A stretch of 64,000 bases of DNA, taken from positions 62,001-126,000 of the forward strand of contig NW_024704812.1 of the NCBI RefSeq assembly GCF_018977255.1. The letters run 5' to 3'. Positions within the stretch are counted from its first letter, which is position 1. Every line of letters starts with the position of its first letter. This document shows, one piece after another, positions 1 through 64,000 of this stretch. This DNA comes from Callorhinchus milii (lineage: Eukaryota). The position numbers and the translations under genes were made by a program. Below the pieces are notes generated by a model. That model saw only the letters and a program-made list of their open reading frames with translations, was not told where the DNA came from and did not search any database.

Positions 1-126
1 GAGATGTCTGGACGATGTGCTACAGCTCTGTATCGAGTGCGAGGATCATTCTAATTATCAACAATAATAATATTAAGTGTATATCATTATTAATAATAAT
101 AATAATATTATTAAGTGTGAACTCAC

Positions 127-453
127 TGTGAACACATAGGATTATATCCTCTGAATACTGGGATCGGGAGTCTAAATCCGTTACTGCTACGGAGTAGGAA
201 CCAGAGTCAGTCGGGGTGACTCGATCGAGGCGGAGAGTGGCGTTGTTGGTATACAGTTTAGTACGGCCTTTGTACGTTGAGAAATACTGTACAGTCGACC
301 CCAGCCCAGCAGCGATTAATTTCCCGGCGTTAACTGTCCAGGTGGTGATAAAACTTCCCGGAATGACAGGATCGACCAGGAAATAAACTGATTTGTCAGG
401 CAATGTACTGATCGGATTCTTGGGAACAGTCAGGTTCACAGCACATGCTTTCG
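127..453 (-). CDS. g1 IgV exon (Cys-less N-type domain, about 50% identical to the g5 V by hand alignment)
   Basis: ORF 20..439. SVYFLV (B strand), W (C strand), YKGR..LY, NATLRL, DSGSYSV with no canonical B/F cysteines. Confidence 0.88.
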
Positions 454-1922
454 CTGTAATGCAATAACAATAATAATCATATTAATATTAATCATCGAAA
501 CAATCACAAAACCCACACACACTCGCCTGTGTTTACCAGTGGTATGTAGGCACCCGGTTGTCGGTCGATTGGCGGATCCGCGAGTAATAATCCCTTCAAA
601 AACATAAAATAATAATACATTACACCCTCAACCCCCACTGTTTGTGGGGACGTCGCTGGGCGCGTTTGGCCCACAAAACACACAGTCGCTACACTTTACA
701 GCGTATCCTGTGAAGCGTTTTGAGACTTCTCGACAACGTGAGCAGGCGATCCCTCAAATGCAAGGATTATTGTTATTATTATCATTATAACAGGATGACA
801 GAGAAAGACCCACAAAACACAGAGACGGACACAGACAGACAGACAAAGACACACAGGTTCCCAGGTTCCTACTTACTTCTGATAAACAGAGGCGTGTGGG
901 TACGTGTGAAGTAAGGAAACTTGCCCAACGTTTCCCCCAGAGGGGAAGCGAACCCAGATCTCTCACTTACAAGGTGAGCGCTCTTACCACTGAACTACAG
1001 AACTGCACAATTCAGAAAATGTCATTTGTTTAAGATGAAAGATAGATTTAGATAGATTTCTGCTAGAAAATAATAGCTTGGGATACAGTAGATAGACCCA
1101 CAGATACACACAGAAAGACATAGAGAGAGAGGAGACAGACACATACACACACACCGAGACAGAGACACACACACAGAGGCAGAGAGAGGTACCATTTGTG
1201 TAGCGACTTTCACGTCGGGAGGATATCTCATAGATAGACACACTCACAGACACAGAGAGTCACTCACACACATAGAGAGACACACACAGGCACATCCACA
1301 AACACACAGAGAAGGAGACACAGACACACAACAACGCACAGACACTCACAAACAGAGAGATACACAAACAGACACTCACAAACAGAGAGATACACAGACA
1401 AACAGAGACACACATAGACACTCACAAATGCATATAGAGAGACACACACACACACTCATACACACGCGGACACAGAGACACACACACACTCACAAACTGA
1501 GAGAGACACACACACTCACAAACAGAGACACAGACACACACACTGAGAGACAGAAACACAGACACACACAGAGAGCGACACATACACAGAGACACACAGA
1601 GAGACACATACAGAAAGACAGAGATACACGCGGATAGATAGAGAAACATACCGAGAGACAGACACCCCCCAGATAATCACACACACACAGACAGAGACAC
1701 ACACTGTGAGACAGACACACACATCCAGACAGAGATATATATATACACACACAGTGGGAGACACACACAGTATATAGTTTGGGACATGTCGAACGACTGC
1801 CAGGACGGTGGGAGATGAACGAGATGGACCTTTGCTTATGTTGTTACCAGTAACTCACCCAAATTAGTGACCAGAATGAGCAGAGCAGCCACCAACATCC
1901 TCGCGGCTGGAAACCACCACAT
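127..1922 (-). CDS. g1: CEACAM-like IgSF receptor, 5' part only (leader + divergent IgV); continues beyond the left edge
   Basis: Leader exon 1922-1859 (ATG, 64 nt, ends G|gtgagt). IgV exon 453-127 (tacag| acceptor, A|gtgagt donor, 327 nt, phase 1-1, open): AKACAVNLTVPKNP...[20 protein letters not shown]...LCVH. Confidence 0.85.
1105..1780 (+). repeat. (CA/GA)n compound microsatellite in intron 1; homologues at 34285-34960 and 62605-63280, related arrays at 16990-18170, 19860-20110, 46220-46830
   Basis: acacacagagagacac-type arrays; source of the many CV-rich spurious ORFs. Confidence 0.95.
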
Positions 1923-2199
1923 ATACACGTTAGGGAGAGAGACAGAGACAAACTGAATATGGGCTGTCACCTGAACACAGGGCAGAGTCTGCTGTTAATC
2001 ATTACTGTTACTGTAGAGAGACCCTGACACTGGCTCTAATGGCACCCGGTGCACTTTCACTGAGTCAGGAATTACAATAATACAAATTATAATACAAATT
2101 ATATGTATATTTACACGTCGGGAGGATGTCCCAAAGCGCTTAACAATATTGTATTGGCTGAGTATGTGAGTTGGAGGTGGGAGCCAAGTGGAGGAGATT

Positions 2200-2642
2200 G
2201 GGAATAATAATAATAATGATAGTAATGATAACAATAATAATGCTGATAATAATAATCCTTTTGTTTGATACAGCGCCTTATCACGTCCTCGAGACATCTC
2301 GAAGCATTTCACAGAATATACTGTATATTTTGTGGGCAAAACACCGGCAGCCAATTGCGCACAGCAGCGTCCCACAAACAGTTGTGGATTGAGTGACCAA
2401 ATTATTATTATCATTTTTTTGAGGGGATGATTACCCCCGGAAAAGCGATCCGCCAATCGACTAATGACCGGGTTCCTACTGACTGCTGGTAAACAGGGAC
2501 GTGAGTAAAAAGTGTGTGTGTGGAATAAGGAAACTTGCTTAAGGTTTTGCACTGACACACCTGGGAATCGAACCCAGATCTGTTCGCTTGCGAGGCGAGC
2601 GCTCTAACCCCTGAGCTACAGGGACTCCACAAGATACTCACT
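2200..2642 (-). mobile_element. tRNA-derived SINE with L2-like 3' tail and (ATT)n end; dozens of full or partial copies across the window
   Basis: Head TGTAGCTCAG..GTTAGAGC..GGTTCGATTCCC (A/B-box-like); body ..GCTGTGCGCAATTGGCTGCC..; tail ..AGGCGCTGTATCAAATGCAAGGATTATT. Other copies e.g. 19385-19700, 20660-21065, 44447-44750, 49560-49940. Confidence 0.8.
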
Positions 2643-3719
2643 GAGACACAAGTTTAGTGTGTGTTTTGTGATGTGTTCAGTGTGTGTTTAGGGATGTGTT
2701 CAGGGTCATGTTTCGTTACCCCATCACCCCCATCTTCCCCCGGCTCCACTGGCTCCCCATCACTGAGAGGGTACAGTTCAAGCTCCTGGTCCTCACCTTT
2801 AAAGCCCTCCATGGTCTCACTCCTCTTGTGTGGGCGAAACAAATAAAAGTTAATATAATAAGTTGTTATATTAGCTAACAGCTGAGCTACAGGACTCTGA
2901 TGATAAATGATAAAACCCCTCACAGGTAAACCACTCGGAGCTCAGTGAGCTGTGAGTTAGGGATGTCTGGAGTTAATCGCTGTACAGCTGAAAGGTTTCA
3001 GCTGGTTTGAAGCGGTGATTTCATGTGGAAGTGAAACCCATTACAAGATTTGCTCACTCATAAAGCTGGCTCGTGGCCTCAGATTCCTGCACCTTGCCTG
3101 CAGCGGGCTGGGAATAATAATAATAATTATAGTAATAATTCTTGCCAAAAAAAATTGGTCACTTCAATCCACGACTGTTTGTGGGGACGTCGTTGTGCGC
3201 AATCGGCTGCCGAGTTTCGCCGACAAAATACGGTCAATTCACAGCGCCCTTCATGGTGTCCCGGAGCGCTTGACAGTGGCGGAGTCTGACCCCGATCCAG
3301 GGGGAGAGGGAGGGGAGTGGTGACCGGAAGCGCAATCAAAAGGAAGGTGTTTAGGCGGGAGGTGAAAGTGCGGAGGGAGGGAGGTGGCGAGGTGGAGGGA
3401 TTGAGGATGAGAGTGACGGAGTTTCGGGGGGAGTAGTGGCTGAAGACACGGCCGGCGATGGTGAAGCGGAGGGGACGAGGGATGAACTGGAGGCCGGAGC
3501 CGGCCGAGCGGAGGCAGCGAGTGGTGGAGTGGGGAGGTCGGAGAGGTAGGGAGGTGTCAGAGCACCTGAAAGCGAGTGAGAGGATCTTGAAGTCGATCCG
3601 TTCAGTAATTCAGAGCAGATTCAGAGTTACCAAACACACAGTCACTACACTTTACAGCGTGTCCTGTGAAGTGCTTTAGATGGCTCGAAGATGTGATAAG
3701 ACGCCGAGTCAAACGCCAG

Positions 3720-4060
3720 GATTATTATTGTTATTATATCAAATGAAAGAATTACATGAAGTGAAGAATTATTATATTAAAAGTAAGAATTATTATTATT
3801 AAATCAAATGCAAGAATTATTAATACTATTATTATATTAATTGGAAGAATTATTATTATATCAAATGCAAGAATTATTATTACAATTATATTAATTGGAA
3901 GAATTATCATTATAATTATATCAAATTCAAGGATTATTATTACTACTATTATATTAATTGGAAGAATTATTATTATTAAATCAAATGCAAAGAATATTAT
4001 TCTATTAATTGGATTAATTTTATTATTATTGTTATATTAAATGCAGGAATTATTGTTATA
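3720..4060. repeat. AT-rich degenerate tandem repeat (gaagaattattatt... units)
   Basis: Repeated aagaattattattatattaa / tcaaatgcaag units, apparently amplified from a SINE tail. Confidence 0.75.
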
Positions 4061-4260
4061 CTGAGGCACGTGATGGGGGAACCACGTGACGTTATGGGGG
4101 AGCACGTGACGGAGGGGAGCACGTGATGGGGACTACGTGACGTCATGGGGAGCACGCGGCGGAGGGGAGCACGTGATGGGGGACAACGTGACGTCATGGG
4201 GGCACGTGACGTCGTCGAAAGCACGTGACGGCGCCGCTCGCGCGGGGGAACGTGCGAAAA
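4061..4260. repeat. CpG-rich degenerate minisatellite of CACGTG/TGACGTCA motifs
   Basis: Seven CACGTG (4067, 4083, 4103, 4120, 4170, 4203, 4222) and two TGACGTCA (4138, 4189). Confidence 0.8.
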
Positions 4261-4349
4261 GCGACGGTTGGAAAAGGCGGGAGTCGGGGCACGGGGTCTC
4301 CCGAGCCGCTCAGCAGGGGCGGACCAGAGAGACGATGGGCTGAGGAGAT

Positions 4350-5810
4350 GCGCTGGAGAGGGGGAAGGAGAAAAAGAGAGGGGGAGAGAGAGAGAGAAGA
4401 TACAGAGAGGGAGGGAGGGATTAGAGAGAGAGAGAGGGAGAAAATACAGAGAAAGAGAGTAAGAGAGAAAGAATAGATGGAGAAAAAAAGTTACAGGAAA
4501 GAGAGAAAATGAGAAAGAGGGAGAAAAAAGAGAGAGAAAAGGGAAAGTGAAAGTGGAAAGAGAGAGGGAAAGAGAAAGGGGAGGAAAGAGAAAAAGAAAA
4601 GAGAGGGAGAGAGAGAGGGAGAAAACACAGAGAGAAAATGAGAGAGAAAAATAACGGTCAAAAAGTGACGGTTGGAAAAGGCGGGAGTCGGGGCACGGGG
4701 TCTCCCGAGCCGCTCAGCAGGGGCGGACCAGAGAGGCGATGCGCTGAGGAGAGGAGGAAGGAGAAAAAGAGAGGGGGAGAGAGAGAAAAAATAGAGAGGG
4801 GGAGAGAAAGANNNNNNNNNNNNNNNNNNNNNNNNNNNNNNNNNNNNNNNNNNNNNNNNNNNNNNNNNNNNNNNNNNNNNNNNNNNNNNNNNNNNNNNNN
4901 NNNNNNNNNNNNNNNNNNNNNNNNNNNNNNNNNNNNNNNNNNNNNNNNNNNNNNNAGAGAGAAAAGAGAGGGGAGAGAGAGAAAAGAGAGAGAGGGGAGA
5001 GAGAAAAGAGAAAGGGGGAGAGAGAGAAAAGAGAAAGAGGGGGAGAGAGAAAAGAGAGAGGGGGAGAGAGAGAAAAGAGAGAGGGGGAGAGAGAGAAAAG
5101 AAAGAGAGAAGGGGAGAGAGAGAGAAGGGGGGAGAGAGAGAAAACAGAAAGAAGGGGAGAGAGAAAAGAGAGAGGGGGAGAAAGAGAAAAAGAGAGAGAA
5201 GGGGAGAGAGAGAAAAGAGAGAGAGAGAGGGGGGAGAGAAAAGAGAGAGGGGAGAAAGAGAAAAGAGAGGGAGAAAGAGAAAAGAGAAAGCGAGAGAAAG
5301 AAAAGGGGAGAAGAGAGAAAAGAGAGGGAGAGATGAAATTAGAAAGAAAGGAGAGAGGGGGAGAGAAAACACAGAGAAAAAGAGAGGAAGAAGAGGAAAT
5401 TAGAGAAAAGAGAGAGTGAGGGAGAACATACAGAGAAAAAGAGAGAGAAAAGAAGTGGGAGAGATGAAATTAGAGATAAAAAGAGTGAGAGAGAAAACAC
5501 AAAAAAAGAGAGCGAAAGAAAAAGAGATAGAAAGAGAATAAGAAAGGTGGAGAAAAAAGAGAAAGTGAGTGAGAAAGATGGAGAGAAAGGGAAAAGACGG
5601 AGAAAATACGGAGAGATAGAGAGAGAATGAAAAGAAAAAAGACCAAGAAAAAGAGAGAGAGAAAGTGAGCGAGAAAGAGGGAGAGAAAAGATAGAGAAAA
5701 ACAAAAAGAAATGAGAACTAAAGAGAGAGAAACATGGAGGAAAAAAGAGAATGAGAGAGAGAAAAGAAAAGAAGTAAAGACAGTGAGAGAGTGAAAGAGA
5801 AAGACAGAGC
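4350..5810 (+). repeat. Purine-rich (GA) low-complexity tract spanning an N gap
   Basis: Almost exclusively G/A; N gap at 4812-4955. Confidence 0.95.
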
Positions 5811-6084
5811 GGTTCCAATGTACTCGGTACAATTTGTCCTTCGGAGCCCAAGTCACGGAGCCCCGACCAACGGTCACATCAGCCTCTTAGGTATCATACG
5901 CACCTGAAACCGCGGGATGTCACAGCTTAGATAGTGTTTGCTTTAGGGAATAACATGGGATAGAGACAGTGCGCAGGTCGTTCGGGACATGTGTGAGCGA
6001 CCCCCAGGAAGGTGGGAGGTGAACGAGATGGACCTCAGTCTTTTTATCGCCCAACGTTTCTTAGGTTGTGTACATCGCCAGAAC

Positions 6085-6660
6085 TTCATCAAAGAAATAT
6101 ACAGCACAGAAGGAGGCCATTCGGCCCATCGTGTCCTTGTTAGCTCTTTGAAAAGTGCTTCCAAATCAACCCCACTCCCCCGCGCTCTCCCCATAGCCCT
6201 GATCAACCCCACTCCCCCATTCTCTCCCCATAGCCCTGATCAACCCCACTCCCCCTCTCTATAGCTCTGCAACCATGTCCTCATGAATTAATTATCTTCT
6301 CTCTTGAAAGTTGTGATCGAATTGGCTTCCACCAGCCTTTCAGGCAATGCATTTCAGATCGCAGCAACTCTCTGTGTGAAGACATTTCTCCTCACCTCCA
6401 CTGTTTCTTTAACAACTATTTTAAATCAGTGTCCTCATGTTACCGACCCGCCCGCCAGTGAGAATAGTTTCTCCTTGTTCACTCTATCGAATCCCCTCAT
6501 CATTTTAAAAACTTCATTGAAGTCTCATCTTAACCTTCTCTGCTCCGAGGACAATAATCCTCGCTCCTGTAGCCTCCACTGATACCTGAAATCCCTCATT
6601 CCTGGTACCATTCTGGTAAATCTCCTTTTCACCCTCTCCAATGCCATGACATCCTTCCTG
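6085..6660 (-). mobile_element. CR1-type LINE 3' fragment
   Basis: Reverse complement resembles the CR1 3' ends at 21855-22290 and 36735-37160. Confidence 0.65.
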
Positions 6661-7665
6661 GATGAGAGACAACTTTCTTCAGCTCAACGGGGGTAAAACT
6701 AAGGCCCTACTGATTGGCTCAAATCAGCGCCTCCTCACCTCAGGCGCTGACAGCATCAGCGTCCAAGGCCGCACTCTCCACCTCTCAAAGCCATCAGGAA
6801 CCTCGGGGTTCCCTTCGACCCTGAGCTGTCCTTTCTCCCTCATATCCGCACCACAACTGGCACCGCCTTCCATCAGCTCCAGAACATCGCCAGACTACGG
6901 CACTACCTCACCCCTCACGCGGCTGAAACTCTGGTCCACATCTTTATCACCTCAAGGCCGGACTATGGGAACTCTCTCCTCTCCGGCCTTCCCGGCCCTC
7001 CCTCCACACTGCAGGTCATTCAGAACTCTGCAGCTCGTGTGCTGTCCCGTACCAGGCCTCGCGCCCACATCACTCCCACCCTCTCCCTCACCCTCCCCCT
7101 CACCTTCGCCCTCACCCTCGCCCTCACTCCCACCCTCGCCCTCACCCTCGCTCGCCTCCACAGGGCTCCCCATCCCCAGAGGATCGAATTCAAGATCCTC
7201 ATCTTCACCTACAAGGCCATTCACGGCCTCGCTCCCTCCTACCTCTCCGACCTCCTATCCCCCCATGTACCTGCCCGTACCCTCCATTCCTCTGGCTCCG
7301 GTCTGCTCCACATCCCCCGCCCCAACCGCCCTACCATCGGTGGCCTTCAGCCTCTCAGCCCCGAGGCTCTGGAACTCCATCCCCAGTGCCTTCGCCGCTT
7401 CCTCCCTTTCCTCCTTCAAGGCCGGTCTCAAGGCCTTTCTCTTTGACCGTACCTTCAGCTCCACTCTCGACTCTCTACCCCCTCCTCGCTCCCTCCCTTC
7501 CCTCCCCTCACCCTGACCATTTCGCCCCTTTTCGGTCCCTCCCTTCCCTCCCCTCACCCCGACCATTTCCCCCCAATGCTCAGATCCTGACCAACTGTAC
7601 AGTGCCTTGGGACATCCTCCGAACTTGACAGGCGCTCTATAAATGGAATCTTGTTGTTGTTGTTG
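6661..7665 (+). mobile_element. L2-type LINE 3' portion (RT C-terminus) with (TTG)n tail
   Basis: Fragments NFLQLNGGKTKALLIG, LQVIQNSAARVL, RIEFKILIFTYKAIHGLAPSYLSDLL; internal 12-bp expansion at 7070-7150. Confidence 0.85.
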
Positions 7666-7704
7666 TAAAATGTGGGGCCCAGAACTGAACACAGTCTCTA
7701 ACTG

Positions 7705-8488
7705 AGGCCCTCCCGATTGGCTCTCGCCAGTGCTCTGCACCTCAGGCTCTGGCAGCATCAACCTCCGTGGTTGTACACTTCAACTCACCGATGCACCAGC
7801 CAGTCAGGAACCTCGGTGTCTTGTTTGACCCTCAACTGTCTGTTCTTCCCCACATCCAAGCCATGACTCGCTCTGCCTTTCCTCAGCTCTGTAACATCGC
7901 CCGACTCCGCCACCCCCTCACCCCTCAGGCCGCTGAAATTCTTGCCTTCATCACCTCCAGGCTCGACTATGCAAACGCCCGGCTTGTCGGCCTTCCCAAC
8001 TCCTCCCTCCACAGGCTGCAGATCATCCAGAACTCTACAGCCCGTGTCCTCTCCCGCACCAAACTCCATGACCCCCATCTGTCCCATTCTCTCCCGACTC
8101 CATTGACTCCCTGATCAGAGGATCCAGTTCAAGATCCTGGTCCTCACCTACAAAGCCATCATTAGTCTCGCCCAACCCTATCTCTGTGACCTCCTAACCC
8201 CCTACCAACCCGCCCACTCTCTCCGCTCAGCCGGCTCCGGCTGCTCCATCTCCCCCGCCCCACCATTGGTGGGAGAGGCTTCAGCCACTCTGCCCCCAAC
8301 CTCTAGTATTCCAATCACTCCAATCACTCCGCCTCGCCACCTCCTTAGCCTCCTTCAAGTCCCTCCTCAAAACCCTCCTCTTCGACTATGACCCTTCCCC
8401 TCCCCTCTCCTCTCTGACCCCAGCTTTGGTCTGTAATGCTGTGTACTGTCCAGCGCCTTGGGATTTCCTCCCAACATGAAAGGCGCTA
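7705..8488 (+). mobile_element. L2-type LINE 3' portion
   Basis: ORF 7767..8114: VRNLGVLFDPQL...SRLDYANARLVGLP...LQIIQNSTARVL. Confidence 0.85.
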
Positions 8489-9360
8489 AGTCACAAAATC
8501 TCCCTCCTTCCCACAGTTGGCCTGGGAACAATATGTCACATATCACTTGCCCACTCACATTAACTGTGCGTCAATCAGGGCCATCTGAAAGGAAAAACAT
8601 TAAACTGTGACATAGATAGATAAATGGATGGCAGATTAGAGCATGAGAGAAACAGTCTTTTTACAAGTAGCACAGGCTTCTGACTGTTTGTGGGTCCCTC
8701 CTGTGCGCAATCGGCTGCCGCGTTTCACCCATAAAATATACAGTCAATTCACTTTACAGTATATTCTGTGAAGTGATTTGAGACGTTCTTTTTGGAGGGG
8801 TTAATACTTCCCGGAAAGTGATCCGGCAATCGACTAACGGGTTCCTACTTACTTTTAGGTAAACAGAGGCGCGTGTGTGTGTGTGGGGGGGGGGGGGGGG
8901 AATTGGGGGGGGGGGAATTGGGGGCACGTGTGGGATTGGAATAAGATTTCGCCCTGACCCGCCCAGGAATCAAACACAAGTCCTCTCGCTTGATAAGGCG
9001 ATGTATCAAATGCAAGGATTATTGTGATGATGATCATGATTATGACCATTAGTTTTGTTATCATTATTTTTATTATTATTGTTCTGATTCTTATCCTTAT
9101 TTTTATTATTACAGCTCAGGTCACGTGAATTTAAGGTGATCTGTGGATCATGGAGTTCAAAGCGAGTCGGGGTTCCTGCTCCTGGTCCCTAACGCTCCCT
9201 CTAGTGCTCAGGTATGTGTGTTACAGTCTGGTGGAGAGAGATTAGGTTTGTCTGTGGGGCCCTCTACAGTCGAGTGGCCGATTGACACTCAAATGGTGAT
9301 GAGATCTTTAACCTGAACAGGCAGATAGTTTAACATCTCATCCAAACAACTGCTCTTCCA
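8489..9360 (-). pseudogene. Orphan relic: C1-C2 intron plus 5' third of a C2 exon, cut off by L2 sequence
   Basis: tttcag| at 8584 followed by [21 protein letters not shown]...; 9110-9360 matches the intronic block at 15535-15790, 28855-29090, 44185-44420 and 57225-57450. Confidence 0.75.
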
Positions 9361-11836
9361 ATGATAATACTAATAGTGGATTCCTGTAGTTCAGTGGTTA
9401 GAGCCTCGCAAGTGAGAGACTTGGGTTCAATTCCCAGCAGGGGGGACGTCGCTGTGCTCAATTGGCTTTACAGTCAATTCACTTTACAGTATATTCTGTG
9501 AAGCGTTTTAAGACATCAAGAAGATGTGAAAAGCACTGTATCAAATGCAAGAATCATTATATTTATAGGGCAAAACGTAATCATCAAAAAATAATAATCA
9601 TAAATTGGTCACTCAATCCACAACTATTTATGGGAAAACACTGTGTGCAATTGATTGCCATTTTATGGAAGTGTTATTACCTCCGGAAAGCGATCCACCA
9701 ACCAACTAACAAGGACACTTATCCAACATTTCGCCTAACTGGAAAGTGGATCCAGGTCCTCTTATTACCCCCAGAAAAGCGATCTGCCAATCGACTAACA
9801 ACTGGATTCCTACTTACTGCTGGTAAACAGAGGTGTGACTAAAAAGTGTGTGTGTGTGTGTGGTGTAAGGAAACTTGCTTAAGATTTTGCCCTGACCCGA
9901 CTGGGAATCGAACTCAGATCCTCTCGCTTGTGAGATGAGCACTCCAACCACTGAGCTACAGGGACTCCAACCACTGAGCTACAGGGACTCCACAAGATAC
10001 TCGCTGAGATACAAGTTTAGTGTGTGTTTTGTGATGTGTTCAGTGACTGTTTAGGGATGTGTTCAGGATCATGTTTTGGGACCCCATCACTCCCATCTTC
10101 GCCCGGCTCCACTGGCTCCCCATCACTGAGAGGGTACCGTTCAAGATCCTGGTCCTCACCTTCAAAGCCCTCCATGGCCTTGCTCCCCGTCTGCTCCCTC
10201 CGTTCAACGGGCTCCAGGCTGCTTCACATCCTCCACCCGGCCCACCCAGCACTGTTGTTCGGGCCGTCAGCCTCTCTGCCCCATTATCTGGAACTTCAAC
10301 CCACATTCCCTTTGCGGCTCAAAGCACTTGGCAGGATATACTGTAAAGTGTAGTGACTGTGTGTTTAGTGACTGTGTAGTCAGTGTGCACCCCGCCACAC
10401 TCCTAGCCTCTGACATTGAATTATTGCGATTAAACCAAAGGAATTTTATTAGCAGAAAAACATAACAAGATAGAAACAGAAACAGAAATTGCTGGGAACA
10501 CTCAGCAGGTCATGCAGCGTCTATGGAGAAAGGAAGTAGGTCAACATTTTGGGTCCTGTGTTTGGGGCCTTGGACAGTGGTATGGGAGGAGGGGAAAGGG
10601 CAGGTATTGCATCTCCTGCGCTGGCATGGGAAGGAGCCGGGGGGAGGAGAAGAACTGCTGGTGGTGATGGAGGAATGAACCAGGGAGTCACAGAGGGAAG
10701 GGTTCCTTCGGAATACTGAGGGGAAGGGAGGGGAAGATATGCTTAGGGGTTGGATCGTATGATTTCATGTGGAAGTAAAACCCATTGCAAGATTTGCTCA
10801 CTCATAAAACTGGCTCGTTGCCTCAGATTGCTGTACCTGGCCTGCAGCGGGCTAGGAATAGTAATAATAATGATAATAATAATTCTTGCAAAACAAATAA
10901 ATTGGTCACTTCAATCCACGACTGTTATTGGGACATCTCTGCGCTCATGCAATTGGCTGTTGCGTTCTACCCATAAAATATACAGTCACCGCACTTCACA
11001 GTATCTCCCTGTGAAGTGCTTTGAGACGTCTCGGAGACGTCATAAAGCGTTGTATCAAATAGAATAATCATTGCATTTGCGCACAGCGACGTCCCACAAA
11101 CAGTCTTGGATTAAGTGACCAATTATTATTATATTTCTTTCGCAAGGAATTATAACCCCCCAGAAAAGCGATCCATCTATCGACTAACAAGCGGGTTCCG
11201 ACTTACTGCTTGGTAAACAGAGGCGTCTGTGTGTGTGGAGTAATAAAACTTGCCTTCGTTTCACCTTGAATACTGAACTAGTGGTGAATAATGTTAACTT
11301 GTCAATGAGTCGATAAGTTAAGTCACAACAACAACAATTGGAATTTACACAGCACTCTTTACATGGGGAAGCATCTCGGAGTGGCGGAGCCTCATGCCAA
11401 GCCAGTGGGAGGGGAGAGAGGGAGGAAGTGACCATAAGCATGGTCAAAGAGGAAGGCCTTCAGTTGTGATCTAAAAGAGTGGGGAGGGGACGGCAGGAAA
11501 GTGGGGACAAGGCGGAAGGATTGGGGGAGAGAGCTCGAAAGTTTGAAAGTACGGACATCCACGATGGATTGGAGGGCACGAGGGACAAGCAGGAGGCCGC
11601 ATCCAGCTGAGTGGAGGCAGCATGTCATGGGTTGGGCGGTCAGCAGGTCGGAGAGAGAGGTAGGGGGTGCCAAGGCCTGAAAGGATTTGTAGATGATTGA
11701 TATTCGTACAAACGTATGGTCAATTCATTTTACAGCATATTCTGTGAAGCGCTTTGAGACGTCGAGAAGACGTATATCAAATGCAAGGATTATATTATTA
11801 AAGGATCTTGAAATCGATCTACGTTGTCACAGCTAT

Positions 11837-13143
11837 TTACTTCCCGGGGCCATTACGACGTAAATTGTGATAAATATCTTTTTGGTGCTTTCCAAGGTTC
11901 TGAAACACAATGAATACAGGACAGATCATTACTATCAACACATTTACACAGAGCCTTTCATGTCAGGAGGACGTCCCAAGGAGCTGGACAGTCAGGGATT
12001 TGGATCTGAGCTGTAGGTTGGGATCAGGAGGGGTGGAGGGCGGGGAGGGTGGGGGGTGGGAGGGTGACCAAAGGAGCAGTTGATTGAAGACGAAAGTCTT
12101 GAGACAGGCCTTGAAGGAGGTGAGGGAGGGAGTGAGATGGAAGGATTGTGAGATGGAGTTCCAGAGGATGGGGCAGAGTGACTGAACGCCCGACCGATGG
12201 TGGGGCAGGCGAGGTGGGGGATGTGAAGCAGGCCGGAGGCAGAGGGGTGAGGAGGTCGCAGAGGTAGTGGGGAGCAACGTCATGGAGGGCTTTGAAGGTG
12301 AAGACCAGGATCTTGAACTGTATGCTGTGTGTGATGGGAAGCAGTGGAGTCGGGAAGGGTGGGGCTGATGGGGGGCAGAGCCTGGGGTGGGAGAGGACAG
12401 AGCTGCAGAATTAGTTCTGGATGATCTGCAGTTTGTAGAGGGAGGCGTTGGGAAGGCCGACAAGCAGGGAGTGGGCAAAGTCAAGCCTGTATGTGGTGAA
12501 CACATGGATGAGGGTCTCGGTGGCCTGTGGTGAGAGACAGTGGCGGAGACGGGCAATATGGTGGAGGTGGGGAAGGCATAGCAGGTCATGGCATGGATGA
12601 GGGGATGAAGGACAGTTTAGGGTCGTAAAGAACAGAGGTGGGACAGCAAGAGACTGAGCCGGGCTGACACACTGTCCATGTCAGCCATTTGTTTCCTCAC
12701 CATGTAAGGGCCTGAATCCTTCTGGGAGACATTGGCAGAGGAAGCCTAAAATATAACCAAACACAGTTTAGCTATTCAGTAGCAATGTCGTTAGCAGTAA
12801 ATAATAATAACCCTTGCACTTCATACAGCAGCTTATCATGTCATATCTTCGAGACGTCTCAAAGTGCTTCACAGGATACACCGTAAAGTGTAGTGACTGT
12901 GTTTTTATCATAATAATAATAATCCTTGCATTTGATACAGCACCTTATCACGACTTTGAGTCATATCAAAGGGGAGCCAATTGCCTACGGTCCTTGTCCG
13001 GGAATCGAAACCGGATTCTCTCGCTTGCGAGCCGAGTGCTCTAACCACTGAGCTACAGGACTGCACAGAACTTACTCTGACATCAATGTTCTCGTAGTGT
13101 GGTTCCCACTCTGTCTCTCGCTGTGCACTGCGGGGTGTCTTGG
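11837..13143 (-). CDS. g2 cytoplasmic exons Cyt1-3 (AKTPRSAQRETEWEPHYENIDVR / [15 protein letters not shown] / [20 protein letters not shown])
   Basis: Exons of 68, 45 and 63 nt with ag/gt boundaries; homologous to the g3-g5 tails; frame preserved. Confidence 0.7.
11960..12640 (-). mobile_element. L2-type LINE fragment in the Cyt2-Cyt3 intron (shared by g2-g5)
   Basis: Degenerate RT C-terminal motifs; homologues at 23960-24520, 38810-39370 and 51560-52110. Confidence 0.7.
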
Positions 13144-16100
13144 CTAGAAAATAAACAACAACTTGTTTATTCAAAGGCGCAGCCTCTGATGGTGGGATAG
13201 AGGGAACGAGGGATAAGCAGGAGGCCAGAGGGGGGGTTGAGCAGGTCGGAGAGGTAGGGAGGTACTAGGGCATGAAGGGGTTTGAAGTCACGTCAAATTG
13301 GAAGAAGTTCTCTCCCATTGCGTTAGTGACATGGCATTGATATGTGCCCTGATCGGTTGCCTGGAATTTACTGATGAGCAGTTTAGAGAAGGTTAGTCCT
13401 GAGGTGATGATGAACTTGCCGTCAGAGCCAGTGATGGAGTTGTCTTCCTTCGACCATGTAAAGTGTGCGGGCAGCAGGCCAGGGTCTGACACCCGCACTG
13501 TGTCTGTCAGTGACACGTCTAAGGTCACATCTGCCTCCTTCCCCACTTCCACCTGAGGCTCAGACCCTGACGCTCTCTGGGGTTTATCTGTGTAACAGCA
13601 CAGACAGCGTTCAGCAAAACAGCAACACAGTCACCCCAACAGTTAGTAGGAATAATAATAATCCTCCCGTTTGATACAGCGCCTTATCACGCCATCGAGA
13701 CATCTTAAATCCTATCTAAAGACCTTCCTCTTCGACCAACCGCACCTTCAGCCACCCTCCCACCCCCCAACCCACCCCCCTGCCCTCCACCCCTCCTGAC
13801 CCCAACTCCCAGCTCAGGTCCAAAAACCCTGACTGTGCAGCGTCCCGGGACATGTTTGCGACGTGAAGGGCGCTATACAAGTGTAATTTGTCATCGTTGT
13901 TGTTGTTCAGCCCTCAAGTCCTCACCAATGACTATAGAGCATTGACTGTCAGAGACAACATGGCGTCCAACACATGTGAAGATCTCTCGGGAGCTGAGCT
14001 GATCCTTTGTGATGGTGACATTCCCCTCGTTTGTCGCATTGACAATCGTCTGTCCGACCTTCAGCTGAAGGACAGAGTCTGGCACCCCACCAGCCCAGGA
14101 GCACATCAACACCAATGCTGTTCCTTTATCTGCTGCTCCGCATGTGATCTGCTGTGTGGGAGCCCCTTGAACAAGGCAAAGACAAACAGTCCAGTTATTG
14201 GCTCCACCTTGAGTTGTCCCCACCCTCGCCCGGCTCCACTCGCTCCCCATCCCTCAGAGGATACTGTTCAAGATCCTGGTGCTCAGCTTCAAAGCCCTCC
14301 ATTGCTTCACTTCTCCCTCCCTACCTCTATGGCCTCCTAACCCCCGACCAACCTGTCCGCTCCCTCCGCTCAGCGGGTGCTGCACTGCTCCATGTCCCCT
14401 CCCGCCTGCCCCACCGTCAGTGGTCGGGCCTTATGTCTGTGTTTGGGCCTTAGGCCTCTCTGCCCCCACCCTCTGAAACTTCCACAATCCCTCTGCCATG
14501 CCGCCCTCGCCTCCTTTATAACCCATCTCAAGATTTCCCTCTTCGACAGACTGTGCCGTCGGTCAACCTCCTACACCCATCTCCCTGCCCTCCAACCCAC
14601 CTGATAGCAACCCCCAGCTCAGGTGTGGGTCCCTGACTGTCCAGTGCCTTGGGACATCCTCCTGACGTGAAAGCCACTGTGTAAATGTCATGTGTTGTTA
14701 TTTAGACAGTGCCAATTTTGACTGAGATCTAACTCACTGTACACGAGGATTGAAACCTTCTCCGTGCGGCTAATCGTGGTGTAATCGCTCTCCACATTGC
14801 AAGTGTAATCCCCGCTGTTGTGGAACGTGAGGCTCTCTATAGGCAGCTGTGAGGTGTTGCCGGCAATGACTGTGGTGTTATGTGTCCACCTGTAGTTGCC
14901 CTCTGGGAAACATTTCGTCTGACAGTTGAGGGTCATAAATCTCCCTCCTTCCCACAGTACTGTCCTGGGAAGAAGCTGTCACATAGCTCCAGCCCGATCA
15001 CTTCAACTGTGGGTGGATCAGGGCCATCTGAAAGAATAAGCATTAAACTGTGACATAGATAGATAAATGGATGGCAGATGATAGTGTGAGAGAAACAGCC
15101 TTTTTACATGTATCACAGATCTCTGGCTGTTTGTGGGACGCTGCTGTGCGCAATTGGCTGCCGAGTTTTGCCCATAAAATCTACAGTCAATTCACTTGAC
15201 AGTATATTCTGTGAAGCGATTTGAGACGAGGTAAGGTGTTTTTTTTGGAGGGGTTAATACCTCCCGAAAAGTGATCTGCCAATCGACTAACAAGGGTTCC
15301 CACTTACTGCTCCGTAAGTAATGTGGTGTGTGTGTGTGTGGGTGTGCTTGTGGGGTGTGGGGCGCGGATGTGGGGTGTGGGTGGAGTAAGGAAAGTTGCT
15401 TAAGGTTTCGCTCTGACCCGCCCGGGAATTGAACCCAGGTCCTCTCTTGCTTGATTGTCAAATGCAAGGATGATTCTTATTCTTATGATGATAACTATGA
15501 TCATTATTATTGTTATTATCATTATTATTATTGCAGCTCAGGTCGCGTGAGGCTGAATTTAAGGTGATCTGTGGGTCATGGAGTTTAAAGCGAGTCAGGG
15601 TTCCTGTTCCTGGTCCCTAAACTCCCTCTCGGGCTCAAGTGTGGGTGTTGCAGTCTGGTGGGGAGATTAGGTTTGTCTGTGGTGCCCTCTACAGTCAAGT
15701 GGCCGATTGACACTCAAATAGTGATGGGATCTTTAACCTGAACAGGCAGATAGTTTAACGTCTCATCCAAACAACGGCTCTTCCAATGACAATAATAACT
15801 AGCTCCGTGGTTAGAGGCATTCCTTATTTGTGTTTGATTCCCAGCAGGGGGTGAATGCTTGGGCAAGTTTCCTTACTCCACACGCCTGATAATAATCCTT
15901 CAAGAAAATAAATTGGTGACTTCAATCTACGGCTGTTTGTGGGACGTTGCTGTGCGCAATTGTCTGCCGCGTTTTACCCACAAATATACAGTCAATTCAC
16001 TTTACAGTATATTCTGTGAAGCGTTTGAGTTGTCTAAAACACATGAAAAGCACTGTATCAAATGCAAGGATTATTATATTAGTTATAGAGCAAAACGTCG

Positions 16101-19026
16101 GCCAAGTTTCCGTACTCCCAAACACACCCTCTGTTTACTGAGCAGTAATTAGGAACCCTTAATTAGTCGATTGGTGGATCGCTAACTGGGAATCAAACCA
16201 AAGAGCTCTCACTTGCGAGGTGAGGGCTCCAACCACTACAGGACCCCACTGTTTGTTCCTCCATCCACAGCATCAAACCCCAATGTAGAATATTCCAGCA
16301 TTGCATTGGAGCTTCAGTCTGGACTACATGAGTTCCAAGTACTGACGTGAGGCCACAACCTTCTGACTTATAGAGAGCTGAGCCAGGCTGGAACAAGTAG
16401 GGATACACGTGGGCCAACTGCACTGTCCTGTTCAGCTCACGTTGATCTGGTTTTAACACCACAGCAAATATACTCACAAGTTATCACCAGCTTCACTGGT
16501 TTGCTGCTGTCACTGCCCACCAGGTTACTGGCCGTGCAGATAAACCCTCCACTGTCGCTCCTGTGTACGGGGCTGATTGTCAGAGTGCTATTATCTGCAG
16601 ACAGTGTGTAACGTGGGGTTACAGGTAACGGGTGTCCATCCAGTGCCCAGGAATAGGTGGGGAACGATCCCATCGCTGTACATCTCAGTGTCACTGTGTC
16701 TTCATTCTCGATAAATATCTCCTTGTCTGGACTCAGGCTGATGCTCACATTGGACACCAGGGCTGTAAGATAACGCGTTTCATTTCATTCTGAAACTTTA
16801 CTGACCTCACACTTTATTTCTGACACTGATAATAATAATTCAATGAAGTGAATTGACTGTATATTTTCTGGGCGCAACACGGCAGCCAATTGTGCACAGA
16901 GTCTCCCACAGTCGTGGATTGAGTGAGGAAAATATAATTGCTTCTTTAACAAGGACTGGGTGGCCTTTTTTGTGGTGGTGGGGGGAGAGAGAGACACACA
17001 CACAGAAACACAGAGAGCCACATACACACACACACAGACTCAGAGAGAGACTCACACACTCATAGAGAAACACACACTCAGAGACAGAGAGAGAGACTCA
17101 CACTCACAGATAGACAGACACAGAGAGAGACACACACTCTCACAGATACAGAGAGGGATACATTTGTATAGCGCCTTTCACGTCGGGAGGATGTCCCATA
17201 GATAGAGACACACTTACAGTCACGTAATCCACAACTGTTTGTGGGACACTACTGTGCGCAACGGGCTGCTGCGTTTCGCCCATAAATATACAGAATTCAC
17301 TTTACAGTGTATTCTGTGAAGCGCTTTGAGATGTCCAGAAGATGTGATACTGTGCTATATCAAATGCAAGGATTATTTATTATTTATTATTACAGATACA
17401 GAGACACACATACAGGCACATCCACAAACACACAGAGGGAGACACGGACACACAACAACACACAGATACTCGCAACAGAGAGGTACACAGAGACACACAG
17501 ACACTCTCAAACAGAGAGATACACAAACACACAGAGACACATAGACACTCACGAACAAAGAGATACACAGGCACTCACGAATGCATAAAGAGGCATACAC
17601 ACACTCATACACACATGCACAGAGACACACACTCACAAACTGAGAGANNNNNNNNNNNNNNNNNNNNNNNNNNNNNNNNNNNNNNNNNNNNNNNNNNNNN
17701 NNNNNNNNNNNNNNNNNNNNNNNNNNNNNNNNNNNNNNNNNNNNNNNNNNNNNNNNNNNNNNNNNNNNNNNNNNNNNCAGAGACACACAAACACTCACAT
17801 TCCCTCTCTCAAATTCACACACAAACAGACAGACATACTCAAACTCACACAGCAGACTTATATACACACACACAGACAGACACTCTCTCTCTTACCTTCA
17901 CACACTCTCACACACACAGACAGACACACACACAGACACTCACACTCCCTCTCTCACCTTTACACACAAACTCACACAGAGACAGACATACACAACCTCA
18001 CACACAGACCTATACACACATTCTCACACAGAAACTCACACACATACAGTCACACACACACATACAAACACAATACTCACTCTCAGTCATACATACACAG
18101 ACACACCCTCATACACACACCACCACACACACACTCTCACACACAGACAATCACACACAATCACAATAGTAGTGAATCCAAGGATGCGGCCCGCGGGCCA
18201 CCAGTTGACCGTCCTGCTCTAACCAACACCCTACAGGACTCCACAGGGCTTGAAACACAACCTGCTGATTGAAGTGCTGCCGACTGAGTCAGGCCGACAC
18301 CAAGGTCTGCCCTTTGACAAACCCCCAGGCACAAAGTTGATTAATTGATCAGTTTCAGAGTGAGTTTGTCGCCGGTCTGTGACCATCACAAGATCTCAGT
18401 CTCTCTCTGTATCCAACACATTAATTCAGTTCCACCGAGAAACCTGATATGTGGAACTGTTTAAATGAAATCTATTTCAGGAGAAATTAATGATATTTAG
18501 TGAAATCTCTGTACTGTGTAATAATAATAATAATAATAATCCTTGCATTTGATATAGCGCTTTTCACGTCGGGAGGATGTCCCAAAGCGCTTCGAGTGTA
18601 AACTAATGTGTAAACTAATCACCCCAGCCCTCACACACACTGAACTCTGTACTCCCACCACCCCAGCCCTCGCCAGGCCCCACTGGCTCCCTATCACACA
18701 CTAAACCCTGTACCCCATCACCCCTGCCCTCGCCAGGCCCCACTGGCTCCCTATCACACCCTTCTGTTTGTCCTTCGCTCCCTCTGCTCCATCATTGGTG
18801 ACCGTACCTTCAGCCACTATGCCCTGAAGCTCTCCCTATCAACCCCTCCATCTCGCCCCCTCACTCCCCACCTTCAAATCACGCCTATTTAATTGTATTT
18901 ACCGTCACCTCCCCCCTCCCTCTCCCACCGGCTCGGGGTCAGACTCTGCCCCTGTCCAGCGCTCTCGGACTCTACCCTATGTGAGGAATGTGGTGTAAAT
19001 GCAAGTTGTTGTTGTTGTTTACTCAC

Positions 19027-19350
19027 TGTGAACACGCAGTTGTAAAGCTGCTGTGGCTGATCCGTGGTATAATTCAAACACAATCACTGAGTACGAACCG
19101 GAATCAGCCGGAGTCACTGTGTCCAGACGTAGAGTGGCATTGTTGGGGTAAAGCTCAGCCCGACCCTGGTAGTCTCCAAAATATTTCACTGTTGTTCCCT
19201 GTGCTGTTGCGATTGTGGAGCTGGTGTTGGCTTTCCATGATATGCTAAAACTTCCCTGTTCACTGGGCATTACCAGGAAGTACACAGATTGTCCGGCTGT
19301 GGCTTCTATGTGACTCTCAGTAACGGTCAGACTGAAAGCTCCCACCTGCT
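19027..19350 (-). CDS. g2 IgV exon
   Basis: ORF 19019..19372. 324 nt between the ttacag| acceptor and |gtgagt donor; open frame, phase 1-1. Confidence 0.9.
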
Positions 19351-20396
19351 CTGTAACACATAACACACACAACAGTCAATCAATCACAGTGTAATAATAA
19401 TATTAATATTAATCCTTGCATTTGATCTAACGTCTTATCACGTCTTTGAGATGTCTCAAAGCGCTTCACAGAATCTACTGTAAGTTGAATTCACTGTATA
19501 TTTTGTGGGCAAAATTTTGAAGGAATTATTACTCCCAAAAAAAGCGATCCGCCAATCAACTAACAACCGGGTTCCTACTTCCTGCTGGTAAACAGAGGTG
19601 TGTGTGGAGTAAGGAAACTTGCCCAACAATTTGCTCTCCCGGGAATCAAACCAGGTCTCTCACTTGCGAGGCAAGTTCTTTAACCGCTGAGCTACAGGAC
19701 TTTACAATTCAGAACTCTCTCAACTATTCAGTGAGTGAGTAGTAAACTTATTGAACAGGATCCCGATGGAGACAGACGGTGGAAGCAGAAAATGTCATTT
19801 GTTTCAAGATCAACTTTGATAGATTTTTACTGGAAAATAATATCTTGGGATACAGTATATAGACACACACAGACACACAGGAGTTACACACACACACAGA
19901 GACATACACACACAGACACACAGACATAGAGAAGGAATCACACACACACAGAGACACACACACACATAGACAGAGACACACAATCACAGAGAGAGACACA
20001 TACAGAGAGACAGAGACACACACACTGAGAGACAGACACACACACACACAGACAGAGACACACACTGAGAGATAGACACACACATACACAGAGTGAGAGA
20101 GACACACAGTATATAGTTTGTGACACGACATGTCTAGCGACTGCCAGGACGGTGGGAGATGAACGAGATGGACCTTTGCTTATGTTGTTACCAGTAACTC
20201 ACTCAGATTAGTGACCAGAATGAGCAGAGCAGCCACCAACATCCTCGCGGCTGGAAACCACCACATATACACGTTAGGGAGAGAGACAGAGACAAACTGA
20301 ATATGGGCTGTCACCTGAACGCAGGGCAGAGTCTGCTGTTAATCATTACTGTTACTGTAGGGAGACCCTGACACTGGCTCTAATGGCACCCGGTGC

Positions 20397-20456
20397 ACTT
20401 TCACTTTGTCAGGAATTAATATGTTAATTTATGAGATAAATAGTTTTACTTCCTGT
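20397..20456 (-). promoter_or_regulatory. g2 proximal promoter: IRF element (AAAGTGAAAGT), GATA (AGATAA), ETS (ACAGGAAGT)
   Basis: Motifs 130-190 nt upstream of the ATG, conserved in g3 and g5 (g4 lacks the GATA site); function inferred. Confidence 0.5.
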
Positions 20457-21826
20457 AAGACACATTTTACGCCCTCACTATTTTTAATATTATTATAATA
20501 ATAGTCCTTGCGTTTGACACAGCGCCTTATAACGTTTTTGAGACTTCTCAAAGTGCTTCACAGGATACACTGGGAAATGTAGTGACTGTGTTTTGTGGGA
20601 GAAACGCAGCAGCCAATTCCGCACAGCAATGTTCCACAAACAGTAGAGGATTGAGTGCCGTAATTGTTATTTTTTTTTGAGCAATCCTGCATTTGATACG
20701 GCGCTTATCACATCTTCGAAACGTCTCAAAGCGCTTCACAGGATACGCTGTACAGTGGAGTGACTGTGTGTTTTGGGGGCTGAAATGTGGCAGCCAATTG
20801 CACACAGTGACGTCCCCACAAACAGTTGTGGATTGAGTGACCACATTATTATTATTTTTTAAAAGATATTATTGCCCCCAGGAAATCGATCCCCCAATCG
20901 ACTAACCCCCGGGTTCCTACTGACTGCTGGTAAACAGAGGTGTGAGTAACAAGTGTGTGTGTGTGGAGTAAGGAAACTTGCTTAAGGTTTTGCCCTGACA
21001 CACCCAGGAATTGAACCCAGATCCTCTCGCTTGCGAGGCGAGCGCTCTAAACCCCTGAGCTACAGTGGAGACAAGATATTCGCTGAGGTACAAGTTTAGT
21101 GTGTTCAGTGACTGTTTAGGGATGTGTTCAGGGTCATGTTTCGTTACCCCATCACCCCCATCTTCGTTCGGCTCCACTGGCTCCCCATCACTCAGAGGGT
21201 ACAGTTCAAGCTCCTGGTCCTCACCTTTAAAGCCCTCCATGGCCTCACTCCCCCCCACCTCTGTGAACTCCTAACTAACCCCCTACCAACCTGTCCATTC
21301 TCTCCACTCAGTAGCCTCCGGCCGGCTTCACATCCCCCACAAGTGGCTGTTGGGCCTTCAGCCTCTCCACCCCCTCCCTCGCCTCCTTCAAGGCCAGTTT
21401 CAAGACCTTCCTCTTCGACCATCACATCTTTGGTCACCGTCCTACCTTCCTCCTCCCCGTCCTCTACCCTTCCTGATCCCAACCCCCATCCTGGGTATAA
21501 ACCTCTGACTGTCCAGCGCCTTGGGACGTCCTCCTGACATGAACATAATAATCATTGCATTTGATATCGCGCCTTATCATGTCGTCGTGACATCTCATTC
21601 ATAGAACAGACTGTAGAGTGGAGTGACTGTGTATTTTGTAGCCAAAACATGGCAACCAATTATCATGTCATTGAAGTGGCTCAAAGAGCTTAGCAGGATA
21701 TGCTACTGTAAAGTGTAGTGACTGTGTGTTCAGTGACTGTGTAGTGACTGTCAGGGATAGTGTGCACCCCACCACACTCCTAACCTCTGACACAAGATGG
21801 AATTATTGCGGTCAAACCAAAGGAAT

Positions 21827-21832
21827 TTTATT
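21827..21832 (-). terminator. Candidate polyA signal (AATAAA) of g3; homologues at 10445-10450 (g2) and 36697-36702 (g4)
   Basis: Conserved AATAAA in a non-repeat block 1.4-2.0 kb after each stop codon, followed by a GT-rich stretch (tttggtttg). Confidence 0.4.
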
Positions 21833-21854
21833 ACCAGAAGAAGATAACAAGAGA

Positions 21855-22290
21855 GAAATGTGGAGAGACGAGAGAAGCTGAGATTGTTCTCCTTAGAGCA
21901 AGAGGAGGATAGGGGAGATCTAATATAGGTGTTCAAAATGATGAGGGGTTTTGATAGAGTAAATAGGGAGAAACTGTTTCCACTGGTGTGTGGGTCAGTA
22001 ACGGGAGAACATAGATTTAATATAATTGGGAAAAGAACCAGAGGGGAGACGAGGGGACATTTACGCAGCGATTTGTTACGGTCTGGAACGCACTGCCGGA
22101 AAGGCTATGAAATCAGATTCCATAGTAGCTTTCAAAAGGGAATTGGACAGGGACTTGAAAAGGAAAAATATGCAGAGATACGGGGTAGGAGCGGGGGAGT
22201 GGGACTGATTGGGCAGCTCTTTCAAAGAACCGGCACAGACACGATGGGCTGAATGGCTTCCGCCTGTGCTGTAAGATTCTGTGATTCCAT
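21855..22290 (+). mobile_element. CR1 LINE 3' end (copy at 36735-37160)
   Basis: EKLRLFSLEQ..RGDL..VFKMMRGFDRVNREKLFPL, the CR1 ORF2 C-terminal signature. Confidence 0.85.
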
Positions 22291-23836
22291 AATCATAATA
22301 ATAATAATCATTTGATATAGCGCCTTAACACGTCGAGATCTCAGAGCTCTTCACAGAGTACACTGTAAAGTGAATTGACTGTATATTTGTGGGCGAAACG
22401 CGGCAGACAATTGCGCACAGCAGTGTCCTACAAACAGTCGTGGATCGAAATAGCCAATATATTATTTTTTGTAAGGAATATTACCCCCAGAAAAGTAATC
22501 CACCAGTCGACTAACAACCGTATTCTTACTTACTGCAGTGTAAACAGAGGCGTGTGCGTGTGAAATAAGGACATTATGCCCCGACGCGCCCAGGAATCGA
22601 ACAAAGGTCCTCTCGCTTGTGAGGCGAGTGCTGTAACCACTGAGCTGCAGGACTCCAACGATAAAACCCCTGACAGTTAACCACCCGGAGCTCAGTGACC
22701 TGTTAGTTAGGAATGTCTGGAGTTAATCGCTGTACAGCTCAAAGGTTTCAGTTGGTTTGAAGCAGTGATTTCATGTGGAAGTGAAAGCCATTGTAAGATT
22801 AGTTCACTCATAAAGCTGGCTCGTGGCCTCAGATTCCTGTACCTTGCCTGCAGCTGGCTGGGATAATAATGGTAATAACAACAATAATAATAATAATAAT
22901 CCTTGCATTTGATATACGCTTTTCACGTCTTCAAGACGTCTCAAAGCGCTTCACAGAATAGTGAATTGACTACATTTGTAGGTGAAACACAGCAGCCAAT
23001 TGTACACAGCAGTGTCCCACAAACAGTCGTGGATTGGAATGACCAATTTATTATTGTTTTTTTTGAGGGATTATTATCAGGGTGTGGAGTAAGGAAACTT
23101 GTCCAAGGCCTCGCCCGGCCAGGAATCGAACTCAGGTCTCTCACTAATAATAATAGTAATAATAGTAATTCTTGCAAAAAAGACAAATTGGTCACTTCAA
23201 TCCACAACTGTTTGTGGGACACCTCTGTGCAATTAATTGGCTGTTGACTAACAAGCGAGATTACTTTCTGCTTGGTAAACAGAGGCGCGCGCGCGTGTGT
23301 GTGTGTATGTCTGCGTATGTGTCTGTGTGTGTGGAGTAAGGAAACTTGCCCTACGTTTCACCCTGAATACTGAACTCCTGGTAAATAACATTAACTTCTC
23401 AGTGAGCCGATAAGTCACAACAACAACAACTTGTATTTACACAGCGCCCTTTATGAGGGTAGCGTCTCGGAGTGGTGGAGCCTGACGCAGAGCCAGTTGG
23501 AGGGGAGAGACAGGCAGAAGGTGACCGTGAGCATGGTCAAAGAGAAAGATTTTCAGTCTTGATCTAAAAGAGGGAGAAGGATAGGAGAGGGGAGGAAAGG
23601 GGGAAAGGCGGAGTGATCGGGGGAGAGAACTCCACAAAGTCTGACAATACGACCCCCCATGATGGATCAGAGGGCACGAGGGACACGCAGGAGGCCGGAG
23701 GCAGCCGAGAGGAGGCAGTGGGTAGTGGGTTGGGGGGGTCAGCAGGTCGGAGAGAGAGGTAGGGAGGTGCCAGAGCCTGAAGGGATTTGTAGATGATTGA
23801 AAGGATCTTGAAATTGATCTACGTTGTCACAGCTAT

Positions 23837-25003
23837 CTACTTCCTGGTGCCATTACGACGTAAATTGTGATAAATATCTTTTTGGTGCTTTCCAAGGTCC
23901 TGAAACACAATGCAGATCGGACAGACCATTACTAACAACAACATTTTATACGGAACCTTTCACATCAGGAGGACGTCCCAAGGACCTGGAGAGTCAGGGA
24001 TTTGGATCTGAGCTGTGGGTTGGGATCAGGACGGGGTGGATGGTGGCGAGGGAGGGGTTAGGAAGGTGACCAGGTTGAGGAGGAAAGTCTTGTGACAGGC
24101 CTTGAAGGAGGTGAGGGAGTGATGAGGTGGGATGGAGGGACTGTGGGATGGAGTTCCAGAGGGTGGGGCAGAGTAACTGAAGGCCCAACCGATGGTGGGG
24201 CAGGTGAGGCGGGGGATGTGAAGCAGGCCGGAGCCCGCTGAGCAGAGAGAGCGGACAGGTTGTTAGGGGGTATGGGGAGCTGCAGAGTTAGTTCTGGATG
24301 ATCTGCAGTTTGTAGAGGGAGGCGTTGGGGAGGCCGACAAGCAGGGAGTGGGCAAAGTCAAGCCTGTTTGTGGTGAACACATGGATGAGGGCCTCGGTGG
24401 CCTGCGGTGAGAGACAGTGGCGGAGCCGGGCAATATGGCGGAGGTGGGGAAGGCATAGCAGGTCATGGTATGGATGAGGGGATGAAGGACAGTTTAGGGT
24501 CGTAAAGGACAGAGGTGGGACAGCAAGAGACTGAGCCGGGCTGACACACTGTCCGTGTCAGCCATTTGTTTCCTCACCATGTAAGGGCCTGAATCCTTCT
24601 GGGAGACATTGGCAGAGGAAGCCTAAAATATAACCAAACACAGTTTAGCTATTCATTAGCAATGTCGTTAGCAGTAAATAATAATAACCATTGCATTTCA
24701 TACAGTGCCTTATCACGTCTTCATAACATCTCAAAGCGCTTCACAGGATACACGGTAAAGAGTAGTGACTGTGTGGTTTCATAATAATAATTGTTGCATT
24801 TGATACAGTGCCTTATCACGTCTTTGAGTCGTATCAAAGGGGAGCCAATTGCCTAAGGTTTTGCCCTGTCCGGGAAACAAAACCGGATCCTCTCGCTTGA
24901 GAGGCGAGGACTCTAACCACTGAGCTACAGGACTGCACAGGACTTACTCTGACATCAATGGTCTCGTAGTATGGTTCACCCTCTGTCTCTTGCTGTGTTT
25001 TGG
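23837..25003 (-). CDS. g3 cytoplasmic exons Cyt1-3 encoding YETI plus the ITAM YMDL-x7-YHNL
   Basis: Exons of 56 nt (phase 1-0), 45 nt (0-0) and 63 nt (0-stop TAG), each with a pyrimidine-rich ag acceptor; the first two end in gtaagt/gtgagg donors. Confidence 0.85.
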
Positions 25004-28000
25004 CTGGAAAATAAACAACAACTTGTTTATTCAAAGGCACAGCCTCTGATGGTGGGATGGAGGGAACGAGGGACAAATAGGAGGCCGGTGTGGGGGCGGT
25101 TGGGGGTGAGCAGGTCGGAGAGGTAGGGAGGTGCCAGGGTATGAAGGGGTTTGAAAACGGGTGAGAGGATCTTGAAATCGTAGAAAATCTTGAAAATAAA
25201 CAAGAGTTTGGTGCTGAACCGGTGAACTTGGAGAGAAACGGAGAGGGAGGGACTGACAGAGAGAGAGAAAGTCAAAGGAGGAATGATTGATAGCGAGAGG
25301 GGGAGATGGATGGATAGAGACTGACAGGGAGTGAGATGGAGGGTGATAGAGAGAGAGGGGTAAAAACTGATAGAAAAGAGTGGGTGAAATGGAGAGGGAG
25401 AGACTGAGAGTGATGGAGGGTGATAGAGAGAAGGGGTAGAGACTGATAGAAAAGAGAGGGTGAAATGGAGGGGGAGAGGCTGATAGAGAGAGAGAGACAA
25501 AGTGGGAGAGACTGATAGTGAAAGAGAGTGAGATGGAGGGGCTAGAGACAGATAGAGAGAGACGGAGGGGTAGAGACTGACAGAGAGAGAGGACAGTGAG
25601 AGGGTGAGTGGCTGAGGGGGGTCTGGGCTGGTATATAAACAACAGAACATGAAGGTGAAAGGTTTTCCTGTGTATATACGGCCTCACCTTCCTTACGTTT
25701 CCTGTAAACGTACAACACAGCGAGTGTTGCAATGACCACCACAGCCACAGCCCCCACTATTGTCCCCACTATCAGGGCCACATTCACTGCGGAGAGAAAC
25801 ACCTTCACTGTCTCTCTATTAGATTATACTCTCGTAACATAGAGACCACAGCACAGACCTCATGTAAATCACATCAATCCTCGCATTTGATACAGCGCCT
25901 TATCACGTCGTTGTAAAATGTAGTAACTGTGTATTTTTTGGGCGGAACACAGCAGCCAATTGCGCACAGCGGTGACCCACAAACAGTTGTGGATTGATTG
26001 ACCAGATTTTTTGTTTTTTTGGAGGATTATGACCCCAGAAAGTGAACCGTCAATTGACTAACAGCGGGTTCCTACCTACTGCTGATAAACAGAGGTGCAC
26101 ATCTGTGTGTGTATGTGTGTCTGCGTGTGTGTGTTTGTGTGTGTGTGTGTCTGTGGGTGTTGTCTGCGGTGGGGTCTATATGTCTGTCTGTGAGTTTGTG
26201 TGTGTCTGTGACTGTGTAAGTGTGTGTGTGTGTGTGTGTGTCTGTGTGTGTGTCAACATATCATAACTTACCTCCGCCTTTCAAAGTCACGTCAAATTGG
26301 AAGAAGTTCTCTCCCATTGCGTTAGTGACATGGCATTGATATGTGCCCTGATCGGTTGCCTGGAATTTACTGATGAGCAGTTTAGAGAAGGTCGGTCCTG
26401 AGGTGATGTTGAACTTGCCGTCAGAGCCAGTGATGGAGTTGTCTTCCTTCGACCATGTAAAGTGTGCGGGCAGCAGGCCAGGGTCTGACACCCGCACTGT
26501 GTCTGTCAGTGACACGTCTAAGGTCACATCTGCCTCCTTCCCCACTTCCACCTGAGGCTCAGACCCTGACGCTCTCTGGGGTTTATCTGTGTAACAGCAC
26601 AGATGGTGTTCAGCAAAACAGCAACACAGTCACCCCAACAGTCAGTAGGAATAATAATAATCCTCCCGTTTGATACAGCGCCTTATCACGCCATCGAGAC
26701 ATCTTAAATCCCATCTAAAGACCTTCCTCTTCGACCAACCGCACCTTCAGCCACCCTCCCACCCCCAACCACCACCACCCCCTGCCCTCCACCCTCCTGA
26801 CCCCAACTCCTAGCTCAGGTCCAAAACCCAGACTATGCAGCGTCCCGGACGTGTTTGCGACGTGAAGGGCGCTTATACAAGTGTAATTTGTCATCGTTGT
26901 TGTTGTTCAGCCCTCAAGTCCTCACCAATGACTATAGAGCATTGACTGTCAGAGACAATATGGCGTCCAACACATGTGAAGATCTCTCGGGAGCTGAGCT
27001 GATCCTTTGTGATGGTGACATTCCCCTCGTTTGTCGCATTGACAATCGTCTGTCCAACCTTCAGCTGAAGGACAGAGTCTGCACCCCACCACCCCAGGAG
27101 CACATCACACCAATGCTGTTCCTTTATCTGGCTGCTCCGCATGTGATCTGCTGTGTGGGAGCCCCTTGAACAAGGCAAAGACAAACCAGTCCGTTATTGG
27201 CTCCACCTTGAGTTGTCCCCACCCTCGCCCGGCTCCACTGGCTCCCAATCCCTCAGAGGATACAGTTCAAGATCCTGGTGCTCAGCTTTAAAGCCCTCCA
27301 TGGCATCACTCCTCCCTCCCTACCTCTGTGACCTCCTAATCCCTGACCACCGGTCCGCTCCCTCTGCTTAGCGGGCTCCGGCCTGCTCCATGTTCCCCGC
27401 CCGCCCATCCCCTTAAGCCTCTCTGCCCCCACCCTCTGAAACTCCCACAATCCCTCTGCCACGCCTCCCTCACCTCCTTCAAAACCTATCTCAAGATCCT
27501 CCTCTTCGACAGACCGTGCTTTCAGTCACCCTCCTACACCCATCTCCCTGCCCTCCAACCCTCCTGATAGCAACCCCAGCTCAGATGTGGGTCCCTGACT
27601 GTCCAGCGCCTTGAGACATCCTCCTGACGTGAAAGCCACTGTGTAAATGCCATGTGTTGTTATTTAGACAGTGCCAATTTTGACTGAGATCTAACTCACT
27701 GTACACGAGGATTGAAACCTTCTCCGGTGTGGCTAATCGTGGTGTAATCATTCTTCACATTGCAAGTGTAATCCCCGCTGTTGTTGAACGTGAGGCTCTC
27801 TATAGGCAGCTGTGAGGTGTTGCCGGCAATGACTGTGGTGTTATGCGTCCACCTGTAGTTACACTCTGGGAACATTTCGTCTGACAGTTGAGCGTCACTA
27901 AATCTCCCTCCTTCCCACAGTACTGTCCTGGGACCAAACTGTCACATATCACCTGCCACTCATATATACTGTGGGTGGATCAGGGCCATCTGAAGAAAAA

Positions 28001-31000
28001 CATTAAGTGATGACATAGATAGATAAATGGATGGCAGATGATAGTGTGAGAGAAACAGCCTTTTTACATGTATCACAGGACTCCGACTGTTTGTGGGTCC
28101 CTCCTGTGCGCAATTGGCTTGCCGTCCCCCGACCCACCCACCCCACCATTGGCGGGAGAGCCTTCAGCCACTCTGCCCCAACCTCTGTAATCCTATCCCC
28201 CAGTCATTCCGCTTCACGCCCTCCTTAGCCTCCTTCAAGTCACGCCTCAAGACCCTCCTCTTCGACCATGCCATCGGCCATCCCCCTTCCCCGCCCCTCC
28301 TTCTCCCCCCGTGACTCCAGCTCGGGTCTGAAATGCTGTCATGTCCAGTGCCTTGGGACATCCTCCCGATGTGAAAGACGCTATACAAATGTAATCCTGT
28401 TGTTGTTGTTGTGTTTCACCCATAAAATATACAGTCAATTCACTTTACAGTATATTCTGTGAAGTGATTTGAGACGTGAGGAGGTGTTTTTTTTGGAGGG
28501 GTTAATACATTCGGAAAAGTGATCGGCAATCGACTAACAAGGGTTTCCGCTTACTGTTAGGTAAACAACAAAATACAACAACAATAATATTACATTTATA
28601 GAGCGTCCTTAACGTCGGGAGGACGTCCCAAGACATTGGCGCTGCTAAACAGTGGGGTGTATGTGTGTGGGGGGGTGGGGGTGGGGGCGAGTGTTGGGTG
28701 GAGTAATGTACCTGCCTAAGCTTTCGTCCTGACCCGCCCGGGAATCAAACCCAGGTCCTCTCGCTTGATAAGGCGATATATCAAGTGCAAGAATGATTAT
28801 TATTCTGATGATCATGACTATGATCATTATTATTGTTATTATCTTTACTGTTATTGCAGCTCAGGTCACGTGAGGCTGACTTTGGGTCATGGAGTTTAAA
28901 GCGAGTCGGGGTTCCTGCTCCTGGTCCCTAAACTCCCTCTCGGGCTCAGGTGTGTGTGTTGCAGTCTAGTGAGGAGATTAGGTTTGTCTGTGGGGCCCTC
29001 TACAGTCAAGTGGCCGATTGACACTCAGATAGTGATGGGATCTTTAACCTGAACAGGCAGATAGTTTAACGTCTCATCCAAACAGCGGCTCTTCAATGAT
29101 AATAACAATAGTGGAGTCCTGTTGCTCAATGGTTAGAGCATTTGCCTCGTAAGTGAACTTGAGTTCAATTCCATCAGGGTCGAATGCTTGGGCAAGTTTC
29201 CTTACTCCACACGCCTGATAATAAACCCTCCAGAAAGAAACTAATAGTAAATTGGTCACTTCAATCCACGGCTGTTTTGGGACGACGCTGTGTGCAATTG
29301 TGTTTCACCCACAAATATACAGTCAATTCACTTTACAATATATTCTGTGAAGCATTTTGAGATGTCTCAAAGACGTAAAGAGCGGGCATCAAATGAAAGG
29401 TTTATTATATTATTTATAGGGCAAAACATTGGGCAAGTTTCCTTACTCCGCACGCCTCTGTTTACCTCGCAGTGTGTGGGGACCCAGTTGTTAGTCGACT
29501 GATGGATCGCTTTTCCGAGGGTAAAAATTCCTTCAAAAAATAATATTAATGAATTGGTCCCTGAATCCCCAACTGTTTGTGGGACACTGCTGTGTGCAAT
29601 TGGTTGACATTTTATGGAGTGGTTATTACCTCCAGAAAGTGATCCGGCAATGAACTGACAAGTAGGTTCATACTTACTGCAGGTCAGCAGAGCCATGTCT
29701 ATGTGTGTTTCTATGAGTGGAGGACTATATGAGTTCCAAGTGCTGACGTGAGGCTTGAACCCACAACCTTCTGACTTATAGAGAGCTGAGCCAGGCTGGA
29801 ACAAGTAGGGATATACGTGGGCCAACTGCACTGTCCTGTTCAGCTCACGTTGATCTGGTTTTAACACAACAGCAAATATACTCACAGTTATCACCAGCTT
29901 CACTGGTTTGCTGCTGTCACTGTTCACCGGGTTACTGGCCGCGCAGATAAACCCTCCACTGTCGTTCCTGTGTACGGGGCTGATTGTCAGAGTGCTATTA
30001 GCTGCAGACAGTGTGTAACGTGGGGTTACAGGTAACGGGTGTCCATCCAGTGCCCAGGAATAGGTGGGGAACAATCCCATCACTGTACACCTCAATGTCG
30101 TTGTGTCTTTATTCTCGATAAATATCTCCTTGTCTGGACTCAGGCTGATGCTCACATTGGACAGCAGAGCTGTAAGATACGGATTTACTTTACTTAACAC
30201 AAAGCTGTTCTGCTTCAGTTCAAGATCCTGGTCCTCACCTTCAATGTCCTCTACAACCTCACTCCTCTCTCCTTACCTCCGCTCCCTCTGCTCAGCGGGC
30301 TCCGGCCTGCTTCATGCCCCCGCCCACCTGCCCCACCATCAGCGGTTGGGCCTTCAGCCTCTCTGCCCCAATCCACGACTGTTTGTGGGACACTGCTGTG
30401 TGCAATTGGCTGCAGAGTTTCGCCCACAAAATAGACCGGCAATTCACTTTACAGTATATCGTCCCAAAATACATCACTTTGCACTTCTCCACATTAAACT
30501 TCATCATGTCTGCCCATGTTACCAGTCTGTCTATGTCCTCTTGCAGTCTGTTACTCTCCTCCTCACTGTTTACTACTTTTCTTAGCTTAGTATCATGTGT
30601 GTGGCTCCTGATCTCACACACACTAAACTCTGTACCCCAGTCCTGCCCAGGCTCCAAACTTGGCAATTGTGCTCTCTATACCCAAGTCCAGGCCACCTTA
30701 AAGACCCATTTCAAGGCCTTCCTCTTCGACCGGCCATGCCTCCAGTCATCCTTCTATTCCAACCCTACCCGCCCTCCACCCCTCCTTATCCCAACCCCCA
30801 CCTCGAGTGCGGATCCCTGACTATCCAGTGCCTTGGGACGTCGTCCTGATATGAAAGCCACTGTTGTTGTTTACACCATGACATTTTTGACTGAGATAAC
30901 TAACTCACTGTACACGAGGATTGAAACCTTCTCCGTGCGGCTAATCGTGGTGTAATCATTCTTCACATTGCAAGTGTAATCCCCGCTGTTGTTGAACGTG

Positions 31001-34000
31001 AGGCTCTCTATAGGCAGCTGTGAGGTGTTGCCGGCAATGACTGTGGTTTATGTGTCCACCTGTAGTTACACTCTGGGAAACATTTCGTCTGACAGTTGAG
31101 GGTCATCAAATCTCCCTCCTTCCCACAGTACTGTCCTGGGACCAAACTGTCACATATCACCTGCCCACTCACAATAAAGGTGAGTGGATCAGGGCCATCT
31201 GAAAGAAAAAGCATTAAACTATGACACAGATAGATAAATGGGATGGCAGATGATAGTGTGAGAGAAACAGTCTTTTTACATGTATCACAGACCTCTGACT
31301 GTTTGTGGGTCGCTGCTGTGTGCAATTGGCTGCTGCGTTTTGCTCATAACATATACAGTCAATTCACTTTACAGTATATTCTGTGAAGCGTTTCAGTCGT
31401 CCAGAAGATGTGAAAAGCACTGTTATCAAATGCAAGGATTATTATATTATTGATAGAGCAAAACGTCGGCCAAGTTTCTCTCCTCCCAAACACACCCTCT
31501 GTTTACTGAGCAGTAATTAGGAACCCGGTTATTAGTCGATTGGTGAGAATCAAACCAAAGTCCTCCCACTTGCGAGGTGAGGGCTCCAACCACTACAGGA
31601 CCCCACTGTTTGTTCCTCTATTCACAGCATCAAACCCCAATGTAGAATATTCCAGCATTGCATTGGAGCTTCAGTCTGGACTACATGAGTTCCAAGTACT
31701 GACGTGAACCCACAACCTTCTGACTTATAGAGAGCTGAGCCAGCTGAACAAGTAGGGATATACGTGGGCCAACTGCACTGTCCTGTTCAGCCTCACGTTG
31801 ATCTGGTTTTAACACAACAGCAAATATACTCACAAGTTATCACCAGCTTCACTGGTTTAACTGCTGTCACTGCCCACCAGGTGACTGGCCGTGCAGATAA
31901 ACCCTCCACTGTCGCTCCTGTGTACGGGGTGATTGTCAGAGTGCTATTATCTGCAGACAGTGTGTAACGTGGGGTTACAGGTAACGGTGTCCATCCAGTG
32001 CCCAGGAATAGGTGGGGAACGATCCCATTGCTGTACATCTTAGTGTCACTGTGTCTTTATTCTCGATAAATATCTCCTTGTCTGGACTCAGACTGATGCT
32101 CACATTGGACACCGGAGCTGTAAGATAACGCGTTTCATTTCATTCAGAAACTTGTTCAGATTCACTTCACTGACACAAACTTGTTCGGAGTCACTTTGCT
32201 GAACCCTACACTTTATTTCTGACGCTGTTTGTTATGATTCACTGTTTATTCAGGTCTCAGTCTGGCTCATTTGGTAGCACAATGTTATGGTTTAAAGCCC
32301 CACTCTTGGAGCTCACAGTCCAGGTTTATTGGCTTAATGAATGAAATGAAATGGGCCCGGGGGCCGGATGCGGCCCGTGGGCCACCAGTTGGCCCACCCT
32401 GCTCTCCCGATGCTCTGAAGCCAGGGTGGCTGCCGTGGGCCGGATTCCCCTATTTGTCAAAGATCCACGAGCCACATCCAACCTGAGGCCATTTCCACTC
32501 CCTCCCTCCCTCCCTCCCTGGTCAGCGGCAGGAGCTGATGGTTGGGAAGACCCAGCGACCAGAGCCTTTACTGCAGTCTTCAAGGAGAGCAAGCAAATAC
32601 GTCGCTGTTCCTCACACTCCCCCTCCCTCTCCCCCCCTCCCTCTCTCTGCCCCCACTCTTTTTCACTCCCCTCTCTCCCCCCTCTCTTTCTCCCCCCCCC
32701 TCCCTTGCTCCCAAGATCCACTGGCACTTGCCTGGCTTTCCTATCACACACTAAACTCTGTAACCCATCACCCCCGCCCTCACCAGACCCCACTGGCTCC
32801 TTAATCACACACTAAACTCTGTACCCCATCACCTGAGCCCTCGCCAGGCCCCACTGGGTCCCTATCACACACTATACTCTGTACCCCATCACCTCCGCCC
32901 TCGCCCCCGCCCTCGCCAGGCCCCACTGGCTCCCTATCACACACTAAACTCTGTACCCCATCACCCCCGCCCTCGCCAGGCCCCACTGGCTCCCTATCAC
33001 ACACTAAACTCTGTACCCCATCACCCCCGCCCTCGCCAGGCCCCACTGGCTCCCTATCACACACTAAACTCTGTACCCCATCACCCCCGCCCTCGCCAGG
33101 CTCCACTGTTTCCGTATCACCAAACAGATCGATTTTGAGATCATCTCACTCGTTTTCAAATCCCTTCATGCCATGGTACTGCCCTAAACTCTCCGACCTG
33201 CTCACCCACCCACTGCACTCTCGGTGCCTCCTCTTGGCTGGTTCCATCCTTGTCTTGTTTTTCCCTCGTCCCCTCCACTCCACCATCAATGGCTGTGTCT
33301 TCAGCCACTGCGTCACTTTCTCCCTCAATCCCAACGCCTCGCCCCTCCCTCCCCACCTTCAAATCGCACCTAAAGACCTTCCATTTTGATCGTGTTTACA
33401 GTCACCGCCTTCCTCTCCCTCTCCCCCCCCGGGTCGGGGTCAGACTCGGCCCCTGCAAAGTGCTCCGGGACACTCCGCGTGAAGGGCGCTGTTGTTGTTA
33501 CTCACTGTGAACACGCAGTTGTAAATCTGCTGAGGCTGCTCCGAGATTAAGTCAAACACAGACACTGAGTACGAACCGGAATCAGCCGGAGTCACTGGTG
33601 TCCAGACGTAGAGTGGCATTGTTGGGGTAAGCTCAGCCCGACCCTGGTAGTCTCCATAGTACTTCACTGCTGTTCCTTTGCTGATGCGATTGTGGAGCTG
33701 GTGTGACTTTCCATATTATACTAAAATTTCCCAGTTTCACTGGGCATTACCAGGAAGTACACAGATAGTCCGGCTGTGGCTTCTATCTGACTCTCAGTGA
33801 CGGTCAGACTGAAAGCTCCCACCTGCTCTGTAATACAAAACACACACAACAGTCAATCACCAAATATCACAATGTAATAATAATATTCATCCTTGCATTT
33901 GATCTCGCGTCTTATCACGTCTTTGAGATGTCTCAAAGCGCTTCACAGAATTACTGTAAGGTGAATTGACTATATTTGTGGACAAAAGTTTTGAAGGAAT

Positions 34001-35112
34001 TATTACCCCCAGAAAAGCAATCCGCCAATCGACTAACAACCAGGTTTCTACTTACTTCTGATAAACAGAGGCGTGTGGGTACGTGTGAAGTAAGGAAACT
34101 TGCCCAACGTTTCCCCCAGAGGGGAAGCGAACCCAGATCTCTCACTTACAAGGTGAGCGCTCTTACCACTGAACTACAGAACTGCACAATTCAGAAAATG
34201 TCATTTGTTTAAGATGAAGATAGATTTAGATAGATTTCTGCTAGAAAATAATAGCTTGGGATACAGTAGATAGACCCACAGATACACACAGAAAGACATA
34301 GAGAGAGAGGAGACAGACACATACACACACACCGAGACAGAGACACACACACAGAGGCAGAGAGAGGTACCATTTGTGTAGCGACTTTCACATCGGGAGG
34401 ATATCTCATAGATAGACACACTCACAGACACAGAGAGACACTCACACACATAGAGAGACACACACAGGCACATCCACAAACACACAGAGAAGGAGACACA
34501 GACACACAACAACGCACAGACACTCACAAACAGAGAGATACACAGACAAACAGACACTCACAAACAGAGAGATACACAGACAAACAGAGACACACATAGA
34601 CACTCACAAATGCATATAGAGAGACACACACACACTCATACAACGCGGACACGGAGACACACACACACACACTCACAAACTGAGAGAAACACACACACTC
34701 CCAAACAGAGACACAGACACACACACTGAGAGACAGAACACAGACACACACACAGAGAGACACATACACTTAGACACACAGAGAGACACATACAGAAAGA
34801 CATAGATACACGCGGATAGATAGAGAAACATACCGAGAGACAGACACCCCCCAGATAATCACACACACACACACACAGACTGAGACATACACTGTGAGAC
34901 AGACACACACATCCAGACAGAGATATATATACACACACACACAGTGGGAGACACACACAGTATATAGTTTGGGACATGTCGAACGACTGCCAGGACGGTG
35001 GGAGATGAACGAGATGGACCTTTGCTTATGTTGTTACCAGTAACTCACCCAAATTAGTGACCAGAATGAGCAGAGCAGCCACCAACATCCTCGCGGCTGG
35101 AAACCACCACAT
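23837..35112 (-). CDS. g3: 7-Ig ITAM-bearing CEACAM/VSIG10L-like receptor (V-C1-C2-C1'-C2'-C3-C4-TM-tail); many 1-bp indels as assembled
   Basis: Exons: leader 35112-35049; V 33827-33506; C1 32117-31834; C2 31198-30909; C1' 30169-29886; C2' 27989-27700; C3 27164-26926; C4 26586-26272; TM 25786-25688; Cyt1 25003-24948; Cyt2 24622-24578; Cyt3 23899-23837. V to C3 are each 1-2 nt short of paralog length; C4, TM and tail are intact. Confidence 0.75.
25688..25786 (-). CDS. g3 TM exon ([33 protein letters not shown])
   Basis: tttctctccgcag| acceptor, G|gtgagg donor, 99 nt; hydrophobic span followed by basic stop-transfer RKRK. Confidence 0.9.
30460..30605 (-). mobile_element. CR1 RT internal fragment (copy at 58840-58985)
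   Basis: [42 protein letters not shown]. Confidence 0.8.
32350..32402 (-). mobile_element. hAT/Charlie-like DNA transposon terminus (copies at 18185-18215, 47890-47940, 60735-60785)
   Basis: Reverse complement CAGGGTGGGCCAACTGGTGGCCCACGGGCCGCATCCGGCCC resembles hAT-Charlie terminal sequence. Confidence 0.55.
32742..33120 (+). repeat. 60-bp VNTR, about 6 units (about 5 units at 61129-61434; about 2 at 18620-18760)
   Basis: Unit tcacacactaaactctgtaccccatcacccccgccctcgccaggccccactggctcccta. Confidence 0.9.
33506..33827 (-). CDS. g3 IgV exon (near-identical to the g5 V, six single-base indels)
   Basis: Aligns to 61822-62145 with very few substitutions; 322 vs 324 nt. Confidence 0.7.
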
Positions 35113-35241
35113 ATACACGTTAGGGAGAGAGACAGAGACAAACTGAATATGGGCTGTCACCTGAACGCAGGGCAGAGTCTGCTGTTAATCATTACTGTTA
35201 CTGTAGGAGACCCTGACACTGGCTCTAATGGCACCCGGTGC

Positions 35242-35301
35242 ACTTTCACTTTGTCAGGAATTAATATGTTAATTTATGAGATAAATAGATTTACTTCCTG
35301 T
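35242..35301 (-). promoter_or_regulatory. g3 proximal promoter IRF/GATA/ETS motifs
   Basis: actttcacttt at 35242-35252; acttcctgt at 35293-35301. Confidence 0.5.
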
Positions 35302-38300
35302 AAGACACATTTTACGCCCTCACTATTTTTAATATTATTATAATAATAGTCCTTGCGTTTGACACAGCGCCTTATCACGTTTTTGAGACTTCTCAAAGTG
35401 CTTCACAGGATACACTGAGAAATGTAGTGACTGTGTTTTGTGGGAGAAACGCAGCAGCCAATTCCATACAGCAATGTTCCACAAACAGTAGAGGATTGAG
35501 TGCCGTATTAGTTACAAAAAATTTTGAATAATCCTTCCATCTGATACAGCACCTTATCACATCTTCGAAACGTCTCAAAGCGCTTCACAGGATACGCTGT
35601 AAAGTGGAGTGACTGTGTGTTTTGGGGGCTGAAACATGGCAGCCAATTGCACACAGCGACGTCCCCACAAACAGTTGTGGATTGAGTGACCACATTATTA
35701 TTATTTTTTAAAAGATATTATTGCCCCCAGGAAATCGATCCCCCAATCAACTAACCCCCGGGTTCCTACTGACTGCTGGTAAACAGAGGTGTGAGTAAAA
35801 AGTGTGTGTGTGGAGTAAGGAAACTTGCTTAAGCTTTTGCCCTGACACACCTGGGAATCGAACCCAGATCCGTTCGCTTGCGAGGCGAGCGCTCTAACCC
35901 CTGAGCTACAGTGGAGACAAGATACTCACTGAGACACAGGTTTAGTGTGTGTTTTGTGATGTGTTCAGTGACTGTTTAGGGATGTGTTCAGGGTCATGTT
36001 TCGTTACCCCATCACCCCCATCTTCGTTCGGCTCCACTGACTCCCCATCACTGAGAGAGTACAGTTCAAGCTCCTGGTCCTCACCTTCGAAGCACTCCAT
36101 GGCCTCACTCCCCCCCACCTCTGTGAACTCCTAACTCACCCCCTACCAACCTGTCCATTCTCTCCACTCAGTAGGCTCCGGCCGGCTTCACATCCCCACC
36201 CGCCTCCCCCACCATTGGCTGTCGGGCCTTCAGCCTCTCCGCCCCCTCCCTCGCCTCCTTCAAGGCCAGTTTCAAGACCTTCCTCGTCGACCATCACATC
36301 TTTGGTCACTGTCCTACCCTCACTCTCCCCGTCCTCTACCCTTCCTGATCCCAACCCCCAACCTGGGTATAAACCTCTGACTGTCCAGCACTTTGGGATG
36401 TCCTCCTGACATGAACATAATAATCATTGCATTTGATATCGCGCCTTATCACGTCGTCGAGACATCTCATTCATAGAACACATTGTAGAGTGGAGTGACT
36501 GTATTTTGTAGCCGAAATACAGCAGCCAATTATCATTTAATTGAAGCGGCTCAAAGAGCTCAGCAGGATATGCTACTGTAAAGTGTAGTGACTGTGTGTT
36601 CAGAGACTGTGTAGTGACTGTCAGGGTTAGTGTGCACCCCACCACACTCCTTACCTCTGACACAAGATGGAATTATTGCGGTCAAACCAAAGGAATTTTA
36701 TTACCAGAAGAAGATAACAAGAGAGAAATGTGGAGAGACGAGAGAAGCTGAGATTGTTCTCCTTAGAGCAAGAGGAGGTTAGGGGAGATCTAATATAGGT
36801 GTTCAAAATGATGAGGGGTTTTGATAGAGTAAATAGGGAGAAACTGTTTCCACTGGTGTGTGGGTCAGTAACGGGAGAACATAGATTTAATATAATTGGG
36901 AAAAGAACCAGAGGGGAGACGAGGGGACATTTACGCAGCGATTTATTACGATCTGAAACGTACTGTCGGAAAGGCTCATGAAATCAGATTCCATAGTAGC
37001 TTTCAAAAGGGAATTGGACAGGACTTGAAAAGGAAAACTATGCAGAGATACGGGGTAGGAGCGGGGGAGTGGGACTGATTGGGCAGCTCTTTCAAAGAAC
37101 CGGCACAGACACGATGGGCCGAATGGCCTCCGCCTGTGTTGTAAGATTCTGTGATTCCATAATTCCATTTACACTGTAAAGTGAATTGACTGTATATTTG
37201 TGGGCGAAACGCGGCAGACAATTGTGCACAGCAGTGTCCCACAAACAGTCGTGGATCGAAGCAGCCAATATATTATTTTTTTGTAAGGATTATTACCCGC
37301 AGAAAAGTAATCCACCAGTCGACTAATAATCGTATTGTTACTTACTGCAGTGTAAACAGAGGCGTGTGCGTGTGAAATAAGGACATTATGCCCCGACCCG
37401 CCCAGGAATCGAACAAAGGTCCTCTCACTTGTGAGACGAGTGCTGTAACCACTGAGCTGCAGGACTCCAACGATAAAACCCCTGACAGGTAAACCACCCG
37501 GAGCTCAGTGACCTGTGAGTTAGGAATGTCTGGAGTTAATTGCTGTACAGCTCAAAGGTTTCAGTTGGTTTGAAGCAGTGATTTCATGTGGAAGTGAAAG
37601 CCATTGTAAGATTAGCTCACTCATAAAGCTGGCTCGTGGCCTCAGATTCCTGTACCTTGCCTGCAGCTGGCTGGGATAGCAATGGTAATAATAATAATAA
37701 CAATAATAATAATCCTTACATCTTCTGGACGTCTCAAAGCGCTTCACAGAATTGTGAGTTGATTGCATAAATTTGTGTGCGAAATGCGGAGGCCAATTAC
37801 GCACAGCAGTGTCCCACAAACAGTCGTGGATTGGAATGACCAATTTATTATTGTTTTTTTTGAGGGATTATTATCAGGGTGTGGAGTAAGGAAACTTACC
37901 CAAGGCCTCGCCCGGCCAGGAATCGAACTCAGGTCTCTCACTAATAATAATAGTAATAGTAATAATAGTGATTCTTGCAAAAAAGATAAATTGGTCACTT
38001 CAATCCACAACTGTTTGTGGGACACCTCTGTGCAATTAATTGGCTGTTGACTAACAAGCGAGATTACTTTCTGCTTCATAAACAATGGCACGCGCGCGTG
38101 TGTGTGTGTGTGTATGTCTGTGTGTGCGTTTCTGTGAGTATGTGTGTGTGTGTGAGTCTGTGTCTGCGTATGTGTCTGTGTGTGTGGAGTAAGGAAACTT
38201 GCCCTACGTTTCACCCTGAATACTGAACTCCTGGTAAATAACATTAACTTCTCAGTGAGCTGATAAGTCACAACAACAACAACTTGTATTTACACAGCGC

Positions 38301-38685
38301 CCTTTACGAGGGTAGCGTCTCGGAGTGGTGGAGCCTGACGCAGAGCCAGTTGGAGGGGAGAGACTGGGAGTAGGTGACCGTGAGCATGGTCAAAGAGAAA
38401 GATTTTCAGTAGTGATCTAAAAGAGGGGGAAGGATAGGAGAGGGGAGGAAAGGGGGAAAGGCGGAGGATCGGTGGAGAGAGCTCCAAAGTCTGACAATAC
38501 GACCCCCCATGATGGATCAGAGGGCACGAGGGACACGCAGGAGGCCGGAGGCAGCCGAGAGGAGGCAGTGGGTAGTGGGTTGGGGGGTCAGCAGGTCGGA
38601 GAGAGAGGTAGGGAGGTGCCAGAGCCTGAAGAGATTTGTAGATGATTGAAAGGATCTTGAAATCGATCTACGTTGTCACAGCTAT

Positions 38686-39855
38686 CTACTTCCTGGTGCC
38701 ATTACGACGTAAATTGTGATAAATATCTTTTTGGTGCTTTCCAAGGTCCTGAAACACAATGCAGATCGGACAGACCATTACCAACAACAACATTTTACAC
38801 TGAACCTTTCACATCAGGAGGACGTCCCAAGGACCTGGAGAGTCAGGGATTTGGATCTGAGCTGTGGGTTGGGATCAGGAGAGGGTGGATAGTGGCGATG
38901 TAGGCGTTAGGAAGGTGACCAGGTTGAGGAGGAAAGTCTTGTGACAGGCCTTGAAGGAGGTGAGGGAGTGATGGGGTGGGATGGAGGGACTGTGGGATGG
39001 AGTTCCAGAGGGTGGTGCAGAGTAACTGAAGGCCCAACCGATGGTGGGGCAGGTGAGGCGGGGGATGTGAAGCAGGCCGGAGCCCGCTGAGCAGAGAGAG
39101 CGGACAGGTTGTTAGGGGGTATGGGGAGCTGCAGAGTTAGTTCTGGATGATCTGCAGTTTGTAGAGGGAGGCGTTGGGGAGGCCGACAAGCAGGGAGGGG
39201 GCAAAGTCAAGCCTGTTTGTGGTGAACACATGGATGAGGGTCTCGGTGGCCTGCGGTGAGAGACAGTGGCGGAGCCGGACAATATGGTGGAGGTGGGGAT
39301 GGCATAGCAGGTCATGGCATGGATGAGGGGATGAAGGACAGTTTAGGGTTGTAAAGGACAGAGGTGGGACAGCAAGAGACTGAGCCGGGCTGACACACTG
39401 TCCGTGTCAGCCATTTGTTTCCTCACCATGTAAGGGCCTGAATCCTTCTGGGAGACATTGGCAGAGGAAGCCTAAAATATAACCAAACACAGTTTAGCTA
39501 CTCATTAGCAATGTTGTTAGCAGTAAATAATAATAACCCTTGCACTTCATACAGTGCCTTATCACGTCTTCATAACATCTCAAAGCGCTTCACAGGATAC
39601 ACGGTAAAGAGTAGTGACTGTGTGGTTTCATAATAATAATAATCGTTGCATTTGATACAGTGCCTTATCACGTCTTTGAGTCGTATCAAAGGGGAGCCAA
39701 TTGCCTAAGGTTTTGCCCTGTCCGGGAAACAAAACCGGATCCTCTCGCTTGAGAGGCGAGGACTCTAACCACTGAGCTACAGGACTGCACAGGACTTACT
39801 CTGACATCAATGGTCTCGTAGTGTGGTTCACCCTCTGTCTCTTGCTGTGTTTTGG
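38686..39855 (-). CDS. g4 cytoplasmic exons Cyt1-3 (HYETI plus ITAM)
   Basis: Exons of 56, 45 and 63 nt; open and in phase. Confidence 0.85.
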
Positions 39856-40103
39856 CTGGAAAATAAACAACAACTTGTTTATTCAAAGGCACAGCCTCTG
39901 ATGGTGGGATGGAGGGAACGAGGGACAAATAGGAGGCCGGTGTGGGGCGGTGGGGGTGAGCAGGTCGGAGAGGTAGGGAGGTGCCAGGGCATGAAGGGGT
40001 TTGAAAACGAGTGAGAGGATCTTGAAATCGTAGAAAATGTTGAAAATCTACAAGAGTTTGGTGCTGAACCGGTGAACTTGGAGAGAAATGGAGAGGGAGG
40101 GAC

Positions 40104-40149
<46 letters not shown>

Positions 40150-43100
40150 GCAGTGAGAGATAGGGTTAAAGCCTGACAGAAAGACAAAGAGGGAGCGATT
40201 GAAAGAGAGAGGTGGAGATGGATGGATAGAGACTGATAGAGAGTGAGATGGAGGGTGATAGAGAGGGGGGGATAGAGGCTGATAGAAAGGAGATGGTGAA
40301 ATGGAGTGGGAGAGACTGATAGAGAGAGAGAGAGAGATAGAGGGGGAGAGACTGATGGAGGAAGAGTGAGACGGAGAGGGTAGAGACTGATTGAGCTTGT
40401 GACTGAGGTGGATAGAGACTAATGGAGGGAGTGTGAGACAGAAGGGAAGAGACTGATAGAGAGACATGAAGGGGGAGAGACTGATAGTGAGAGAGAGTGA
40501 GACGGAGGGGGAGAGACTGATAGAGAGAGACAAGGGGGAGAGACTGATAGTGAAAGAGAGCGAGACGGAGGGGATAGAGACAGATAGAGTGAGACGGAGG
40601 GGTAGAGACTGACAGAGAGAGAGGACAGTGAGAGGGTGAGTGGCTGAGGGGGTCTGGGCTGGTATATAAACAACAGAACATGAAGGTGAAAGGTTTTCCT
40701 GTGTATATACGGCCTCACCTTCCTTACGTTTCCTGTAAACGTACACCACAGCGAGTGTTGCAATGACCACCACAGCCACAGCCCCCACTATTGTCCCCAC
40801 TATCAGGGCCACATTCACTGCGGAGAGAAACACCTTCACTGTCTCTCTATTAGATTATACTCTCGTAACATAGAGACCACAGCACAGACCTCATGAACAT
40901 CATATCAATCCTCGCATTTGATACAGTGCCTTATCACGTCGTTGTAAAGTGTAGTAACTGTGTATTTTGTGGGCGGAACACGGCAGCCAATTGCACACAG
41001 CGGTGACCCACAAACAGTCGTGGATTGATTGACCAGATTTTTTGTTTTTTTGGAGGGATTATGACCCCCGGAAAGTGAACCGTCAATTGACTGACAAGTG
41101 GCTTCGTACCTTCTGCTGGTGAACAGAGGTGTGTGCATGTGTCTCTATGTGTGTCTGTGTGTGTCTGTGTGTGTGTGTCTGTCTGTGTGTGTACTGACAT
41201 ATCATAACTTACCTTCGCCTTTCAAAGTCACGTCAAATTGGAAGAAGTTCTCTCCCATTGCGTTAGTGACACGGCATTGATATGTGCCCTGATCGGTTGC
41301 CTGGAATTTACTGATGAGCAGTTTAGAGAAGGTTAGTCCTGAGGTGATGTTGAACTTGCCGTCAGAGCCAGTGATGGAGTTGTCTTCCTTCGACCATGTA
41401 AAGTGTGCGGGCAGCAGGCCAGGGTCTGACACCCGCACTGTGTCTGTCAGTGACACGTCTAAGGTCACATCTGCCTCCTTCCCCACTTCCACCTGAGGCT
41501 CAGACCCTGACGCTCTCTGGGGTTTATCTGTGTAACAGCACAGACGGCGTTCAGCAAAACAGTAACACAGTCACCCCAACAGTCAATAGGAATAATAATA
41601 ATCCTCCCGTTTGATACAGCGCCTTATCACGCCATCGAGACGTCTCAAATCCCATCTAAAGACCTTCCTCTTCGACCAACCGCACCTTCAGCCACCCTCC
41701 CACCCCAAAACCCACCCCCCTGCCCTCCACCCCTCCTGACCCCAACTCCCAGCTCAGGTCCAAAAACCCAGACTGTGCAGCGTCCCGGGACGTGTTTGCG
41801 ACGTGAAGAGTGCTATACAAGTGTAATTTGTTATTGTCGCTGCTGTTCAGCCCTCAAGTCCTCACCAATGACTATAGAGCATTGACTGTCAGAGACAACA
41901 TGGCGTCCAACACATGTGAAGATCTCTCGGGAGCTGAGCTGATCCTTTGTGATGGTGACATTCCCCTCGTTTGTCGCATTGACAATCGTCTGTCCGACCT
42001 TCAGCTGAAGGACAGAGTCTGGCACCCCACCAGCCCAGGAGCACATCAACCCCACTGCTGTTCCTTTATCCGCTGCTCCGCATGTGATCTGCTGTGTGGG
42101 AGTCCCTTGAACAAGGCAAAGACAAACAGTCCAGTTATTGGCTCCACCTTGAGTTGTCCCCACCCTCGCCCGGCTCCACTGGCTCCCCATCCCTCAGAGG
42201 ATACAGTTCAAGATCCTGGTGCTCAGCTTTAAAGCCCTCCATGGCCTCACTCCTCTGTCCCTACCTCTGTGACCTCCTAACCCCTGACCAAGCTGTCCAC
42301 TCCCTCCGCTCATTAGGCTCCAGCCTACTCCATGTCCCTTCCCGGCCCACTCCATCATCGGCGTTCTGCCCTAATTTGCCCCATCCTATGAAACTCCCAT
42401 AACCGCTCCGCCTCGCCCTCTCCCTCGCCTTCTTCAAACCTGTGCGATCTACTGTGCCTTCGTCACCCTCCTACACCCATCTCCCTGCCCTCCAACCCTC
42501 CTGATAGCAACCCCCAGCTCAGGTGTGGGTCCCTGACTGTCCAGCGCCTTGGGACATCCTCCTGACGTGAAAGCCACTGTGTAAATGCCATGTGTTGTTA
42601 TTTAGACAGTGCCAACTTTGACTGAGATCTAACTCACTGTACACGAGGATTGAAACCTTCTCTGTGCGGCTAATCGTGGTGTAATCATTCTTCACATTGC
42701 AAGTGTAATCCCCGCTGTTGTAGAACGTGAGGCTCTCTATAGGCAGCTGTGAGGTGTTGCCGGCAATGACCGCGGTGTTATGTGTCCACGTGTAGTTACA
42801 CTCTGGGAAACATTTCGTCTGACAGTTGAGGGTCATCAAATCTCCCTCCTTCCCACAGTACTGTCCTGGGAAGAAGCTGTCACATAGCTCCAGCCCGATC
42901 ACTTCAACTGTGGGTGGATCAGGGCCATCTGAAAGAAAAAGCATTAAACTATGACATAGATAGATAAATGGATGGCAGATGATAGTGTGAGAGAAACAGC
43001 CTTTTTACATGTATCACAGGAACCTGGGAATCTTGTTTGACCCTGAACTGTCCTTTCTCCCCCACATCCGCGCCATGACAGCACTGCCTACCGCCACCTC

Positions 43101-46100
43101 CGCAATATTGCCAGACTCCGCCACCTCCGCAATATTGCCAGACTCCGCCACTGTCTCAGCCATCAGGCTTCCGAAGCCTTCACCCACGCATTCATCACCT
43201 CAAGGTTTGATTACGTGAACTCCCTCCTCATCGGCCTTCCCAACTCTTCCCTTCAGAAACTGCAGATCATCCAAAACTCTGCAGCTCGTGTACTCTCGTG
43301 CACCCGGCTCCGTGACCCCATCACTCCCACCCTCGCCGACTCCACTGGCTCCCCATCCCTCAGAGGATGGAATACCAGATGCTTGTCCTCACCTTTAAGG
43401 CCATCCATGGCCTTGCCCCCTCCTATCTCTCTGACCTGCTGACTCCCTACCAACCTGCCCGCGTCCTCCGTTCAGTGTGCTCCGGCTGCTCCATGTCTCC
43501 TACCCGGCCCATCGCTGGCCGGGCTTTCAGCTTCTCTGCCCCCACACTCTGGAACTCCATCCCACGGTCCCTTGGCCTCGCTTCCTCCTTGGCCTCCTTC
43601 AAGTCCGGTCTCAAAACCCTTTTCTTTATCGAGCTTTTGGTCTCCCTCCCACCTCTCTGCCTTCCCTCACCCCTCCCCCACCCCTCCCACATGCTCGGGC
43701 CCCGACACCTGACTGTTCAGCACTTTGGAACGTTTTCCTGACGTGAAAGGCGCTCTATAAATGTAATTTTGTTGATGTTGTTGCTGTTGTTCTGGCCTTT
43801 TGTGGGTCCCTCCTGAGCGCAATTGGCTGCGCGTTTCACACATAAAATATACAGTGAATTCACTTTACAATATATTCTGTGAAGCGATTTGAGACGAGGT
43901 AAGGCACGTTTTTTGGATGTGTTAATACCTCTGGAAAAGTGATCCGGCAATCGACTAACAAGGGTTCCCGCTTACTGTTAGGCAAACAATAGTGTGTGTG
44001 GGGGTGAATGTGGGGTGTGTGGGTGGAGTAAGGAAAGTTGCGTTAGGTGTCGTCCTGACCCGCCCGGGAATCAAACCCAGGTCCTCTCGCTTGATAAGGC
44101 GATATATCAAGTGCTAGAATGATTATTATTCTGATGATCATGACTATGATCATTATTATTGTGATTATCATTACTATTATTGCAGCTCAGGTCACGTGAG
44201 GCTGACTTTGGGTCATGGAGTTTAAAGCGAGTCAGGGTTCCTGCTCCTGGTCCCTAACCTCCCTCTCGGGCTCAGGTGTGTGTGTTGCAGTCTAGTGAGG
44301 AGATTAGGTTTGTCTGTGGGGCCCTCTACAGTCAAGTGGCCGATTGATACTCAAATGGTGATGAGATCTTTAACCTGAACAGACAGATAGTTTAACGTCT
44401 CATCCAAACAACGGCTCTTCCAATGATAATAACAATAGTGGAGTCCTGTAGCTCAGTGTTTCGAGCAAGTGAGAGTCTTGGGTTCGATTCCCAGCAGGTG
44501 GGGGAATGCTTGGGCAACTTTCCTTACTCCACACGCCTGATAATAATCCCTCAAGAAAAAAAAAACAATAATAAATTGGTTACTTCAATCTATGGCTGTT
44601 TGTGGGGATGTCGCTGTGCGCAACTGTCTGCCACGTTTCACCCACAAATATACAGTCAATTCACTTTACAGTATATTCTGTGAAGCGTTTCAGTCGTCCA
44701 GAAGACGTGAAAAGCGCTGTATCAAATGCAAGGATTATTATATTATTGATAGAGCAAAATGTCGGCCAAGTTTCCCTACTCCCAAACACACCCTCTGTTT
44801 ACTGAGCAGTAATTAGGAACCCGGTTATTAGTCAATTGGTGGGAATCAAACCAAAGTCCTCTCACTTGCGAGGTGAGGGCTCCAACCACTACAGGACCCC
44901 ACTGTTTGTTCCTCTATTCACAGCATCAAACCCCAATGTAGAATATTCCAGCATTGCATTGGAGCTTCAGTCTGGACTACATGAGTTCCAAGTACTGAGG
45001 TGAGGCCACAACCTTCTGATTTATAGAGAGCTGAGCCAGGCTGGAACAAGTAGGGATATACGTGGGCCAACTGCACTGTCCTGTTCAGCTCACGTTGATC
45101 TGGTTTTAACACCACAGCAAATATACTCACAAGTTATCACCAGCTTCACTGGTTTGCTGCTGTCACTGCTCACCAGGTTACTGGCCGTGCAGATAAACCC
45201 TCCACTGTCGCTCCTGTGTACGGGGCTGATTGTCAGAGTGCTATTATCTGCAGACAGTGTGTAACGTGGGGTTACAGGTAACGGGTGTCCACCCAGTGCC
45301 CAGGAATAGGTGGGGAACGATCCCATCGATGTACATCTCAGTGTCACTGTGTCCTTATTCTCTATCATCATCTCCCCGTCTGGACTCAGGCTGATGCTCA
45401 CATTGGACACCAGGCTGTAAGATAAAGCGTTTCATTTCATTCAGACACAAAGCTTAACACAAAGCTGTTCTGATTCACTTTACTAACACTGCACTGCATT
45501 TCCGACACTATTAGTGTTATTATTATTCACCCTTAATTCAGACATCAAGTGCTCTGGGACGCTATCCTGCGTGAGGGGGGCTATATCAATGTAAGCTGTT
45601 GTTGTTATAATAATAATCTTTGCATTTGATACAGCGACTTATCACATCTTCGAGACATCTGAAAGCACTTCACAGAATATACTGTGTAACTTGTGGGTGA
45701 AACGCGGCTTTCAATTGAGCCCAGCGACATCCCCAGAAACAGTTGTGGATTGAGTGACCAAATTATTATTATTATTTTATTTTTTTGAAGTAATTATTGC
45801 CCCCAGAAAACTGATCCGCCAATCAACTAACAACTGGGTTCCTACTGACTGCTGTTAAACAGAGACGTGTGCAGTAGGAAACCTGCCCATCGTTTCGCCA
45901 GGAATCAAACCCTCTCACTTTCGAGGCCAGTGCTCTAACCCCTGAGCTACAGGTCTCCGTACATAGTATGCAGTTCTGTAGTTAGTAGTATTGTTACACC
46001 AGTAGTTATACGAACAACAATCTGGGCCAAGAAAAGTAAAAGTTGTGGGGCGATTTGGGCATTTTTGGCACATTTTGCAGAAAATGGCGGGGAGTTGATC

Positions 46101-49100
46101 GGGGATTTTGATGAACATGTTTTCACTTTATTGATAAAAAGTGAACATGTTACATTGTTGGGGAAAAATATAATTGCTTCTTTACCAGGGACTGGGTGGG
46201 TTTTTTTGGGGGGCGGTGTGGGAGTAGAGAGATACACACTCACACACACACAGGGAGAGTCACACACTCACAGAGAGAGGCACACACTCAGAAACACAGA
46301 GACAGTCACACACACACACACACACAGGGAGAGTCACACACTCACAGAGAGAGACACACACTCAGAAACACAGAGACAGACACACACACACACAAACACA
46401 CACAGGGAGAGTCATACACTCACAGAGACGCACATACAGAAACACAGAGAGACACACACTCTCACAGAGAGACACACACACTCAGAGACTCAGAGTGAGA
46501 CACACACACACAGACACGGAGAGCAACACACACATTTGTATAGCGCCTTTCACGTTGGGAGCATATCCCATAGATTGAGACACACTCACAGACACAGAGA
46601 GACACTCACAAACACATAGAGTGACACACAAAAGGACATCCACAAACACACAGACGGAGACGCAGACACACAACGACACACAGACACTCACAAACAGAGA
46701 TACACAGTCACACAGAGACACACAAAGCTCACAAATGCATATAGGGAGACACACAAACACACTCATACACACACGGACACAGAGACACACTCACGAAGAG
46801 ACAGACACACACACTCACACACAGACAAACAATCACAACAGCGGTAATCCAAGTGAAGCCCATTTGCGTGTCCTGAGCCGAGCGCCCCACAGTGACGTCA
46901 GCGAGGCCCGTGGGCCGGAAAGTATATTATTGTTTGTACCGGGTTTCTAATAATAATAATGACAATACTCGTATTTGATATAGCGCCTTATCACGTCGTT
47001 GAGACTCTGTATTATTTATTATAATATAATATTGTAGATTGTATTAATAATATAATATGTAGATTGTACTAATAATATAATATTTGGAGTGGGCTCCGCA
47101 TGACAAGGCGCACTTTCATTGGTCCAAAAGCAGATGTCGCTGGAACACTCAGCCGGTCAGGCAGCATCTATGGAGAGAGGAAAGTGAGTCAAGCATTTGG
47201 GTCCACGACCCTTCATCAGAAGTCAGAACGAAGAGTCGTGGACCTGAACGTTGACCCGTTTCCTCTCTCCATAGATGCGCCTGACCTGCTGAGTGTTCCC
47301 AGCGACGTCTTTTTTTTTCAGATTTCCAGCATCTGCAGTATTGCCTTTTGTTTGTATTGGTCCAACTCACCTTGTATGGTTAGGGCCACCGGTTTGCTGC
47401 TGTCACTGCCCACCAGGTTGACTGGCCGTGCAGATAAACCCTCCACTGTCGTTCCTGTGTACGGGGCTGATTGTCAGAGTGCTATTATCTGCAGACAGTG
47501 TGTAACGTGGGGTTACAGGTAACGGGTGTCCATCCAGTGCCCAGGAATAGGTGGGGAACGATCCCATCGCTGTACATCTTAGTGCCACTGTGTCTTGTTC
47601 TCGATAAATATCTCCTTGTCTGGACTCAGGCTGATGCTCACATTGGACACCGGAGCTGTAAGATAACGCATTTCATTTCATTCAGAAACTTGTTCAGATT
47701 CACTTCACTGACACAGACCTGTTCAGAGTCACTTTGCTGAACCCTACACTTTATTTCTGACGCTGTTTGTTATGATTCACTGTTTATTCAGGTCTCAGTC
47801 TGGCTCATTTGGTAGCACAATGTTATGGTTTAAAGCCCCACTTTGGGAGCTCACAGTCCAGGTTTATTGGCTTAATGAATGAAATGAAATGGGCCCGGGG
47901 GCCGGATGCGGCCCGTGGGCCACCAGTTGGCCCACCCTGCTCTCACCGATGCTCTGAAGCAGGGTGGCTGCCGTGGGCCGGATTCCCCTATTTGACAAAG
48001 GTCCACAGACCACATCCAACCTGAGGCCATTTCCACTTCGCTTCCTCTCCTCCCTCCCTCCCCCCCTCCCTGGGCTGCGGCAGGAGCTGATGGTTGGGAA
48101 GACCCAGTGAGCAGAGCCTTTACTGCAGTCTATCAGGAAGGCAGAGCAAGTGTGTCTCTACTCCTCTCTCTCCTCCTCTCTCCCCCCCCACTCACTCCCC
48201 AACCCCACTCTCTCATCCCTCTCCCCCTCCCACTTCCCCCGTCTCTTGCCCTCTCTTTCCCACTCTCTCCCCTTCTATTTCTCCCCTCTCTCTCCCCTCC
48301 TCTCCCTTTCCCTCTCTTTCCCCTCTCTCTCTCCCCTCTCTCTCTCGCAATCTGTCTCTCCCAATCTGCAGTGGCAGGAGCCCAAGGGCGCAGTTGGTAA
48401 GAGACTCGTTTGCCTTCCTGCAGTAAAGGCTCTGCTCGCTGCATTCTCCCAAACGCCGGCTCCTGCCGCTGCCCTGTGAGGACATTTACCAGGGAGGGAG
48501 GGAGGGAGGGGGTTTGGGGAAGTTGGAACATTGCAAATGGTCGCCGGCCGCACAAAATCACCTCCGGGCAGCTGACAGCCCACGTACCGCCTGTTGGACC
48601 ACACTGAACTGAATGAATGAAATGAAATCGGTCCGGGGGCCATCACACCCTCCTGTTTGCCCCTCGGCCCCTTCCGCTCCATCATCGGTGGCTGTATTTT
48701 CAGCTGTTACGCCCTGAAACTCTATCACTCTCTCCCTGTCAATCCCTCCGTCTCCCCCTCTCGTTCCCCACCTTCAAATCCCGCCTAATATCCTTCCTTT
48801 TTGATTGGGTTTACCATCACCTCCCCTCTCCCTGTCCAGCCTTCCCGGACGCTACACCACATGAGGGGCGCAGTGTAAATGCAAGTTGTTGTTGTTGTTT
48901 ACTCACTGTGAACACGCAGTTGTAAATCTGCTGTGGCTCCTCCGTGGTTTATATCAAACACAGTCACTGAGTACGAACCGGAATCAGCCGGAGTCACTGT
49001 GTCCAGACGTAGAGTGGCATTGTTGGGGTAAAGCTCAGCCCGACCCTGGTAGTCTGGAGAGTAATTCACTGTTGTTCCCTGTGCTGATACGATTAAGATG

Positions 49101-50300
49101 CTGTTGACTTTCCACGATACACTGAAATTTCCCTGTTCACTGGGCATTACCAGGAAGTACACAGATTGTCCGGCTGTGGCTTCTATGTGACTCTCAGTGA
49201 CGGTCAGACTGAAAGCTCCCACCTGCTCTGTAACACATAACACACACAACAGTCAATCACCAGGTAATCTCACAATATAAAAATAACAATATTAATAATA
49301 ATCCTTTAGTTATTGTTCAAGCACTCGTCTCGCAAGTGAGGAGACCCAGATTTGATCCCCGGGCGGAAGGGCGAAACGTTGGGCAGTTTCCTTACTTCAC
49401 ACACACGCCTCTGTTTTTCGCAGTAAGTCGGAACCCGGTTGTTAACCGATTAGAGACTTTTTCGGGATAACAATTCCTTCAAAAAAGTAATAAATTGATG
49501 ACTCAAACCATGACTGTTTTTGGCACTGCAGTGCACACTGTATAAATGGAATGATTATTAATATTATATTAATAGTTCTTGCATTTGATATAGTGCCTTA
49601 TCACGTCTTTGAGACGTCTGAAACGCGCTTCAGGGTGTACTGTAAAGTGAATTATTGTATATTTTGTGGGTGAACCCTTTCAGCCAATTGTGCACAATAG
49701 CGACCCACACAGAGCCGTGGATTGAGTGACCAATTTTTTATTTTGAAGGAATTATTATCCCCAGAGAAGCGATCCGCCAACCGACCAACAAGTGGTTCGT
49801 ACTTATTGTTCGGTAAATAGAGGCGCGTGTGTGTGGAGTAAGGAAACTTGCCCAACCTCTCGCCCTGTGCCGCCCGGGAATCAAACCCAGGACTCTCACT
49901 TTCGAGGCGAGTGCTCCAACCACTGAGCTACAGGACTCCACAATTCAGAACAATTCTGTGGAAACACCACCTCAGTGAGAGAGTGGGAAACAGGATCCCG
50001 AAGGAGACAGACGGCGGAAGCAGAAAATGTCATTTATTTCAAGATCAAATTGGATAGATTTCTGCAAGAAAATAATATCTCAGGATACAGTATATAGACA
50101 GACACACAGACATAGACACAGTAGGAGAGACACACACACACAGTATATAGTTTGGGACACGATATGTGTAGCGACTGCCAGGATGGTGGGGGATGAACGA
50201 GATGGACCTTTGCTTATGTTGTTACCAGTAACTCACCCAAATTAGTGACCAGAATGAGCAGAGCAGCCACCAACATCCTCGCGGCTGGAAACCACCACAT
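38686..50300 (-). CDS. g4: ITAM-bearing CEACAM/VSIG10L-like receptor (V-C1*-C1-C2-C3-C4-TM-tail)
   Basis: Exons: leader 50300-50237; V 49227-48907; C1* 47655-47371 (-1/+1 indels, foreign 3' end); C1 45414-45131 (-1 in a G run at the acceptor); C2 42928-42638; C3 42105-41866; C4 41527-41213; TM 40817-40719; Cyt1 39855-39800; Cyt2 39471-39427; Cyt3 38748-38686. Confidence 0.8.
40719..40817 (-). CDS. g4 TM exon
   Basis: 99 nt; same splice sites as the g3 TM exon. Confidence 0.9.
43020..43775 (+). mobile_element. L2-type LINE 3' portion in the g4 C1-C2 intron
   Basis: RNLGILFDPELSF, NSLLIGLPNSSLQKLQIIQNSAARVL, KAIHGLAPSYLSDLL. Confidence 0.85.
47133..47309. mobile_element. Foldback (inverted-repeat) element, about 175 bp; half copy at 10470-10560
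   Basis: Arms of about 80 bp: gatgtcgctggaacactcagc... pairs with ...gctgagtgttcccagcgacgtc. Confidence 0.75.
48907..49227 (-). CDS. g4 IgV exon
   Basis: ORF 48899..49249. 321 nt, open, with one in-frame codon deletion vs g2/g5. Confidence 0.9.
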
Positions 50301-50430
50301 ATACACGTTAGGGAGAGAGACAGAGACAAACTGGATATGGGCTGTCACCTGAACGCAGGGCAGAGTCTGCTGTTAATCATTACTGTTACTGTAGAGAGAC
50401 CCTGACACTGGCTCTAATGGCACCCGGTGG

Positions 50431-50490
50431 ACTTTCACTTTGTCAGGAATTAATATGTTAATTTATGAGATGAATAGTTTTACTTCCTGT
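50431..50490 (-). promoter_or_regulatory. g4 proximal promoter IRF/ETS motifs (GATA site altered)
   Basis: actttcacttt at 50431-50441; acttcctgt at 50482-50490; agatga instead of agataa. Confidence 0.5.
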
Positions 50491-51435
50491 AAGACACACT
50501 TTACGCCCTCACTATTTTTAATATTATTATAATAATAGTCCTTGCGTTTGACGCAGCGCCTTATCACGTTTTTGAGATGTCTCAAAGCACTTCACAGAAT
50601 ACACTGTGAATTGTAGTGACTGTGGTTTGGTGCGCGATACGCGGCAGCTAATTGCGCACAGCAATGAATAGTAATAATAGTAATTCTTGCAAAAAAGACA
50701 AATTGGTCACTTCAATCCGCAACTGTTTGTGGGGCACCTCTGTGCACGTGCAATTAATTGGCTGCTGACTAACAAGCGAGGTCCTACTTACTGCTTGGTA
50801 AACAGAGGCAAACGCGTGTNNNNNNNNNNNNNNNNNNNNNNNNNNNNNNNNNNNNNNNNNNNNNNNNNNNNNNNNNNNNNNNNNNNNNNNNNNNNNNNNN
50901 NNNNNNNNNNNNNNNNNNNNNNNNNNNNNNNNNNNNNNNNNNNNNNNNNCTACGTTTCACCCTGAATACTGAACTCCTGGTAAAATAACATTAACTTCTC
51001 AGTGAGCCGATAAGTCACAACAACAACAACTTGTATTTACACCAGCGCCCTTTATGAGGGTAGCGTCTCGGAGTGGTGGAGCCTGACGCAGAGCCAGTTG
51101 GAGGGGAGATACAGGCAGAAGGTGACCGTGAGCATGGTCAAAGAGAAAGATTTTCAGTCTTGATCTAAAAGAGGGGGAAGGATAGGAGAGGGGAGGAAAG
51201 GGGGAAAGGCGGAGGGATCGGTGGAGAGAGCTCCAAAGTCTGACAATACGACCCCCCATGATGGATCAGAGGGCACGAGGGACACGCAGGAGGCCGGAGG
51301 CAGCCGAGAGGAGGCAGTGGGTAGTGGGTTGGGGGGGTCAGCAGGTCGGAGAGAGAGGTAGGGAGGTGCCAGAGCCTGAAGAGATTTGTAGATGATTGAA
51401 AGGATCTTGAAATCGATCTACGTTGTCACAGCTAT

Positions 51436-53049
51436 CTACTTCCTGGTGCCATTACGACGTAAATTGTGATAAATATCTTTTTGGTGCTTTCCAAGGTCCT
51501 GAAACACAATGCAGATCGGACAGACCATTACTAACAACATTTTACACTGAACCTTTCACATCAGGAGGACGTCCCAAGGACCTGGACAGTCAGGGATTTG
51601 GATCTGAGCTGTGGGTTGGGATCAGGACGGGGTGGATGGTGGCGAGGTAGGGGTTAGGAAGGTGACCAGGTTGAAGAGGAAAGTCTTGTGACAGGCCTTG
51701 AAGGAGGTGAGGGAGTGATGGGGTGGGATGGAGGGACTGTGGGATGGAGTTCCAGAGGGTGGGGCAGAGTAACTGAAGGCCCAACCGATGGTGGGGCAGG
51801 TGAGGCGGGGGATGTGAAGCAGGCCGGAGCCCGCTGAGCAGAGAGAGCGGACAGGTTGTTAGGGGGTATGGGGAGCTGCAGAGTTAGTTCTGGATGATCT
51901 GCAGTTTGTAGAGGGAGGCGTTGGGGAGGCCGACAAGCAGGGAGGGGGCAAAGTCAAGCCTGTTTGTGGTGAACACATGGATGAGGGCCTCGGTGGCCTG
52001 TGGTGAGAGACAGTGGCGGAGCCGGGCCATATGGCGGAGGTGGGGAAGGCATATCAGGTCATGGCACGGATGAGGGGATGAAGGACAGTTTAGGGTCGTA
52101 AAGGACAGAGTTGGGACAGCAAGAGACTGAGCCGGGCTGACACACTGTCCGTGTCAGCCATTTGTTTCCTCACCATGTAAGGGCCTGAATCCTTCTGGGA
52201 GACATTGGCAGAGAAGCCTAAAATATAACCAAACACAGTTTAGCTATTCATTAGCAATGTCGTTAGCAGTAAATAATAATAACCATTGCATTTCATACAG
52301 TGCCTTATCACGTCTTCATAACATCTCAAAGCGCTTCACAGGATACAACAACAACAACAACAAGATTCCATTTATAAAGCGCCTTTCACGTCAGGAGGAC
52401 GTCCCAAGCGCTGCACAGTTGGGTCATGACCCGAGCAGGGGGGAAATGGTCAGGGTAAGGGGAGGGAAGGGAGGGAGCGAGGAGGGGGAAGAGAGTCGAG
52501 AGGGGAGCTGAAGGCTCGGTCAAAGAGAAAGGTTTTGAGACCGGCCTTGAAGGAGGAAAGGGAGGAAGCGGCGAAGGCACTGGGGGATAGAGTTCCAGAG
52601 CCTGGGGGCTGAGAGGCTGAAGGCCCGACCACCGATGGTAGGGCGATTGGGGCGGGGGACGTGGAGCAGACCGGAGCCAGAGGAACGGAGGGTACGGGCA
52701 GGTAGGTAGGGGGATAGTAGGTTGGAGAGGTAGGAGGGAGCAAGGCCGTGAATGGCCTTGTAGGTGAGGATGAGGATCTTGAAATCTTGATACACGGTAA
52801 AGAGTAGTGACTGTGTGGTTTCAAAAATAATAATAATCGTTGCATTTGATACAGTGCCTTATCACGTCTTTGAGTCGTATCAAAGGGGAGTCAATTGCCT
52901 AAGGTTTTGCCCTGTCCGGGAAACAAAACCGGATCCTCTCGCTTGAGAGGCGAGGGCTCTAACCACTGAGCTACAGGACTGCACAGCACTTACTCTGACA
53001 TCAATGGTCTCGTAGTATGGTTCACCCTCTGTCTCTTGCTGTGTTTTGG
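51436..53049 (-). CDS. g5 cytoplasmic exons Cyt1-3 (YETI plus ITAM; Cyt2 is 1 nt short as assembled)
   Basis: Exons of 56, 44 and 63 nt; gagaagcc vs gaggaagcc in paralogs. Confidence 0.75.
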
Positions 53050-54549
53050 CTGGAAAATAAACAACAACTTGTTTATTCAAAGGCACAGCCTCTGATGGTG
53101 GGATGGAGGGAACGAGGGACAAATAGGAGGCCGGTGTGGGGGCGGTGGGGGGTGAGCAGGTCGGAGAGGTAGGGAGGTGCCAGGGCATGAAGGGGTTTGA
53201 AAACGAGTGAGAGGATCTTGAAATCGTAGAAAATCTTGAAAATATACAAGAGTTTGTACATTTGCTGAACCGGTGAACTTGGAGAGAAACGGAGAAGGAG
53301 GCACTGATAGAGAGACAGAGAGAGAGAGAGAGATTGGTAGTGAGAGATAGGGTTAAAGCCTGACAGAAAGACAAAGAGGGAGCGATTGAAAGAGAGAGGG
53401 GGAGATGGATGGATAGAGACTGATAGAGAGTGAGATGGAGGGTGATAGAGAGACAGGGGTAGAGGCTGATAGAAAGGAGAGGGTGAAATGGAGTGGGAGA
53501 GACTGATAGAGAGAGAGAGAAAGATGGAGGGGGAGAGACTGATGGAGGAAGAGTGAGACGGAGAGGGTAGAGACTGATTGAGTTTGTGATGGAGGTGGAT
53601 AGAGACTAATAGAGGGAGTGTGAGACAGAGGGGAAGAGACTGACAGAGTGAGATAAAGAGGGAGAGACTGAAAGTGAGAGAGAGTGAGACGGAGGAGGAG
53701 TGATTGATAGCGAGAGGGGGAGATGGATGGATAGAGACTGACAGAGAGTGAGATGGAGGGTGATAGAGAGAGAGGGGTAGAAACTGATAGAAAAGAGTGG
53801 GTGAAATGGAGAGGGAGAGACTGAGAGTGATGGAGGGTGACAGAGAGAAGGGGTAGAGACTGATAGAAAAGAGAGGGTGAAATGGAGGGGGAGAGGCTGA
53901 TAGAGAGAGAGAGACAAAGTGGGAGAGACTGATAGTGAAAGAGAGTGAGATGGAGGGGCTAGAGACAGATAGAGAGAGACGGAGGGGTAGAGACTGGCAG
54001 AGAGAGAGGACAGTGAGAGGGTGAGTGGCTGAGGGGGTCTGGACTGGTATATAAACAACAGAACATGAAGGTGAAAGGTTTTCCTGTGTATATACGGCCT
54101 CACCTTCCTTACGTTTCCTGTAAACGTACACCACAGCGAGTGTTGCAATGACCACCACAGCCACAGCCCCCACTATTGTCCCCACTATCAGGGCCACATT
54201 CACTGCGGAGAGAAACACCTTCACTGTCTCTCTATTAGATTATACTCTCGTAACACAGAGACCACAGCACAGACCTCATGTAAATCATAGCAATCCTCGC
54301 ATTTGATACAGCGCCTTATCACGTTGTTGTAAAGTGTAGTAACTGTGTATTTTGTGGGCGGAACACAGCAGCCAATTGCGCACAGCGGTGACCCACAAAC
54401 AGTCGTGGATTGATTGACCAGATTTTTTGTTTTTTTGGAGGGATTATGACCCCCAGAAAGTGAACCGTCAATTGACTAACAGCGGGTTCCTACCTTCTGC
54501 TGATAAACAGAGGTGCACATCTGTGTGTGTATGTGTGTCTATGTGTGTC

Positions 54550-54580
<31 letters not shown>

Positions 54581-57500
54581 CTGTGGTTGTGTGTCTGTGT
54601 GTGTGTCAAAATATCATAACTTACCTCCGCCTTTCAAAGTCACGTCAAATTGGAAGAAGTTCTCTCCCATTGCGTTAGTGACACGGCATTGATATGTGCC
54701 CTGATCGGTTGCCTGGAATTTACTGATGAGCAGTTTAGAGAAGGTTAGTCCTGAGGTGATGTTGAACTTGCCGTCAGAGCCAGTGATGGAGTTGTCTTCC
54801 TTCGACCATGTAAAGTGTGCGGGCAGCAGGCCAGGGTCTGACACCCGCACTGTGTCTGTCAGTGACACGTCTAAGGTCACATCTGCCTCCTTCCCCACTT
54901 CCACCTGAGGCTCAGACCCTGACGCTCTCTGGGGTTTATCTGTGTAACAGCACAGACAGTGTTCAGCAAAACAGCAACACAGTCACCCCAACAGTCAGTA
55001 GGAATAATAATAATCCTCCTGTTTGATACAGCGCCTTATCACGCCATCGAGACATCTTAAATCCCATCTAAAGACCTTCCTCTTCGACCAACCGCACATT
55101 CAGCCACCCTCCCACCCCAAAACCCACCCCCCTGTCCTCCACCCCTCCTGCCCCCAACTCCCAGCTCAGGTCCAAAAACCCTGACTGTGCAGCGTCCTGG
55201 AACATCTTTGCGACGTGAAGGGCGCTATACAAGTGTAATTTGTCATCGTTGTTGCTGTTCAGCCCTCAAGTCCTCACCAATAACTATAGAGCATTGACTG
55301 TCAGAGACAACATGGCGTCCAACACATGTGAAGATCTCTCGGGAGCTGAGCTGATCCTTTGTGATGGTGACATTCCCCTCGTTTGTCGCATTGACAATCG
55401 TCTGTCCGACCTTCAGCTGAAGGACAGAGTCTGGCACCCCACCAGCCCAGGAGCACATCAACACCAATGCTGTTCCTTTATCTGCTGCTCCGCATGTGAT
55501 CTGCTGTGTGGGAGCCCCTTGAACAAGGCAAAGACAAACAGTCCAGTTATTGGCTCCACCTTGAGTTGTCCCCACCCTCGCCCGGCTCCACTGGCTCCCC
55601 ATCCCTCAGAGGATACTGTTCAAGATCCTGGTGCTCAGCTTTAAAGCCCTCCATGGCCTCACTCCTCCCTCCCTACCTCTGTGACCTCCTAATCCCTGAC
55701 CAACCGGTCCGCTCCCTCTGCTTAGCGGGCTCCGGCCTGCTCCATGTTCCCCGCCCGCCCATCCCCTTCAGCCTCTCTGACCCACCCTCTGAAACTCCCA
55801 CAATCCCTCTGCCACGCCTCCCTCACCTCCTTCGAAACCTATCTCAAGATCCTCCTCTTCGACAGACCGTGCCTTCGGTCACCCTCCTACACCCATCTCC
55901 CTGCCCTCCAACCCTCCTGATAGCAACCCCAGCTCAGATGTGGGTCCCTGACTGTCCAGCGCCTTGAGACATCCTCCTGACGTGAAAGCCACTGTGTAAA
56001 TGCCATGTGTTGTTATTTAGACAGTGCCAATTTTGACTGAGATCTAACTCACTGTACACGAGGATTGAAACCTTCTCCGTGTGGCTAATCGTGGTGTAAT
56101 CATTCTTCACATTGCAAGTGTAATCCCCGCTGTTGTTGAACGTGAGGCTCTCTATAGGCAGCTGTGAGGTGTTGCCGGCAATGACTGTGGTGTTATGTGT
56201 CCACCTGTAGTTACACTCTGGGAAACATTTCGTCTGACAGTTGAGCGTCACTAAATCTCCCTCCTTCCCACAGTACTGTCCTGGGACCAAACTGTCACAT
56301 ATCACCTGCCCACTCATATATACTGTGGGTGGATCAGGGCCATCTGAAAGAAAAACATTAAGTGATGACATAGATAGATAAATGGGTGGCAGATGATAGT
56401 GTGAGAGAAACAGCCTTTTTACATGTATCACAGACCTCCGACTGTTTGTGGGTCCCTCCTGTGCGCAATTGGCTGCCGTCCCCCGACCCACCCACCCCAC
56501 CATTGGCGGGAGAGACTTCAGCCACTCTGCCCCCAACCTCTGGAATCCTATCCCCCAGTCATTCCGCTTCACGCCCTCCTTAGCCTCCTTCAAGTCACGC
56601 CTCAAGACCCTCCTCTTCGACCATGCCATCGGCCATCCCCCTTCCCCGCCCCTCCCTTCTCCCCCCGTGACTCCAGCTCGGGTCTGAAATGCTGTCACTG
56701 TCCAGTGCCTTGGGACATCCTCCCGATGTGAAACACGCTATACAAATGTAATCCTGTTGTTGTTGTTGTGTTTCATCCATAAAATATACAGTCAATTCAC
56801 TTTACAGTATATTCTGTGAAGTGATTTGAGACGTGAGGAGGTGTTTTTTTTGGAGGGGTTAATACATTCGGAAAAGTGATCTGGCAATCGACTAACAAGG
56901 GTTCCCGCTTACTGTTAGGTAAACAACAAAATACAACAACAATAATATTACATTTATAGGGCGTCCTTAACGTCGGGAGGACGTCCCAAGACATTGGCGC
57001 TGCTAAACAGTGGGGTGTATGTGTGTGGGGGGGTGGGGGTGGGGGCGAGTGTTGGGTGGAGTAATGTACCTGCCTAAGCTTTCGTCCTGACCTGCGCGGG
57101 AATCAAACCCAGGTCCTCTCGCTTGATAAGGCGATATATCAAGTGCAAGAATGATTATTATTCTGATGATCATGACTATGATCATTATTATTGTTATTAT
57201 CTTTACTGTTATTGCAGCTCAGGTCACGTGAGGCTGACTTTGGGTCATGGAGTTTAAAGCGAGTCGGGGTTCCTGCTCCTGGTCCCTAAACTCCCTCTCG
57301 GGCTCAAGTGTGGGTGTTGCAGTCTGGTGGGGAGATTAGGTTTGTCTGTGGGGCCCTCTACAGTCAAGTGGCCGATTGACACTCAGATAGTGATGGGATC
57401 TTTAACCTGAACAGGCAGATAGTTTAACGTCTCATCCAAACAGCGGCTCTTCAATGATAATAACAATAGTGGAGTCCTGTTGCTCAGTGGTTAGAGCATT

Positions 57501-60500
57501 TGCCTCGTAAGTGAACTTGAGTTCAATTCCCATCAGGGTGCGAATGCTTGGGCAAGTTTCCTTACTCCACACGCCTGATAATAACCCCTCCAGAAAGAAA
57601 CTAATAGTAAATTGGGCACTTCAATCCACGGCTGTTTTGGGACGACGCTGTGTGCAATTGTGTTTCACCCACAAATATACAGTCAATTCACTTTACAATA
57701 TATTCTGTGAAGCATTTTGAGTTGTCTCAAAGACGTAAAGAGCGCGGCATCAAATGAAAGGTTTATTATATTATTTATAGGGCAAAACATTGGGCAAGTT
57801 TCCTTACTCCGCACGCCTCTGTTTACCTCGCAGTGTGTGGGGACCCAGTTGTTAGTCGACTGATGGATCGCTTTTCCGAGGGTAAAAATTCCTTCAAAAA
57901 ATAATATTAATGAATTGGTCCCTGAATCCCCAACTGTTTGTGGGACACTGCTGTGTGCAATTGGTTGACATTTTATGGAGTGGTTATTACCTCCAGAAAG
58001 TGATCCGGCAATGAACTGACAAGTAGGTTCCCACTTACTGCAGGTCAGCAGAGCCATGTCTATGTGTGTTTCTATGAGTGGAGGAAGGACTATATGAGTT
58101 CCAAGTGCTGACGTGAGGCTTGAACCCACAACCTTCTGCCTTATAGAGAGCTGAGCCAGGCTGGAACAAGTAGGGATATACGTGGGCCAACTGCACTGTC
58201 CTGTTCAGCTCACGTTGATCTGGTTTTAACACCACAGCAAATATACTCACAAGTTATCACCAGCTTCACTGGTTTGCTGCTGTCACTGTTCACCGGGTTA
58301 CTGGCCGTGCAGATAAACCCTCCACTGTCGTTCCTGTGTACGGGGCTGATTGTCAGAGTGCTATTAGCTGCAGACAGTGTGTAACGTGGGGTTACAGGTA
58401 ACGGGTGTCCACCAGTGCCCAGGAATAGGTGGGGAACAATCCCATCGCTGTACACCTCAATGTCGCTGTGTCTTTATTCTCGATAAATATCTCCTTGTCT
58501 GGACTCAGGCTGATGCTCACATTGGACAGCAGAGCTGTAAGATAAAGTGTTTCATTTCATCCGGATTTACTTTACTTAACACAAAGCTGTTCTGCTTCAG
58601 TTCAAGATCCTGGTCCTCACCTTGAATGTCCTCTACAACCTCACTCCTCTTCCTTACCTCCGCTCCCTCTGCTCAGCGGGCTCCGGCCTGCTTCATGCCC
58701 CCCGCCCACCTGCCCCACCATCAGCGGTTGGGCCTTCAGCCTCTCTGCCCCAATCCACGACTGTTTGTGGGACACTGCTGTGTGCAATTGGCTGCAGAGT
58801 TTCGCCCACAAAATAGACCGGCAATTCACTTTACAGTATATCGTCCCAAAATACATCACTTTGCACTTCTCCACATTAAACTTCATCATGTCTGCCCATG
58901 TTACCAGTCTGTCTATGTCCTCTTGCAGTCTGTTACTCTCCTCCTCACTGTTTACTACTTTTCTTAGCTTAGTATCATGTGTGTGGCTCCTGATCACACA
59001 CTAAACTCTGTACCCCCATCACCCCAGTCCTGCCCAGGCTCCAAACTTGGCAATTGTGCTCTCTATACCCAAGTCCAGGCCACCTTAAAGACCCATTTCA
59101 AGGCCTTCCTCTTCGACCGGCCATGCCTCCAGTCATCCTTCTATTCCAACCCTACCCGCCCTCCACCCCTCCTTATCCCAACCCCCACCTCGAGTGCGGA
59201 TCCCTGACTATCCAGTGCCTTGGGACGTCGTCCTGATATGAAAGCCACTGTTGTTGTTTACACCATGACATTTTTGACTGAGATAACTAACTCACTGTAC
59301 ACGAGGATTGAAACCTTCTCCGTGCGGCTAATCGTGGTGTAATCATTCTTCACATTGCAAGTGTAATCCCCGCTGTTGTTGAACGTGAGGCTCTCTATAG
59401 GCAGCTGTGAGGTGTTGCCGGCAATGACTGTGGTGTTATGTGTCCACCTGTAGTTACACTCTGGGAAACATTTCGTCTGACAGTTGAGGGTCATCAAATC
59501 TCCCTCCTTCCCACAGTACTGTCCTGGGACCAAACTGTCACATATCACCTGCCCACTCACAATAAAGGTGAGTGGATCAGGGCCATCTGAAAGAAAAAGC
59601 ATTAAACTATGGCATAGATAGATAAATGGATGGCAGATGATAGTGTGAGAGAAACAGTCTTTTTACATGTATCACAGACCTCTGACTGTTTGTGGGTCGC
59701 TGCTGTGTGCAATTGGCTGCTGCGTTTTGCTCATAACATATACAGTCAATTCACTTTACAGTGTATTCTGTGAAGCGTTTCAGTCGTCCAGAAGACGTGA
59801 AAAGCGCTGTATCAAATGCAAGGATTATTATATTATTGATAGAGAAAAACGTCGGCCAAGTTTCCCTACTCCCAAACTCTGTTGACTGAGCAGTAATTAG
59901 GAACCCGGTTATTGGTCGATTGGTGGGAATCAAACCAAAGTCCTCTCACTTGCGAGGTGAGGGCTCCAACCACTACAGGACCCCACTGTTTGTTTCTCTA
60001 TTCACAGCATCAAACCCCAATGTAGAATATTCCAGCATTGCATTGGAGCTTCAGTCTGGACTACATGAGTTCCAAGTACTGACGTGAGGCCACAACCTTC
60101 TGACTTATAGAGAGCTGAGCCAGGCTGGAACAAGTAGGGATATACGTGGGCCAACTGCACTGTCCTGTTCAGCTCACGTTGATCTGGTTTTAACACAACA
60201 GCAAATATACTCACAAGTTATCACCAGCTTCACTGGTTTGCTGCTGTCACTGCCCACCAGGTGACTGGCCGTGCAGATAAACCCTCCACTGTCGCTCCTG
60301 TGTACGGGGCTGATTGTCAGAGTGCTATTATCTGCAGACAGTGTGTAACGTGGGGTTACAGGTAACGGGTGTCCATCCAGTGCCCAGGAATAGGTGGGGA
60401 ACGATCCCATTGCTGTACATCTTAGTGTCACTGTGTCTTTATTCTCGATAAATATCTCCTTGTCTGGACTCAGGCTGATGCTCACATTGGACACCGGAGC

Positions 60501-63431
60501 TGTAAGATAACGCGTTTCATTTCATTCAGAAACTTGTTCAGATTCACTTCACTGACACAGACCTGTTCAGAGTCACTTTGCTGAACCCTACACTTTATTT
60601 CTGACGCTGTTTGTTATGATTCACTGTTTATTCAGGTCTCAGTCTGGCTCATTTGGAAGCACAATGTTATGGTTTAAAGCCCCACTCTTGGAGCTCACAG
60701 TCCAGGTTTATTGGCTTAATGAATGAAATGAAATGGGCCCGGGGGCCGGATGCGGCCCGTGGGCCACCAGTTGGCCCACCCTGCTCTCACCGATGCTCTG
60801 AAGCAGGGTGGCTGCCGTGGGCCGGATTCCCCTATTTGTCAAAGATCCACGAGCCACATCCAACCTGAGGCCATTTCCACTCCCTCCCTCCCTCCCTCCC
60901 TCCCTGGTCAGCGGCAGGAGCTGATGGTTGGGAAGACCCAGCGACCAGAGCCTTTACTGCAGTCTGTCAGGAGAGCAGAGCAAATACGTCGCTGTTCCTC
61001 ACACTCCCCCTCCCTCTCCCCCCCTCCCTCTCTCTGCCCCCACTCTTTTTCACTCCCCTCTCTCCCCCCTCTCTTTCTCCCCCCCCCTCCCTTGCTCCCA
61101 AGATCCACTGGCACTTGCCTGGCTTTCCTATCACACACTAAACTCTGTAACCCATCACCCCCGCCCTCACCAGACCCCACTGGCTCCCTATCACACACTA
61201 AACTCTGTACCCCATCACCTGAGCCCTCGCCAGGCCCCACTGGCTCCCTATCACACACTAAACTCTGTACCCCATCACCCCCGCCCTCACCAGACCCCAC
61301 TGGCTCCTTAATCACACACTAAACTCTGTACCCCATCACCCCCGCCCTCGCCAGGCCCCACTGGCTCCCTATCACACACTAAACTCTGTACCCCATCACC
61401 CCCGCCCTCGCCAGGCTCCACTGTTTCCGTATCACCAAACAGATCGATTTTGAGATCATCTCACTCGTTTTCAAATCCCTTCATGCCATGGTACTGCCCT
61501 AACTCTCCGACCTGCTCACCCACCCACTGCACCTCTCGGTGCCTCCTCTTGGCTGGTTCCATCCTTGTCTTGTTTGTCCCTCGTCCCCTCCACTCCACCA
61601 TCAATGGCTGTGTCTTCAGCCACTGCGTCACTTTCTCCCTCAATCCCAACGCCTCGCCCCTCCCTCCCCACCTTCAAATCGCACCTAAAGACCTTCCATT
61701 TTGATCGTGTTTACAGTCACCGCCTTCCTCTCCCTCTCCCCCCCCGGGTCGGGGTCAGACTCGGCCCCTGCAAAGTGCTCCGGGACACTCCGCGTGAAGG
61801 GCGCTGTTGTTGTTTACTCACTGTGAACACGCAGTTGTAAATCTGCTGAGGCTGCTCCGAGGATTAAGTCAAACACAGACACTGAGTACGAACCGGAATC
61901 AGCCGGAGTCACTGTGTCCAGACGTAGAGTGGCATTGTTGGGGTAAAGCTCAGCCCGACCCTGGTAGTCTCCAAAGTACTTCACTGCTGTTCCCTTTGCT
62001 GATGCGATTGTGGAGCTGGTGTTGACTTTCCATATTATACTAAAATTTCCCAGTTCACTGGGCATTACCAGGAAGTACACAGATTGTCCGGCTGTGGCTT
62101 CTATCTGACTCTCAGTGACGGTCAGACTGAAAGCTCCCACCTGCTCTGTAATACAAAACACACACAACAGTCAATCACCAAATATCACAATGTAATAATA
62201 ATATTCATCCTTGCATTTGATCTAACGTCTTATCACGTCTTTGAGATGTCTCAAAGCGCTTCACAGAATTACTGTCAGGTGAATTGACTATATTTGTGGA
62301 CAAAAGTTTTGAAGGAATTATTACCCCCAGAAAAGCAATCCGCCAATCGACTAACAACCAGGTTTCTACTTACTTCTGATAAACAGAGGCGTGTGGGTAC
62401 GTGTGAAGTAAGGAAACTTGCCCAACGTTTCCCCCAGAGGGGAAGCGAACCCAGATCTCTCACTTACAAGGTGAGCGCTCTTACCACTGAACTACAGAAC
62501 TGCACAATTCAGAAAATGTCATTTGTTTAAGATGAAAGATAGATTTAGATAGATTTCTGCTAGAAAATAATAGCTTGGGATACAGTAGATAGACCCACAG
62601 ATACACACAGAAAGACATAGAGAGAGAGGAGACAGACACATACACACACACCGAGACAGAGACACACACACAGAGGCAGAGAGAGGTACCATTTGTGTAG
62701 CGACTTTCACGTCGGGAGGATATCTCATAGATAGACACACTCACAGACACAGAGAGTCACTCACACACATAGAGAGACACACACAGGCACATCCACAAAC
62801 ACACAGAGAAGGAGACACAGACACACAACGACACACAGACACTCACAAACAGAGAGATACACAGACAAACAGACACTCACAAACAGAGAGATACACAGAC
62901 AAACAGAGACACACATAGACACTCACAAATGCATATAGAGAGACACACACACACACTCATACACACGCGGACACAGAGACACACACACACTCACAAACTG
63001 AGAGAAACACACACACTCACAAACAGAGACACAGACACACACACTGAGAGACAGAAACACAGACACACACAGAGAGCGACACATACACAGAGACACACAG
63101 AGAGACACATACAGAAAGACATAGATACACGCGGATAGATAGAGAAACATACCGAGAGACAGACACCCCCCAGATAATCACACACACACACACACAGACA
63201 GAGACATACACTGTGAGACAGACACACACATCCAGACAGAGATATATATACACACACACACAGTGGGAGACACACACAGTATATAGTTTGGGACATGTCG
63301 AACGACTGCCAGGACGGTGGGAGATGAACGAGATGGACCTTTGCTTATGTTGTTACCAGTAACTCACCCAAATTAGTGACCAGAATGAGCAGAGCAGCCA
63401 CCAACATCCTCGCGGCTGGAAACCACCACAT
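51436..63431 (-). CDS. g5: 7-Ig ITAM-bearing CEACAM/VSIG10L-like receptor (V-C1-C2-C1'-C2'-C3-C4-TM-tail)
   Basis: Exons: leader 63431-63368; V 62145-61822; C1 60499-60215; C2 59586-59296; C1' 58534-58251 (-1); C2' 56343-56053; C3 55517-55278; C4 54939-54625; TM 54202-54104; Cyt1 53049-52994; Cyt2 52217-52174 (-1); Cyt3 51498-51436. C1 resembles CEACAM A domains ([24 protein letters not shown], |YGPD junction into C2). Confidence 0.82.
52348..52788 (-). mobile_element. Young 5'-truncated L2 insertion with 6-bp target-site duplication (GATACA)
   Basis: gataca at 52342-52347 and 52789-52794; empty site caggatacacggtaaag in g3 and g4; (TTG)n tail. Confidence 0.88.
54104..54202 (-). CDS. g5 TM exon
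   Basis: 99 nt; hydrophobic span with GxxxG (GTIVG) and no charged residue. Confidence 0.9.
61822..62145 (-). CDS. g5 IgV exon
   Basis: ORF 61814..62167. 324 nt, open. Confidence 0.9.
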
Positions 63432-63561
63432 ATACACGTTAGGGAGAGAGACAGAGACAAACTGAATATGGGCTGTCACCTGAACGCAGGGCAGAGTCTG
63501 CTGTTAATCATTACTGTTACTGTAGAGAGACCCTGACACTGGCTCTAATGGCACCCGGTGC

Positions 63562-63621
63562 ACTTTCACTTTGTCAGGAATTAATATGTTAATTTATGAG
63601 ATAAATAGATTTACTTCCTGT
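63562..63621 (-). promoter_or_regulatory. g5 proximal promoter IRF/GATA/ETS motifs
   Basis: actttcacttt at 63562-63572; acttcctgt at 63613-63621. Confidence 0.5.
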
Positions 63622-64000
63622 AAGACACATTTTACGCCCTCACTATTTTTAATATTATTATAATAATAGTCCTTGCGTTTGACACAGCGCCTTATCACGT
63701 TTTTGAGACTTCTCAAAGTGCTTCACAGGATACACTGAGAAATGTAGTGACTGTGTTTTGTGGGAGAAACGCAGCAGCCAATTCCATACAGCAATGTTCC
63801 ACAAACAGTAGAGGATTGAGTGCCGTATTAGTTACAAAAAATTTTGAATAATCCTTCCATCTGATACAGCACCTTATCACATCTTCGAAACGTCTCAAAG
63901 CGCTTCACAGGATACGCTGTAAAGTGGAGTGACTGTGTGTTTTGGGGGCTGAAACATGGCAGCCAATTGCACACAGCGACGTCCCCACAAACAGTTGTGG

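Follow-up and report, generated by a model that had tools for sequence, protein, structure and literature searches.

Human CEACAM3 is a granulocyte receptor with an ITAM-like tail and functions in opsonin-independent bacterial uptake. In its established architecture, CEACAM3 has the N domain only, its tail is spread over four exons and the second motif is non-canonical (PMC13278318). ITAM-tailed CEACAMs have been published for vertebrates 'from cartilaginous fish to humans' (PMC3628338), and the described relatives include ITAM-tailed Ceacam genes of Xenopus (Zimmermann and Kammerer 2016, PMC5112662) and CEACAM1-related ITAM genes of reptiles (2026 preprint, PMC13278318). The window analysed here, a 64,000-nucleotide stretch of the unplaced Callorhinchus milii (elephant shark) scaffold MU249885.1, is likely to be a segment of a tandem array of elephant-shark CEACAM-family genes that carry their own ITAM. 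An earlier note on this DNA had left open whether such genes had been described. No paper on the elephant-shark array itself was found in the literature, and automatic RefSeq models exist for these genes; the exon peptides of the first copy (G1) are matched exactly by the C. milii proteins P0002 (XP_042201586.1) and P0159 (CEACAM1-like isoform X3). The finding is correct but largely ordinary, because cartilaginous fish are already known to have this family and RefSeq models are available.

As the earlier note had claimed, five paralogues (G1–G5, numbered from high to low coordinates) are arranged head-to-tail on the minus strand. The array fits exactly in positions 127–63431, from the G1 ATG at 63431 to the G5 N-exon donor at 127 (Table 1). 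Four of the five genes are complete, and G5 is represented in the window by its leader and N exon only. Each unit follows the exon order leader, N, A/B exons, Ig4, Ig5, transmembrane (TM), cyt1, cyt2 and cyt3, and the leader is split across exons in each gene. The consistent phase of the Ig exons was confirmed: all Ig exons and the TM exon are phase 1-1, with an AG acceptor and a GT donor. In the tail, cyt1 runs from phase 1 to phase 0, and cyt2 and cyt3 are phase 0. None of the predicted exons is hit by the three assembly gaps.

The N domain is IgV-like and contains no cysteines in G1, G2 and G4, in line with the Cys-less IgV domain noted previously; the G5 N domain contains two cysteines, neither of which occupies a B- or F-strand position. 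The A- and B-type exons that had been likened to CEACAM A/B pairs are present. The B exon encodes six cysteines, and its upstream cysteine pair is found again in shark and coelacanth. Ig4 contains four cysteines, and the Ig5 exon encodes a membrane-proximal I-set domain. The TM segment (28 residues) is uncharged, as had been stated, but this description does not extend to G4, which lacks a TM exon. The tail consists of RKRKE followed by exon-encoded segments of 19, 15 and 20 residues and a stop. Across cyt1–cyt3, the proposed three-exon tyrosine-based tail with its own ITAM was recovered. The motif YMDL-x7-YHNL is a canonical YxxL-x7-YxxL ITAM, in which the first YxxL is interrupted by a phase-0 intron between YM and DL, and YHNL doubles as a YxNx motif. 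A YE(T/N)I motif (YETI in G1 cyt1) sits 20 residues upstream of the ITAM. At position -3 relative to the first ITAM tyrosine there is no acidic residue, which counts against the assignment of the array to ITAM-bearing CEACAMs.

Table 1. Positions of genes, exons and assembly gaps in the window
Feature	Position	Strand	Remarks
G1, complete	51436..63431	-	N-A1-B1-A2-B2-Ig4-Ig5-TM and three tail exons
G1 leader	63368..63431	-	21 residues and 1 base; GT donor
G1 N	61822..62145	-	Cys-less, IgV-like; phase 1-1
G1 A1	60215..60499	-	A-type Ig domain, scored I-set/Ig_3
G1 B1	59296..59586	-	B-type Ig, 6 Cys; top solved-structure match CEA B domain, E 2.7e-17
G1 A2	58251..58534	-	284 nt vs 285; frame broken by 1-nt deletion at ~58412
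G1 B2	56053..56343	-	
G1 Ig4	55278..55517	-	4 Cys, CSWAGGVP motif; VSIG10-type by fold
G1 Ig5	54625..54939	-	membrane-proximal I-set; VSIG10-type by fold
G1 TM	54104..54202	-	uncharged helix, then RKRKE
G1 cyt1	52994..53049	-	19 residues; contains YETI
G1 cyt2	52174..52217	-	ends in SQKDSGPYM; 44 nt vs 45, 1-nt deletion at ~52214; phase-0 end within first YxxL
G1 cyt3	51436..51498	-	20 residues and stop; second ITAM half
G2	38686..50300	-	N-A'-A-B-Ig4-Ig5-TM and tail
G2 5' exons	leader 50300-50237, N 49227-48907, A' 47655-47371, A 45414-45131, B 42928-42638	-	
G2 3' exons	Ig4 42105-41866, Ig5 41527-41213, TM 40817-40719	-	
G2 tail exons	cyt1 39855-39800, cyt2 39471-39427, cyt3 38748-38686	-	
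G3	23837..35112	-	G1 architecture; 98-99% identical to G1
G3 tail exons	25003-24948, 24622-24578, 23899-23837	-	intact
G4	11837..20266	-	N-A-B-Ig4-Ig5, without TM exon
G4 exons	leader 20266-20203, N 19350-19027, A 16762-16478, B 15027-14738, Ig4 14165-13926	-	
G4 Ig5	from 13587	-	deletion joins exon to intron before cyt1; stop 13267-13265
G4 tail exons	cyt1 13143-13076, cyt2 12745-12701, cyt3 11899-11837	-	12-nt insertion in cyt1
G5 5' part	127..1922	-	leader 1922-1859, N 453-127; remainder beyond window start
G5 promoter/leader/intron 1	861..2074	-	98.2% identical to G1 63583-62358
Relic B-type exon fragment	8432..8603	-	frameshifted; in G4/G5 spacer
Assembly gap	4812..4955		in 10-kb G4/G5 spacer; TC-rich low-complexity sequence on flanks
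Assembly gap	17648..17777		in G4 intron between N and A exons
Assembly gap	50820..50949		between G1 stop (51436) and G2 ATG (50300)

G1, G3 and a neighbouring copy of the array exhibit 97–99% identity across 6–10 kb, and G2 and G4 are less similar. The number of A/B exons differs between copies, with one or two A/B pairs per unit. Given the near-identical copies, the variable A/B counts, the loss of a TM exon and the relic B exon, a lineage-specific expansion with turnover is visible in the sequence, which agrees with the rapidly turning-over cluster envisaged in the earlier note. The array probably evolves through unequal crossing-over and gene conversion. The homology between G5 and G1 ends ∼400 nt before the G5 N exon, at what may be a recombination or conversion boundary, and the G5 N domain is only 51–57% identical to the N domains of the MU249885.1 array. 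Longer paralogous spacers suggest that ∼2.5 kb of intergenic DNA is absent at the gap between G1 and G2. Of the 26 variable positions in the N domain, 25 fall within residues 31–58 and 89–101, segments that were picked after seeing the data and that correspond to the C-C'-C'' and F-G region in the CEACAM1 alignment. The dN/dS value of the N exon is 1.3–2.9 vs mostly <1 elsewhere, as calculated from a very small number of silent differences; the introns flanking the N exon are not better conserved than the exon itself. These observations weakly suggest diversifying selection on the N domain.

Like human CEACAM3, the elephant-shark proteins combine a CEACAM N domain and a single uncharged TM with their own tyrosine activation motif instead of an adaptor chain, and they belong to a rapidly evolving tandem family. 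In contrast to CEACAM3, they have 5–7 Ig domains and a canonical YxxL-x7-YxxL, and their tail is encoded by three exons. The Xenopus genes (PMC5112662) share the Cys-less N domain (∼40% identity), and Ig4-/Ig5-type membrane-proximal domains can be recognised in CEACAM1-like proteins of frogs. The Xenopus tail likewise contains YEN(T), then a YxxL-x7-YxxL that a phase-0 intron interrupts, as well as a YxNx motif, and the frog genes also form tandem clusters in which some ITIM and ITAM members are candidate pairs. However, the Ig domain counts differ, and the elephant-shark copies belong to a lineage-specific expansion of their own. In the reptile genes (PMC13278318), the ITAM tail is also derived from three exons, a lone tyrosine motif precedes the ITAM by 17–21 residues (20 in elephant shark) and the A/B exon number varies among genes, but a VSIG10-type membrane-proximal pair is not reported and the phylogenetic distance is large. 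Among the RefSeq models, the elasmobranch proteins nearest in their ectodomain are Pristiophorus P0022 and Mustelus P0023, which have the N-A(n)-B-Ig4-Ig5 ectodomain with 40–50% identity but possess long tails with repeated YAQV-type motifs and no ITAM. The YENI...YMxL-x7-YxxL tail is observed in RefSeq proteins from Carcharodon, Scyliorhinus and Mobula and in a second Mustelus protein, but the ITAM-tailed shark proteins come from a more distant CEACAM branch.

The analysis supports membership of the genes in the CEACAM family, with a real VSIG10-like component in the membrane-proximal domains. The kinship to CEACAMs, which the earlier note had proposed, is borne out by the N profile, the B exon, the exon phases, the phase-0-split ITAM and the nearest homologues, which are CEACAM-like proteins of shark, coelacanth, frog and teleost. 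The N-domain profile matches human CEACAM1 at 3.4e-16 and CEA at 8.5e-16. The N domain alone cannot fix the family, because individual N-domain chains of CD48 (7e-9) and CD276 (1e-11) score no worse than the N domains of individual CEACAMs (∼1e-7). The model of paralogue P0157 matches the CEACAM6 N-A-B crystal structure with a TM-score of 0.69 and 28% identity, and its best matches in a Swiss-Prot fold search are CEACAM1 and CEACAM2. It is highly unlikely that the genes instead belong to the VSIG10/VSIG10L/VSIG10L2 family and owe their CEACAM names to an artefact of automatic annotation, although P0157 and a horn-shark relative carry the RefSeq label 'VSIG10-like', VSIG10L2 aligns with the whole predicted ectodomain, and VSIG10L2 (8e-30) and VSIG10L (3e-28) come near CEACAM1 (1.4e-30) in the whole-model fold search. 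The Ig4–Ig5 model is best matched by the membrane-proximal pair of VSIG10 (residues ∼220–405) and VSIG10L2 (413–599), with agreement both in the predicted fold and in how the two domains are oriented towards each other (TM-score 0.65–0.68, 22–27% identity), and no CEACAM is found among the top 30 fold matches of this pair. Ig4 and Ig5 are not CEACAM A/B types, and the earlier label "CEACAM/VSIG10L-like", with its 4-Cys VSIG10-like domain, is fair because VSIG10 and VSIG10L2 are the best matches of the membrane-proximal domains. However, the Ig4/Ig5 domain types also occur in coelacanth and frog CEACAM1-like proteins, including Xenopus proteins of that name, and the elephant-shark N domain, B domain and tail point to CEACAM rather than to VSIG10, VSIG10L2 or VSIG10L. 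CEACAM1 and CEA are matched by the N profile and the B exon, and the sequence profile search returned many CEACAM-named proteins from sharks, rays and carp-family fish but no VSIG10 proteins. The tail agrees with the CEACAM layout of a phase-0 intron in the first ITAM YxxL plus YxNx, as published in PMC5112662 (additional file 1, legend), and its three exons and tyrosine motif 20 residues upstream agree with reptile CEACAMs (PMC13278318). A YEN(I/T)...Y(M/Q)xL-x7-YxxL tail is common to shark, ray and Xenopus CEACAMs.

Frame breaks in G1–G4 went unremarked in the earlier note. In the assembly as it stands, the reading frame is broken in each of the four complete copies, and all reach premature stops when spliced. 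Beyond the two G1 deletions (Table 1), G2 lacks one nucleotide at the A exon's 5' end and has -1/+1 indels in A'. A further 17 one-base indels, specific to G3, are spread over its N, A1, B1, A2, B2 and Ig4 exons, with Ig5, TM and the tail intact. G4 has a 1-nt deletion at ∼14937 in the B exon, a change of one conserved cysteine to glycine in the same exon and the lost TM exon. The copies could accordingly be mostly dead, as a graveyard of young pseudogenes or partly as an artefact of a collapsed or mis-joined repeat, and the array would then say little on working receptors; the relic B exon, the unplaced scaffold with N gaps and the RefSeq protein P0160, a 'titin-like, partial' model that reads through the same breaks as G3 in garbled stretches, point in that direction. 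This reading is nonetheless unlikely. Except for the G4 deletion, all breaks are single-base indels, the exons contain no nonsense substitutions, the splice sites are all retained and the 1–2% divergence among copies was judged to be above the allelic level. When G1 is compared with G3, substitutions are rarer in exons (0.7%) than in introns (1.8%) but 1-nt indels are twice as dense in exons, a pattern contrary to neutral decay, and all exons of the neighbouring copy are in one frame. The 1-nt frame breaks are therefore most likely assembly consensus errors, the TM loss of G4 excepted; G4 is probably a pseudogene. Alternatively, the proteins could be real CEACAMs whose main role is in cell-cell adhesion or in regulating tissues through homophilic or heterophilic contacts, like CEACAM1, and that are not pathogen-capturing phagocytic receptors. 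CEACAM1-type homophilic adhesion uses the same N-domain face, and the weakness of the evidence for diversifying selection favours such a role. A mainly adhesive function appears unlikely, however: a canonical ITAM serves signalling and uptake, not adhesion, and here it sits in the tail of the receptor itself. The many near-identical tandem copies, the N variation on the binding face and P0161, a second gene with the same ectodomain and a different tail, also argue against it and fit the described pattern of paired or decoy CEACAMs (PMC5112662, PMC13278318).

The product of each CEACAM-family unit would be a type I membrane glycoprotein with a signal peptide, a Cys-less IgV-like N domain and C2-like A/B pairs, followed by two membrane-proximal VSIG10-type Ig domains, an uncharged TM helix and a short tail with YE(T/N)I and the ITAM. 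By analogy to CEACAM3 and to the frog and reptile CEACAMs that carry an ITAM, the N domain would bind a microbial adhesin or another CEACAM. Clustering would let Src-family kinases phosphorylate both ITAM tyrosines, and Syk, plus Grb2-type adaptors at YxNx, would then trigger uptake or activate the cell, with no need for an additional adaptor chain. In the elephant shark, these proteins may serve as activating or phagocytic, pathogen-capturing innate receptors.

The earlier note described a tandem family of five head-to-tail receptors. Using the window's own exon peptides and a full-length paralogue from RefSeq, P0151 (XP_042201585.1, recovered by exhaustive search), as queries, tBLASTn located five exon sets in the window, all on the minus strand. 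Splice sites, exon lengths and the tBLASTn hits bear out five paralogues with phase-1 Ig exons, numbered here from G1 at the highest coordinates down to G5 at the lowest, with a unit length of 13-18 kb. The previously claimed span, 127-63431, is exact, with the N-exon donor of G5 at 127 and the ATG of G1 at 63431. Splice sites and exon lengths give one Ig domain per exon, a split leader and phase-1 introns in all copies. Every Ig exon and the TM exon is phase 1-1 (AG, two bases, codons, one extra base, GT). The leader exon holds 21 codons and one further base and ends in phase 1, and the remaining leader residues are encoded by the N exon. Pfam assigns V-set/I-set to N, Ig_3/I-set/Ig_2 to A and B, a weak Ig_2 to Ig4 and I-set to Ig5.

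Coordinates and architecture of the receptor copies and the assembly gaps in the window
Feature	Position	Strand	Architecture or setting	Source
G1 leader ATG	63431	minus	N-A-B-A-B-Ig4-Ig5-TM; A and B exons alternate	tBLASTn/exon mapping
G2 leader ATG	50300	minus	N-A'-A-B-Ig4-Ig5-TM	tBLASTn/exon mapping
G3 leader ATG	35112	minus	N-A-B-A-B-Ig4-Ig5-TM; A and B exons alternate	tBLASTn/exon mapping
G4 leader ATG	20266	minus	N-A-B-Ig4-Ig5; TM exon missing	tBLASTn/exon mapping
G5 leader ATG	1922	minus	leader and N exon only; window ends there	tBLASTn/exon mapping
N run	4812-4955		10-kb G4/G5 spacer	
N run	17648-17777		G4 intron between N and A	
N run	50820-50949		486 nt below G1 stop, 520 nt above G2 ATG	

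The N exons of G1, G2 and G4 encode no cysteine, as expected from the Cys-less IgV domain proposed earlier, and the two cysteines of the G5 N exon occupy neither of the canonical B/F positions. The B domain contains six cysteines and Ig4 contains four. The TM segment lacks charged residues and is predicted to form a helix.

Three tail exons follow the RKRKE sequence, as seen on inspection of the tail exons in all copies. The cyt1 exon runs from phase 1 to phase 0, cyt2 is phase 0-0 and cyt3 carries the stop. The spliced tail reads YMDL-x7-YHNL in G1 to G3 and YMNL...YHNL in G4, and the first YxxL is split as YM|DL between cyt2 and cyt3 by a phase-0 intron. YMDL-x7-YHNL is a canonical ITAM (YxxL/I, 6-8 residues, YxxL/I), and its second half, YHNL, doubles as a YxNx motif; there is no acidic residue at -3, an optional feature. 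A further tyrosine, in YETI, lies 20 residues upstream of the ITAM. The uncharged TM segment and the three-exon tyrosine-based tail that had been noticed earlier are thus seen in the exon translations, with G4 lacking the TM exon. The RefSeq paralogues P0151 and P0157 have exactly the same tail as the window copies. Among the homologue matches, the tail pattern YEN(I/T)...Y(M/Q)xL-x7-YxxL is common to shark, ray and Xenopus CEACAM proteins. A Xenopus paper (PMC5112662) describes interruption of the ITAM YxxL by a phase-0 intron as characteristic, along with conserved YxNx motifs; the array likewise has a phase-0-split YxxL and YxNx. For reptiles, a preprint (PMC13278318) gives three exons for the tail and one tyrosine motif located 17-21 residues ahead of the ITAM, and the array shares both the exon number and the upstream tyrosine, whose spacing of 20 falls within that range. 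At the level of sequence, the layout of the ITAM tail agrees with that of published CEACAM tails.

Membership in the CEACAM family is supported by several lines of evidence. A profile built from eleven N domains matched, along the entire domain, human CEACAM1 (3.4e-16) and CEA (8.5e-16) and also mouse CEACAM1 and CEACAM6. The N domain alone is not decisive, because among single N-domain chains CD48 (7e-9) and CD276 (1e-11) score as well as or better than CEACAM3, 6 and 8 (~1e-7). The B exon matches CEA residues 215-285 in the B1 region (2.7e-17), as well as CEACAM6 and CEACAM1 at residues 193-284. The full-length profile and fold analyses used the RefSeq paralogues P0151 and P0157 in place of the window's spliced proteins. 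The AlphaFold model of P0157 (mean pLDDT 76.8) superimposes on the CEACAM6 N-A-B crystal structure with a TM score of 0.69 at 28% identity; its Swiss-Prot fold ranking is headed by CEACAM1 and CEACAM2, with VSIG10L2, CEACAM5 and VSIG10L close behind. In the full-length profile search, CEACAM-named proteins were recovered from catshark, bamboo shark, devil ray, carp, crucian carp, zebrafish and soldierfish. Closest by sequence search are proteins that carry automatic CEACAM-like names, from sharks, coelacanth, frogs and teleosts. The labels Fc-receptor-like, CD22/Siglec, CD2/SLAM, nectin and hemicentin/titin, some of them used by RefSeq, were rejected, their matches being weaker or confined to generic Ig motifs. 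The proposed CEACAM membership is therefore upheld by the N profile, the B exon, the CEACAM6 N-A-B fold, the phase-1 exons and the split ITAM tail. The A/B-type pairs also hold, with the B exon matching CEA, the model fitting CEACAM6 N-A-B, and A and B alternating in G1 and G3.

The existing annotation already contains parts of these genes. An exhaustive HMMER search found a 100% match to the G1 N domain in P0002 (XP_042201586.1, 'CEACAM1-like [Callorhinchus milii]'), and P0159 ('CEACAM1-like isoform X3') holds the exact G1 peptides of the leader, N, A1, B2, Ig5, TM, cyt1 and cyt3. Other copies on the scaffold are labelled hemicentin-1-like, VSIG10-like, CEACAM5-like and titin-like; because copies on one scaffold bear such different labels, the automatic names are unstable. 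The scaffold, MU249885.1 of GCA_018977255.1, is unplaced and 259,846 bp long, and the parts inspected carry array copies only. ATP1A3, PAFAH1B3, CNFN, LIPE and TOMM40/APOE are the conserved markers of the CEACAM neighbourhood (PMC3628338).

None of the four full-length units reads through when spliced as assembled (0/4), so the intact copies implied by the earlier note were an overstatement. No predicted exon touches any of the three N runs. The flanks of the gap between G1 and G2 align ~2.7 kb apart in the G2/G3 spacer, and ~2.5 kb of intergenic DNA is therefore probably missing there. G1 is one base short both in A2 (about 58412) and in cyt2 (about 52214). In G2, one base is missing at the start of the A exon (about 45414), and A' contains a -1/+1 pair, with breaks at 47598 and 47419. 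Private to G3 are 17 one-base indels, located in N, A1, B1, A2, B2 and Ig4. In the G3 exons (26926-33827), the density of one-base indels is twice that of the introns, and substitutions are 2.7 times rarer than in the introns. The B exon of G4 has lost one base (about 14937) and carries a Cys-to-Gly change. A deletion in G4 runs the end of Ig5 directly into the intron that precedes cyt1; the donor and the TM exon are lost, and a stop follows seven codons on. At this fusion (13265-13300), the stop comes after FDVTSNPFMP. The cyt1 exon of G4 (13076-13143) contains a 12-nt insertion and reads HYENI in place of YYETI.

The single-base frame breaks could reflect decay of the genes or errors of the assembly. 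G1 and G3 differ by 16 substitutions and 19 short indels in 2344 nt of exons and by 162 substitutions and 36 short indels in 8803 nt of non-exon DNA; compared with the latter, exon substitutions are fewer (p = 2e-5) and exon indels more frequent (p = 0.02). Neutral decay would not produce exons that are substitution-poor but indel-rich. Moreover, all splice sites are retained and no nonsense substitution occurs in the G1-G4 exons, and in the neighbouring gene of P0151 on the same scaffold (L001) every exon lies in one frame. For these reasons, we infer that the single-base breaks are consensus errors of the assembly; the indel pattern of G3 resembles what faulty consensus calling or polishing would leave where the array is most repetitive. 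The RefSeq model of G3, P0160 ('titin-like, partial'), includes the same out-of-frame peptides, which shows the window to be RefSeq assembly sequence. G4, with its TM exon deleted, is probably a true pseudogene and less likely a secreted form. The exons of this scaffold are rich in single-base indels, and gene models here are unreliable without re-sequencing.

The copies differ in how closely they resemble one another. G1, G3 and the copy in L001 are 97-99% identical across 6-10 kb including introns; G2 and G4 show lower similarity, 92-93% in the N exon and still less in its flanks. Among five common-type N domains, 25 of the 26 variable positions fall within residues 31-58 and 89-101, segments that were picked after the data had been viewed. 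On alignment with CEACAM1, these residues map to the C-C'-C'' and F-G region, which is the binding face of CEACAM N domains. For the N exon, pairwise dN/dS is 1.3-2.9 (dN 0.08-0.10), a ratio built on only a handful of silent changes, and dN in Ig4 and Ig5 is at most 0.016. Set against 300 nt of each flanking intron, the N exon showed no excess of divergence, in a comparison where the introns align poorly and are repeat-rich; the case for exon-specific acceleration goes no further than the dN/dS values.

G5 departs from this pattern. Its segment 2074-861 is 98.2% identical to the G1 promoter, leader and intron 1 (62358-63583), and the homology then ends abruptly. The match stops ~400 nt before the G5 N exon. 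This exon shares 51-57% protein identity with the array N domains of this scaffold, with silent sites saturated, and 54% with a sawshark N domain, which is thus as close to it as the array N domains are. As read from these alignments, G5 is a mosaic in which a sharp recombination or conversion boundary appears to join two old N-domain lineages.

The DNA between and within the genes contains further remnants and repeats. A frameshifted B-type exon fragment, a remnant of a lost copy, stands alone at 8432-8603 in the 10-kb G4/G5 spacer. An interspersed repeat, probably a retroposon or SINE tail, occurs at 7039-7446 (+), 43367-43741 (+), 52520-52795 (-) and many other places, with the translation ...FKALHGLAPSYLSDLL... 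Four long spacer ORFs, including 6662-7513 and 7767-8111 near some of the repeat copies, have no Pfam match. TC-rich and TG/CA-rich microsatellite-like stretches (53100-54080, 40190-40690, 17300-18200 and 4490-5880) occupy the intron downstream of the TM exon and border two assembly gaps; spurious long 'SLSLSL' and 'CVCVCV' ORFs arise from them.

The membrane-proximal pair, Ig4-Ig5, was modelled separately (pLDDT 75). Its best Swiss-Prot fold matches are VSIG10 of zebrafish, Xenopus, mouse and human (residues about 220-405) and VSIG10L2 (residues 413-599), with TM scores of 0.58-0.68, an rmsd of about 4 Å and 22-27% identity. Basigin, IgLON and other runners-up reach TM scores of 0.4-0.5 at 15-19% identity, with E-values fairly close to those of VSIG10. 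No CEACAM appears among the top 30 Swiss-Prot fold matches of the pair, and the whole-ectodomain fold of P0157 matches VSIG10L2 at 8e-30. The 4-Cys VSIG10-like domain of the earlier note is recognizable in Ig4 with its four cysteines, and the models support a VSIG10-type fold for the Ig4-Ig5 pair only.

Sequence searches with the pair gave a more generic picture. No VSIG10-family protein was found among the matches of the full-length profile search, a search that needs shared words and may let distant relatives escape. A word-index homologue search with Ig4-Ig5 returned close paralogues only, the ESM Atlas look-up returned generic Ig clusters only, and a profile search against solved structures gave generic I-set matches, titin and contactin among them. 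HMMs of Ig4 and Ig5 detect both domain types in shark and coelacanth CEACAM-like proteins and, more weakly (35-56 bits), in frog CEACAM1-like proteins including Xenopus; neither type was found by these HMMs in teleost CEACAMs.

A tentative and rather doubtful reading joins these observations with those on G5: the VSIG10-type pair would have been inherited from a common CEACAM/VSIG10 ancestor, and two ancient N-domain lineages would have been maintained in the array. If so, the CEACAM branch of chimaeras, sharks, coelacanth and frogs would retain a VSIG10-type membrane-proximal pair. CEACAM and VSIG10/VSIG10L/VSIG10L2 would then share one five-domain ancestor, with the last two domains lost from amniote CEACAMs. 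The G5-type and G1-G4-type N lineages would share a leader and intron 1 kept 98% identical by gene conversion, and alternative ligand-binding heads would have been kept over the long term on an otherwise homogenized gene.

A related gene with another tail lies on a separate 16.7-kb C. milii contig. Its RefSeq protein, P0161, shares 65 of 65 A-domain residues with G2 and is 94% identical in Ig4-Ig5. The TM segment differs, and the long tail has DFYAQV and DLYAKV motifs, which are not canonical ITIMs; an N domain is absent from the model. The closest elasmobranch relatives by ectodomain have similar long tails, and P0023, from Mustelus, has the canonical ITIMs VEYAQI and VIYAQV. P0161 is a candidate for a partner receptor whose signalling is opposite or different, in line with the paired-receptor pattern of CEACAMs.

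A charged TM residue usually pairs a receptor with an adaptor chain. The array receptors lack a charged TM residue of this adaptor-pairing type and carry an ITAM in their own tail, behind an uncharged TM helix. By analogy with CEACAM3 and ITAM biology, the receptor would be clustered when its N domain binds a ligand, Src-family kinases would phosphorylate both ITAM tyrosines, and Syk and Grb2-type adaptors at YxNx would lead to uptake or activation. A 2180-nt contig (L002) assembled by Logan from SRR6291289 encodes a 578-residue homologue, P0034, with the order N-A-B-Ig4-Ig5-TM and the ITAM YMDL-x7-YEGI. As this contig is intron-free, spliced transcripts with the N-A-B-Ig4-Ig5-TM-ITAM layout exist in at least one animal, the sole hint at expression and an indirect one. 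The previous interpretation of the cluster is partly supported: it was right on family and tail and went too far on the integrity of the copies, and its functional part was drawn by analogy.

The literature search found no paper on the elephant-shark array itself and none connecting VSIG10L to CEACAM evolution. CEACAMs with ITAM tails were already on record in vertebrates from cartilaginous fish to humans (PMC3628338), and on what was known Pavlopoulou and Scorilas 2014 (PMC4079198) agree with Chang et al. The array provides an exon-level record that the full CEACAM activating layout, with a Cys-less N domain, A/B domains, an own ITAM split in phase 0 and three tail exons, is already present in a chimaera. 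Chimaeras are an early-diverging living lineage of jawed vertebrates. Two modest new points are added, namely the VSIG10-type pair, which hints that two Ig families are related by descent, and the mosaic nature of G5. In its behaviour the array resembles the tandem families that evolve rapidly in frogs, reptiles and mammals, and it supports, and does not alter, the published view of an early origin.

Follow-up and report, generated by a model that had tools for sequence, protein, structure and literature searches.

The window analysed here is a 64,000-nt stretch of Callorhinchus milii scaffold MU249885.1 (62001-126000), where CEACAM-like genes are arrayed in tandem on the minus strand. The array genes share one plan, with a leader exon, a V exon, four C exons (C1-C4), a TM exon, and three small ITAM exons. 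Every Ig and TM exon has phase 1-1 and a length divisible by three, and within the tandem cluster the V domain is followed by IgC2-like domains, C1-C4 matching Pfam Ig_3, Ig_2, and I-set. At least 13 tandem copies of these immune-receptor genes are present on the scaffold, which is unplaced and holds array copies only; our comparison covers 13 copies across about 198 kb of MU249885.1. Source names assigned automatically are inconsistent (CEACAM-like, PSG-like, VSIG10-like, hemicentin-like, and titin-like), and gene models in the array often join exons from adjacent copies. CEACAMs occur in cartilaginous fishes (PMC13278318, PMC5112662). A literature search for elephant-shark CEACAM genes returned passing mentions and otherwise no paper. 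The features of the copy described here, g2, are collected in Table 1.

Table 1. Features of g2, with the TM exon of paralog g3 for comparison (positions in the window)
Feature	Position	Strand	Remarks
Leader (signal-peptide) exon	20203..20266	-	21 residues; followed by GTGAGT donor
V (N-domain) exon	19027..19350	-	324 nt, open, phase 1-1; Pfam I-set/V-set
C1 exon	16478..16762	-	285 nt, intact; Pfam Ig_3 1.4e-15
C2 exon	14738..15027	-	290 nt, usual length 291; -1 between 14936 and 14937
C3 exon	13926..14165	-	240 nt, intact; zero private substitutions
C4 exon	13287..13587	-	truncated by 12 nt, no GTAAGT donor; Pfam I-set 1.2e-8
Deletion junction	13285..13286	-	TT microhomology (2 nt) common to the C4 end and the TM-cyt1 intron; from alignments
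Read-through SNPFMP and TAG	13265..13285	-	TAG at 13265-13267
AATAAA	13166..13171	-	followed by GT/T-rich stretch; intronic in paralogs
cyt1 exon	13076..13143	-	acceptor and donor kept; several private substitutions
cyt2 exon	12701..12745	-	15 residues, same as paralogs
Last exon	11837..11899	-	20 residues and TAA; completes ITAM YMNL-x7-YHNL
TM exon of g3	25688-25786		99 nt; absent from g2

The leader, V, C1, C3, and C4 exons of g2 are intact, and so are the splice sites of the ectodomain. A leader directly upstream of V was sought and discarded, as only a SINE lies there; the true leader was located through public protein models, whose residues 1-21 it matches exactly. The V translation contains no cysteine and shows the R...D-x-G-x-Y pattern, so that g2 has the IgV-like N domain without a canonical intradomain disulfide that characterizes CEACAMs. 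Its similarity to mammalian CEACAM N domains is weak (E about 1e-3); a PDB search returned CEACAM1, CEACAM6, and CEACAM15 at E values of 9e-4 to 1e-2, with CD276 scoring better. Close relatives are the ITAM receptors of the array itself (e.g., XP_042201590.1), with which g2 shares the five-Ig ectodomain: C3-C4 are about 99% identical, and V is 92% identical to that of the nearest ITAM-bearing copy, with eight residues differing.

Self-BLAST and alignments disclosed a structural break behind C4. Positions 13285-14406 of g2 align with g3 26284-27405, g4 41225-42344, and g5 54637-55759 at 96-97% identity, and 12400-13286 aligns with g3 24277-25155 and g4 39126-40005 at 90-91%; in g5 the alignment resumes with 52789-53201, corresponding to g2 from 12875 onward. 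The sequence missing between these blocks amounts to 1128 bp relative to g3, 1219 bp relative to g4, and 1435 bp relative to g5, and g2 is alone among the 13 copies in lacking this 1.1-1.4 kb. With it have gone the final 12 nt of C4 and its GTAAGT donor, all of the TM exon, and the greater part of the intron that follows. Also within this piece are a CT-rich stretch of intron, a repeat, and a CA microsatellite. No homologue of the TM exon was found in g2. An earlier note on this DNA had proposed that g2 lost its TM exon through removal of about 1.1-1.2 kb relative to g3 and g4, fusing C4 to sequence normally downstream of that exon; the alignments agree on each of these points and place the junction at 13285/13286. 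This structural deletion is far beyond chance.

Across the junction the frame reads GAC GTG ACT and then TCA AAC CCC TTC ATG CCC TAG, giving FDVT-SNPFMP-stop as the earlier note had it, and the nine other copies that match the strict pattern all carry TGG in place of TAG. The stop behind the junction was rejected as meaningful in itself, as about 28% of junctions formed at random would meet a stop in the first seven codons. Without the TAG, the frame would run on into cyt1, a coincidence with a chance of 1 in 3. Beyond C4, the C-terminus consists of six non-hydrophobic residues with no GPI-type hydrophobic tail. With a signal peptide present and both TM exon and GPI-anchor signal absent, g2 agrees in this composition with secreted, PSG-type CEACAM members. 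Because the sole TM exon is lost and no GPI-type tail has replaced it, any g2 product would be soluble, and such a product is plausible. The AATAAA, which had also been claimed for the paralogs, occurs 20 nt ahead of the cyt1 acceptor in each of the 13 copies. In g2 it lies 93 nt past the TAG, with no other poly(A) hexamer in between, and is the sole minus-strand AWTAAA between 16813 and 10445; its use as the poly(A) signal of g2 is presumed from this placement.

The FDVTSNPFMP C-terminus recurs in four gene models of an earlier annotation, XP_007882907.1, XP_007882908.1, XP_007882909.1, and A0A4W3GHL9, which we take to have been made on an older assembly. XP_007882907.1 is a 508-aa protein with a signal peptide, five Ig domains, and an intact C2. 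Compared as proteins, it and g2 are identical at 498 of 508 residues (98%), including g2-specific V residues; the differences are nine residues, four of them grouped in C2 and one in V, and the frameshift site described below. Judged from this agreement, the four models represent g2 itself, as locus or as allele, and the secreted protein proposed in the earlier note is thus already a public gene model. The SNPFMP end is no evidence of a transcript, since annotation pipelines close ORFs by reading through into introns where downstream exons are lacking; gene model P0167, which ends LKGGGKL, is an example of such read-through.

The same models bear on whether the junction is an artefact, a worry that the earlier note had raised. 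A collapse or mis-join in a repeat-rich, long-read-assembled, unplaced scaffold could hide a true g2 that has its TM exon, and both the many 1-bp indels of this noisy scaffold and the microsatellite and low-complexity sequence inside the missing piece would suit such an event. However, both breakpoints lie in unique sequence outside repeats, and the 3' flank of g2 is long diverged and carries a 12-nt gain in cyt1, as expected of a locus with an old history of its own and not of two modern copies wrongly joined. The independent occurrence of the junction in the earlier models answers the worry over misassembly, which we consider very improbable. g2 is a real TM-less CEACAM-like gene.

The ectodomain itself is not free of lesions. 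In C2, g2 reads GATTT-ATGACC where the other copies read GATTTGATGACC, and the lost base brings a premature TGA into frame at 14933-14935, in agreement with the -1 indel reported near 14936. In addition, the C2 Cys codon, which is Cys in all 18 other C2 exons, has become GGC (Gly) at 14898-14900. The earlier public models read GDLMTLNC in C2 and retain the Cys; in them the ORF runs unbroken from the signal peptide to the stop, which it does not in g2 as assembled here. The claim of a soluble five-Ig form consequently stood in part: the TM exon is lost, no GPI tail is present, and public models match, but the ORF is broken in C2 in this sequence. The intact C2 of the old model may not be that of g2, as paralogs were perhaps collapsed in the old assembly.

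Single-base frameshifts on this scaffold are weak evidence, since 1-bp indels occur here in unnatural excess (g3 and g5, for instance, differ by 117 mismatches and 77 gaps). The 1-bp indels are for the most part changes in homopolymer length. An identical -1 is nevertheless found in the C2 of a second paralog (L001:17451-17740), which makes the g2 frameshift probably genuine and no random read error. The g2 haplotype in this assembly may be null; either a soluble-receptor gene is represented here by a null allele, or the sequence of the copy is partly mis-polished.

Downstream of the junction, the three ITAM exons persist as relics. Each of cyt1, cyt2, and the last exon has preserved its splice sites and an open frame, and the YxxL-x7-YxxL motif is still recognizable. 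cyt1 measures 68 nt instead of the 56 nt found elsewhere, owing to an in-frame gain of 12 nt, and the last exon departs from the common paralog sequence by D>N (shared with one other copy), T>P, R>G, and TAG>TAA. In the 12 other copies the tail exons are near-invariant.

Counts of g2-private substitutions separate the two halves of the gene. C1-C4 exons carry 2 in 1111 positions against 27 in 1206 for the ectodomain introns (Fisher p=2e-6), a 12-fold lower rate, while the tail exons (6/156) do not differ from the tail introns (45/871; p=0.69) and do differ from the C exons (p=7e-5). The 3' flank of g2 is 8-10% diverged from each copy, compared with a median of 1.4% for the others, and divergence 5' of the junction is unremarkable. 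In a protein search for a g1 gene model that could point to an older-subfamily origin of the 3' part of g2, none was found. The ITAM exons of g2 have thus diverged as fast as introns, with the ectodomain exons staying paralog-like, and the loss is old. As the tail exons evolve like introns, no tail-bearing g2 product has been under selection. Tail decay with ectodomain retention is the pattern that would be expected of a long-lived TM-less gene.

The contrast between exons and introns was rejected as decisive for purifying selection, as synonymous sites are equally unchanged. Across C1, C3, and C4, g2 has no private change at its roughly 200 synonymous sites, against an expectation of about four. 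This observation points therefore to exon-focused homogenisation and not to protein-level selection alone, and gene conversion could explain the conservation of the C1-C4 exons as well as selection does. A plain pseudogene must accordingly be weighed, in which the TM deletion killed g2, conversion tracts from functional neighbours overwrite its ectodomain exons, and the rest decays. The silent synonymous sites agree with such a history, as do the Cys-to-Gly change at an otherwise invariant position and the -1/TGA, whose recurrence in a second copy suggests exchange within the array. Frame-breaking indels are found in many array copies, concerted evolution is known in CEACAM families (PMC7042247), and the current NCBI annotation holds at g2 a 260-aa ORF only, starting after the frameshift, with no full-length protein. 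Set against this, conversion would have to be limited to exons or come from an unsampled donor, given that introns adjoining C3/C4 are 3-6% from the nearest sampled copy and the exons 0.3-0.4%. The earlier annotation, moreover, has an intact full-length ORF of 508 aa, and the leader, V, and ectodomain splice sites are intact in a gene whose tail has drifted by 4-10%. Lesions typical of pseudogenes are thus present (the deletion, the C2 -1, and the Cys loss), with neutral drift in the tail exons only, and the single-base lesion counts for little on a scaffold so rich in indels. We regard the plain pseudogene as a serious possibility, though one that falls short of even.

Another prospect is that g2 is transcribed and processed otherwise, through skipping of C4, a cryptic donor, or retention of the remnant intron to yield an NMD target. 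Other splice outcomes are possible because the cytoplasmic ITAM exons are still present with their splice sites and open frames. Joining C3 to cyt1 would remain in frame, since all exons are phase 1-1, and starting at the ATG that follows the frameshift it would give an open product of 204 aa. Alternatively, a weak cryptic donor at the junction, GAC/GTGACT (exon end 13292), spliced to acceptors 12010/12005 would give exactly 260 aa, a match in length only, compared with 253 aa for simple read-through. Both routes would lead to TM-less products, ending either in the ITAM tail, useless in such a protein, or in a novel one. Brute-force splice enumeration for a 260-aa product gave non-unique candidates only, and the NCBI product was absent among our protein-search matches and the listed clusters. 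The intron-like evolution of the tail exons, the poor fit of the cryptic donor to the consensus, and the habit of array models to chain exons of neighbouring copies all speak against processing of this kind, which we hold to be improbable.

Taken together, we place at about even the reading in which g2 is an old TM-deleted copy giving a soluble five-Ig ectodomain, the present copy being null or mis-polished. Under this old-deletion reading, g2 started out no different from the other CEACAM-like ITAM-receptor genes of the elephant-shark array. It then lost about 1.2 kb in a germline deletion joined at the 2-nt microhomology; the alignments show that this piece took with it the C4 donor, the TM exon, and the bulk of the intron behind it. 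Because no 5' splice site follows the C4 acceptor, a composite terminal exon is the likeliest outcome, in which C4 would run into the intron remnant and stop after six codons (SNPFMP), with cleavage presumably at the AATAAA/GU-rich signal that the deletion unmasked. Such a transcript would encode a soluble ectodomain with a signal peptide and no TM or GPI signal, equivalent to the predicted 508-aa protein. The ITAM exons, being useless, would then drift, and the ectodomain exons would be held paralog-like by selection and/or gene conversion. A ligand-trapping (decoy) role is possible by analogy; that g2 is a long-maintained, expressed soluble trap for a ligand or pathogen, its frameshifted copy a segregating null or an assembly error, seems unlikely.

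Secreted CEACAM relatives are well documented among other vertebrates (PMC13278318, PMC5112662). Mammalian PSGs, snake CEACAM1L1-3, and secreted Xenopus Ceacams arose from membrane-bound CEACAM ancestors in fast-evolving tandem clusters (PMC13278318, PMC5112662, PMC4079198). Like these proteins, g2 combines a signal peptide, an N-type V domain, and Ig-C domains with no TM or GPI anchor, a likeness that for PSGs implies no orthology; unlike them, it is known from sequence alone and still displays the exon deletion behind its origin, recent in appearance and followed by relic ITAM exons. It differs from the ITAM receptors of the array in having no TM exon, an unusable ITAM, and a neutrally drifting tail. 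Its likeness to CEACAM3-type paired or decoy receptors is one of analogy. Immunoglobulin heavy-chain mRNA offers a purely functional parallel: if splicing from the last ectodomain exon to the TM exon does not take place, the message ends at a stop and poly(A) signal close by and encodes the soluble form. In g2 the AATAAA would serve as that signal. The heavy-chain choice is regulated, whereas in g2, with 5' splice site and TM exon gone, the outcome would be constitutive.

The g2 case opens no new kind of biology, and the scaffold teaches that 1-bp indels make frameshift calls unreliable. Public databases have carried the predicted protein for years, and it has drawn no comment. Provided that the soluble form is expressed, g2 would be a CEACAM-type receptor of a cartilaginous fish made secreted by a single, still-visible exon deletion, and a data point on how frequently fast-evolving immune-receptor arrays give rise to soluble spin-offs. 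Should the trap reading be true, the receptor-plus-soluble-decoy logic of CEACAM families would already be in place in the earliest-branching jawed vertebrates.

Self-comparison of the window revealed a multi-Ig receptor gene repeated in tandem on its minus strand; the exon boundaries, in the order V, C1, C2, C3, C4, TM, and cytoplasmic exons, were set on g5, the intact copy. All Ig and TM exons are of phase 1-1 and a multiple of three in length; Pfam Ig_3, I-set, and Ig_2 matches cover every ectodomain exon, and three ITAM tail exons (cyt1, cyt2, and the last exon) were derived from sequence in the array copies. When the g2 C4 exon was run against the whole library with HMMER, two close relatives came up, and their clusters are made up of RefSeq proteins from Callorhinchus milii, auto-named, for instance, CEACAM5-like, PSG4-like, and VSIG10-like; the nearest relative outside the species was a sawshark CEACAM5-like protein. 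Broad-sense CEACAM family membership is supported by this architecture, direct N-domain similarity to CEACAM being weak. SINEs of tRNA origin, similar to the tRNA-Ala-like head listed below and with tails rich in ATT, crowd the introns, also immediately 5' of each V exon.

Features of the array (window positions unless stated otherwise)
Feature	Position	Strand	Remark
g5 V exon	61822-62145	minus	
g5 C4 exon	54625-54939	minus	
g5 TM exon	54104-54202	minus	
g5 cyt1 exon	52994-53049	minus	two more micro-exons follow
g5 cyt2 exon	52169-52213		1-bp deletion (GCTTCTCTG vs GCTTCCTCTG)
g3 compared with g5	23840-34000; 51439-62170		~98.7% identical by substitutions; gaps break almost every g3 exon
C4-donor read-through, all normal copies	26272-26290		G-K-L, then TGA
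g2 V-C1 intron	17648-17777		130-N run; the matching interval of g4 holds an additional C1-type exon
g2 stop codon	13265-13267		TAG
g2 poly(A) signal	13166-13171		AATAAA
g2 C4 frame into cyt1	13144-13267		proper frame but for the g2-specific TAG
SINE head, tRNA-Ala-like (ARAGORN)	12989-13061	minus	right after cyt1 donor; same spot in every copy
C2 relic between g1 and g2	8490-8584		lone, ~95 nt, 5' part of C2, 85% identity
C2 of a g4-like copy	L001:17451-17740 (further stretch; scaffold ~253175)		same -1 as g2; TM exon intact

The earlier note had proposed that g2 lost its TM exon when C4 was fused to intron sequence, and alignments to g3, g4, and g5 agreed with it in every detail. The g2 copy tracks its paralogs until the last 12 nt of C4, and the match picks up again inside the TM-cyt1 intron, some 150 nt short of the cyt1 acceptor. 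Missing from g2 are 1128 bp compared with g3, 1219 bp with g4, and 1435 bp with g5. The C4 donor and the TM exon went with this segment, along with a CA microsatellite, a repeat, and CT-rich intron sequence; both breakpoints lie in unique sequence, with TT as the only microhomology. As described there, the frame runs from FDVT through SNPFMP to TAG, where the other copies matched have TGG, and the AATAAA is shared, preceding the cyt1 acceptor in all 13 copies. In g2 it is the sole minus-strand AWTAAA between 16813 and 10445, and the GT/T-rich run that follows doubles as the polypyrimidine tract of the cyt1 acceptor. With four more stretches fetched, coverage reached ~198 of 260 kb of the scaffold, within which the g2 junction was absent from 12 of 12 other copies. 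The match of frame between C4 and cyt1 is a 1-in-3 coincidence and no evidence of design. No other exon lies near the C2 relic, which is probably what is left of a copy that disappeared.

A misassembled junction had been a concern, which was answered by the 90%-identity cluster of XP_042201590.1. It holds four models of an earlier annotation with the exact FDVTSNPFMP end, UniProt A0A4W3GHL9 (349 aa, 5'-truncated), XP_007882907.1 (508 aa), XP_007882908.1, and XP_007882909.1 (507 aa each), which presumably come from the older Sanger/454 assembly. The junction is almost certainly not due to misassembly, and we consider an artefactual deletion highly improbable. XP_007882907.1 consists of signal peptide, V, C1, C2, C3, C4, and SNPFMP and carries the g2-specific V residues; having the structure and ending of g2, it makes the protein proposed earlier an already public prediction. 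Nine residues and the frameshift site separate it from the X-bridged g2 translation, and 7 of the 12 nucleotide-level differences sit in C2, a pattern that suggests conversion of this exon in one haplotype or its collapse in the old assembly. That a model ends in read-through does not prove a transcript, since for a normal paralog one old model runs through an intact C4 donor to the end LKGGGKL; the old RefSeq model XP_007885124.1 ends by C4-donor read-through. Given the G-K-L and TGA behind that donor, simple retention of the C4-TM intron would give a soluble form from any copy.

Leader, V, C1, C3, C4, and all their splice sites are intact in g2, and the three cytoplasmic exons persist with splice sites and open frame (AKTPRSAQRETEWEPHYENIDVR, a 15-residue second exon peptide, and a 20-residue last exon peptide). 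An additional exon may lie within the N run. The -1 indel reported for C2 is present in the sequence: the exon measures 290 nt, one G is absent (GATTT-ATGACC), and translation ends GDL-TGA. The g4-like copy with the identical change lies 176 kb off, and its RefSeq model XP_042201588.1 ends GKEGDL accordingly. Loss of the same non-homopolymer base twice is unlike random read error, so the change is probably genuine and common to the two copies through duplication or conversion. For this g4-like copy RefSeq gives two pieces, a 'PSG4-like' protein of 350 aa with that end and a remainder of 143 aa, and the 'PSG-like' name there is a frameshift artefact. At a Cys position conserved in 18 of 18 other C2 exons, g2 has Gly.

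The scaffold is clearly noisy, which advises caution against over-reading the g2 frameshift and Cys-to-Gly change. Over 9.3 kb, g3 and g5 differ by 117 mismatches and 77 gaps, of which 59 measure 1 bp; a ratio of indels to substitutions near 0.66 is not natural and resembles long-read consensus that has not been polished. Frame-breaking indels, mostly 1-bp and mostly in homopolymers, affect 5 of 19 C2 exons, 4 of 13 V exons, and several tail exons. XP_042201584.1, a RefSeq 'titin-like, partial' model translated from the gap-ridden g3, matches that copy exon by exon, frameshift junk included, and its locus equals the window apart from a masked N run, which identifies the window as MU249885.1:62001-126000 of GCA_018977255.1; RefSeq g5 models hold an intact 15-residue cyt2 peptide despite the deletion in that exon. 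Array gene models reach up to 25 kb and overlap others (scaffold loci L003 and L006), apparently chaining exons of neighbouring copies.

In the absence of its donor, C4 would, under exon definition, have an acceptor that can pair only with the poly(A) signal, giving a terminal exon of ~440 nt, or with the cyt1 donor, giving a 512-nt internal exon whose stop, upstream of two introns, would make it NMD-prone. C4 skipping keeps the frame and would yield a protein that lacks the TM segment and carries an ITAM tail of no use. Current NCBI annotation assigns g2 only a 260-aa ORF, from the ATG right after the frameshift; simple read-through from that ATG gives 253 aa, and a predicted splice from the weak donor GAC/GTGACT to acceptor 12010 or 12005 computes to exactly 260 aa. 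That g2 is transcribed and processed differently, by C4 skipping, a cryptic donor, or NMD, seems unlikely to us. Judged from sequence, the predicted product of any g2 route is without a membrane anchor; SNPFMP is neither long enough nor apolar enough to serve as a GPI signal. The proposed soluble 5-Ig product stands in part: a TM-less 508-aa ORF is public and no predicted route would supply an anchor, but in this scaffold the C2 -1 breaks the ORF.

Private substitutions, defined as g2 bases absent from every other copy, numbered 2/1111 in the C1-C4 exons (both in the Cys codon), 27/1206 in ectodomain introns, 6/156 in tail exons, and 45/871 in tail introns. The C exons differed from ectodomain introns (Fisher p = 2e-6) and from tail exons (p = 7e-5), and tail exons did not differ from tail introns (p = 0.69). 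Tail exons hardly vary among the 12 other copies; g2 is the only one with an in-frame gain of 12 nt there, and most of its changes are non-synonymous. Just 3' of the junction g2 differs by 8-10% from every copy (median difference among the others, 1.4%), and 5' of it g2 stays within the family range (C3-C4 intron 3-9%, C4 exon 0.3-2%). Read most simply, this points to an old deletion, since which the ITAM exons have been dead weight cut off from homogenisation and the ectodomain exons have kept their sequence. The exon/intron contrast would fit a maintained soluble gene, short of proof. Of the ~200 synonymous positions in C1, C3, and C4, none carries a private change where ~4 would be expected, and a conversion donor may lie in the remaining 62 kb of scaffold; exon-focused gene conversion is a full alternative. 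That g2 is a plain pseudogene, its similarity maintained by such conversion, we consider a serious possibility, somewhat short of an even chance.

Our literature search found cartilaginous-fish CEACAMs mentioned in passing only and no paper on the elephant-shark array. Secreted CEACAM relatives are well known, including PSGs, snake CEACAM1L1-3, and secreted Xenopus Ceacams; the same literature cautions that mRNA data are needed before a TM-less gene is termed a soluble CEACAM (PMC13278318; PMC5112662, PMC4079198). By analogy, the predicted g2 product might be labelled a 'decoy'. We give about even credence to a real, old TM-exon deletion that left a soluble-ectodomain gene, possibly as a null allele in this haplotype. 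The g2-type predicted protein is public already, and its kind, the secreted CEACAM relative, is already known.

Follow-up and report, generated by a model that had tools for sequence, protein, structure and literature searches.

In Xenopus, the ceacam paired receptors are encoded by tandem genes whose N exons accumulate non-synonymous changes in the CC'C'' and FG strand regions (Zimmermann and Kammerer 2016, PMC5112662). These variable regions are separated by a conserved stretch, gene conversion has left stretches devoid of synonymous change, and some members of the family bear ITAMs (PMC5112662). In primates, CEACAM N domains have been subject to repeated positive selection at the adhesin-bound surface, together with recurrent gene conversion among the extracellular domains of the paralogues (Baker et al. 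2022, PMC8860441). The ligands of these proteins have been identified (Opa, HopQ and others), effects on binding have been measured, and conversion involves whole N domains (PMC8860441). The N domain of human CEACAM1 adopts a V-type fold without a disulfide (PDB 2GK2; contacts from PMC8013792). Finally, CEACAM3-type activating decoy receptors combine a rapidly evolving, CEACAM1-like N domain with an ITAM or ITAM-like tail; CEACAM3 itself possesses a single Ig domain and follows the N domain of a known inhibitory counterpart (PMC7026191, PMC11646289).

Here, we describe an array of CEACAM-like genes in Callorhinchus milii that resembles the Xenopus genes in its tandem arrangement, in the gathering of non-synonymous changes in the CC'C'' and FG regions of the N exon, in the conserved stretch between its variable regions, in its tracts without synonymous change and in its ITAM-bearing members. 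It resembles the primate genes in joining a putatively selected binding surface to conversion among paralogues, and CEACAM3 in coupling a variable CEACAM1-like N domain to an ITAM tail. The array differs from that of Xenopus in its cartilaginous-fish host, in two variable blocks that re-assort as separate cassettes, and in genes with four to six C2 domains and an internal C1-C2 duplication; unlike the Xenopus paired receptors, it showed no ITIM-bearing partner in the C. milii DNA that was read. Compared with CEACAM3, the ectodomains are long and no counterpart was identified in the same DNA. Exchange takes place within the N exon rather than by whole N domains as in primates, and the ligand-binding role of the variable face is a predicted one. 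We favor, with moderate confidence, diversifying selection on the ligand specificity of this activating receptor array, superimposed on concerted evolution. Because CEACAMs of frogs and mammals have already been found to show this pattern, the case is an extension rather than a surprise. If the selection signal holds, the CEACAM pattern, a rapidly changing GFCC'C'' binding face within genes that elsewhere undergo concerted evolution, is present in a holocephalan, which belongs to the earliest-branching lineage of living jawed vertebrates. This would suggest that pressure on the receptor face dates back to the origin of the family and is not a tetrapod development.

Results

A tandem array of CEACAM-like genes

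The window, 64,000 nucleotides corresponding to positions 62001-126000 of C. milii scaffold MU249885.1, contains five CEACAM-like genes with ITAM tails (g1 to g5), all on the minus strand. The scaffold is unplaced, 260 kb long, and composed of array copies. A typical gene encodes a leader and a V-type N domain that lacks the usual disulfide, followed by four to six Ig domains of the C2 type, a transmembrane (TM) segment and an ITAM tail. All V exons lie on the minus strand, have AG/GT borders and are phase 1-1; the same borders and phase are found in the C1-C4 exons, each of which encodes one C2-type Ig domain. Pfam detected Ig domains in every exon, with Ig_3, I-set, Ig_2 and ig matches for C1-C4.

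The most complete description can be given for g5, whose features all lie on the minus strand. Its leader exon occupies positions 63368-63431 of the window, with homologues starting at 50300 (g4), 35112 (g3), 20266 (g2) and 1922 (g1), and the leader together with about 250 nt upstream is almost the same in all five genes. An intact V exon (61822-62145) is followed by C1 (60215-60499), C2 (59296-59586), the paired internal duplicates C1' (58251-58534, carrying a 1-nt frameshift) and C2' (56053-56343), C3 (55278-55517; 97-100% nucleotide identity among 10 copies) and C4 (54625-54918; 98.6-100% among 9 copies). The TM exon (54104-54202), whose borders were taken from RefSeq models, is identical in g4, one residue off in g3 and missing in g2. 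The cytoplasmic tail exons (51439-53049), comprising cy1 (52994-53049), cy2 (about 52180-52224) and the last exon (51439-51495), jointly encode the ITAM YMDL-x7-YHNL, a motif that also occurs in the RefSeq models; cy2 of g5 has a 1-nt deletion (CC to C) before the ITAM.

The remaining V exons, also on the minus strand, are those of g4 (48907-49227; intact, one codon shorter), g3 (33506-33827), g2 (19027-19350; open frame) and g1 (127-453). The g3 exon is of the g5 type but carries two substitutions as well as six 1-nt indels that break its frame; that of g1 has only about 50% protein identity, and the remainder of g1 extends beyond the window. There are three N gaps in the window. The gap at 50820-50949 is intergenic, between the stop codon of g5 (51439) and the promoter and start codon of g4 (50300). 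It touches no exon, no comparison behind the V- and C-domain patterns described below crosses it, and only the adjacency of g4 and g5 depends on the scaffold join at this point. The homologous interval between g3 and g2 is about 2.4 kb longer.

The V domain of g5 is 100% identical to that of the C. milii CEACAM1-like models XP_042201586/591-593 in RefSeq. A profile of the V family found human CEACAM1 as its best match (E 1e-24), with a 100-residue alignment covering the whole N domain, and CEACAM1, CEA and CEACAM6 as its top matches (E 1e-24 to 1e-18); a single V sequence, used instead of the profile, reached only E 1e-4. Sequence identity to CEACAM1 is only about 20-25% and the C-C' region of the shark domain is four residues shorter. 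The profile alignment equates W38 with W33, R63 with R64 and D82 with D82, and the numbering is identical through F-G. No V exon encodes a cysteine in the B strand (SVYFLV) or the F strand (GSYSV), so that the canonical B-F disulfide is absent. R63, D82, G84 and Y86 are conserved in the V domain, and in an alignment of 29 V domains D82 never changes and R63 almost never does. In CEACAM N domains, the equivalent Arg64-Asp82 pair forms a salt bridge. A Foldseek search of the PDB confirmed a V-type fold and did not single out CEACAM: the matches included V domains of PD-L1, TIGIT, nectin and CAR, with PD-L1, VCBP and TIGIT ranked above CEA. The disulfide-free V-type N domain, its homology to CEACAM N domains, the Arg-Asp pair, the C2-type exons and the TM segment with its ITAM tail together support placing these genes in the CEACAM family.

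Variation is concentrated in two cassettes on the predicted binding face of the V domain

We number codons from the Q of QVGAF, which is codon 1; the numbering of the first-pass annotation equals ours minus 4. That annotation had claimed 15 differences between the V domains of g2 and g5, 14 of them in its positions 27-49 and 85-97, and complete identity of g2, g4 and g5 in its residues 55-84. Our recount agrees on each of these points: 15 of the 107 exon-encoded residues differ between g2 and g5 (codons 13, 31, 33, 37, 40, 48, 50, 53, 89, 92, 94, 95, 97, 99 and 101), and codons 59-88 are the same in all three genes, at the nucleotide level as well. Fourteen of the 15 differences fall into cassette A (codons 31-58, comprising the BC loop and the C, C' and C'' strands; 61970-62053 in g5, 19175-19258 in g2, minus strand) and cassette B (codons 89-101, comprising the end of F, the FG loop and the start of G; 61841-61879 in g5, 19046-19084 in g2, minus strand). 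Between them lies an invariant 90-nt block encoding D-E-F (codons 59-88; 61880-61969 in g5, minus strand), which is identical in nucleotide sequence in g2, g4, g5 and most of 12 g5-type copies. The longest invariant run between g2 and g5 spans 35 residues, a length that random placements reach in 2.5% of cases.

With eight more V exons of this scaffold added to those of the window, the comparison comprised 13 germline V copies from a partly sampled array; codon alignment was guided by the protein alignment, and 7 distinct intact V exons entered the clustering and strand tests. On an AF2 model of the V domain, a V-type sandwich with a pLDDT of 94.4, 24 of the 30 variable residues map to the C, C', C'', F and G strands and their adjoining loops, as the first-pass annotation had predicted, and none of the 18 residues of the A, B, E and D strands vary (Fisher 3e-5). 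Within the strands, variation occurs at every second position (35/37/39, 89/91, 97/99/101), around W38, Y86 and L102, which are core residues. Additionally, 12 of the 16 positions equivalent to adhesin contacts of human CEACAM1 vary (p 3e-5; contact residues from PMC8013792), the variable shark sites mapping to CEACAM1 G30, Y31, S32, Y34, G41, Q44, Q89, I91, S93, D94, L95 and N97. Strand alternation and homology suggest that the variable residues probably lie on an exposed, ligand-binding surface.

Homogenisation of the array and exchange of cassettes

Outside the cassettes, the copies are nearly uniform over most of their extent. Between g2 and g5, all 80 residues of C3 match and 2 of the 88 residues of C4 differ, both as first described, and C1 differs at 2 of 92 residues, one fewer than the estimate of about three. 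From C3 to TM, introns included, g5 has 95-98% identity to g2 or g4. The accompanying description of TM and tail as homogenised applies to g3, g4 and g5 (TM 98-100%) and must be limited to them, because g2 is without a TM exon and identity falls to 82% in its first tail exon; in g2, homogenisation is seen only in the later tail exons. The introns flanking V have 77-91% identity. These values were taken from local BLAST chains; a global MAFFT alignment of the same introns forced non-homologous SINE and microsatellite insertions together, yielded meaningless divergences of 25-50%, and was discarded.

Synonymous differences within V are also unevenly distributed, with 1 in the 66 framework codons and 6 in the 41 cassette codons. 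The two cassettes re-assort between copies: g4 and g10 have no differences in cassette A and differ at 7 of 39 positions in cassette B, and h3 is like g5 in cassette B only. Four-gamete conflicts number 21 of 64 between the cassettes versus 5 of 120 within A, and a PHI-like test detects recombination (p 0.018). With introns and synonymous sites homogenised and tracts mosaic among copies, the array undergoes concerted evolution.

Codon substitution in the cassettes

For the whole V exon, codon models gave an M0 omega of 3.0-3.6 (2dlnL 9.1-11.9, p 0.0006-0.003). Considered alone, F-G had an omega at the upper bound (p 0.001 or less) and C-C'-C'' an omega of 1.6-1.8, which was not significant. 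The cassette boundaries were set after inspection of the data, a problem from which the whole-exon test is free. The C exons, with short trees, had omega values of 0.65-1.7, none significant. A comparison of M1a with M2a yielded a 2dlnL of 31-32, and all positive-class sites under M2a fell within the two cassettes except codon 72, where the only change is in g6, a copy with a frameshift; we do not rely on this result because recombination and synonymous-rate variation bias the test. Recombination and site-to-site variation in synonymous rate inflate single-tree M0 and M2a tests alike. A tree-free minimum count gave 38 non-synonymous versus 7 synonymous changes (p 0.12, not significant).

Neither outcome that the first-pass annotation had named as refuting, a dN/dS of 1 or less on the variable strands or variable sites on buried or opposite-face positions, was observed; a dN/dS significantly above 1 is seen for the whole V exon and for F-G, and not for C-C'-C'' alone or in the tree-free count. 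The wider interpretation of the first-pass annotation, diversifying selection on the V domain, is partly supported: omega exceeds 1 mainly in F-G, so that the signal is uneven; gene conversion shares in the causation, because synonymous differences cluster in both blocks and the blocks re-assort among copies; and g2, one of the two genes in the original comparison, is probably a pseudogene or a secreted variant.

An unlikely though still credible account dispenses with positive selection. The framework would be kept by purifying selection and frequent gene conversion, the cassettes would be unconstrained surface with an omega of about 1 and an older divergence, and many members would be decaying pseudogenes. 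Consistent with this, the cassettes diverge by 13-23% at the nucleotide level in the pairs g2-g5 and g4-g5, near the values of the flanking introns (9-23%), six of the seven synonymous differences sit in the cassettes as well, and frames are broken in g2, g3, g6, g9 and h2, although the frameshifts of several copies may not be real; the C-C'-C'' and tree-free results point the same way. However, F-G has undergone at least 15 amino-acid state changes versus at most 1 synonymous change, and an omega of 1 is rejected there and for the whole exon, where it is about 3. Simple relaxation does not predict the lack of variation at the 18 exposed positions of the A, B, E and D strands, and the variable sites overlap with CEACAM1 contact positions.

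Discussion

Under diversifying selection on top of concerted evolution, gene conversion or unequal crossing-over would homogenise the promoter and leader, the C3-C4-TM-tail region with its introns, and the V framework, while two short V cassettes (codons 31-58 and 89-101) would escape homogenisation and remain different. The cassettes would change mostly through amino-acid-altering substitutions, most clearly in F-G, and recombination inside the invariant D-E-F block would re-assort them between copies. Jointly, cassettes A and B would form the exposed GFCC'C'' sheet, the surface to which partners and bacterial adhesins bind in mammalian CEACAMs. By analogy, the variable face may bind ligand in the shark as well, and microbes are a plausible selective agent. 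As a natural collection of V variants, the array could also help to identify the first ligands or microbes for a CEACAM from a cartilaginous fish.

Diversifying selection could also be real and yet be driven by endogenous partners, through homophilic or heterophilic recognition within the array or through the kind of paired-receptor specificity found in CD2/SLAM and nectin-like families. The CEACAM GFCC'C'' face also serves homophilic and heterophilic host interactions (PMC8013792; PMC9525683), and the V domains recovered in the fold search (PD-L1, TIGIT, nectin and CAR) bind host partners via the same face. We consider this driver distinctly improbable, since endogenous ligand pairs usually co-evolve under constraint, without many variants in one array, and since every tail observed is of the activating type, as would suit decoy or phagocytic receptors. 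The evidence assembled here is nevertheless compatible with either an endogenous or a microbial driver.

Several features of the scaffold raise the concern that cassette combinations, and part of the diversity, derive from mis-joined or badly polished near-identical repeats. Between the g3 block and g5 there are 105 substitutions and 49 one-base indels, 32 of the latter in homopolymer context, and the 1-nt indels of g3 may be assembly errors; the CC-to-C deletion in the g5 tail and the N gaps are of similar concern, and older RefSeq models carry yet another V combination. In contrast, the V variants are substitutions at shared, structured sites rather than indels, and g2- and g4-type cassettes recur in models from an older, independent assembly. 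Logan contigs from RNA runs are spliced exactly at the V exon borders, those for g2 V at both borders; one RNA contig is identical to the F-G cassette of g7, and contigs of other runs continue from g2-type V sequence into its intron. As the RNA and DNA runs are represented by short contigs, these matches identify transcribed cassettes and not gene-specific expression of g2. An assembly artefact is accordingly a very improbable source of the variation.

The integrity of g2 is a separate matter. A deletion has removed its TM exon and fused the end of C4 (13268-13566, minus strand; junction at about 13285) to sequence lying immediately before the first tail exon, so that the frame reads DVTSNPFMP and then stops. 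Its C2 exon (14738-15027, minus strand) has lost one nucleotide, a G of GATTTGATG at 14935/6, and also encodes Gly in place of a Cys. Two apparent sources of evidence on the status of g2 were set aside: older RefSeq models that combine a g2-type V with an intact C2 have a different C2 sequence, and RNA and DNA contigs with an extra base at the C2 frameshift derive from paralogues.

Hypermutation-type mutational hot spots were also considered as the cause of the clustering. It would be bolder, and we think it extremely improbable, to regard the locus as a dedicated two-cassette shuffling system, with the D-E-F block as a recombination hinge and the frameshifted V copies (g3, g6, g9 and h2) as donor reservoirs. 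If cassette exchange were also somatic, like the pseudogene conversion of chicken or rabbit Ig, it would confer combinatorial diversity on an innate ITAM receptor. Among the RNA contigs, one has a V combination absent from the 13 germline copies collected from the partly sampled array, and this RNA may come from another individual.

Organization of the CEACAM-like gene array

The window corresponds to positions 62001-126000 of Callorhinchus milii scaffold MU249885.1 (GCA_018977255.1), and its part 57099-64000 agrees exactly with a locus of that record. The minus strand of the window carries five paralogous CEACAM-like genes arranged head to tail (g1 to g5), whose V exons, encoding the N-terminal Ig domain, lie at 127-453, 19027-19350, 33506-33827, 48907-49227 and 61822-62145, respectively. 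A full copy is exemplified by g5, which comprises, on the same strand, a leader (63368-63431), the C2-type Ig exons C1 (60215-60499) and C2 (59296-59586), a duplicated C1'/C2' pair (58251-58534 and 56053-56343), C3 (55278-55517), C4 (54625-54918), a transmembrane (TM) exon (54104-54202) and the tail exons (51439-53049). All ectodomain exons carry Ig domains (Pfam), and the tail terminates in YMDL-x7-YHNL, an ITAM. RefSeq proteins titled "CEACAM1-like", "VSIG10-like" or "hemicentin-1-like" contain the V domain of g5 at 100% identity.

In every copy the second half of the ITAM and the stop codon form a single continuous exon (23840-23896, 38689-38745, 51439-51495 and 11840-11896), and the motif is therefore divided over two exons (YM / DL...YHNL) rather than three; in g2 this exon bears three substitutions (NL..., ...NGPGK). 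Both g3 and g5 contain a whole internal C1'-C2' duplication, with a 1-nt frameshift in g5 C1', and a truncated, frameshifted C1-like exon lies upstream of g4 C1 (47387-47655). Domain number thus varies among copies.

Most variable residues of the V domain map to the predicted C-C'-C''/F-G face

Fifteen residues distinguish the V domains of g2 and g5, and 14 of them fall within codons 31-53 and 89-101, exactly as the first-pass annotation had counted them (its residues 27-49 and 85-97). Thirty residues between these two blocks (DYQGR...GSYSV), described there as invariant in g2, g4 and g5, are identical at every nucleotide as well; when 15 differences are placed at random, 2.5% of the placements leave an invariant run of 35 residues. 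Four other loci on the scaffold supplied eight more V exons (g6-g10 and h1-h3), and this D-E-F block of 90 nt (codons 59-88) is nearly unchanged in all 12 g5-type copies. It separates cassette A (codons 31-58; BC loop, C, C' and C'') from cassette B (codons 89-101; end of F, FG loop and start of G).

With 29 aligned sequences as input, AlphaFold modeled the g5 V domain at a pLDDT of 94.4 and placed strands A, A', B, C and C' at residues 7-9, 13-16, 22-28, 35-40 and 44-50, and C'', D, E, F and G at 53-56, 64-67, 72-75, 84-92 and 96-106. Among seven distinct intact V sequences 30 residues vary, and 24 of these map to strands C, C', C'', F or G or to the BC, CC', C'C'' or FG loops, the location that had been predicted from the sequence; none of the 18 residues of strands A, B, E and D is variable (Fisher 3e-5). 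Variable strand positions alternate (35/37/39, 89/91 and 97/99/101) around the core residues W38, Y86 and L102, and the core-facing positions 36 and 40 show conservative changes only (I/V and V/A). This alternation, from which we infer exposure, indicates that the variable positions probably form the outer face of the sheet.

A profile of the V family aligned best with human CEACAM1 (E 1e-24), W38, R63 and D82 corresponding to W33, R64 and D82, with the same numbering through F-G. The CEACAM1 residues compared, which contact bacterial adhesins or are important for binding them, are F29, G30, Y31, S32, Y34, D40, G41, Q44, T56, Q89, I91, S93, D94, L95, V96 and N97 (PMC8013792). Twelve of the 16 shark equivalents vary (p 3e-5).

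N-glycosylation sequons on the variable face come and go between copies, at codons 33-35, 41-43 and 55-57 (in g5, 62039-62047, 62015-62023 and 61973-61981, minus strand). The sequon N33-F-S is found in g4, g5 and g10 and not in g2, g7 and g8. Both g4 and g10 have lost N41-T-S and share a new sequon, N55-Y-S, made by two substitutions.

Selection on the V exon

In pairwise Nei-Gojobori comparisons of g2, g4 and g5, where counts are small, the V exon as a whole has an omega of 1.3-2.9. Under maximum likelihood (M0, 11 distinct sequences) omega is 3.0-3.6 and omega = 1 is rejected (2dlnL 9.5-11.9, p 0.0006-0.002), a result that was upheld under each of three codon-frequency models and when only intact copies were used. 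When each segment was given its own tree, omega reached the upper bound for F-G (p 0.001 or less) and was 1.6-1.8 for C-C'-C'' (not significant) and 1.2-1.4 for the framework, the exon outside both cassettes (not significant, very few changes). In our own implementation of M1a and M2a, which reproduced the M0 likelihood of IQ-TREE, M2a was favored by a 2dlnL of 31-32 and assigned an omega of 11-15 to 21-30% of sites. It picked sites 33, 35, 37, 39, 45, 48, 53, 57, 58, 89, 91-94, 97 and 101, plus 72, where the change is confined to the frameshifted copy g6. Recombination and site-to-site variation in synonymous rate, both present here, inflate tests of the M0 and M2a type; a tree-free minimum count gave 38 non-synonymous and 7 synonymous changes, or an omega of about 1.8 (p 0.12). 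The C exons, with much shorter trees, have omegas of 0.65-1.7, none different from 1. In our reading, strong purifying selection on the variable face is excluded. The diversifying selection proposed in the first-pass annotation is well supported for F-G and only suggestive for C-C'-C''; the original observation was correct and its interpretation largely sound.

Gene conversion and cassette re-assortment

Amino-acid constraint alone is insufficient to explain the invariant framework, since this is nearly devoid of synonymous differences: six of the seven found among g2, g4 and g5 lie inside the two cassettes (6 in 41 codons, versus 1 in 66 framework codons). Gene conversion shares in causing the pattern. 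The copies g4 and g10 have the same cassette A, but 7 of the 39 nt of cassette B distinguish them, and h3 and g6 have the cassette B of g5 and not its cassette A. Four-gamete conflicts number 21/64 between cassettes versus 5/120 within cassette A (PHI-like permutation test, p 0.018). In the RefSeq models XP_007882908/9, from an older assembly, a single V exon unites a C-C'-C'' cassette of g4 type with an F-G cassette of g2 type, which represents either another combination or a collapse in that assembly.

Identity of g5 to g2 and g4 is 93-98% in promoter and leader, 77-85% in intron 1, 79-91% in intron 2 and 95-98% from C3 to TM, introns included. The 3' half has therefore been homogenized by a DNA-level process (concerted evolution) beyond protein constraint. 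Between g2 and g5, C3 is identical and C4 differs at two residues, as first reported, and C1 also at two (about three had been estimated). The homogenization claimed for TM and tail has g2 as its exception: a deletion has removed the TM exon and brought the end of C4 up against DNA that immediately precedes the first tail exon, which is itself only 82% identical.

Over its leader, promoter and much of intron 1, g1 shares 98% identity with g3 and g5 (127-2075), but the protein identity of its V exon is only about 50%, with dS saturated. Either conversion stops abruptly here or the exon has been replaced.

The shark V exons share the pattern of Xenopus CEACAM N exons, in which non-synonymous change in CC'C'' and FG flanks a conserved stretch and is accompanied by gene conversion (PMC5112662). 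Primate CEACAMs likewise show positive selection at adhesin-binding surfaces plus gene conversion (PMC8860441). CEACAMs are already known in cartilaginous fishes, and our literature search found no paper on selection in those of sharks or chimaeras; the present analysis adds cassette re-assortment, the clustering of synonymous differences and doubts over copy integrity.

Copy integrity and expression

The reading frame of g2 stops after ...DVTSNPFMP. Its C2 exon has a Cys-to-Gly change and has lost a G from GATTTGATG, a non-homopolymer site that a contig from another run also spans without the missing base. Most likely, g2 is a pseudogene or a secreted variant. The g3 block (26179-35680) is a near-copy of the g5 block (54530-64000), about 98.5% identical by substitutions, with 105 substitutions and, over 6.9 kb, 49 one-base indels, of which 32 are in homopolymer context. 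Long-read consensus that has not been polished typically shows such a surplus of indels, and the ratio points to consensus errors no less than to decay. Similar V-exon indels occur in g6, g9 and h2. In a g5 tail exon (within 52165-52250) a CC-to-C deletion at about 52213/52214, relative to g2, g3 and g4, shifts the frame just before the ITAM, and is either an assembly error or a true signaling loss in an otherwise intact gene; RefSeq models carrying the g5 V domain have an intact tail. Given the g3 indels and this deletion, pseudogene calls on the scaffold call for read-level confirmation.

A run of Ns (50820-50949) falls in the interval that separates the stop codon of g5 (51439) from the start codon of g4 (50300). 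It breaks no exon, leaving the reading frame unaffected, and is spanned by none of the first-pass comparisons; the adjacency of g4 and g5 is the only point that rests on the scaffold join. Between g3 and g2 the homologous interval measures about 2.4 kb more, and some sequence may therefore be absent at the gap.

In Logan contigs from RNA runs, splicing falls precisely on 19027 and 19350/19351, the borders of the g2 V exon, and one RNA contig is identical to g7 cassette B. Another spliced contig (19084-19351) combines a g5-like cassette A with H13 and Q31. None of the 13 germline V exons collected has this combination, and each differs from the contig by at least 4 nt; the contig could derive from a copy outside the sample, from an allele of another individual or from one more mosaic.

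The array is partly inverted elsewhere on the scaffold (scaffold positions 211940-236093), where h1 lies on the strand of the window genes and h2 and h3 on the opposite strand. There h1, whose V exon is identical to that of g5, and h2 stand head to head about 1.3 kb apart.

Follow-up and report, generated by a model that had tools for sequence, protein, structure and literature searches.

Transcribed micro-exons encode an ITAM-type tail in a tandem array of CEACAM-family receptor genes of the elephant shark Callorhinchus milii

The three micro-exons at the 3′ end of copy B, one of four gene copies in the window (the whole 64-kb stretch of C. milii DNA analyzed here), are real, transcribed last coding exons that are spliced into an ITAM-type motif. 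They are part of a tandem array of C. milii CEACAM-family receptor genes with a unit of ~14 kb, of which the tails of copies A, B, C and D lie in the window. In RefSeq the array sits on a 259,846-nt contig, and the window holds the array alone. We consider it likely that the copy B exons are a CEACAM-array tail spliced to YMDL-x7-YHNL, which would give a self-signalling activating or endocytic receptor. The 3′ end of copy B consists of the following features, in window coordinates, with a slash marking a splice:

23401..23836, minus strand: 3′ UTR of copy B, its limit being the reach of the RNA contigs (X1, 1313 nt; X3, 953 nt)
23837..23899, minus strand: Cyt3 exon of copy B, 63 nt including TAG, phase 0-stop, acceptor tttcag; finishes YM/DL and contains YHNL
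24578..24622, minus strand: Cyt2 exon of copy B, 45 nt, phase 0-0, between ttttag and gtgagg; its last two residues start the first YxxL
24862..24933, minus strand: tRNA-Glu-like SINE head (ARAGORN) in the Cyt1-Cyt2 intron, 15 nt downstream of the Cyt1 donor
24948..25003, minus strand: Cyt1 exon of copy B, 56 nt, phase 1-0, between ttccag and gtaagt, with RNA junctions; contains the upstream YxxI motif
25688..25786, minus strand: TM exon of copy B, 99 nt, phase 1-1, encoding an uncharged TM and an RKRKE stop-transfer, with AG/GT borders and RNA junctions

The lengths of the three tail exons (56, 45 and 63 nt) and their phases (1-0, 0-0 and 0-stop) had been proposed in an initial annotation made from the sequence, and both were borne out by the AG/GT borders and by RNA. 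In the joined tail, YMDL is formed only by the phase-0 splice between Cyt2 and Cyt3 and is followed by a 7-residue spacer and then YHNL; this translation, together with the RNA junction 23899/24578, confirms the YxxL-x7-YxxL attributed to that splice. Compared with the ITAM core, YxxL/I-x6-8-YxxL/I, the spacer is 7 and L occupies both +3 positions. Such a core has a frequency of ~0.2% in random or shuffled 59-residue tails. The upstream Y/HYETI motif described for Cyt1 is likewise present, as YYETI in copy B, where it sits 16 residues upstream of YMDL in the joined translation, and as HYETI in copy C. Translation of the 99-nt exon at 25688-25786 gave a TM with zero charged residues, in agreement with the uncharged TM already annotated. 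Contig depth at 24862-24933 is very high because the SINE has many copies across the window; these copies are dispersed through it and dominate the RNA and DNA contig depth.

Transcript evidence was obtained by aligning the assembled contigs of four RNA runs, all from C. milii, to positions 23300-27300. Single spliced contigs were found in three RNA runs from two studies (X1, 1313 nt; X2, 317 nt; X3, 953 nt), and the junctions in the RNA contigs (23899/24578, 24622/24948, 25003/25688, 25786/26272 and 26586/26926) are all GT..AG on the minus strand. In these contigs, exactly 45 letters of Cyt2 separate Cyt3 from Cyt1. The equivalent junctions on copy D have a depth of 65 and 145 in RNA runs and of zero in the DNA runs X4 and X5. 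Since the junctions are found in RNA and are absent from two DNA runs, they represent splices rather than genomic deletions. The predicted TM-Cyt1-Cyt2-Cyt3 junctions are present in the RNA contigs of three runs. Skipping of Cyt1 or the use of another phase, named in the initial annotation as evidence that would count against the tail, was not seen in the RNA contigs, from which rare isoforms are dropped.

A different 3′ end is given by the RefSeq model P0152 (XP_042201587.1), which reads through the Cyt2 donor and has the upstream YxxI only, the ITAM being lost. Retention of the Cyt2-Cyt3 intron as in P0152 has zero coverage in the X1 and X2 contigs, in which rare forms would likewise be dropped. 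The P0152 tail may belong to a minor isoform that keeps the intron, or may be an artefact of gene modelling.

Four RefSeq models end in the spliced tail, which is therefore already in public gene models. The C-terminus of XP_042201595.1 (‘CEACAM5-like [Callorhinchus milii]’) equals it residue for residue, and the C. milii cluster representatives P0158, P0159 and P0160 have the same tail, identical or with one substitution. The models other than the CEACAM5-like one are named CEACAM1-like X3, VSIG10-like and ‘titin-like, partial’. A tail-only search of 5.8 billion proteins returned matches in C. milii proteins only. A literature search found no paper on the elephant-shark CEACAM cluster.

The genes of the array share a layout of leader, cysteine-free IgV-like N domain, CEACAM-type C2 domains, two further Ig domains, uncharged TM and three-exon tail. 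Upstream of the TM exon, the following exons of copy B were located:

26272..26586, minus strand: membrane-proximal Ig exon of copy B, 315 nt, intact, with RNA junctions; Pfam I-set/ig on the copy D equivalent
26926..27164, minus strand: Ig3 exon of copy B, seen in part in RNA; three indels relative to the contig and frameshifted relative to copies A, C, D and RNA
33504..33852, minus strand: N-domain (IgV-like) exon of copy B, with stops and frameshifts in this assembly
35041..35112, minus strand: leader exon of copy B, located by tblastn with the RefSeq model P0160

Several features place these genes in the CEACAM family, a family that the initial annotation had not named. The mature N domain of copies A, C and D contains no cysteine and the canonical intradomain disulfide is absent, as expected of a CEACAM. 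Against PDB, the N exon gave many weak matches to CEACAM N domains (CEACAM1, E=1.4e-4), with CD276 marginally better, and the best solved-structure matches of the A-type C2 exon were CEA 1e07 (E=1.3e-37) and CEACAM1 (1.2e-22). The tail is also of CEACAM type: it is spread over several small exons, and a phase-0 intron interrupts the first YxxL. Pfam detected generic Ig families only, with weak V-set/I-set matches for the N exon. The nearest homologues in other species are mostly named CEACAM1, CEACAM5 and CEACAM20, names that come from automatic annotation; CEACAM-named homologues occur in Anolis, carp, catshark, bamboo shark, sawshark, Mobula and bat (CEACAM20). The two membrane-proximal Ig domains are VSIG10-like by automatic naming, and a HMMER representative search with the membrane-proximal Ig exon returned mostly giant multi-Ig proteins, P0006, P0009 and P0065 being the informative matches.

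The other three tails of the array are arranged as follows:

11837..13143, minus strand: copy A tail; Cyt1 13076-13143 (68 nt, HYENI), Cyt2 12701-12745, Cyt3 11837-11899 (YM/NL...YHNL); TM exon absent
38686..40817, minus strand: copy C tail, intact; TM 40719-40817, Cyt1 39800-39855 (HYETI), Cyt2 39427-39471, Cyt3 38686-38748
51436..54202, minus strand: copy D tail; TM 54104-54202, Cyt1 52994-53049, Cyt2 52174-52217 (44 nt), Cyt3 51436-51498

The initial annotation had taken the tail to be conserved in all four complete paralogs. Four tails do exist, but copy A is without a TM exon, Cyt2 of copy D is frameshifted in this assembly, the ectodomain of copy B is broken, and the similarity itself is uninformative. 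The tail exons of B, C and D are 98-100% identical and their flanking introns are equally similar (98-99%). With introns as similar as exons, the similarity is put down to recent duplication or gene conversion and carries no sign of constraint, and conservation between the paralogues was rejected as evidence of it. The coding differences among the B, C and D tails (L/V in the TM and Y/H before YETI) are both non-synonymous. Cyt1 of copy A has a 12-nt in-frame insertion and reads HYENI, which contains a YxN motif; this copy also has YM/NL and a different stop. At 13143-13630 of copy A, a deletion of ~1.4 kb, matching positions 53201-54637 of copy D, has removed the TM exon along with the splice donor of the membrane-proximal Ig exon, and the ITAM exons of copy A are therefore orphaned. 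Domain number varies between copies, copy D having two A/B pairs. In copy C, the first A-type C2 exon (47406-47672) ends in a frameshift (..FICTASQPGGQ and a stop), and a second, intact copy lies at 45093-45431.

In the assembly, Cyt2 of copy D (52174-52217) is 44 nt long: one C of CTTCCTCT is missing, and the resulting frameshift would abolish the ITAM. The missing base is present in every X4 and X5 DNA contig over the site, and an RNA contig with zero differences to the 3′ UTR and TM exon of copy D carries a 45-nt Cyt2. Because independent DNA and RNA contigs have the 45 nt, the shorter form is probably a private allele or a mistake in the assembly.

The state of copy B is harder to judge. 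It may be a pseudogene, with an intact tail that is a recent remnant under no selection and with protein made from other copies only, and we give this reading somewhat less than an even chance. In its favor, the N exon contains stops and frameshifts, the A1, B1, B2 and Ig3 exons carry frameshifts when compared with copies A, C and D and with the RNA contigs, and the RefSeq model of copy B, the ‘titin-like, partial’ protein, is in a shifted frame. If the assembly is correct, the N-exon rule of PMC2832619 would make copy B a pseudogene. The X1 and X3 RNA contigs, moreover, show 0 differences to copy D, compared with 9 substitutions plus 3′ UTR indels relative to copy B. The damage itself, however, may not be decay. 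Over 10.5 kb, B (25242-35680) and D (53657-64000) differ by 155 substitutions and 65 indels, 52 of them single-base; the single-base indels are evenly distributed over introns and exons, with five Ig exons broken, and the indel-to-substitution ratio is ~0.4 for this pair vs ~0.1 for other copy pairs. On sequence grounds, this pattern suggests consensus errors or poor polishing more than decay; as a pseudogene, copy B would be a very unusual one. The pseudogene is also made less likely by copy D, whose 1-nt Cyt2 deletion is contradicted by independent contigs of both DNA and RNA, and by the X2 contig, which has a B-type TM codon. This contig carries other differences as well, and may therefore derive from a further copy outside the window. 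Since five exons are frameshifted in the assembly and the RNA contigs fit D better, copy B is probably not the gene from which the protein is made.

The exon structure of the tail follows a known pattern. A phase-0 split of the first YxxL is characteristic of CEACAM ITAMs (PMC2832619, PMC5112662), and a phase-0 split at Yx/xL is found in all classical ITAMs (PMC4536121). The C. milii tail has this split (YM/DL, phase 0, RNA-confirmed), as a genuine ITAM module should, and the split supports the ITAM reading without adding novelty. An ITAM ‘hidden across micro-exons’, highlighted in the initial annotation, is thus not unusual, the phase-0 split being a known ITAM hallmark. The suggested resemblance of the spacer to CD3-epsilon did not hold: when the tail was compared with all PDB chain sequences, no CD3 chain appeared up to E=10. 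The only matches were two chance ones (SLC30A1, E ~1.5), with nothing below E=1.5, and a CD3-epsilon-related tail was rejected. Apart from a weak match to a Mobula tail, no significant similarity to other ITAM tails was found.

The tail departs from the strict definition in its acidic residue. An ITAM needs E/D-x0-2-Y according to PMC2832619 and is otherwise ‘ITAM-like’, and the consensus of PMC4536121 is D/E/NxxY. The tail reads K-D-S-G-P-Y, with D at -4 and S at -3; an acidic residue is absent from -1 to -3 and the DSGPY is off the PMC4536121 consensus. With D at -4, the motif is ‘ITAM-like’ by the strict definition (PMC2832619). A YxN Grb2-type motif, conserved in marsupial, frog and CEACAM20 tails (PMC2832619, PMC5112662), is matched by YHNL, and by YENI in copy A.

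For the self-signalling receptor that we favor, established ITAM biology suggests that ligand-driven clustering would lead to phosphorylation of the tail tyrosines by Src-family kinases. The doubly phosphorylated motif, with its spacing of 7, would then bind the Syk/ZAP70 tandem SH2 domains without the help of an adaptor with a charged TM, and we infer that the tail may recruit Syk/ZAP70 directly. Recruitment of Grb2-type SH2 by pYHNL, and by pYENI in copy A, would also be possible. The resulting receptor would resemble CEACAM3, CEACAM20 and the ITAM CEACAMs of marsupials and frog.

The same tail could instead be a CEACAM3-type endocytic or phagocytic ‘ITAM-like’ motif. Its tyrosines would again be phosphorylated by Src-family kinases, Vav/Rac, Nck, PI3K or Grb2-type adaptors would carry most of the signal, Syk docking not being the main route, and YxxL/I would double as YxxPhi sorting signals. 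We regard this as a serious alternative, if one on the doubtful side. The position of the acidic residue and the fit of YHNL (YENI in copy A) to the YxN motif both favor it, and Syk-independent routes are described in the CEACAM3 literature. On the other hand, a spacing of exactly 7 with L at both +3 positions is the canonical core, CEACAM3 itself can reportedly engage Syk (PMC5096018), and Syk and Vav/Nck/Grb mechanisms can coexist. For the ‘ITAM-like’ class as a whole, Src-kinase/Vav/Grb-type signalling would be an equally good model as direct Syk recruitment. It is very improbable that the ITAM-like spacing arose by chance in a tail rich in tyrosine and plays no part in signalling: the paralogues show no constraint signal, but the chance rate is ~0.2%, the phase-0 split lies exactly at Yx/xL, where every classical ITAM has it (PMC4536121), and the same layout is seen in Mobula and CEACAM20 tails.

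Two of the homologues examined share this layout, in which a YxN motif lies upstream and an ITAM at the C-terminus. The Mobula hypostoma CEACAM5-like X2 protein ends in YENF...YMEL-NLGDRSV-YSDL-KR and the stop, and gave a BLASTP match to the C. milii tail at E=0.002. Bat CEACAM20 ends in YDNI...YEVL-x7-YCQM; BLASTP gave no alignment of the C. milii tail to it, the motif layout alone being in common. It is possible, although in our view less likely than not, that the upstream YxN(I/F) and phase-0-split C-terminal ITAM of elephant shark, Mobula and CEACAM20/marsupial CEACAMs are one homologous module.

Other cartilaginous fish proteins share the ectodomain, and some of them differ in the tail. 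The genes of Mobula hypostoma, Pristiophorus japonicus (CEACAM5-like) and Mustelus asterias (‘CD22-like’) belong to the same ectodomain family as the C. milii genes, whereas sawshark, Mustelus and the C. milii protein P0009 have an ITIM-type or ITIM-degenerate tail (VEYAQI, VIYAQV, DLYAKV) instead of an ITAM. P0009 (C. milii, on a 16.7-kb contig), P0065 (P. japonicus) and P0170 (M. asterias) have the same membrane-proximal Ig domains with a different TM, and their long tails contain repeated D(L/F/M)YA(Q/K/R)V motifs, with true ITIMs in Mustelus (VEYAQI, VIYAQV). From their sequences, proteins of this type are candidates for the inhibitory partner of the ITAM-type genes. In a tblastn search with the P0009, P0065 and P0170 tails, no ITIM-type alternative tail exons were found in the window. 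If the module is indeed one, then together with the ITIM-type P0009, sawshark and Mustelus proteins it would mean that paired activating and inhibitory CEACAMs predate the jawed-vertebrate radiation; the pairing would have been present in the jawed-vertebrate common ancestor and not repeatedly evolved.

Holocephalans are among the most basal living jawed vertebrates. The array provides transcript-backed ITAM-type CEACAMs with the canonical split-ITAM exon pair, expanded in tandem in a holocephalan, and supports an early origin of adaptor-independent activating CEACAMs. ITAM-bearing CEACAM homologues have been described to range from cartilaginous fish to humans (Chang et al., PMC3628338). No new mechanism is revealed. 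Public gene models already exist, and the arrangement of the exons is the textbook one for ITAMs. For comparative tests of signalling, the C. milii tail offers a naturally occurring example that is very divergent.

The closest known system is that of the ITAM and ITAM-like CEACAMs (human CEACAM3, CEACAM4, CEACAM19 and CEACAM20, and those of marsupials and Xenopus; Kammerer & Zimmermann 2010; Zimmermann & Kammerer 2016). The C. milii genes have in common with them a cysteine-free IgV-like N domain, C2 domains, an uncharged TM and a micro-exon tail with a phase-0-split first YxxL and a YxN motif. The two also share an organization in tandem, fast-evolving multigene clusters. They differ in that C. 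milii has three Cyt exons where eutherian ITAM-like CEACAMs have four (PMC2832619), and in its two extra membrane-proximal Ig domains and holocephalan lineage. The classical ITAM subunits (CD3 chains, FcR-gamma, DAP12, CD79a/b) are, in contrast, short adaptors that have an acidic residue in the TM and associate with ligand-binding chains. In C. milii the ITAM is on the ligand-binding chain itself and the TM is uncharged, and the acidic residue of the tail stands at -4 where that of the classical subunits stands at -3.
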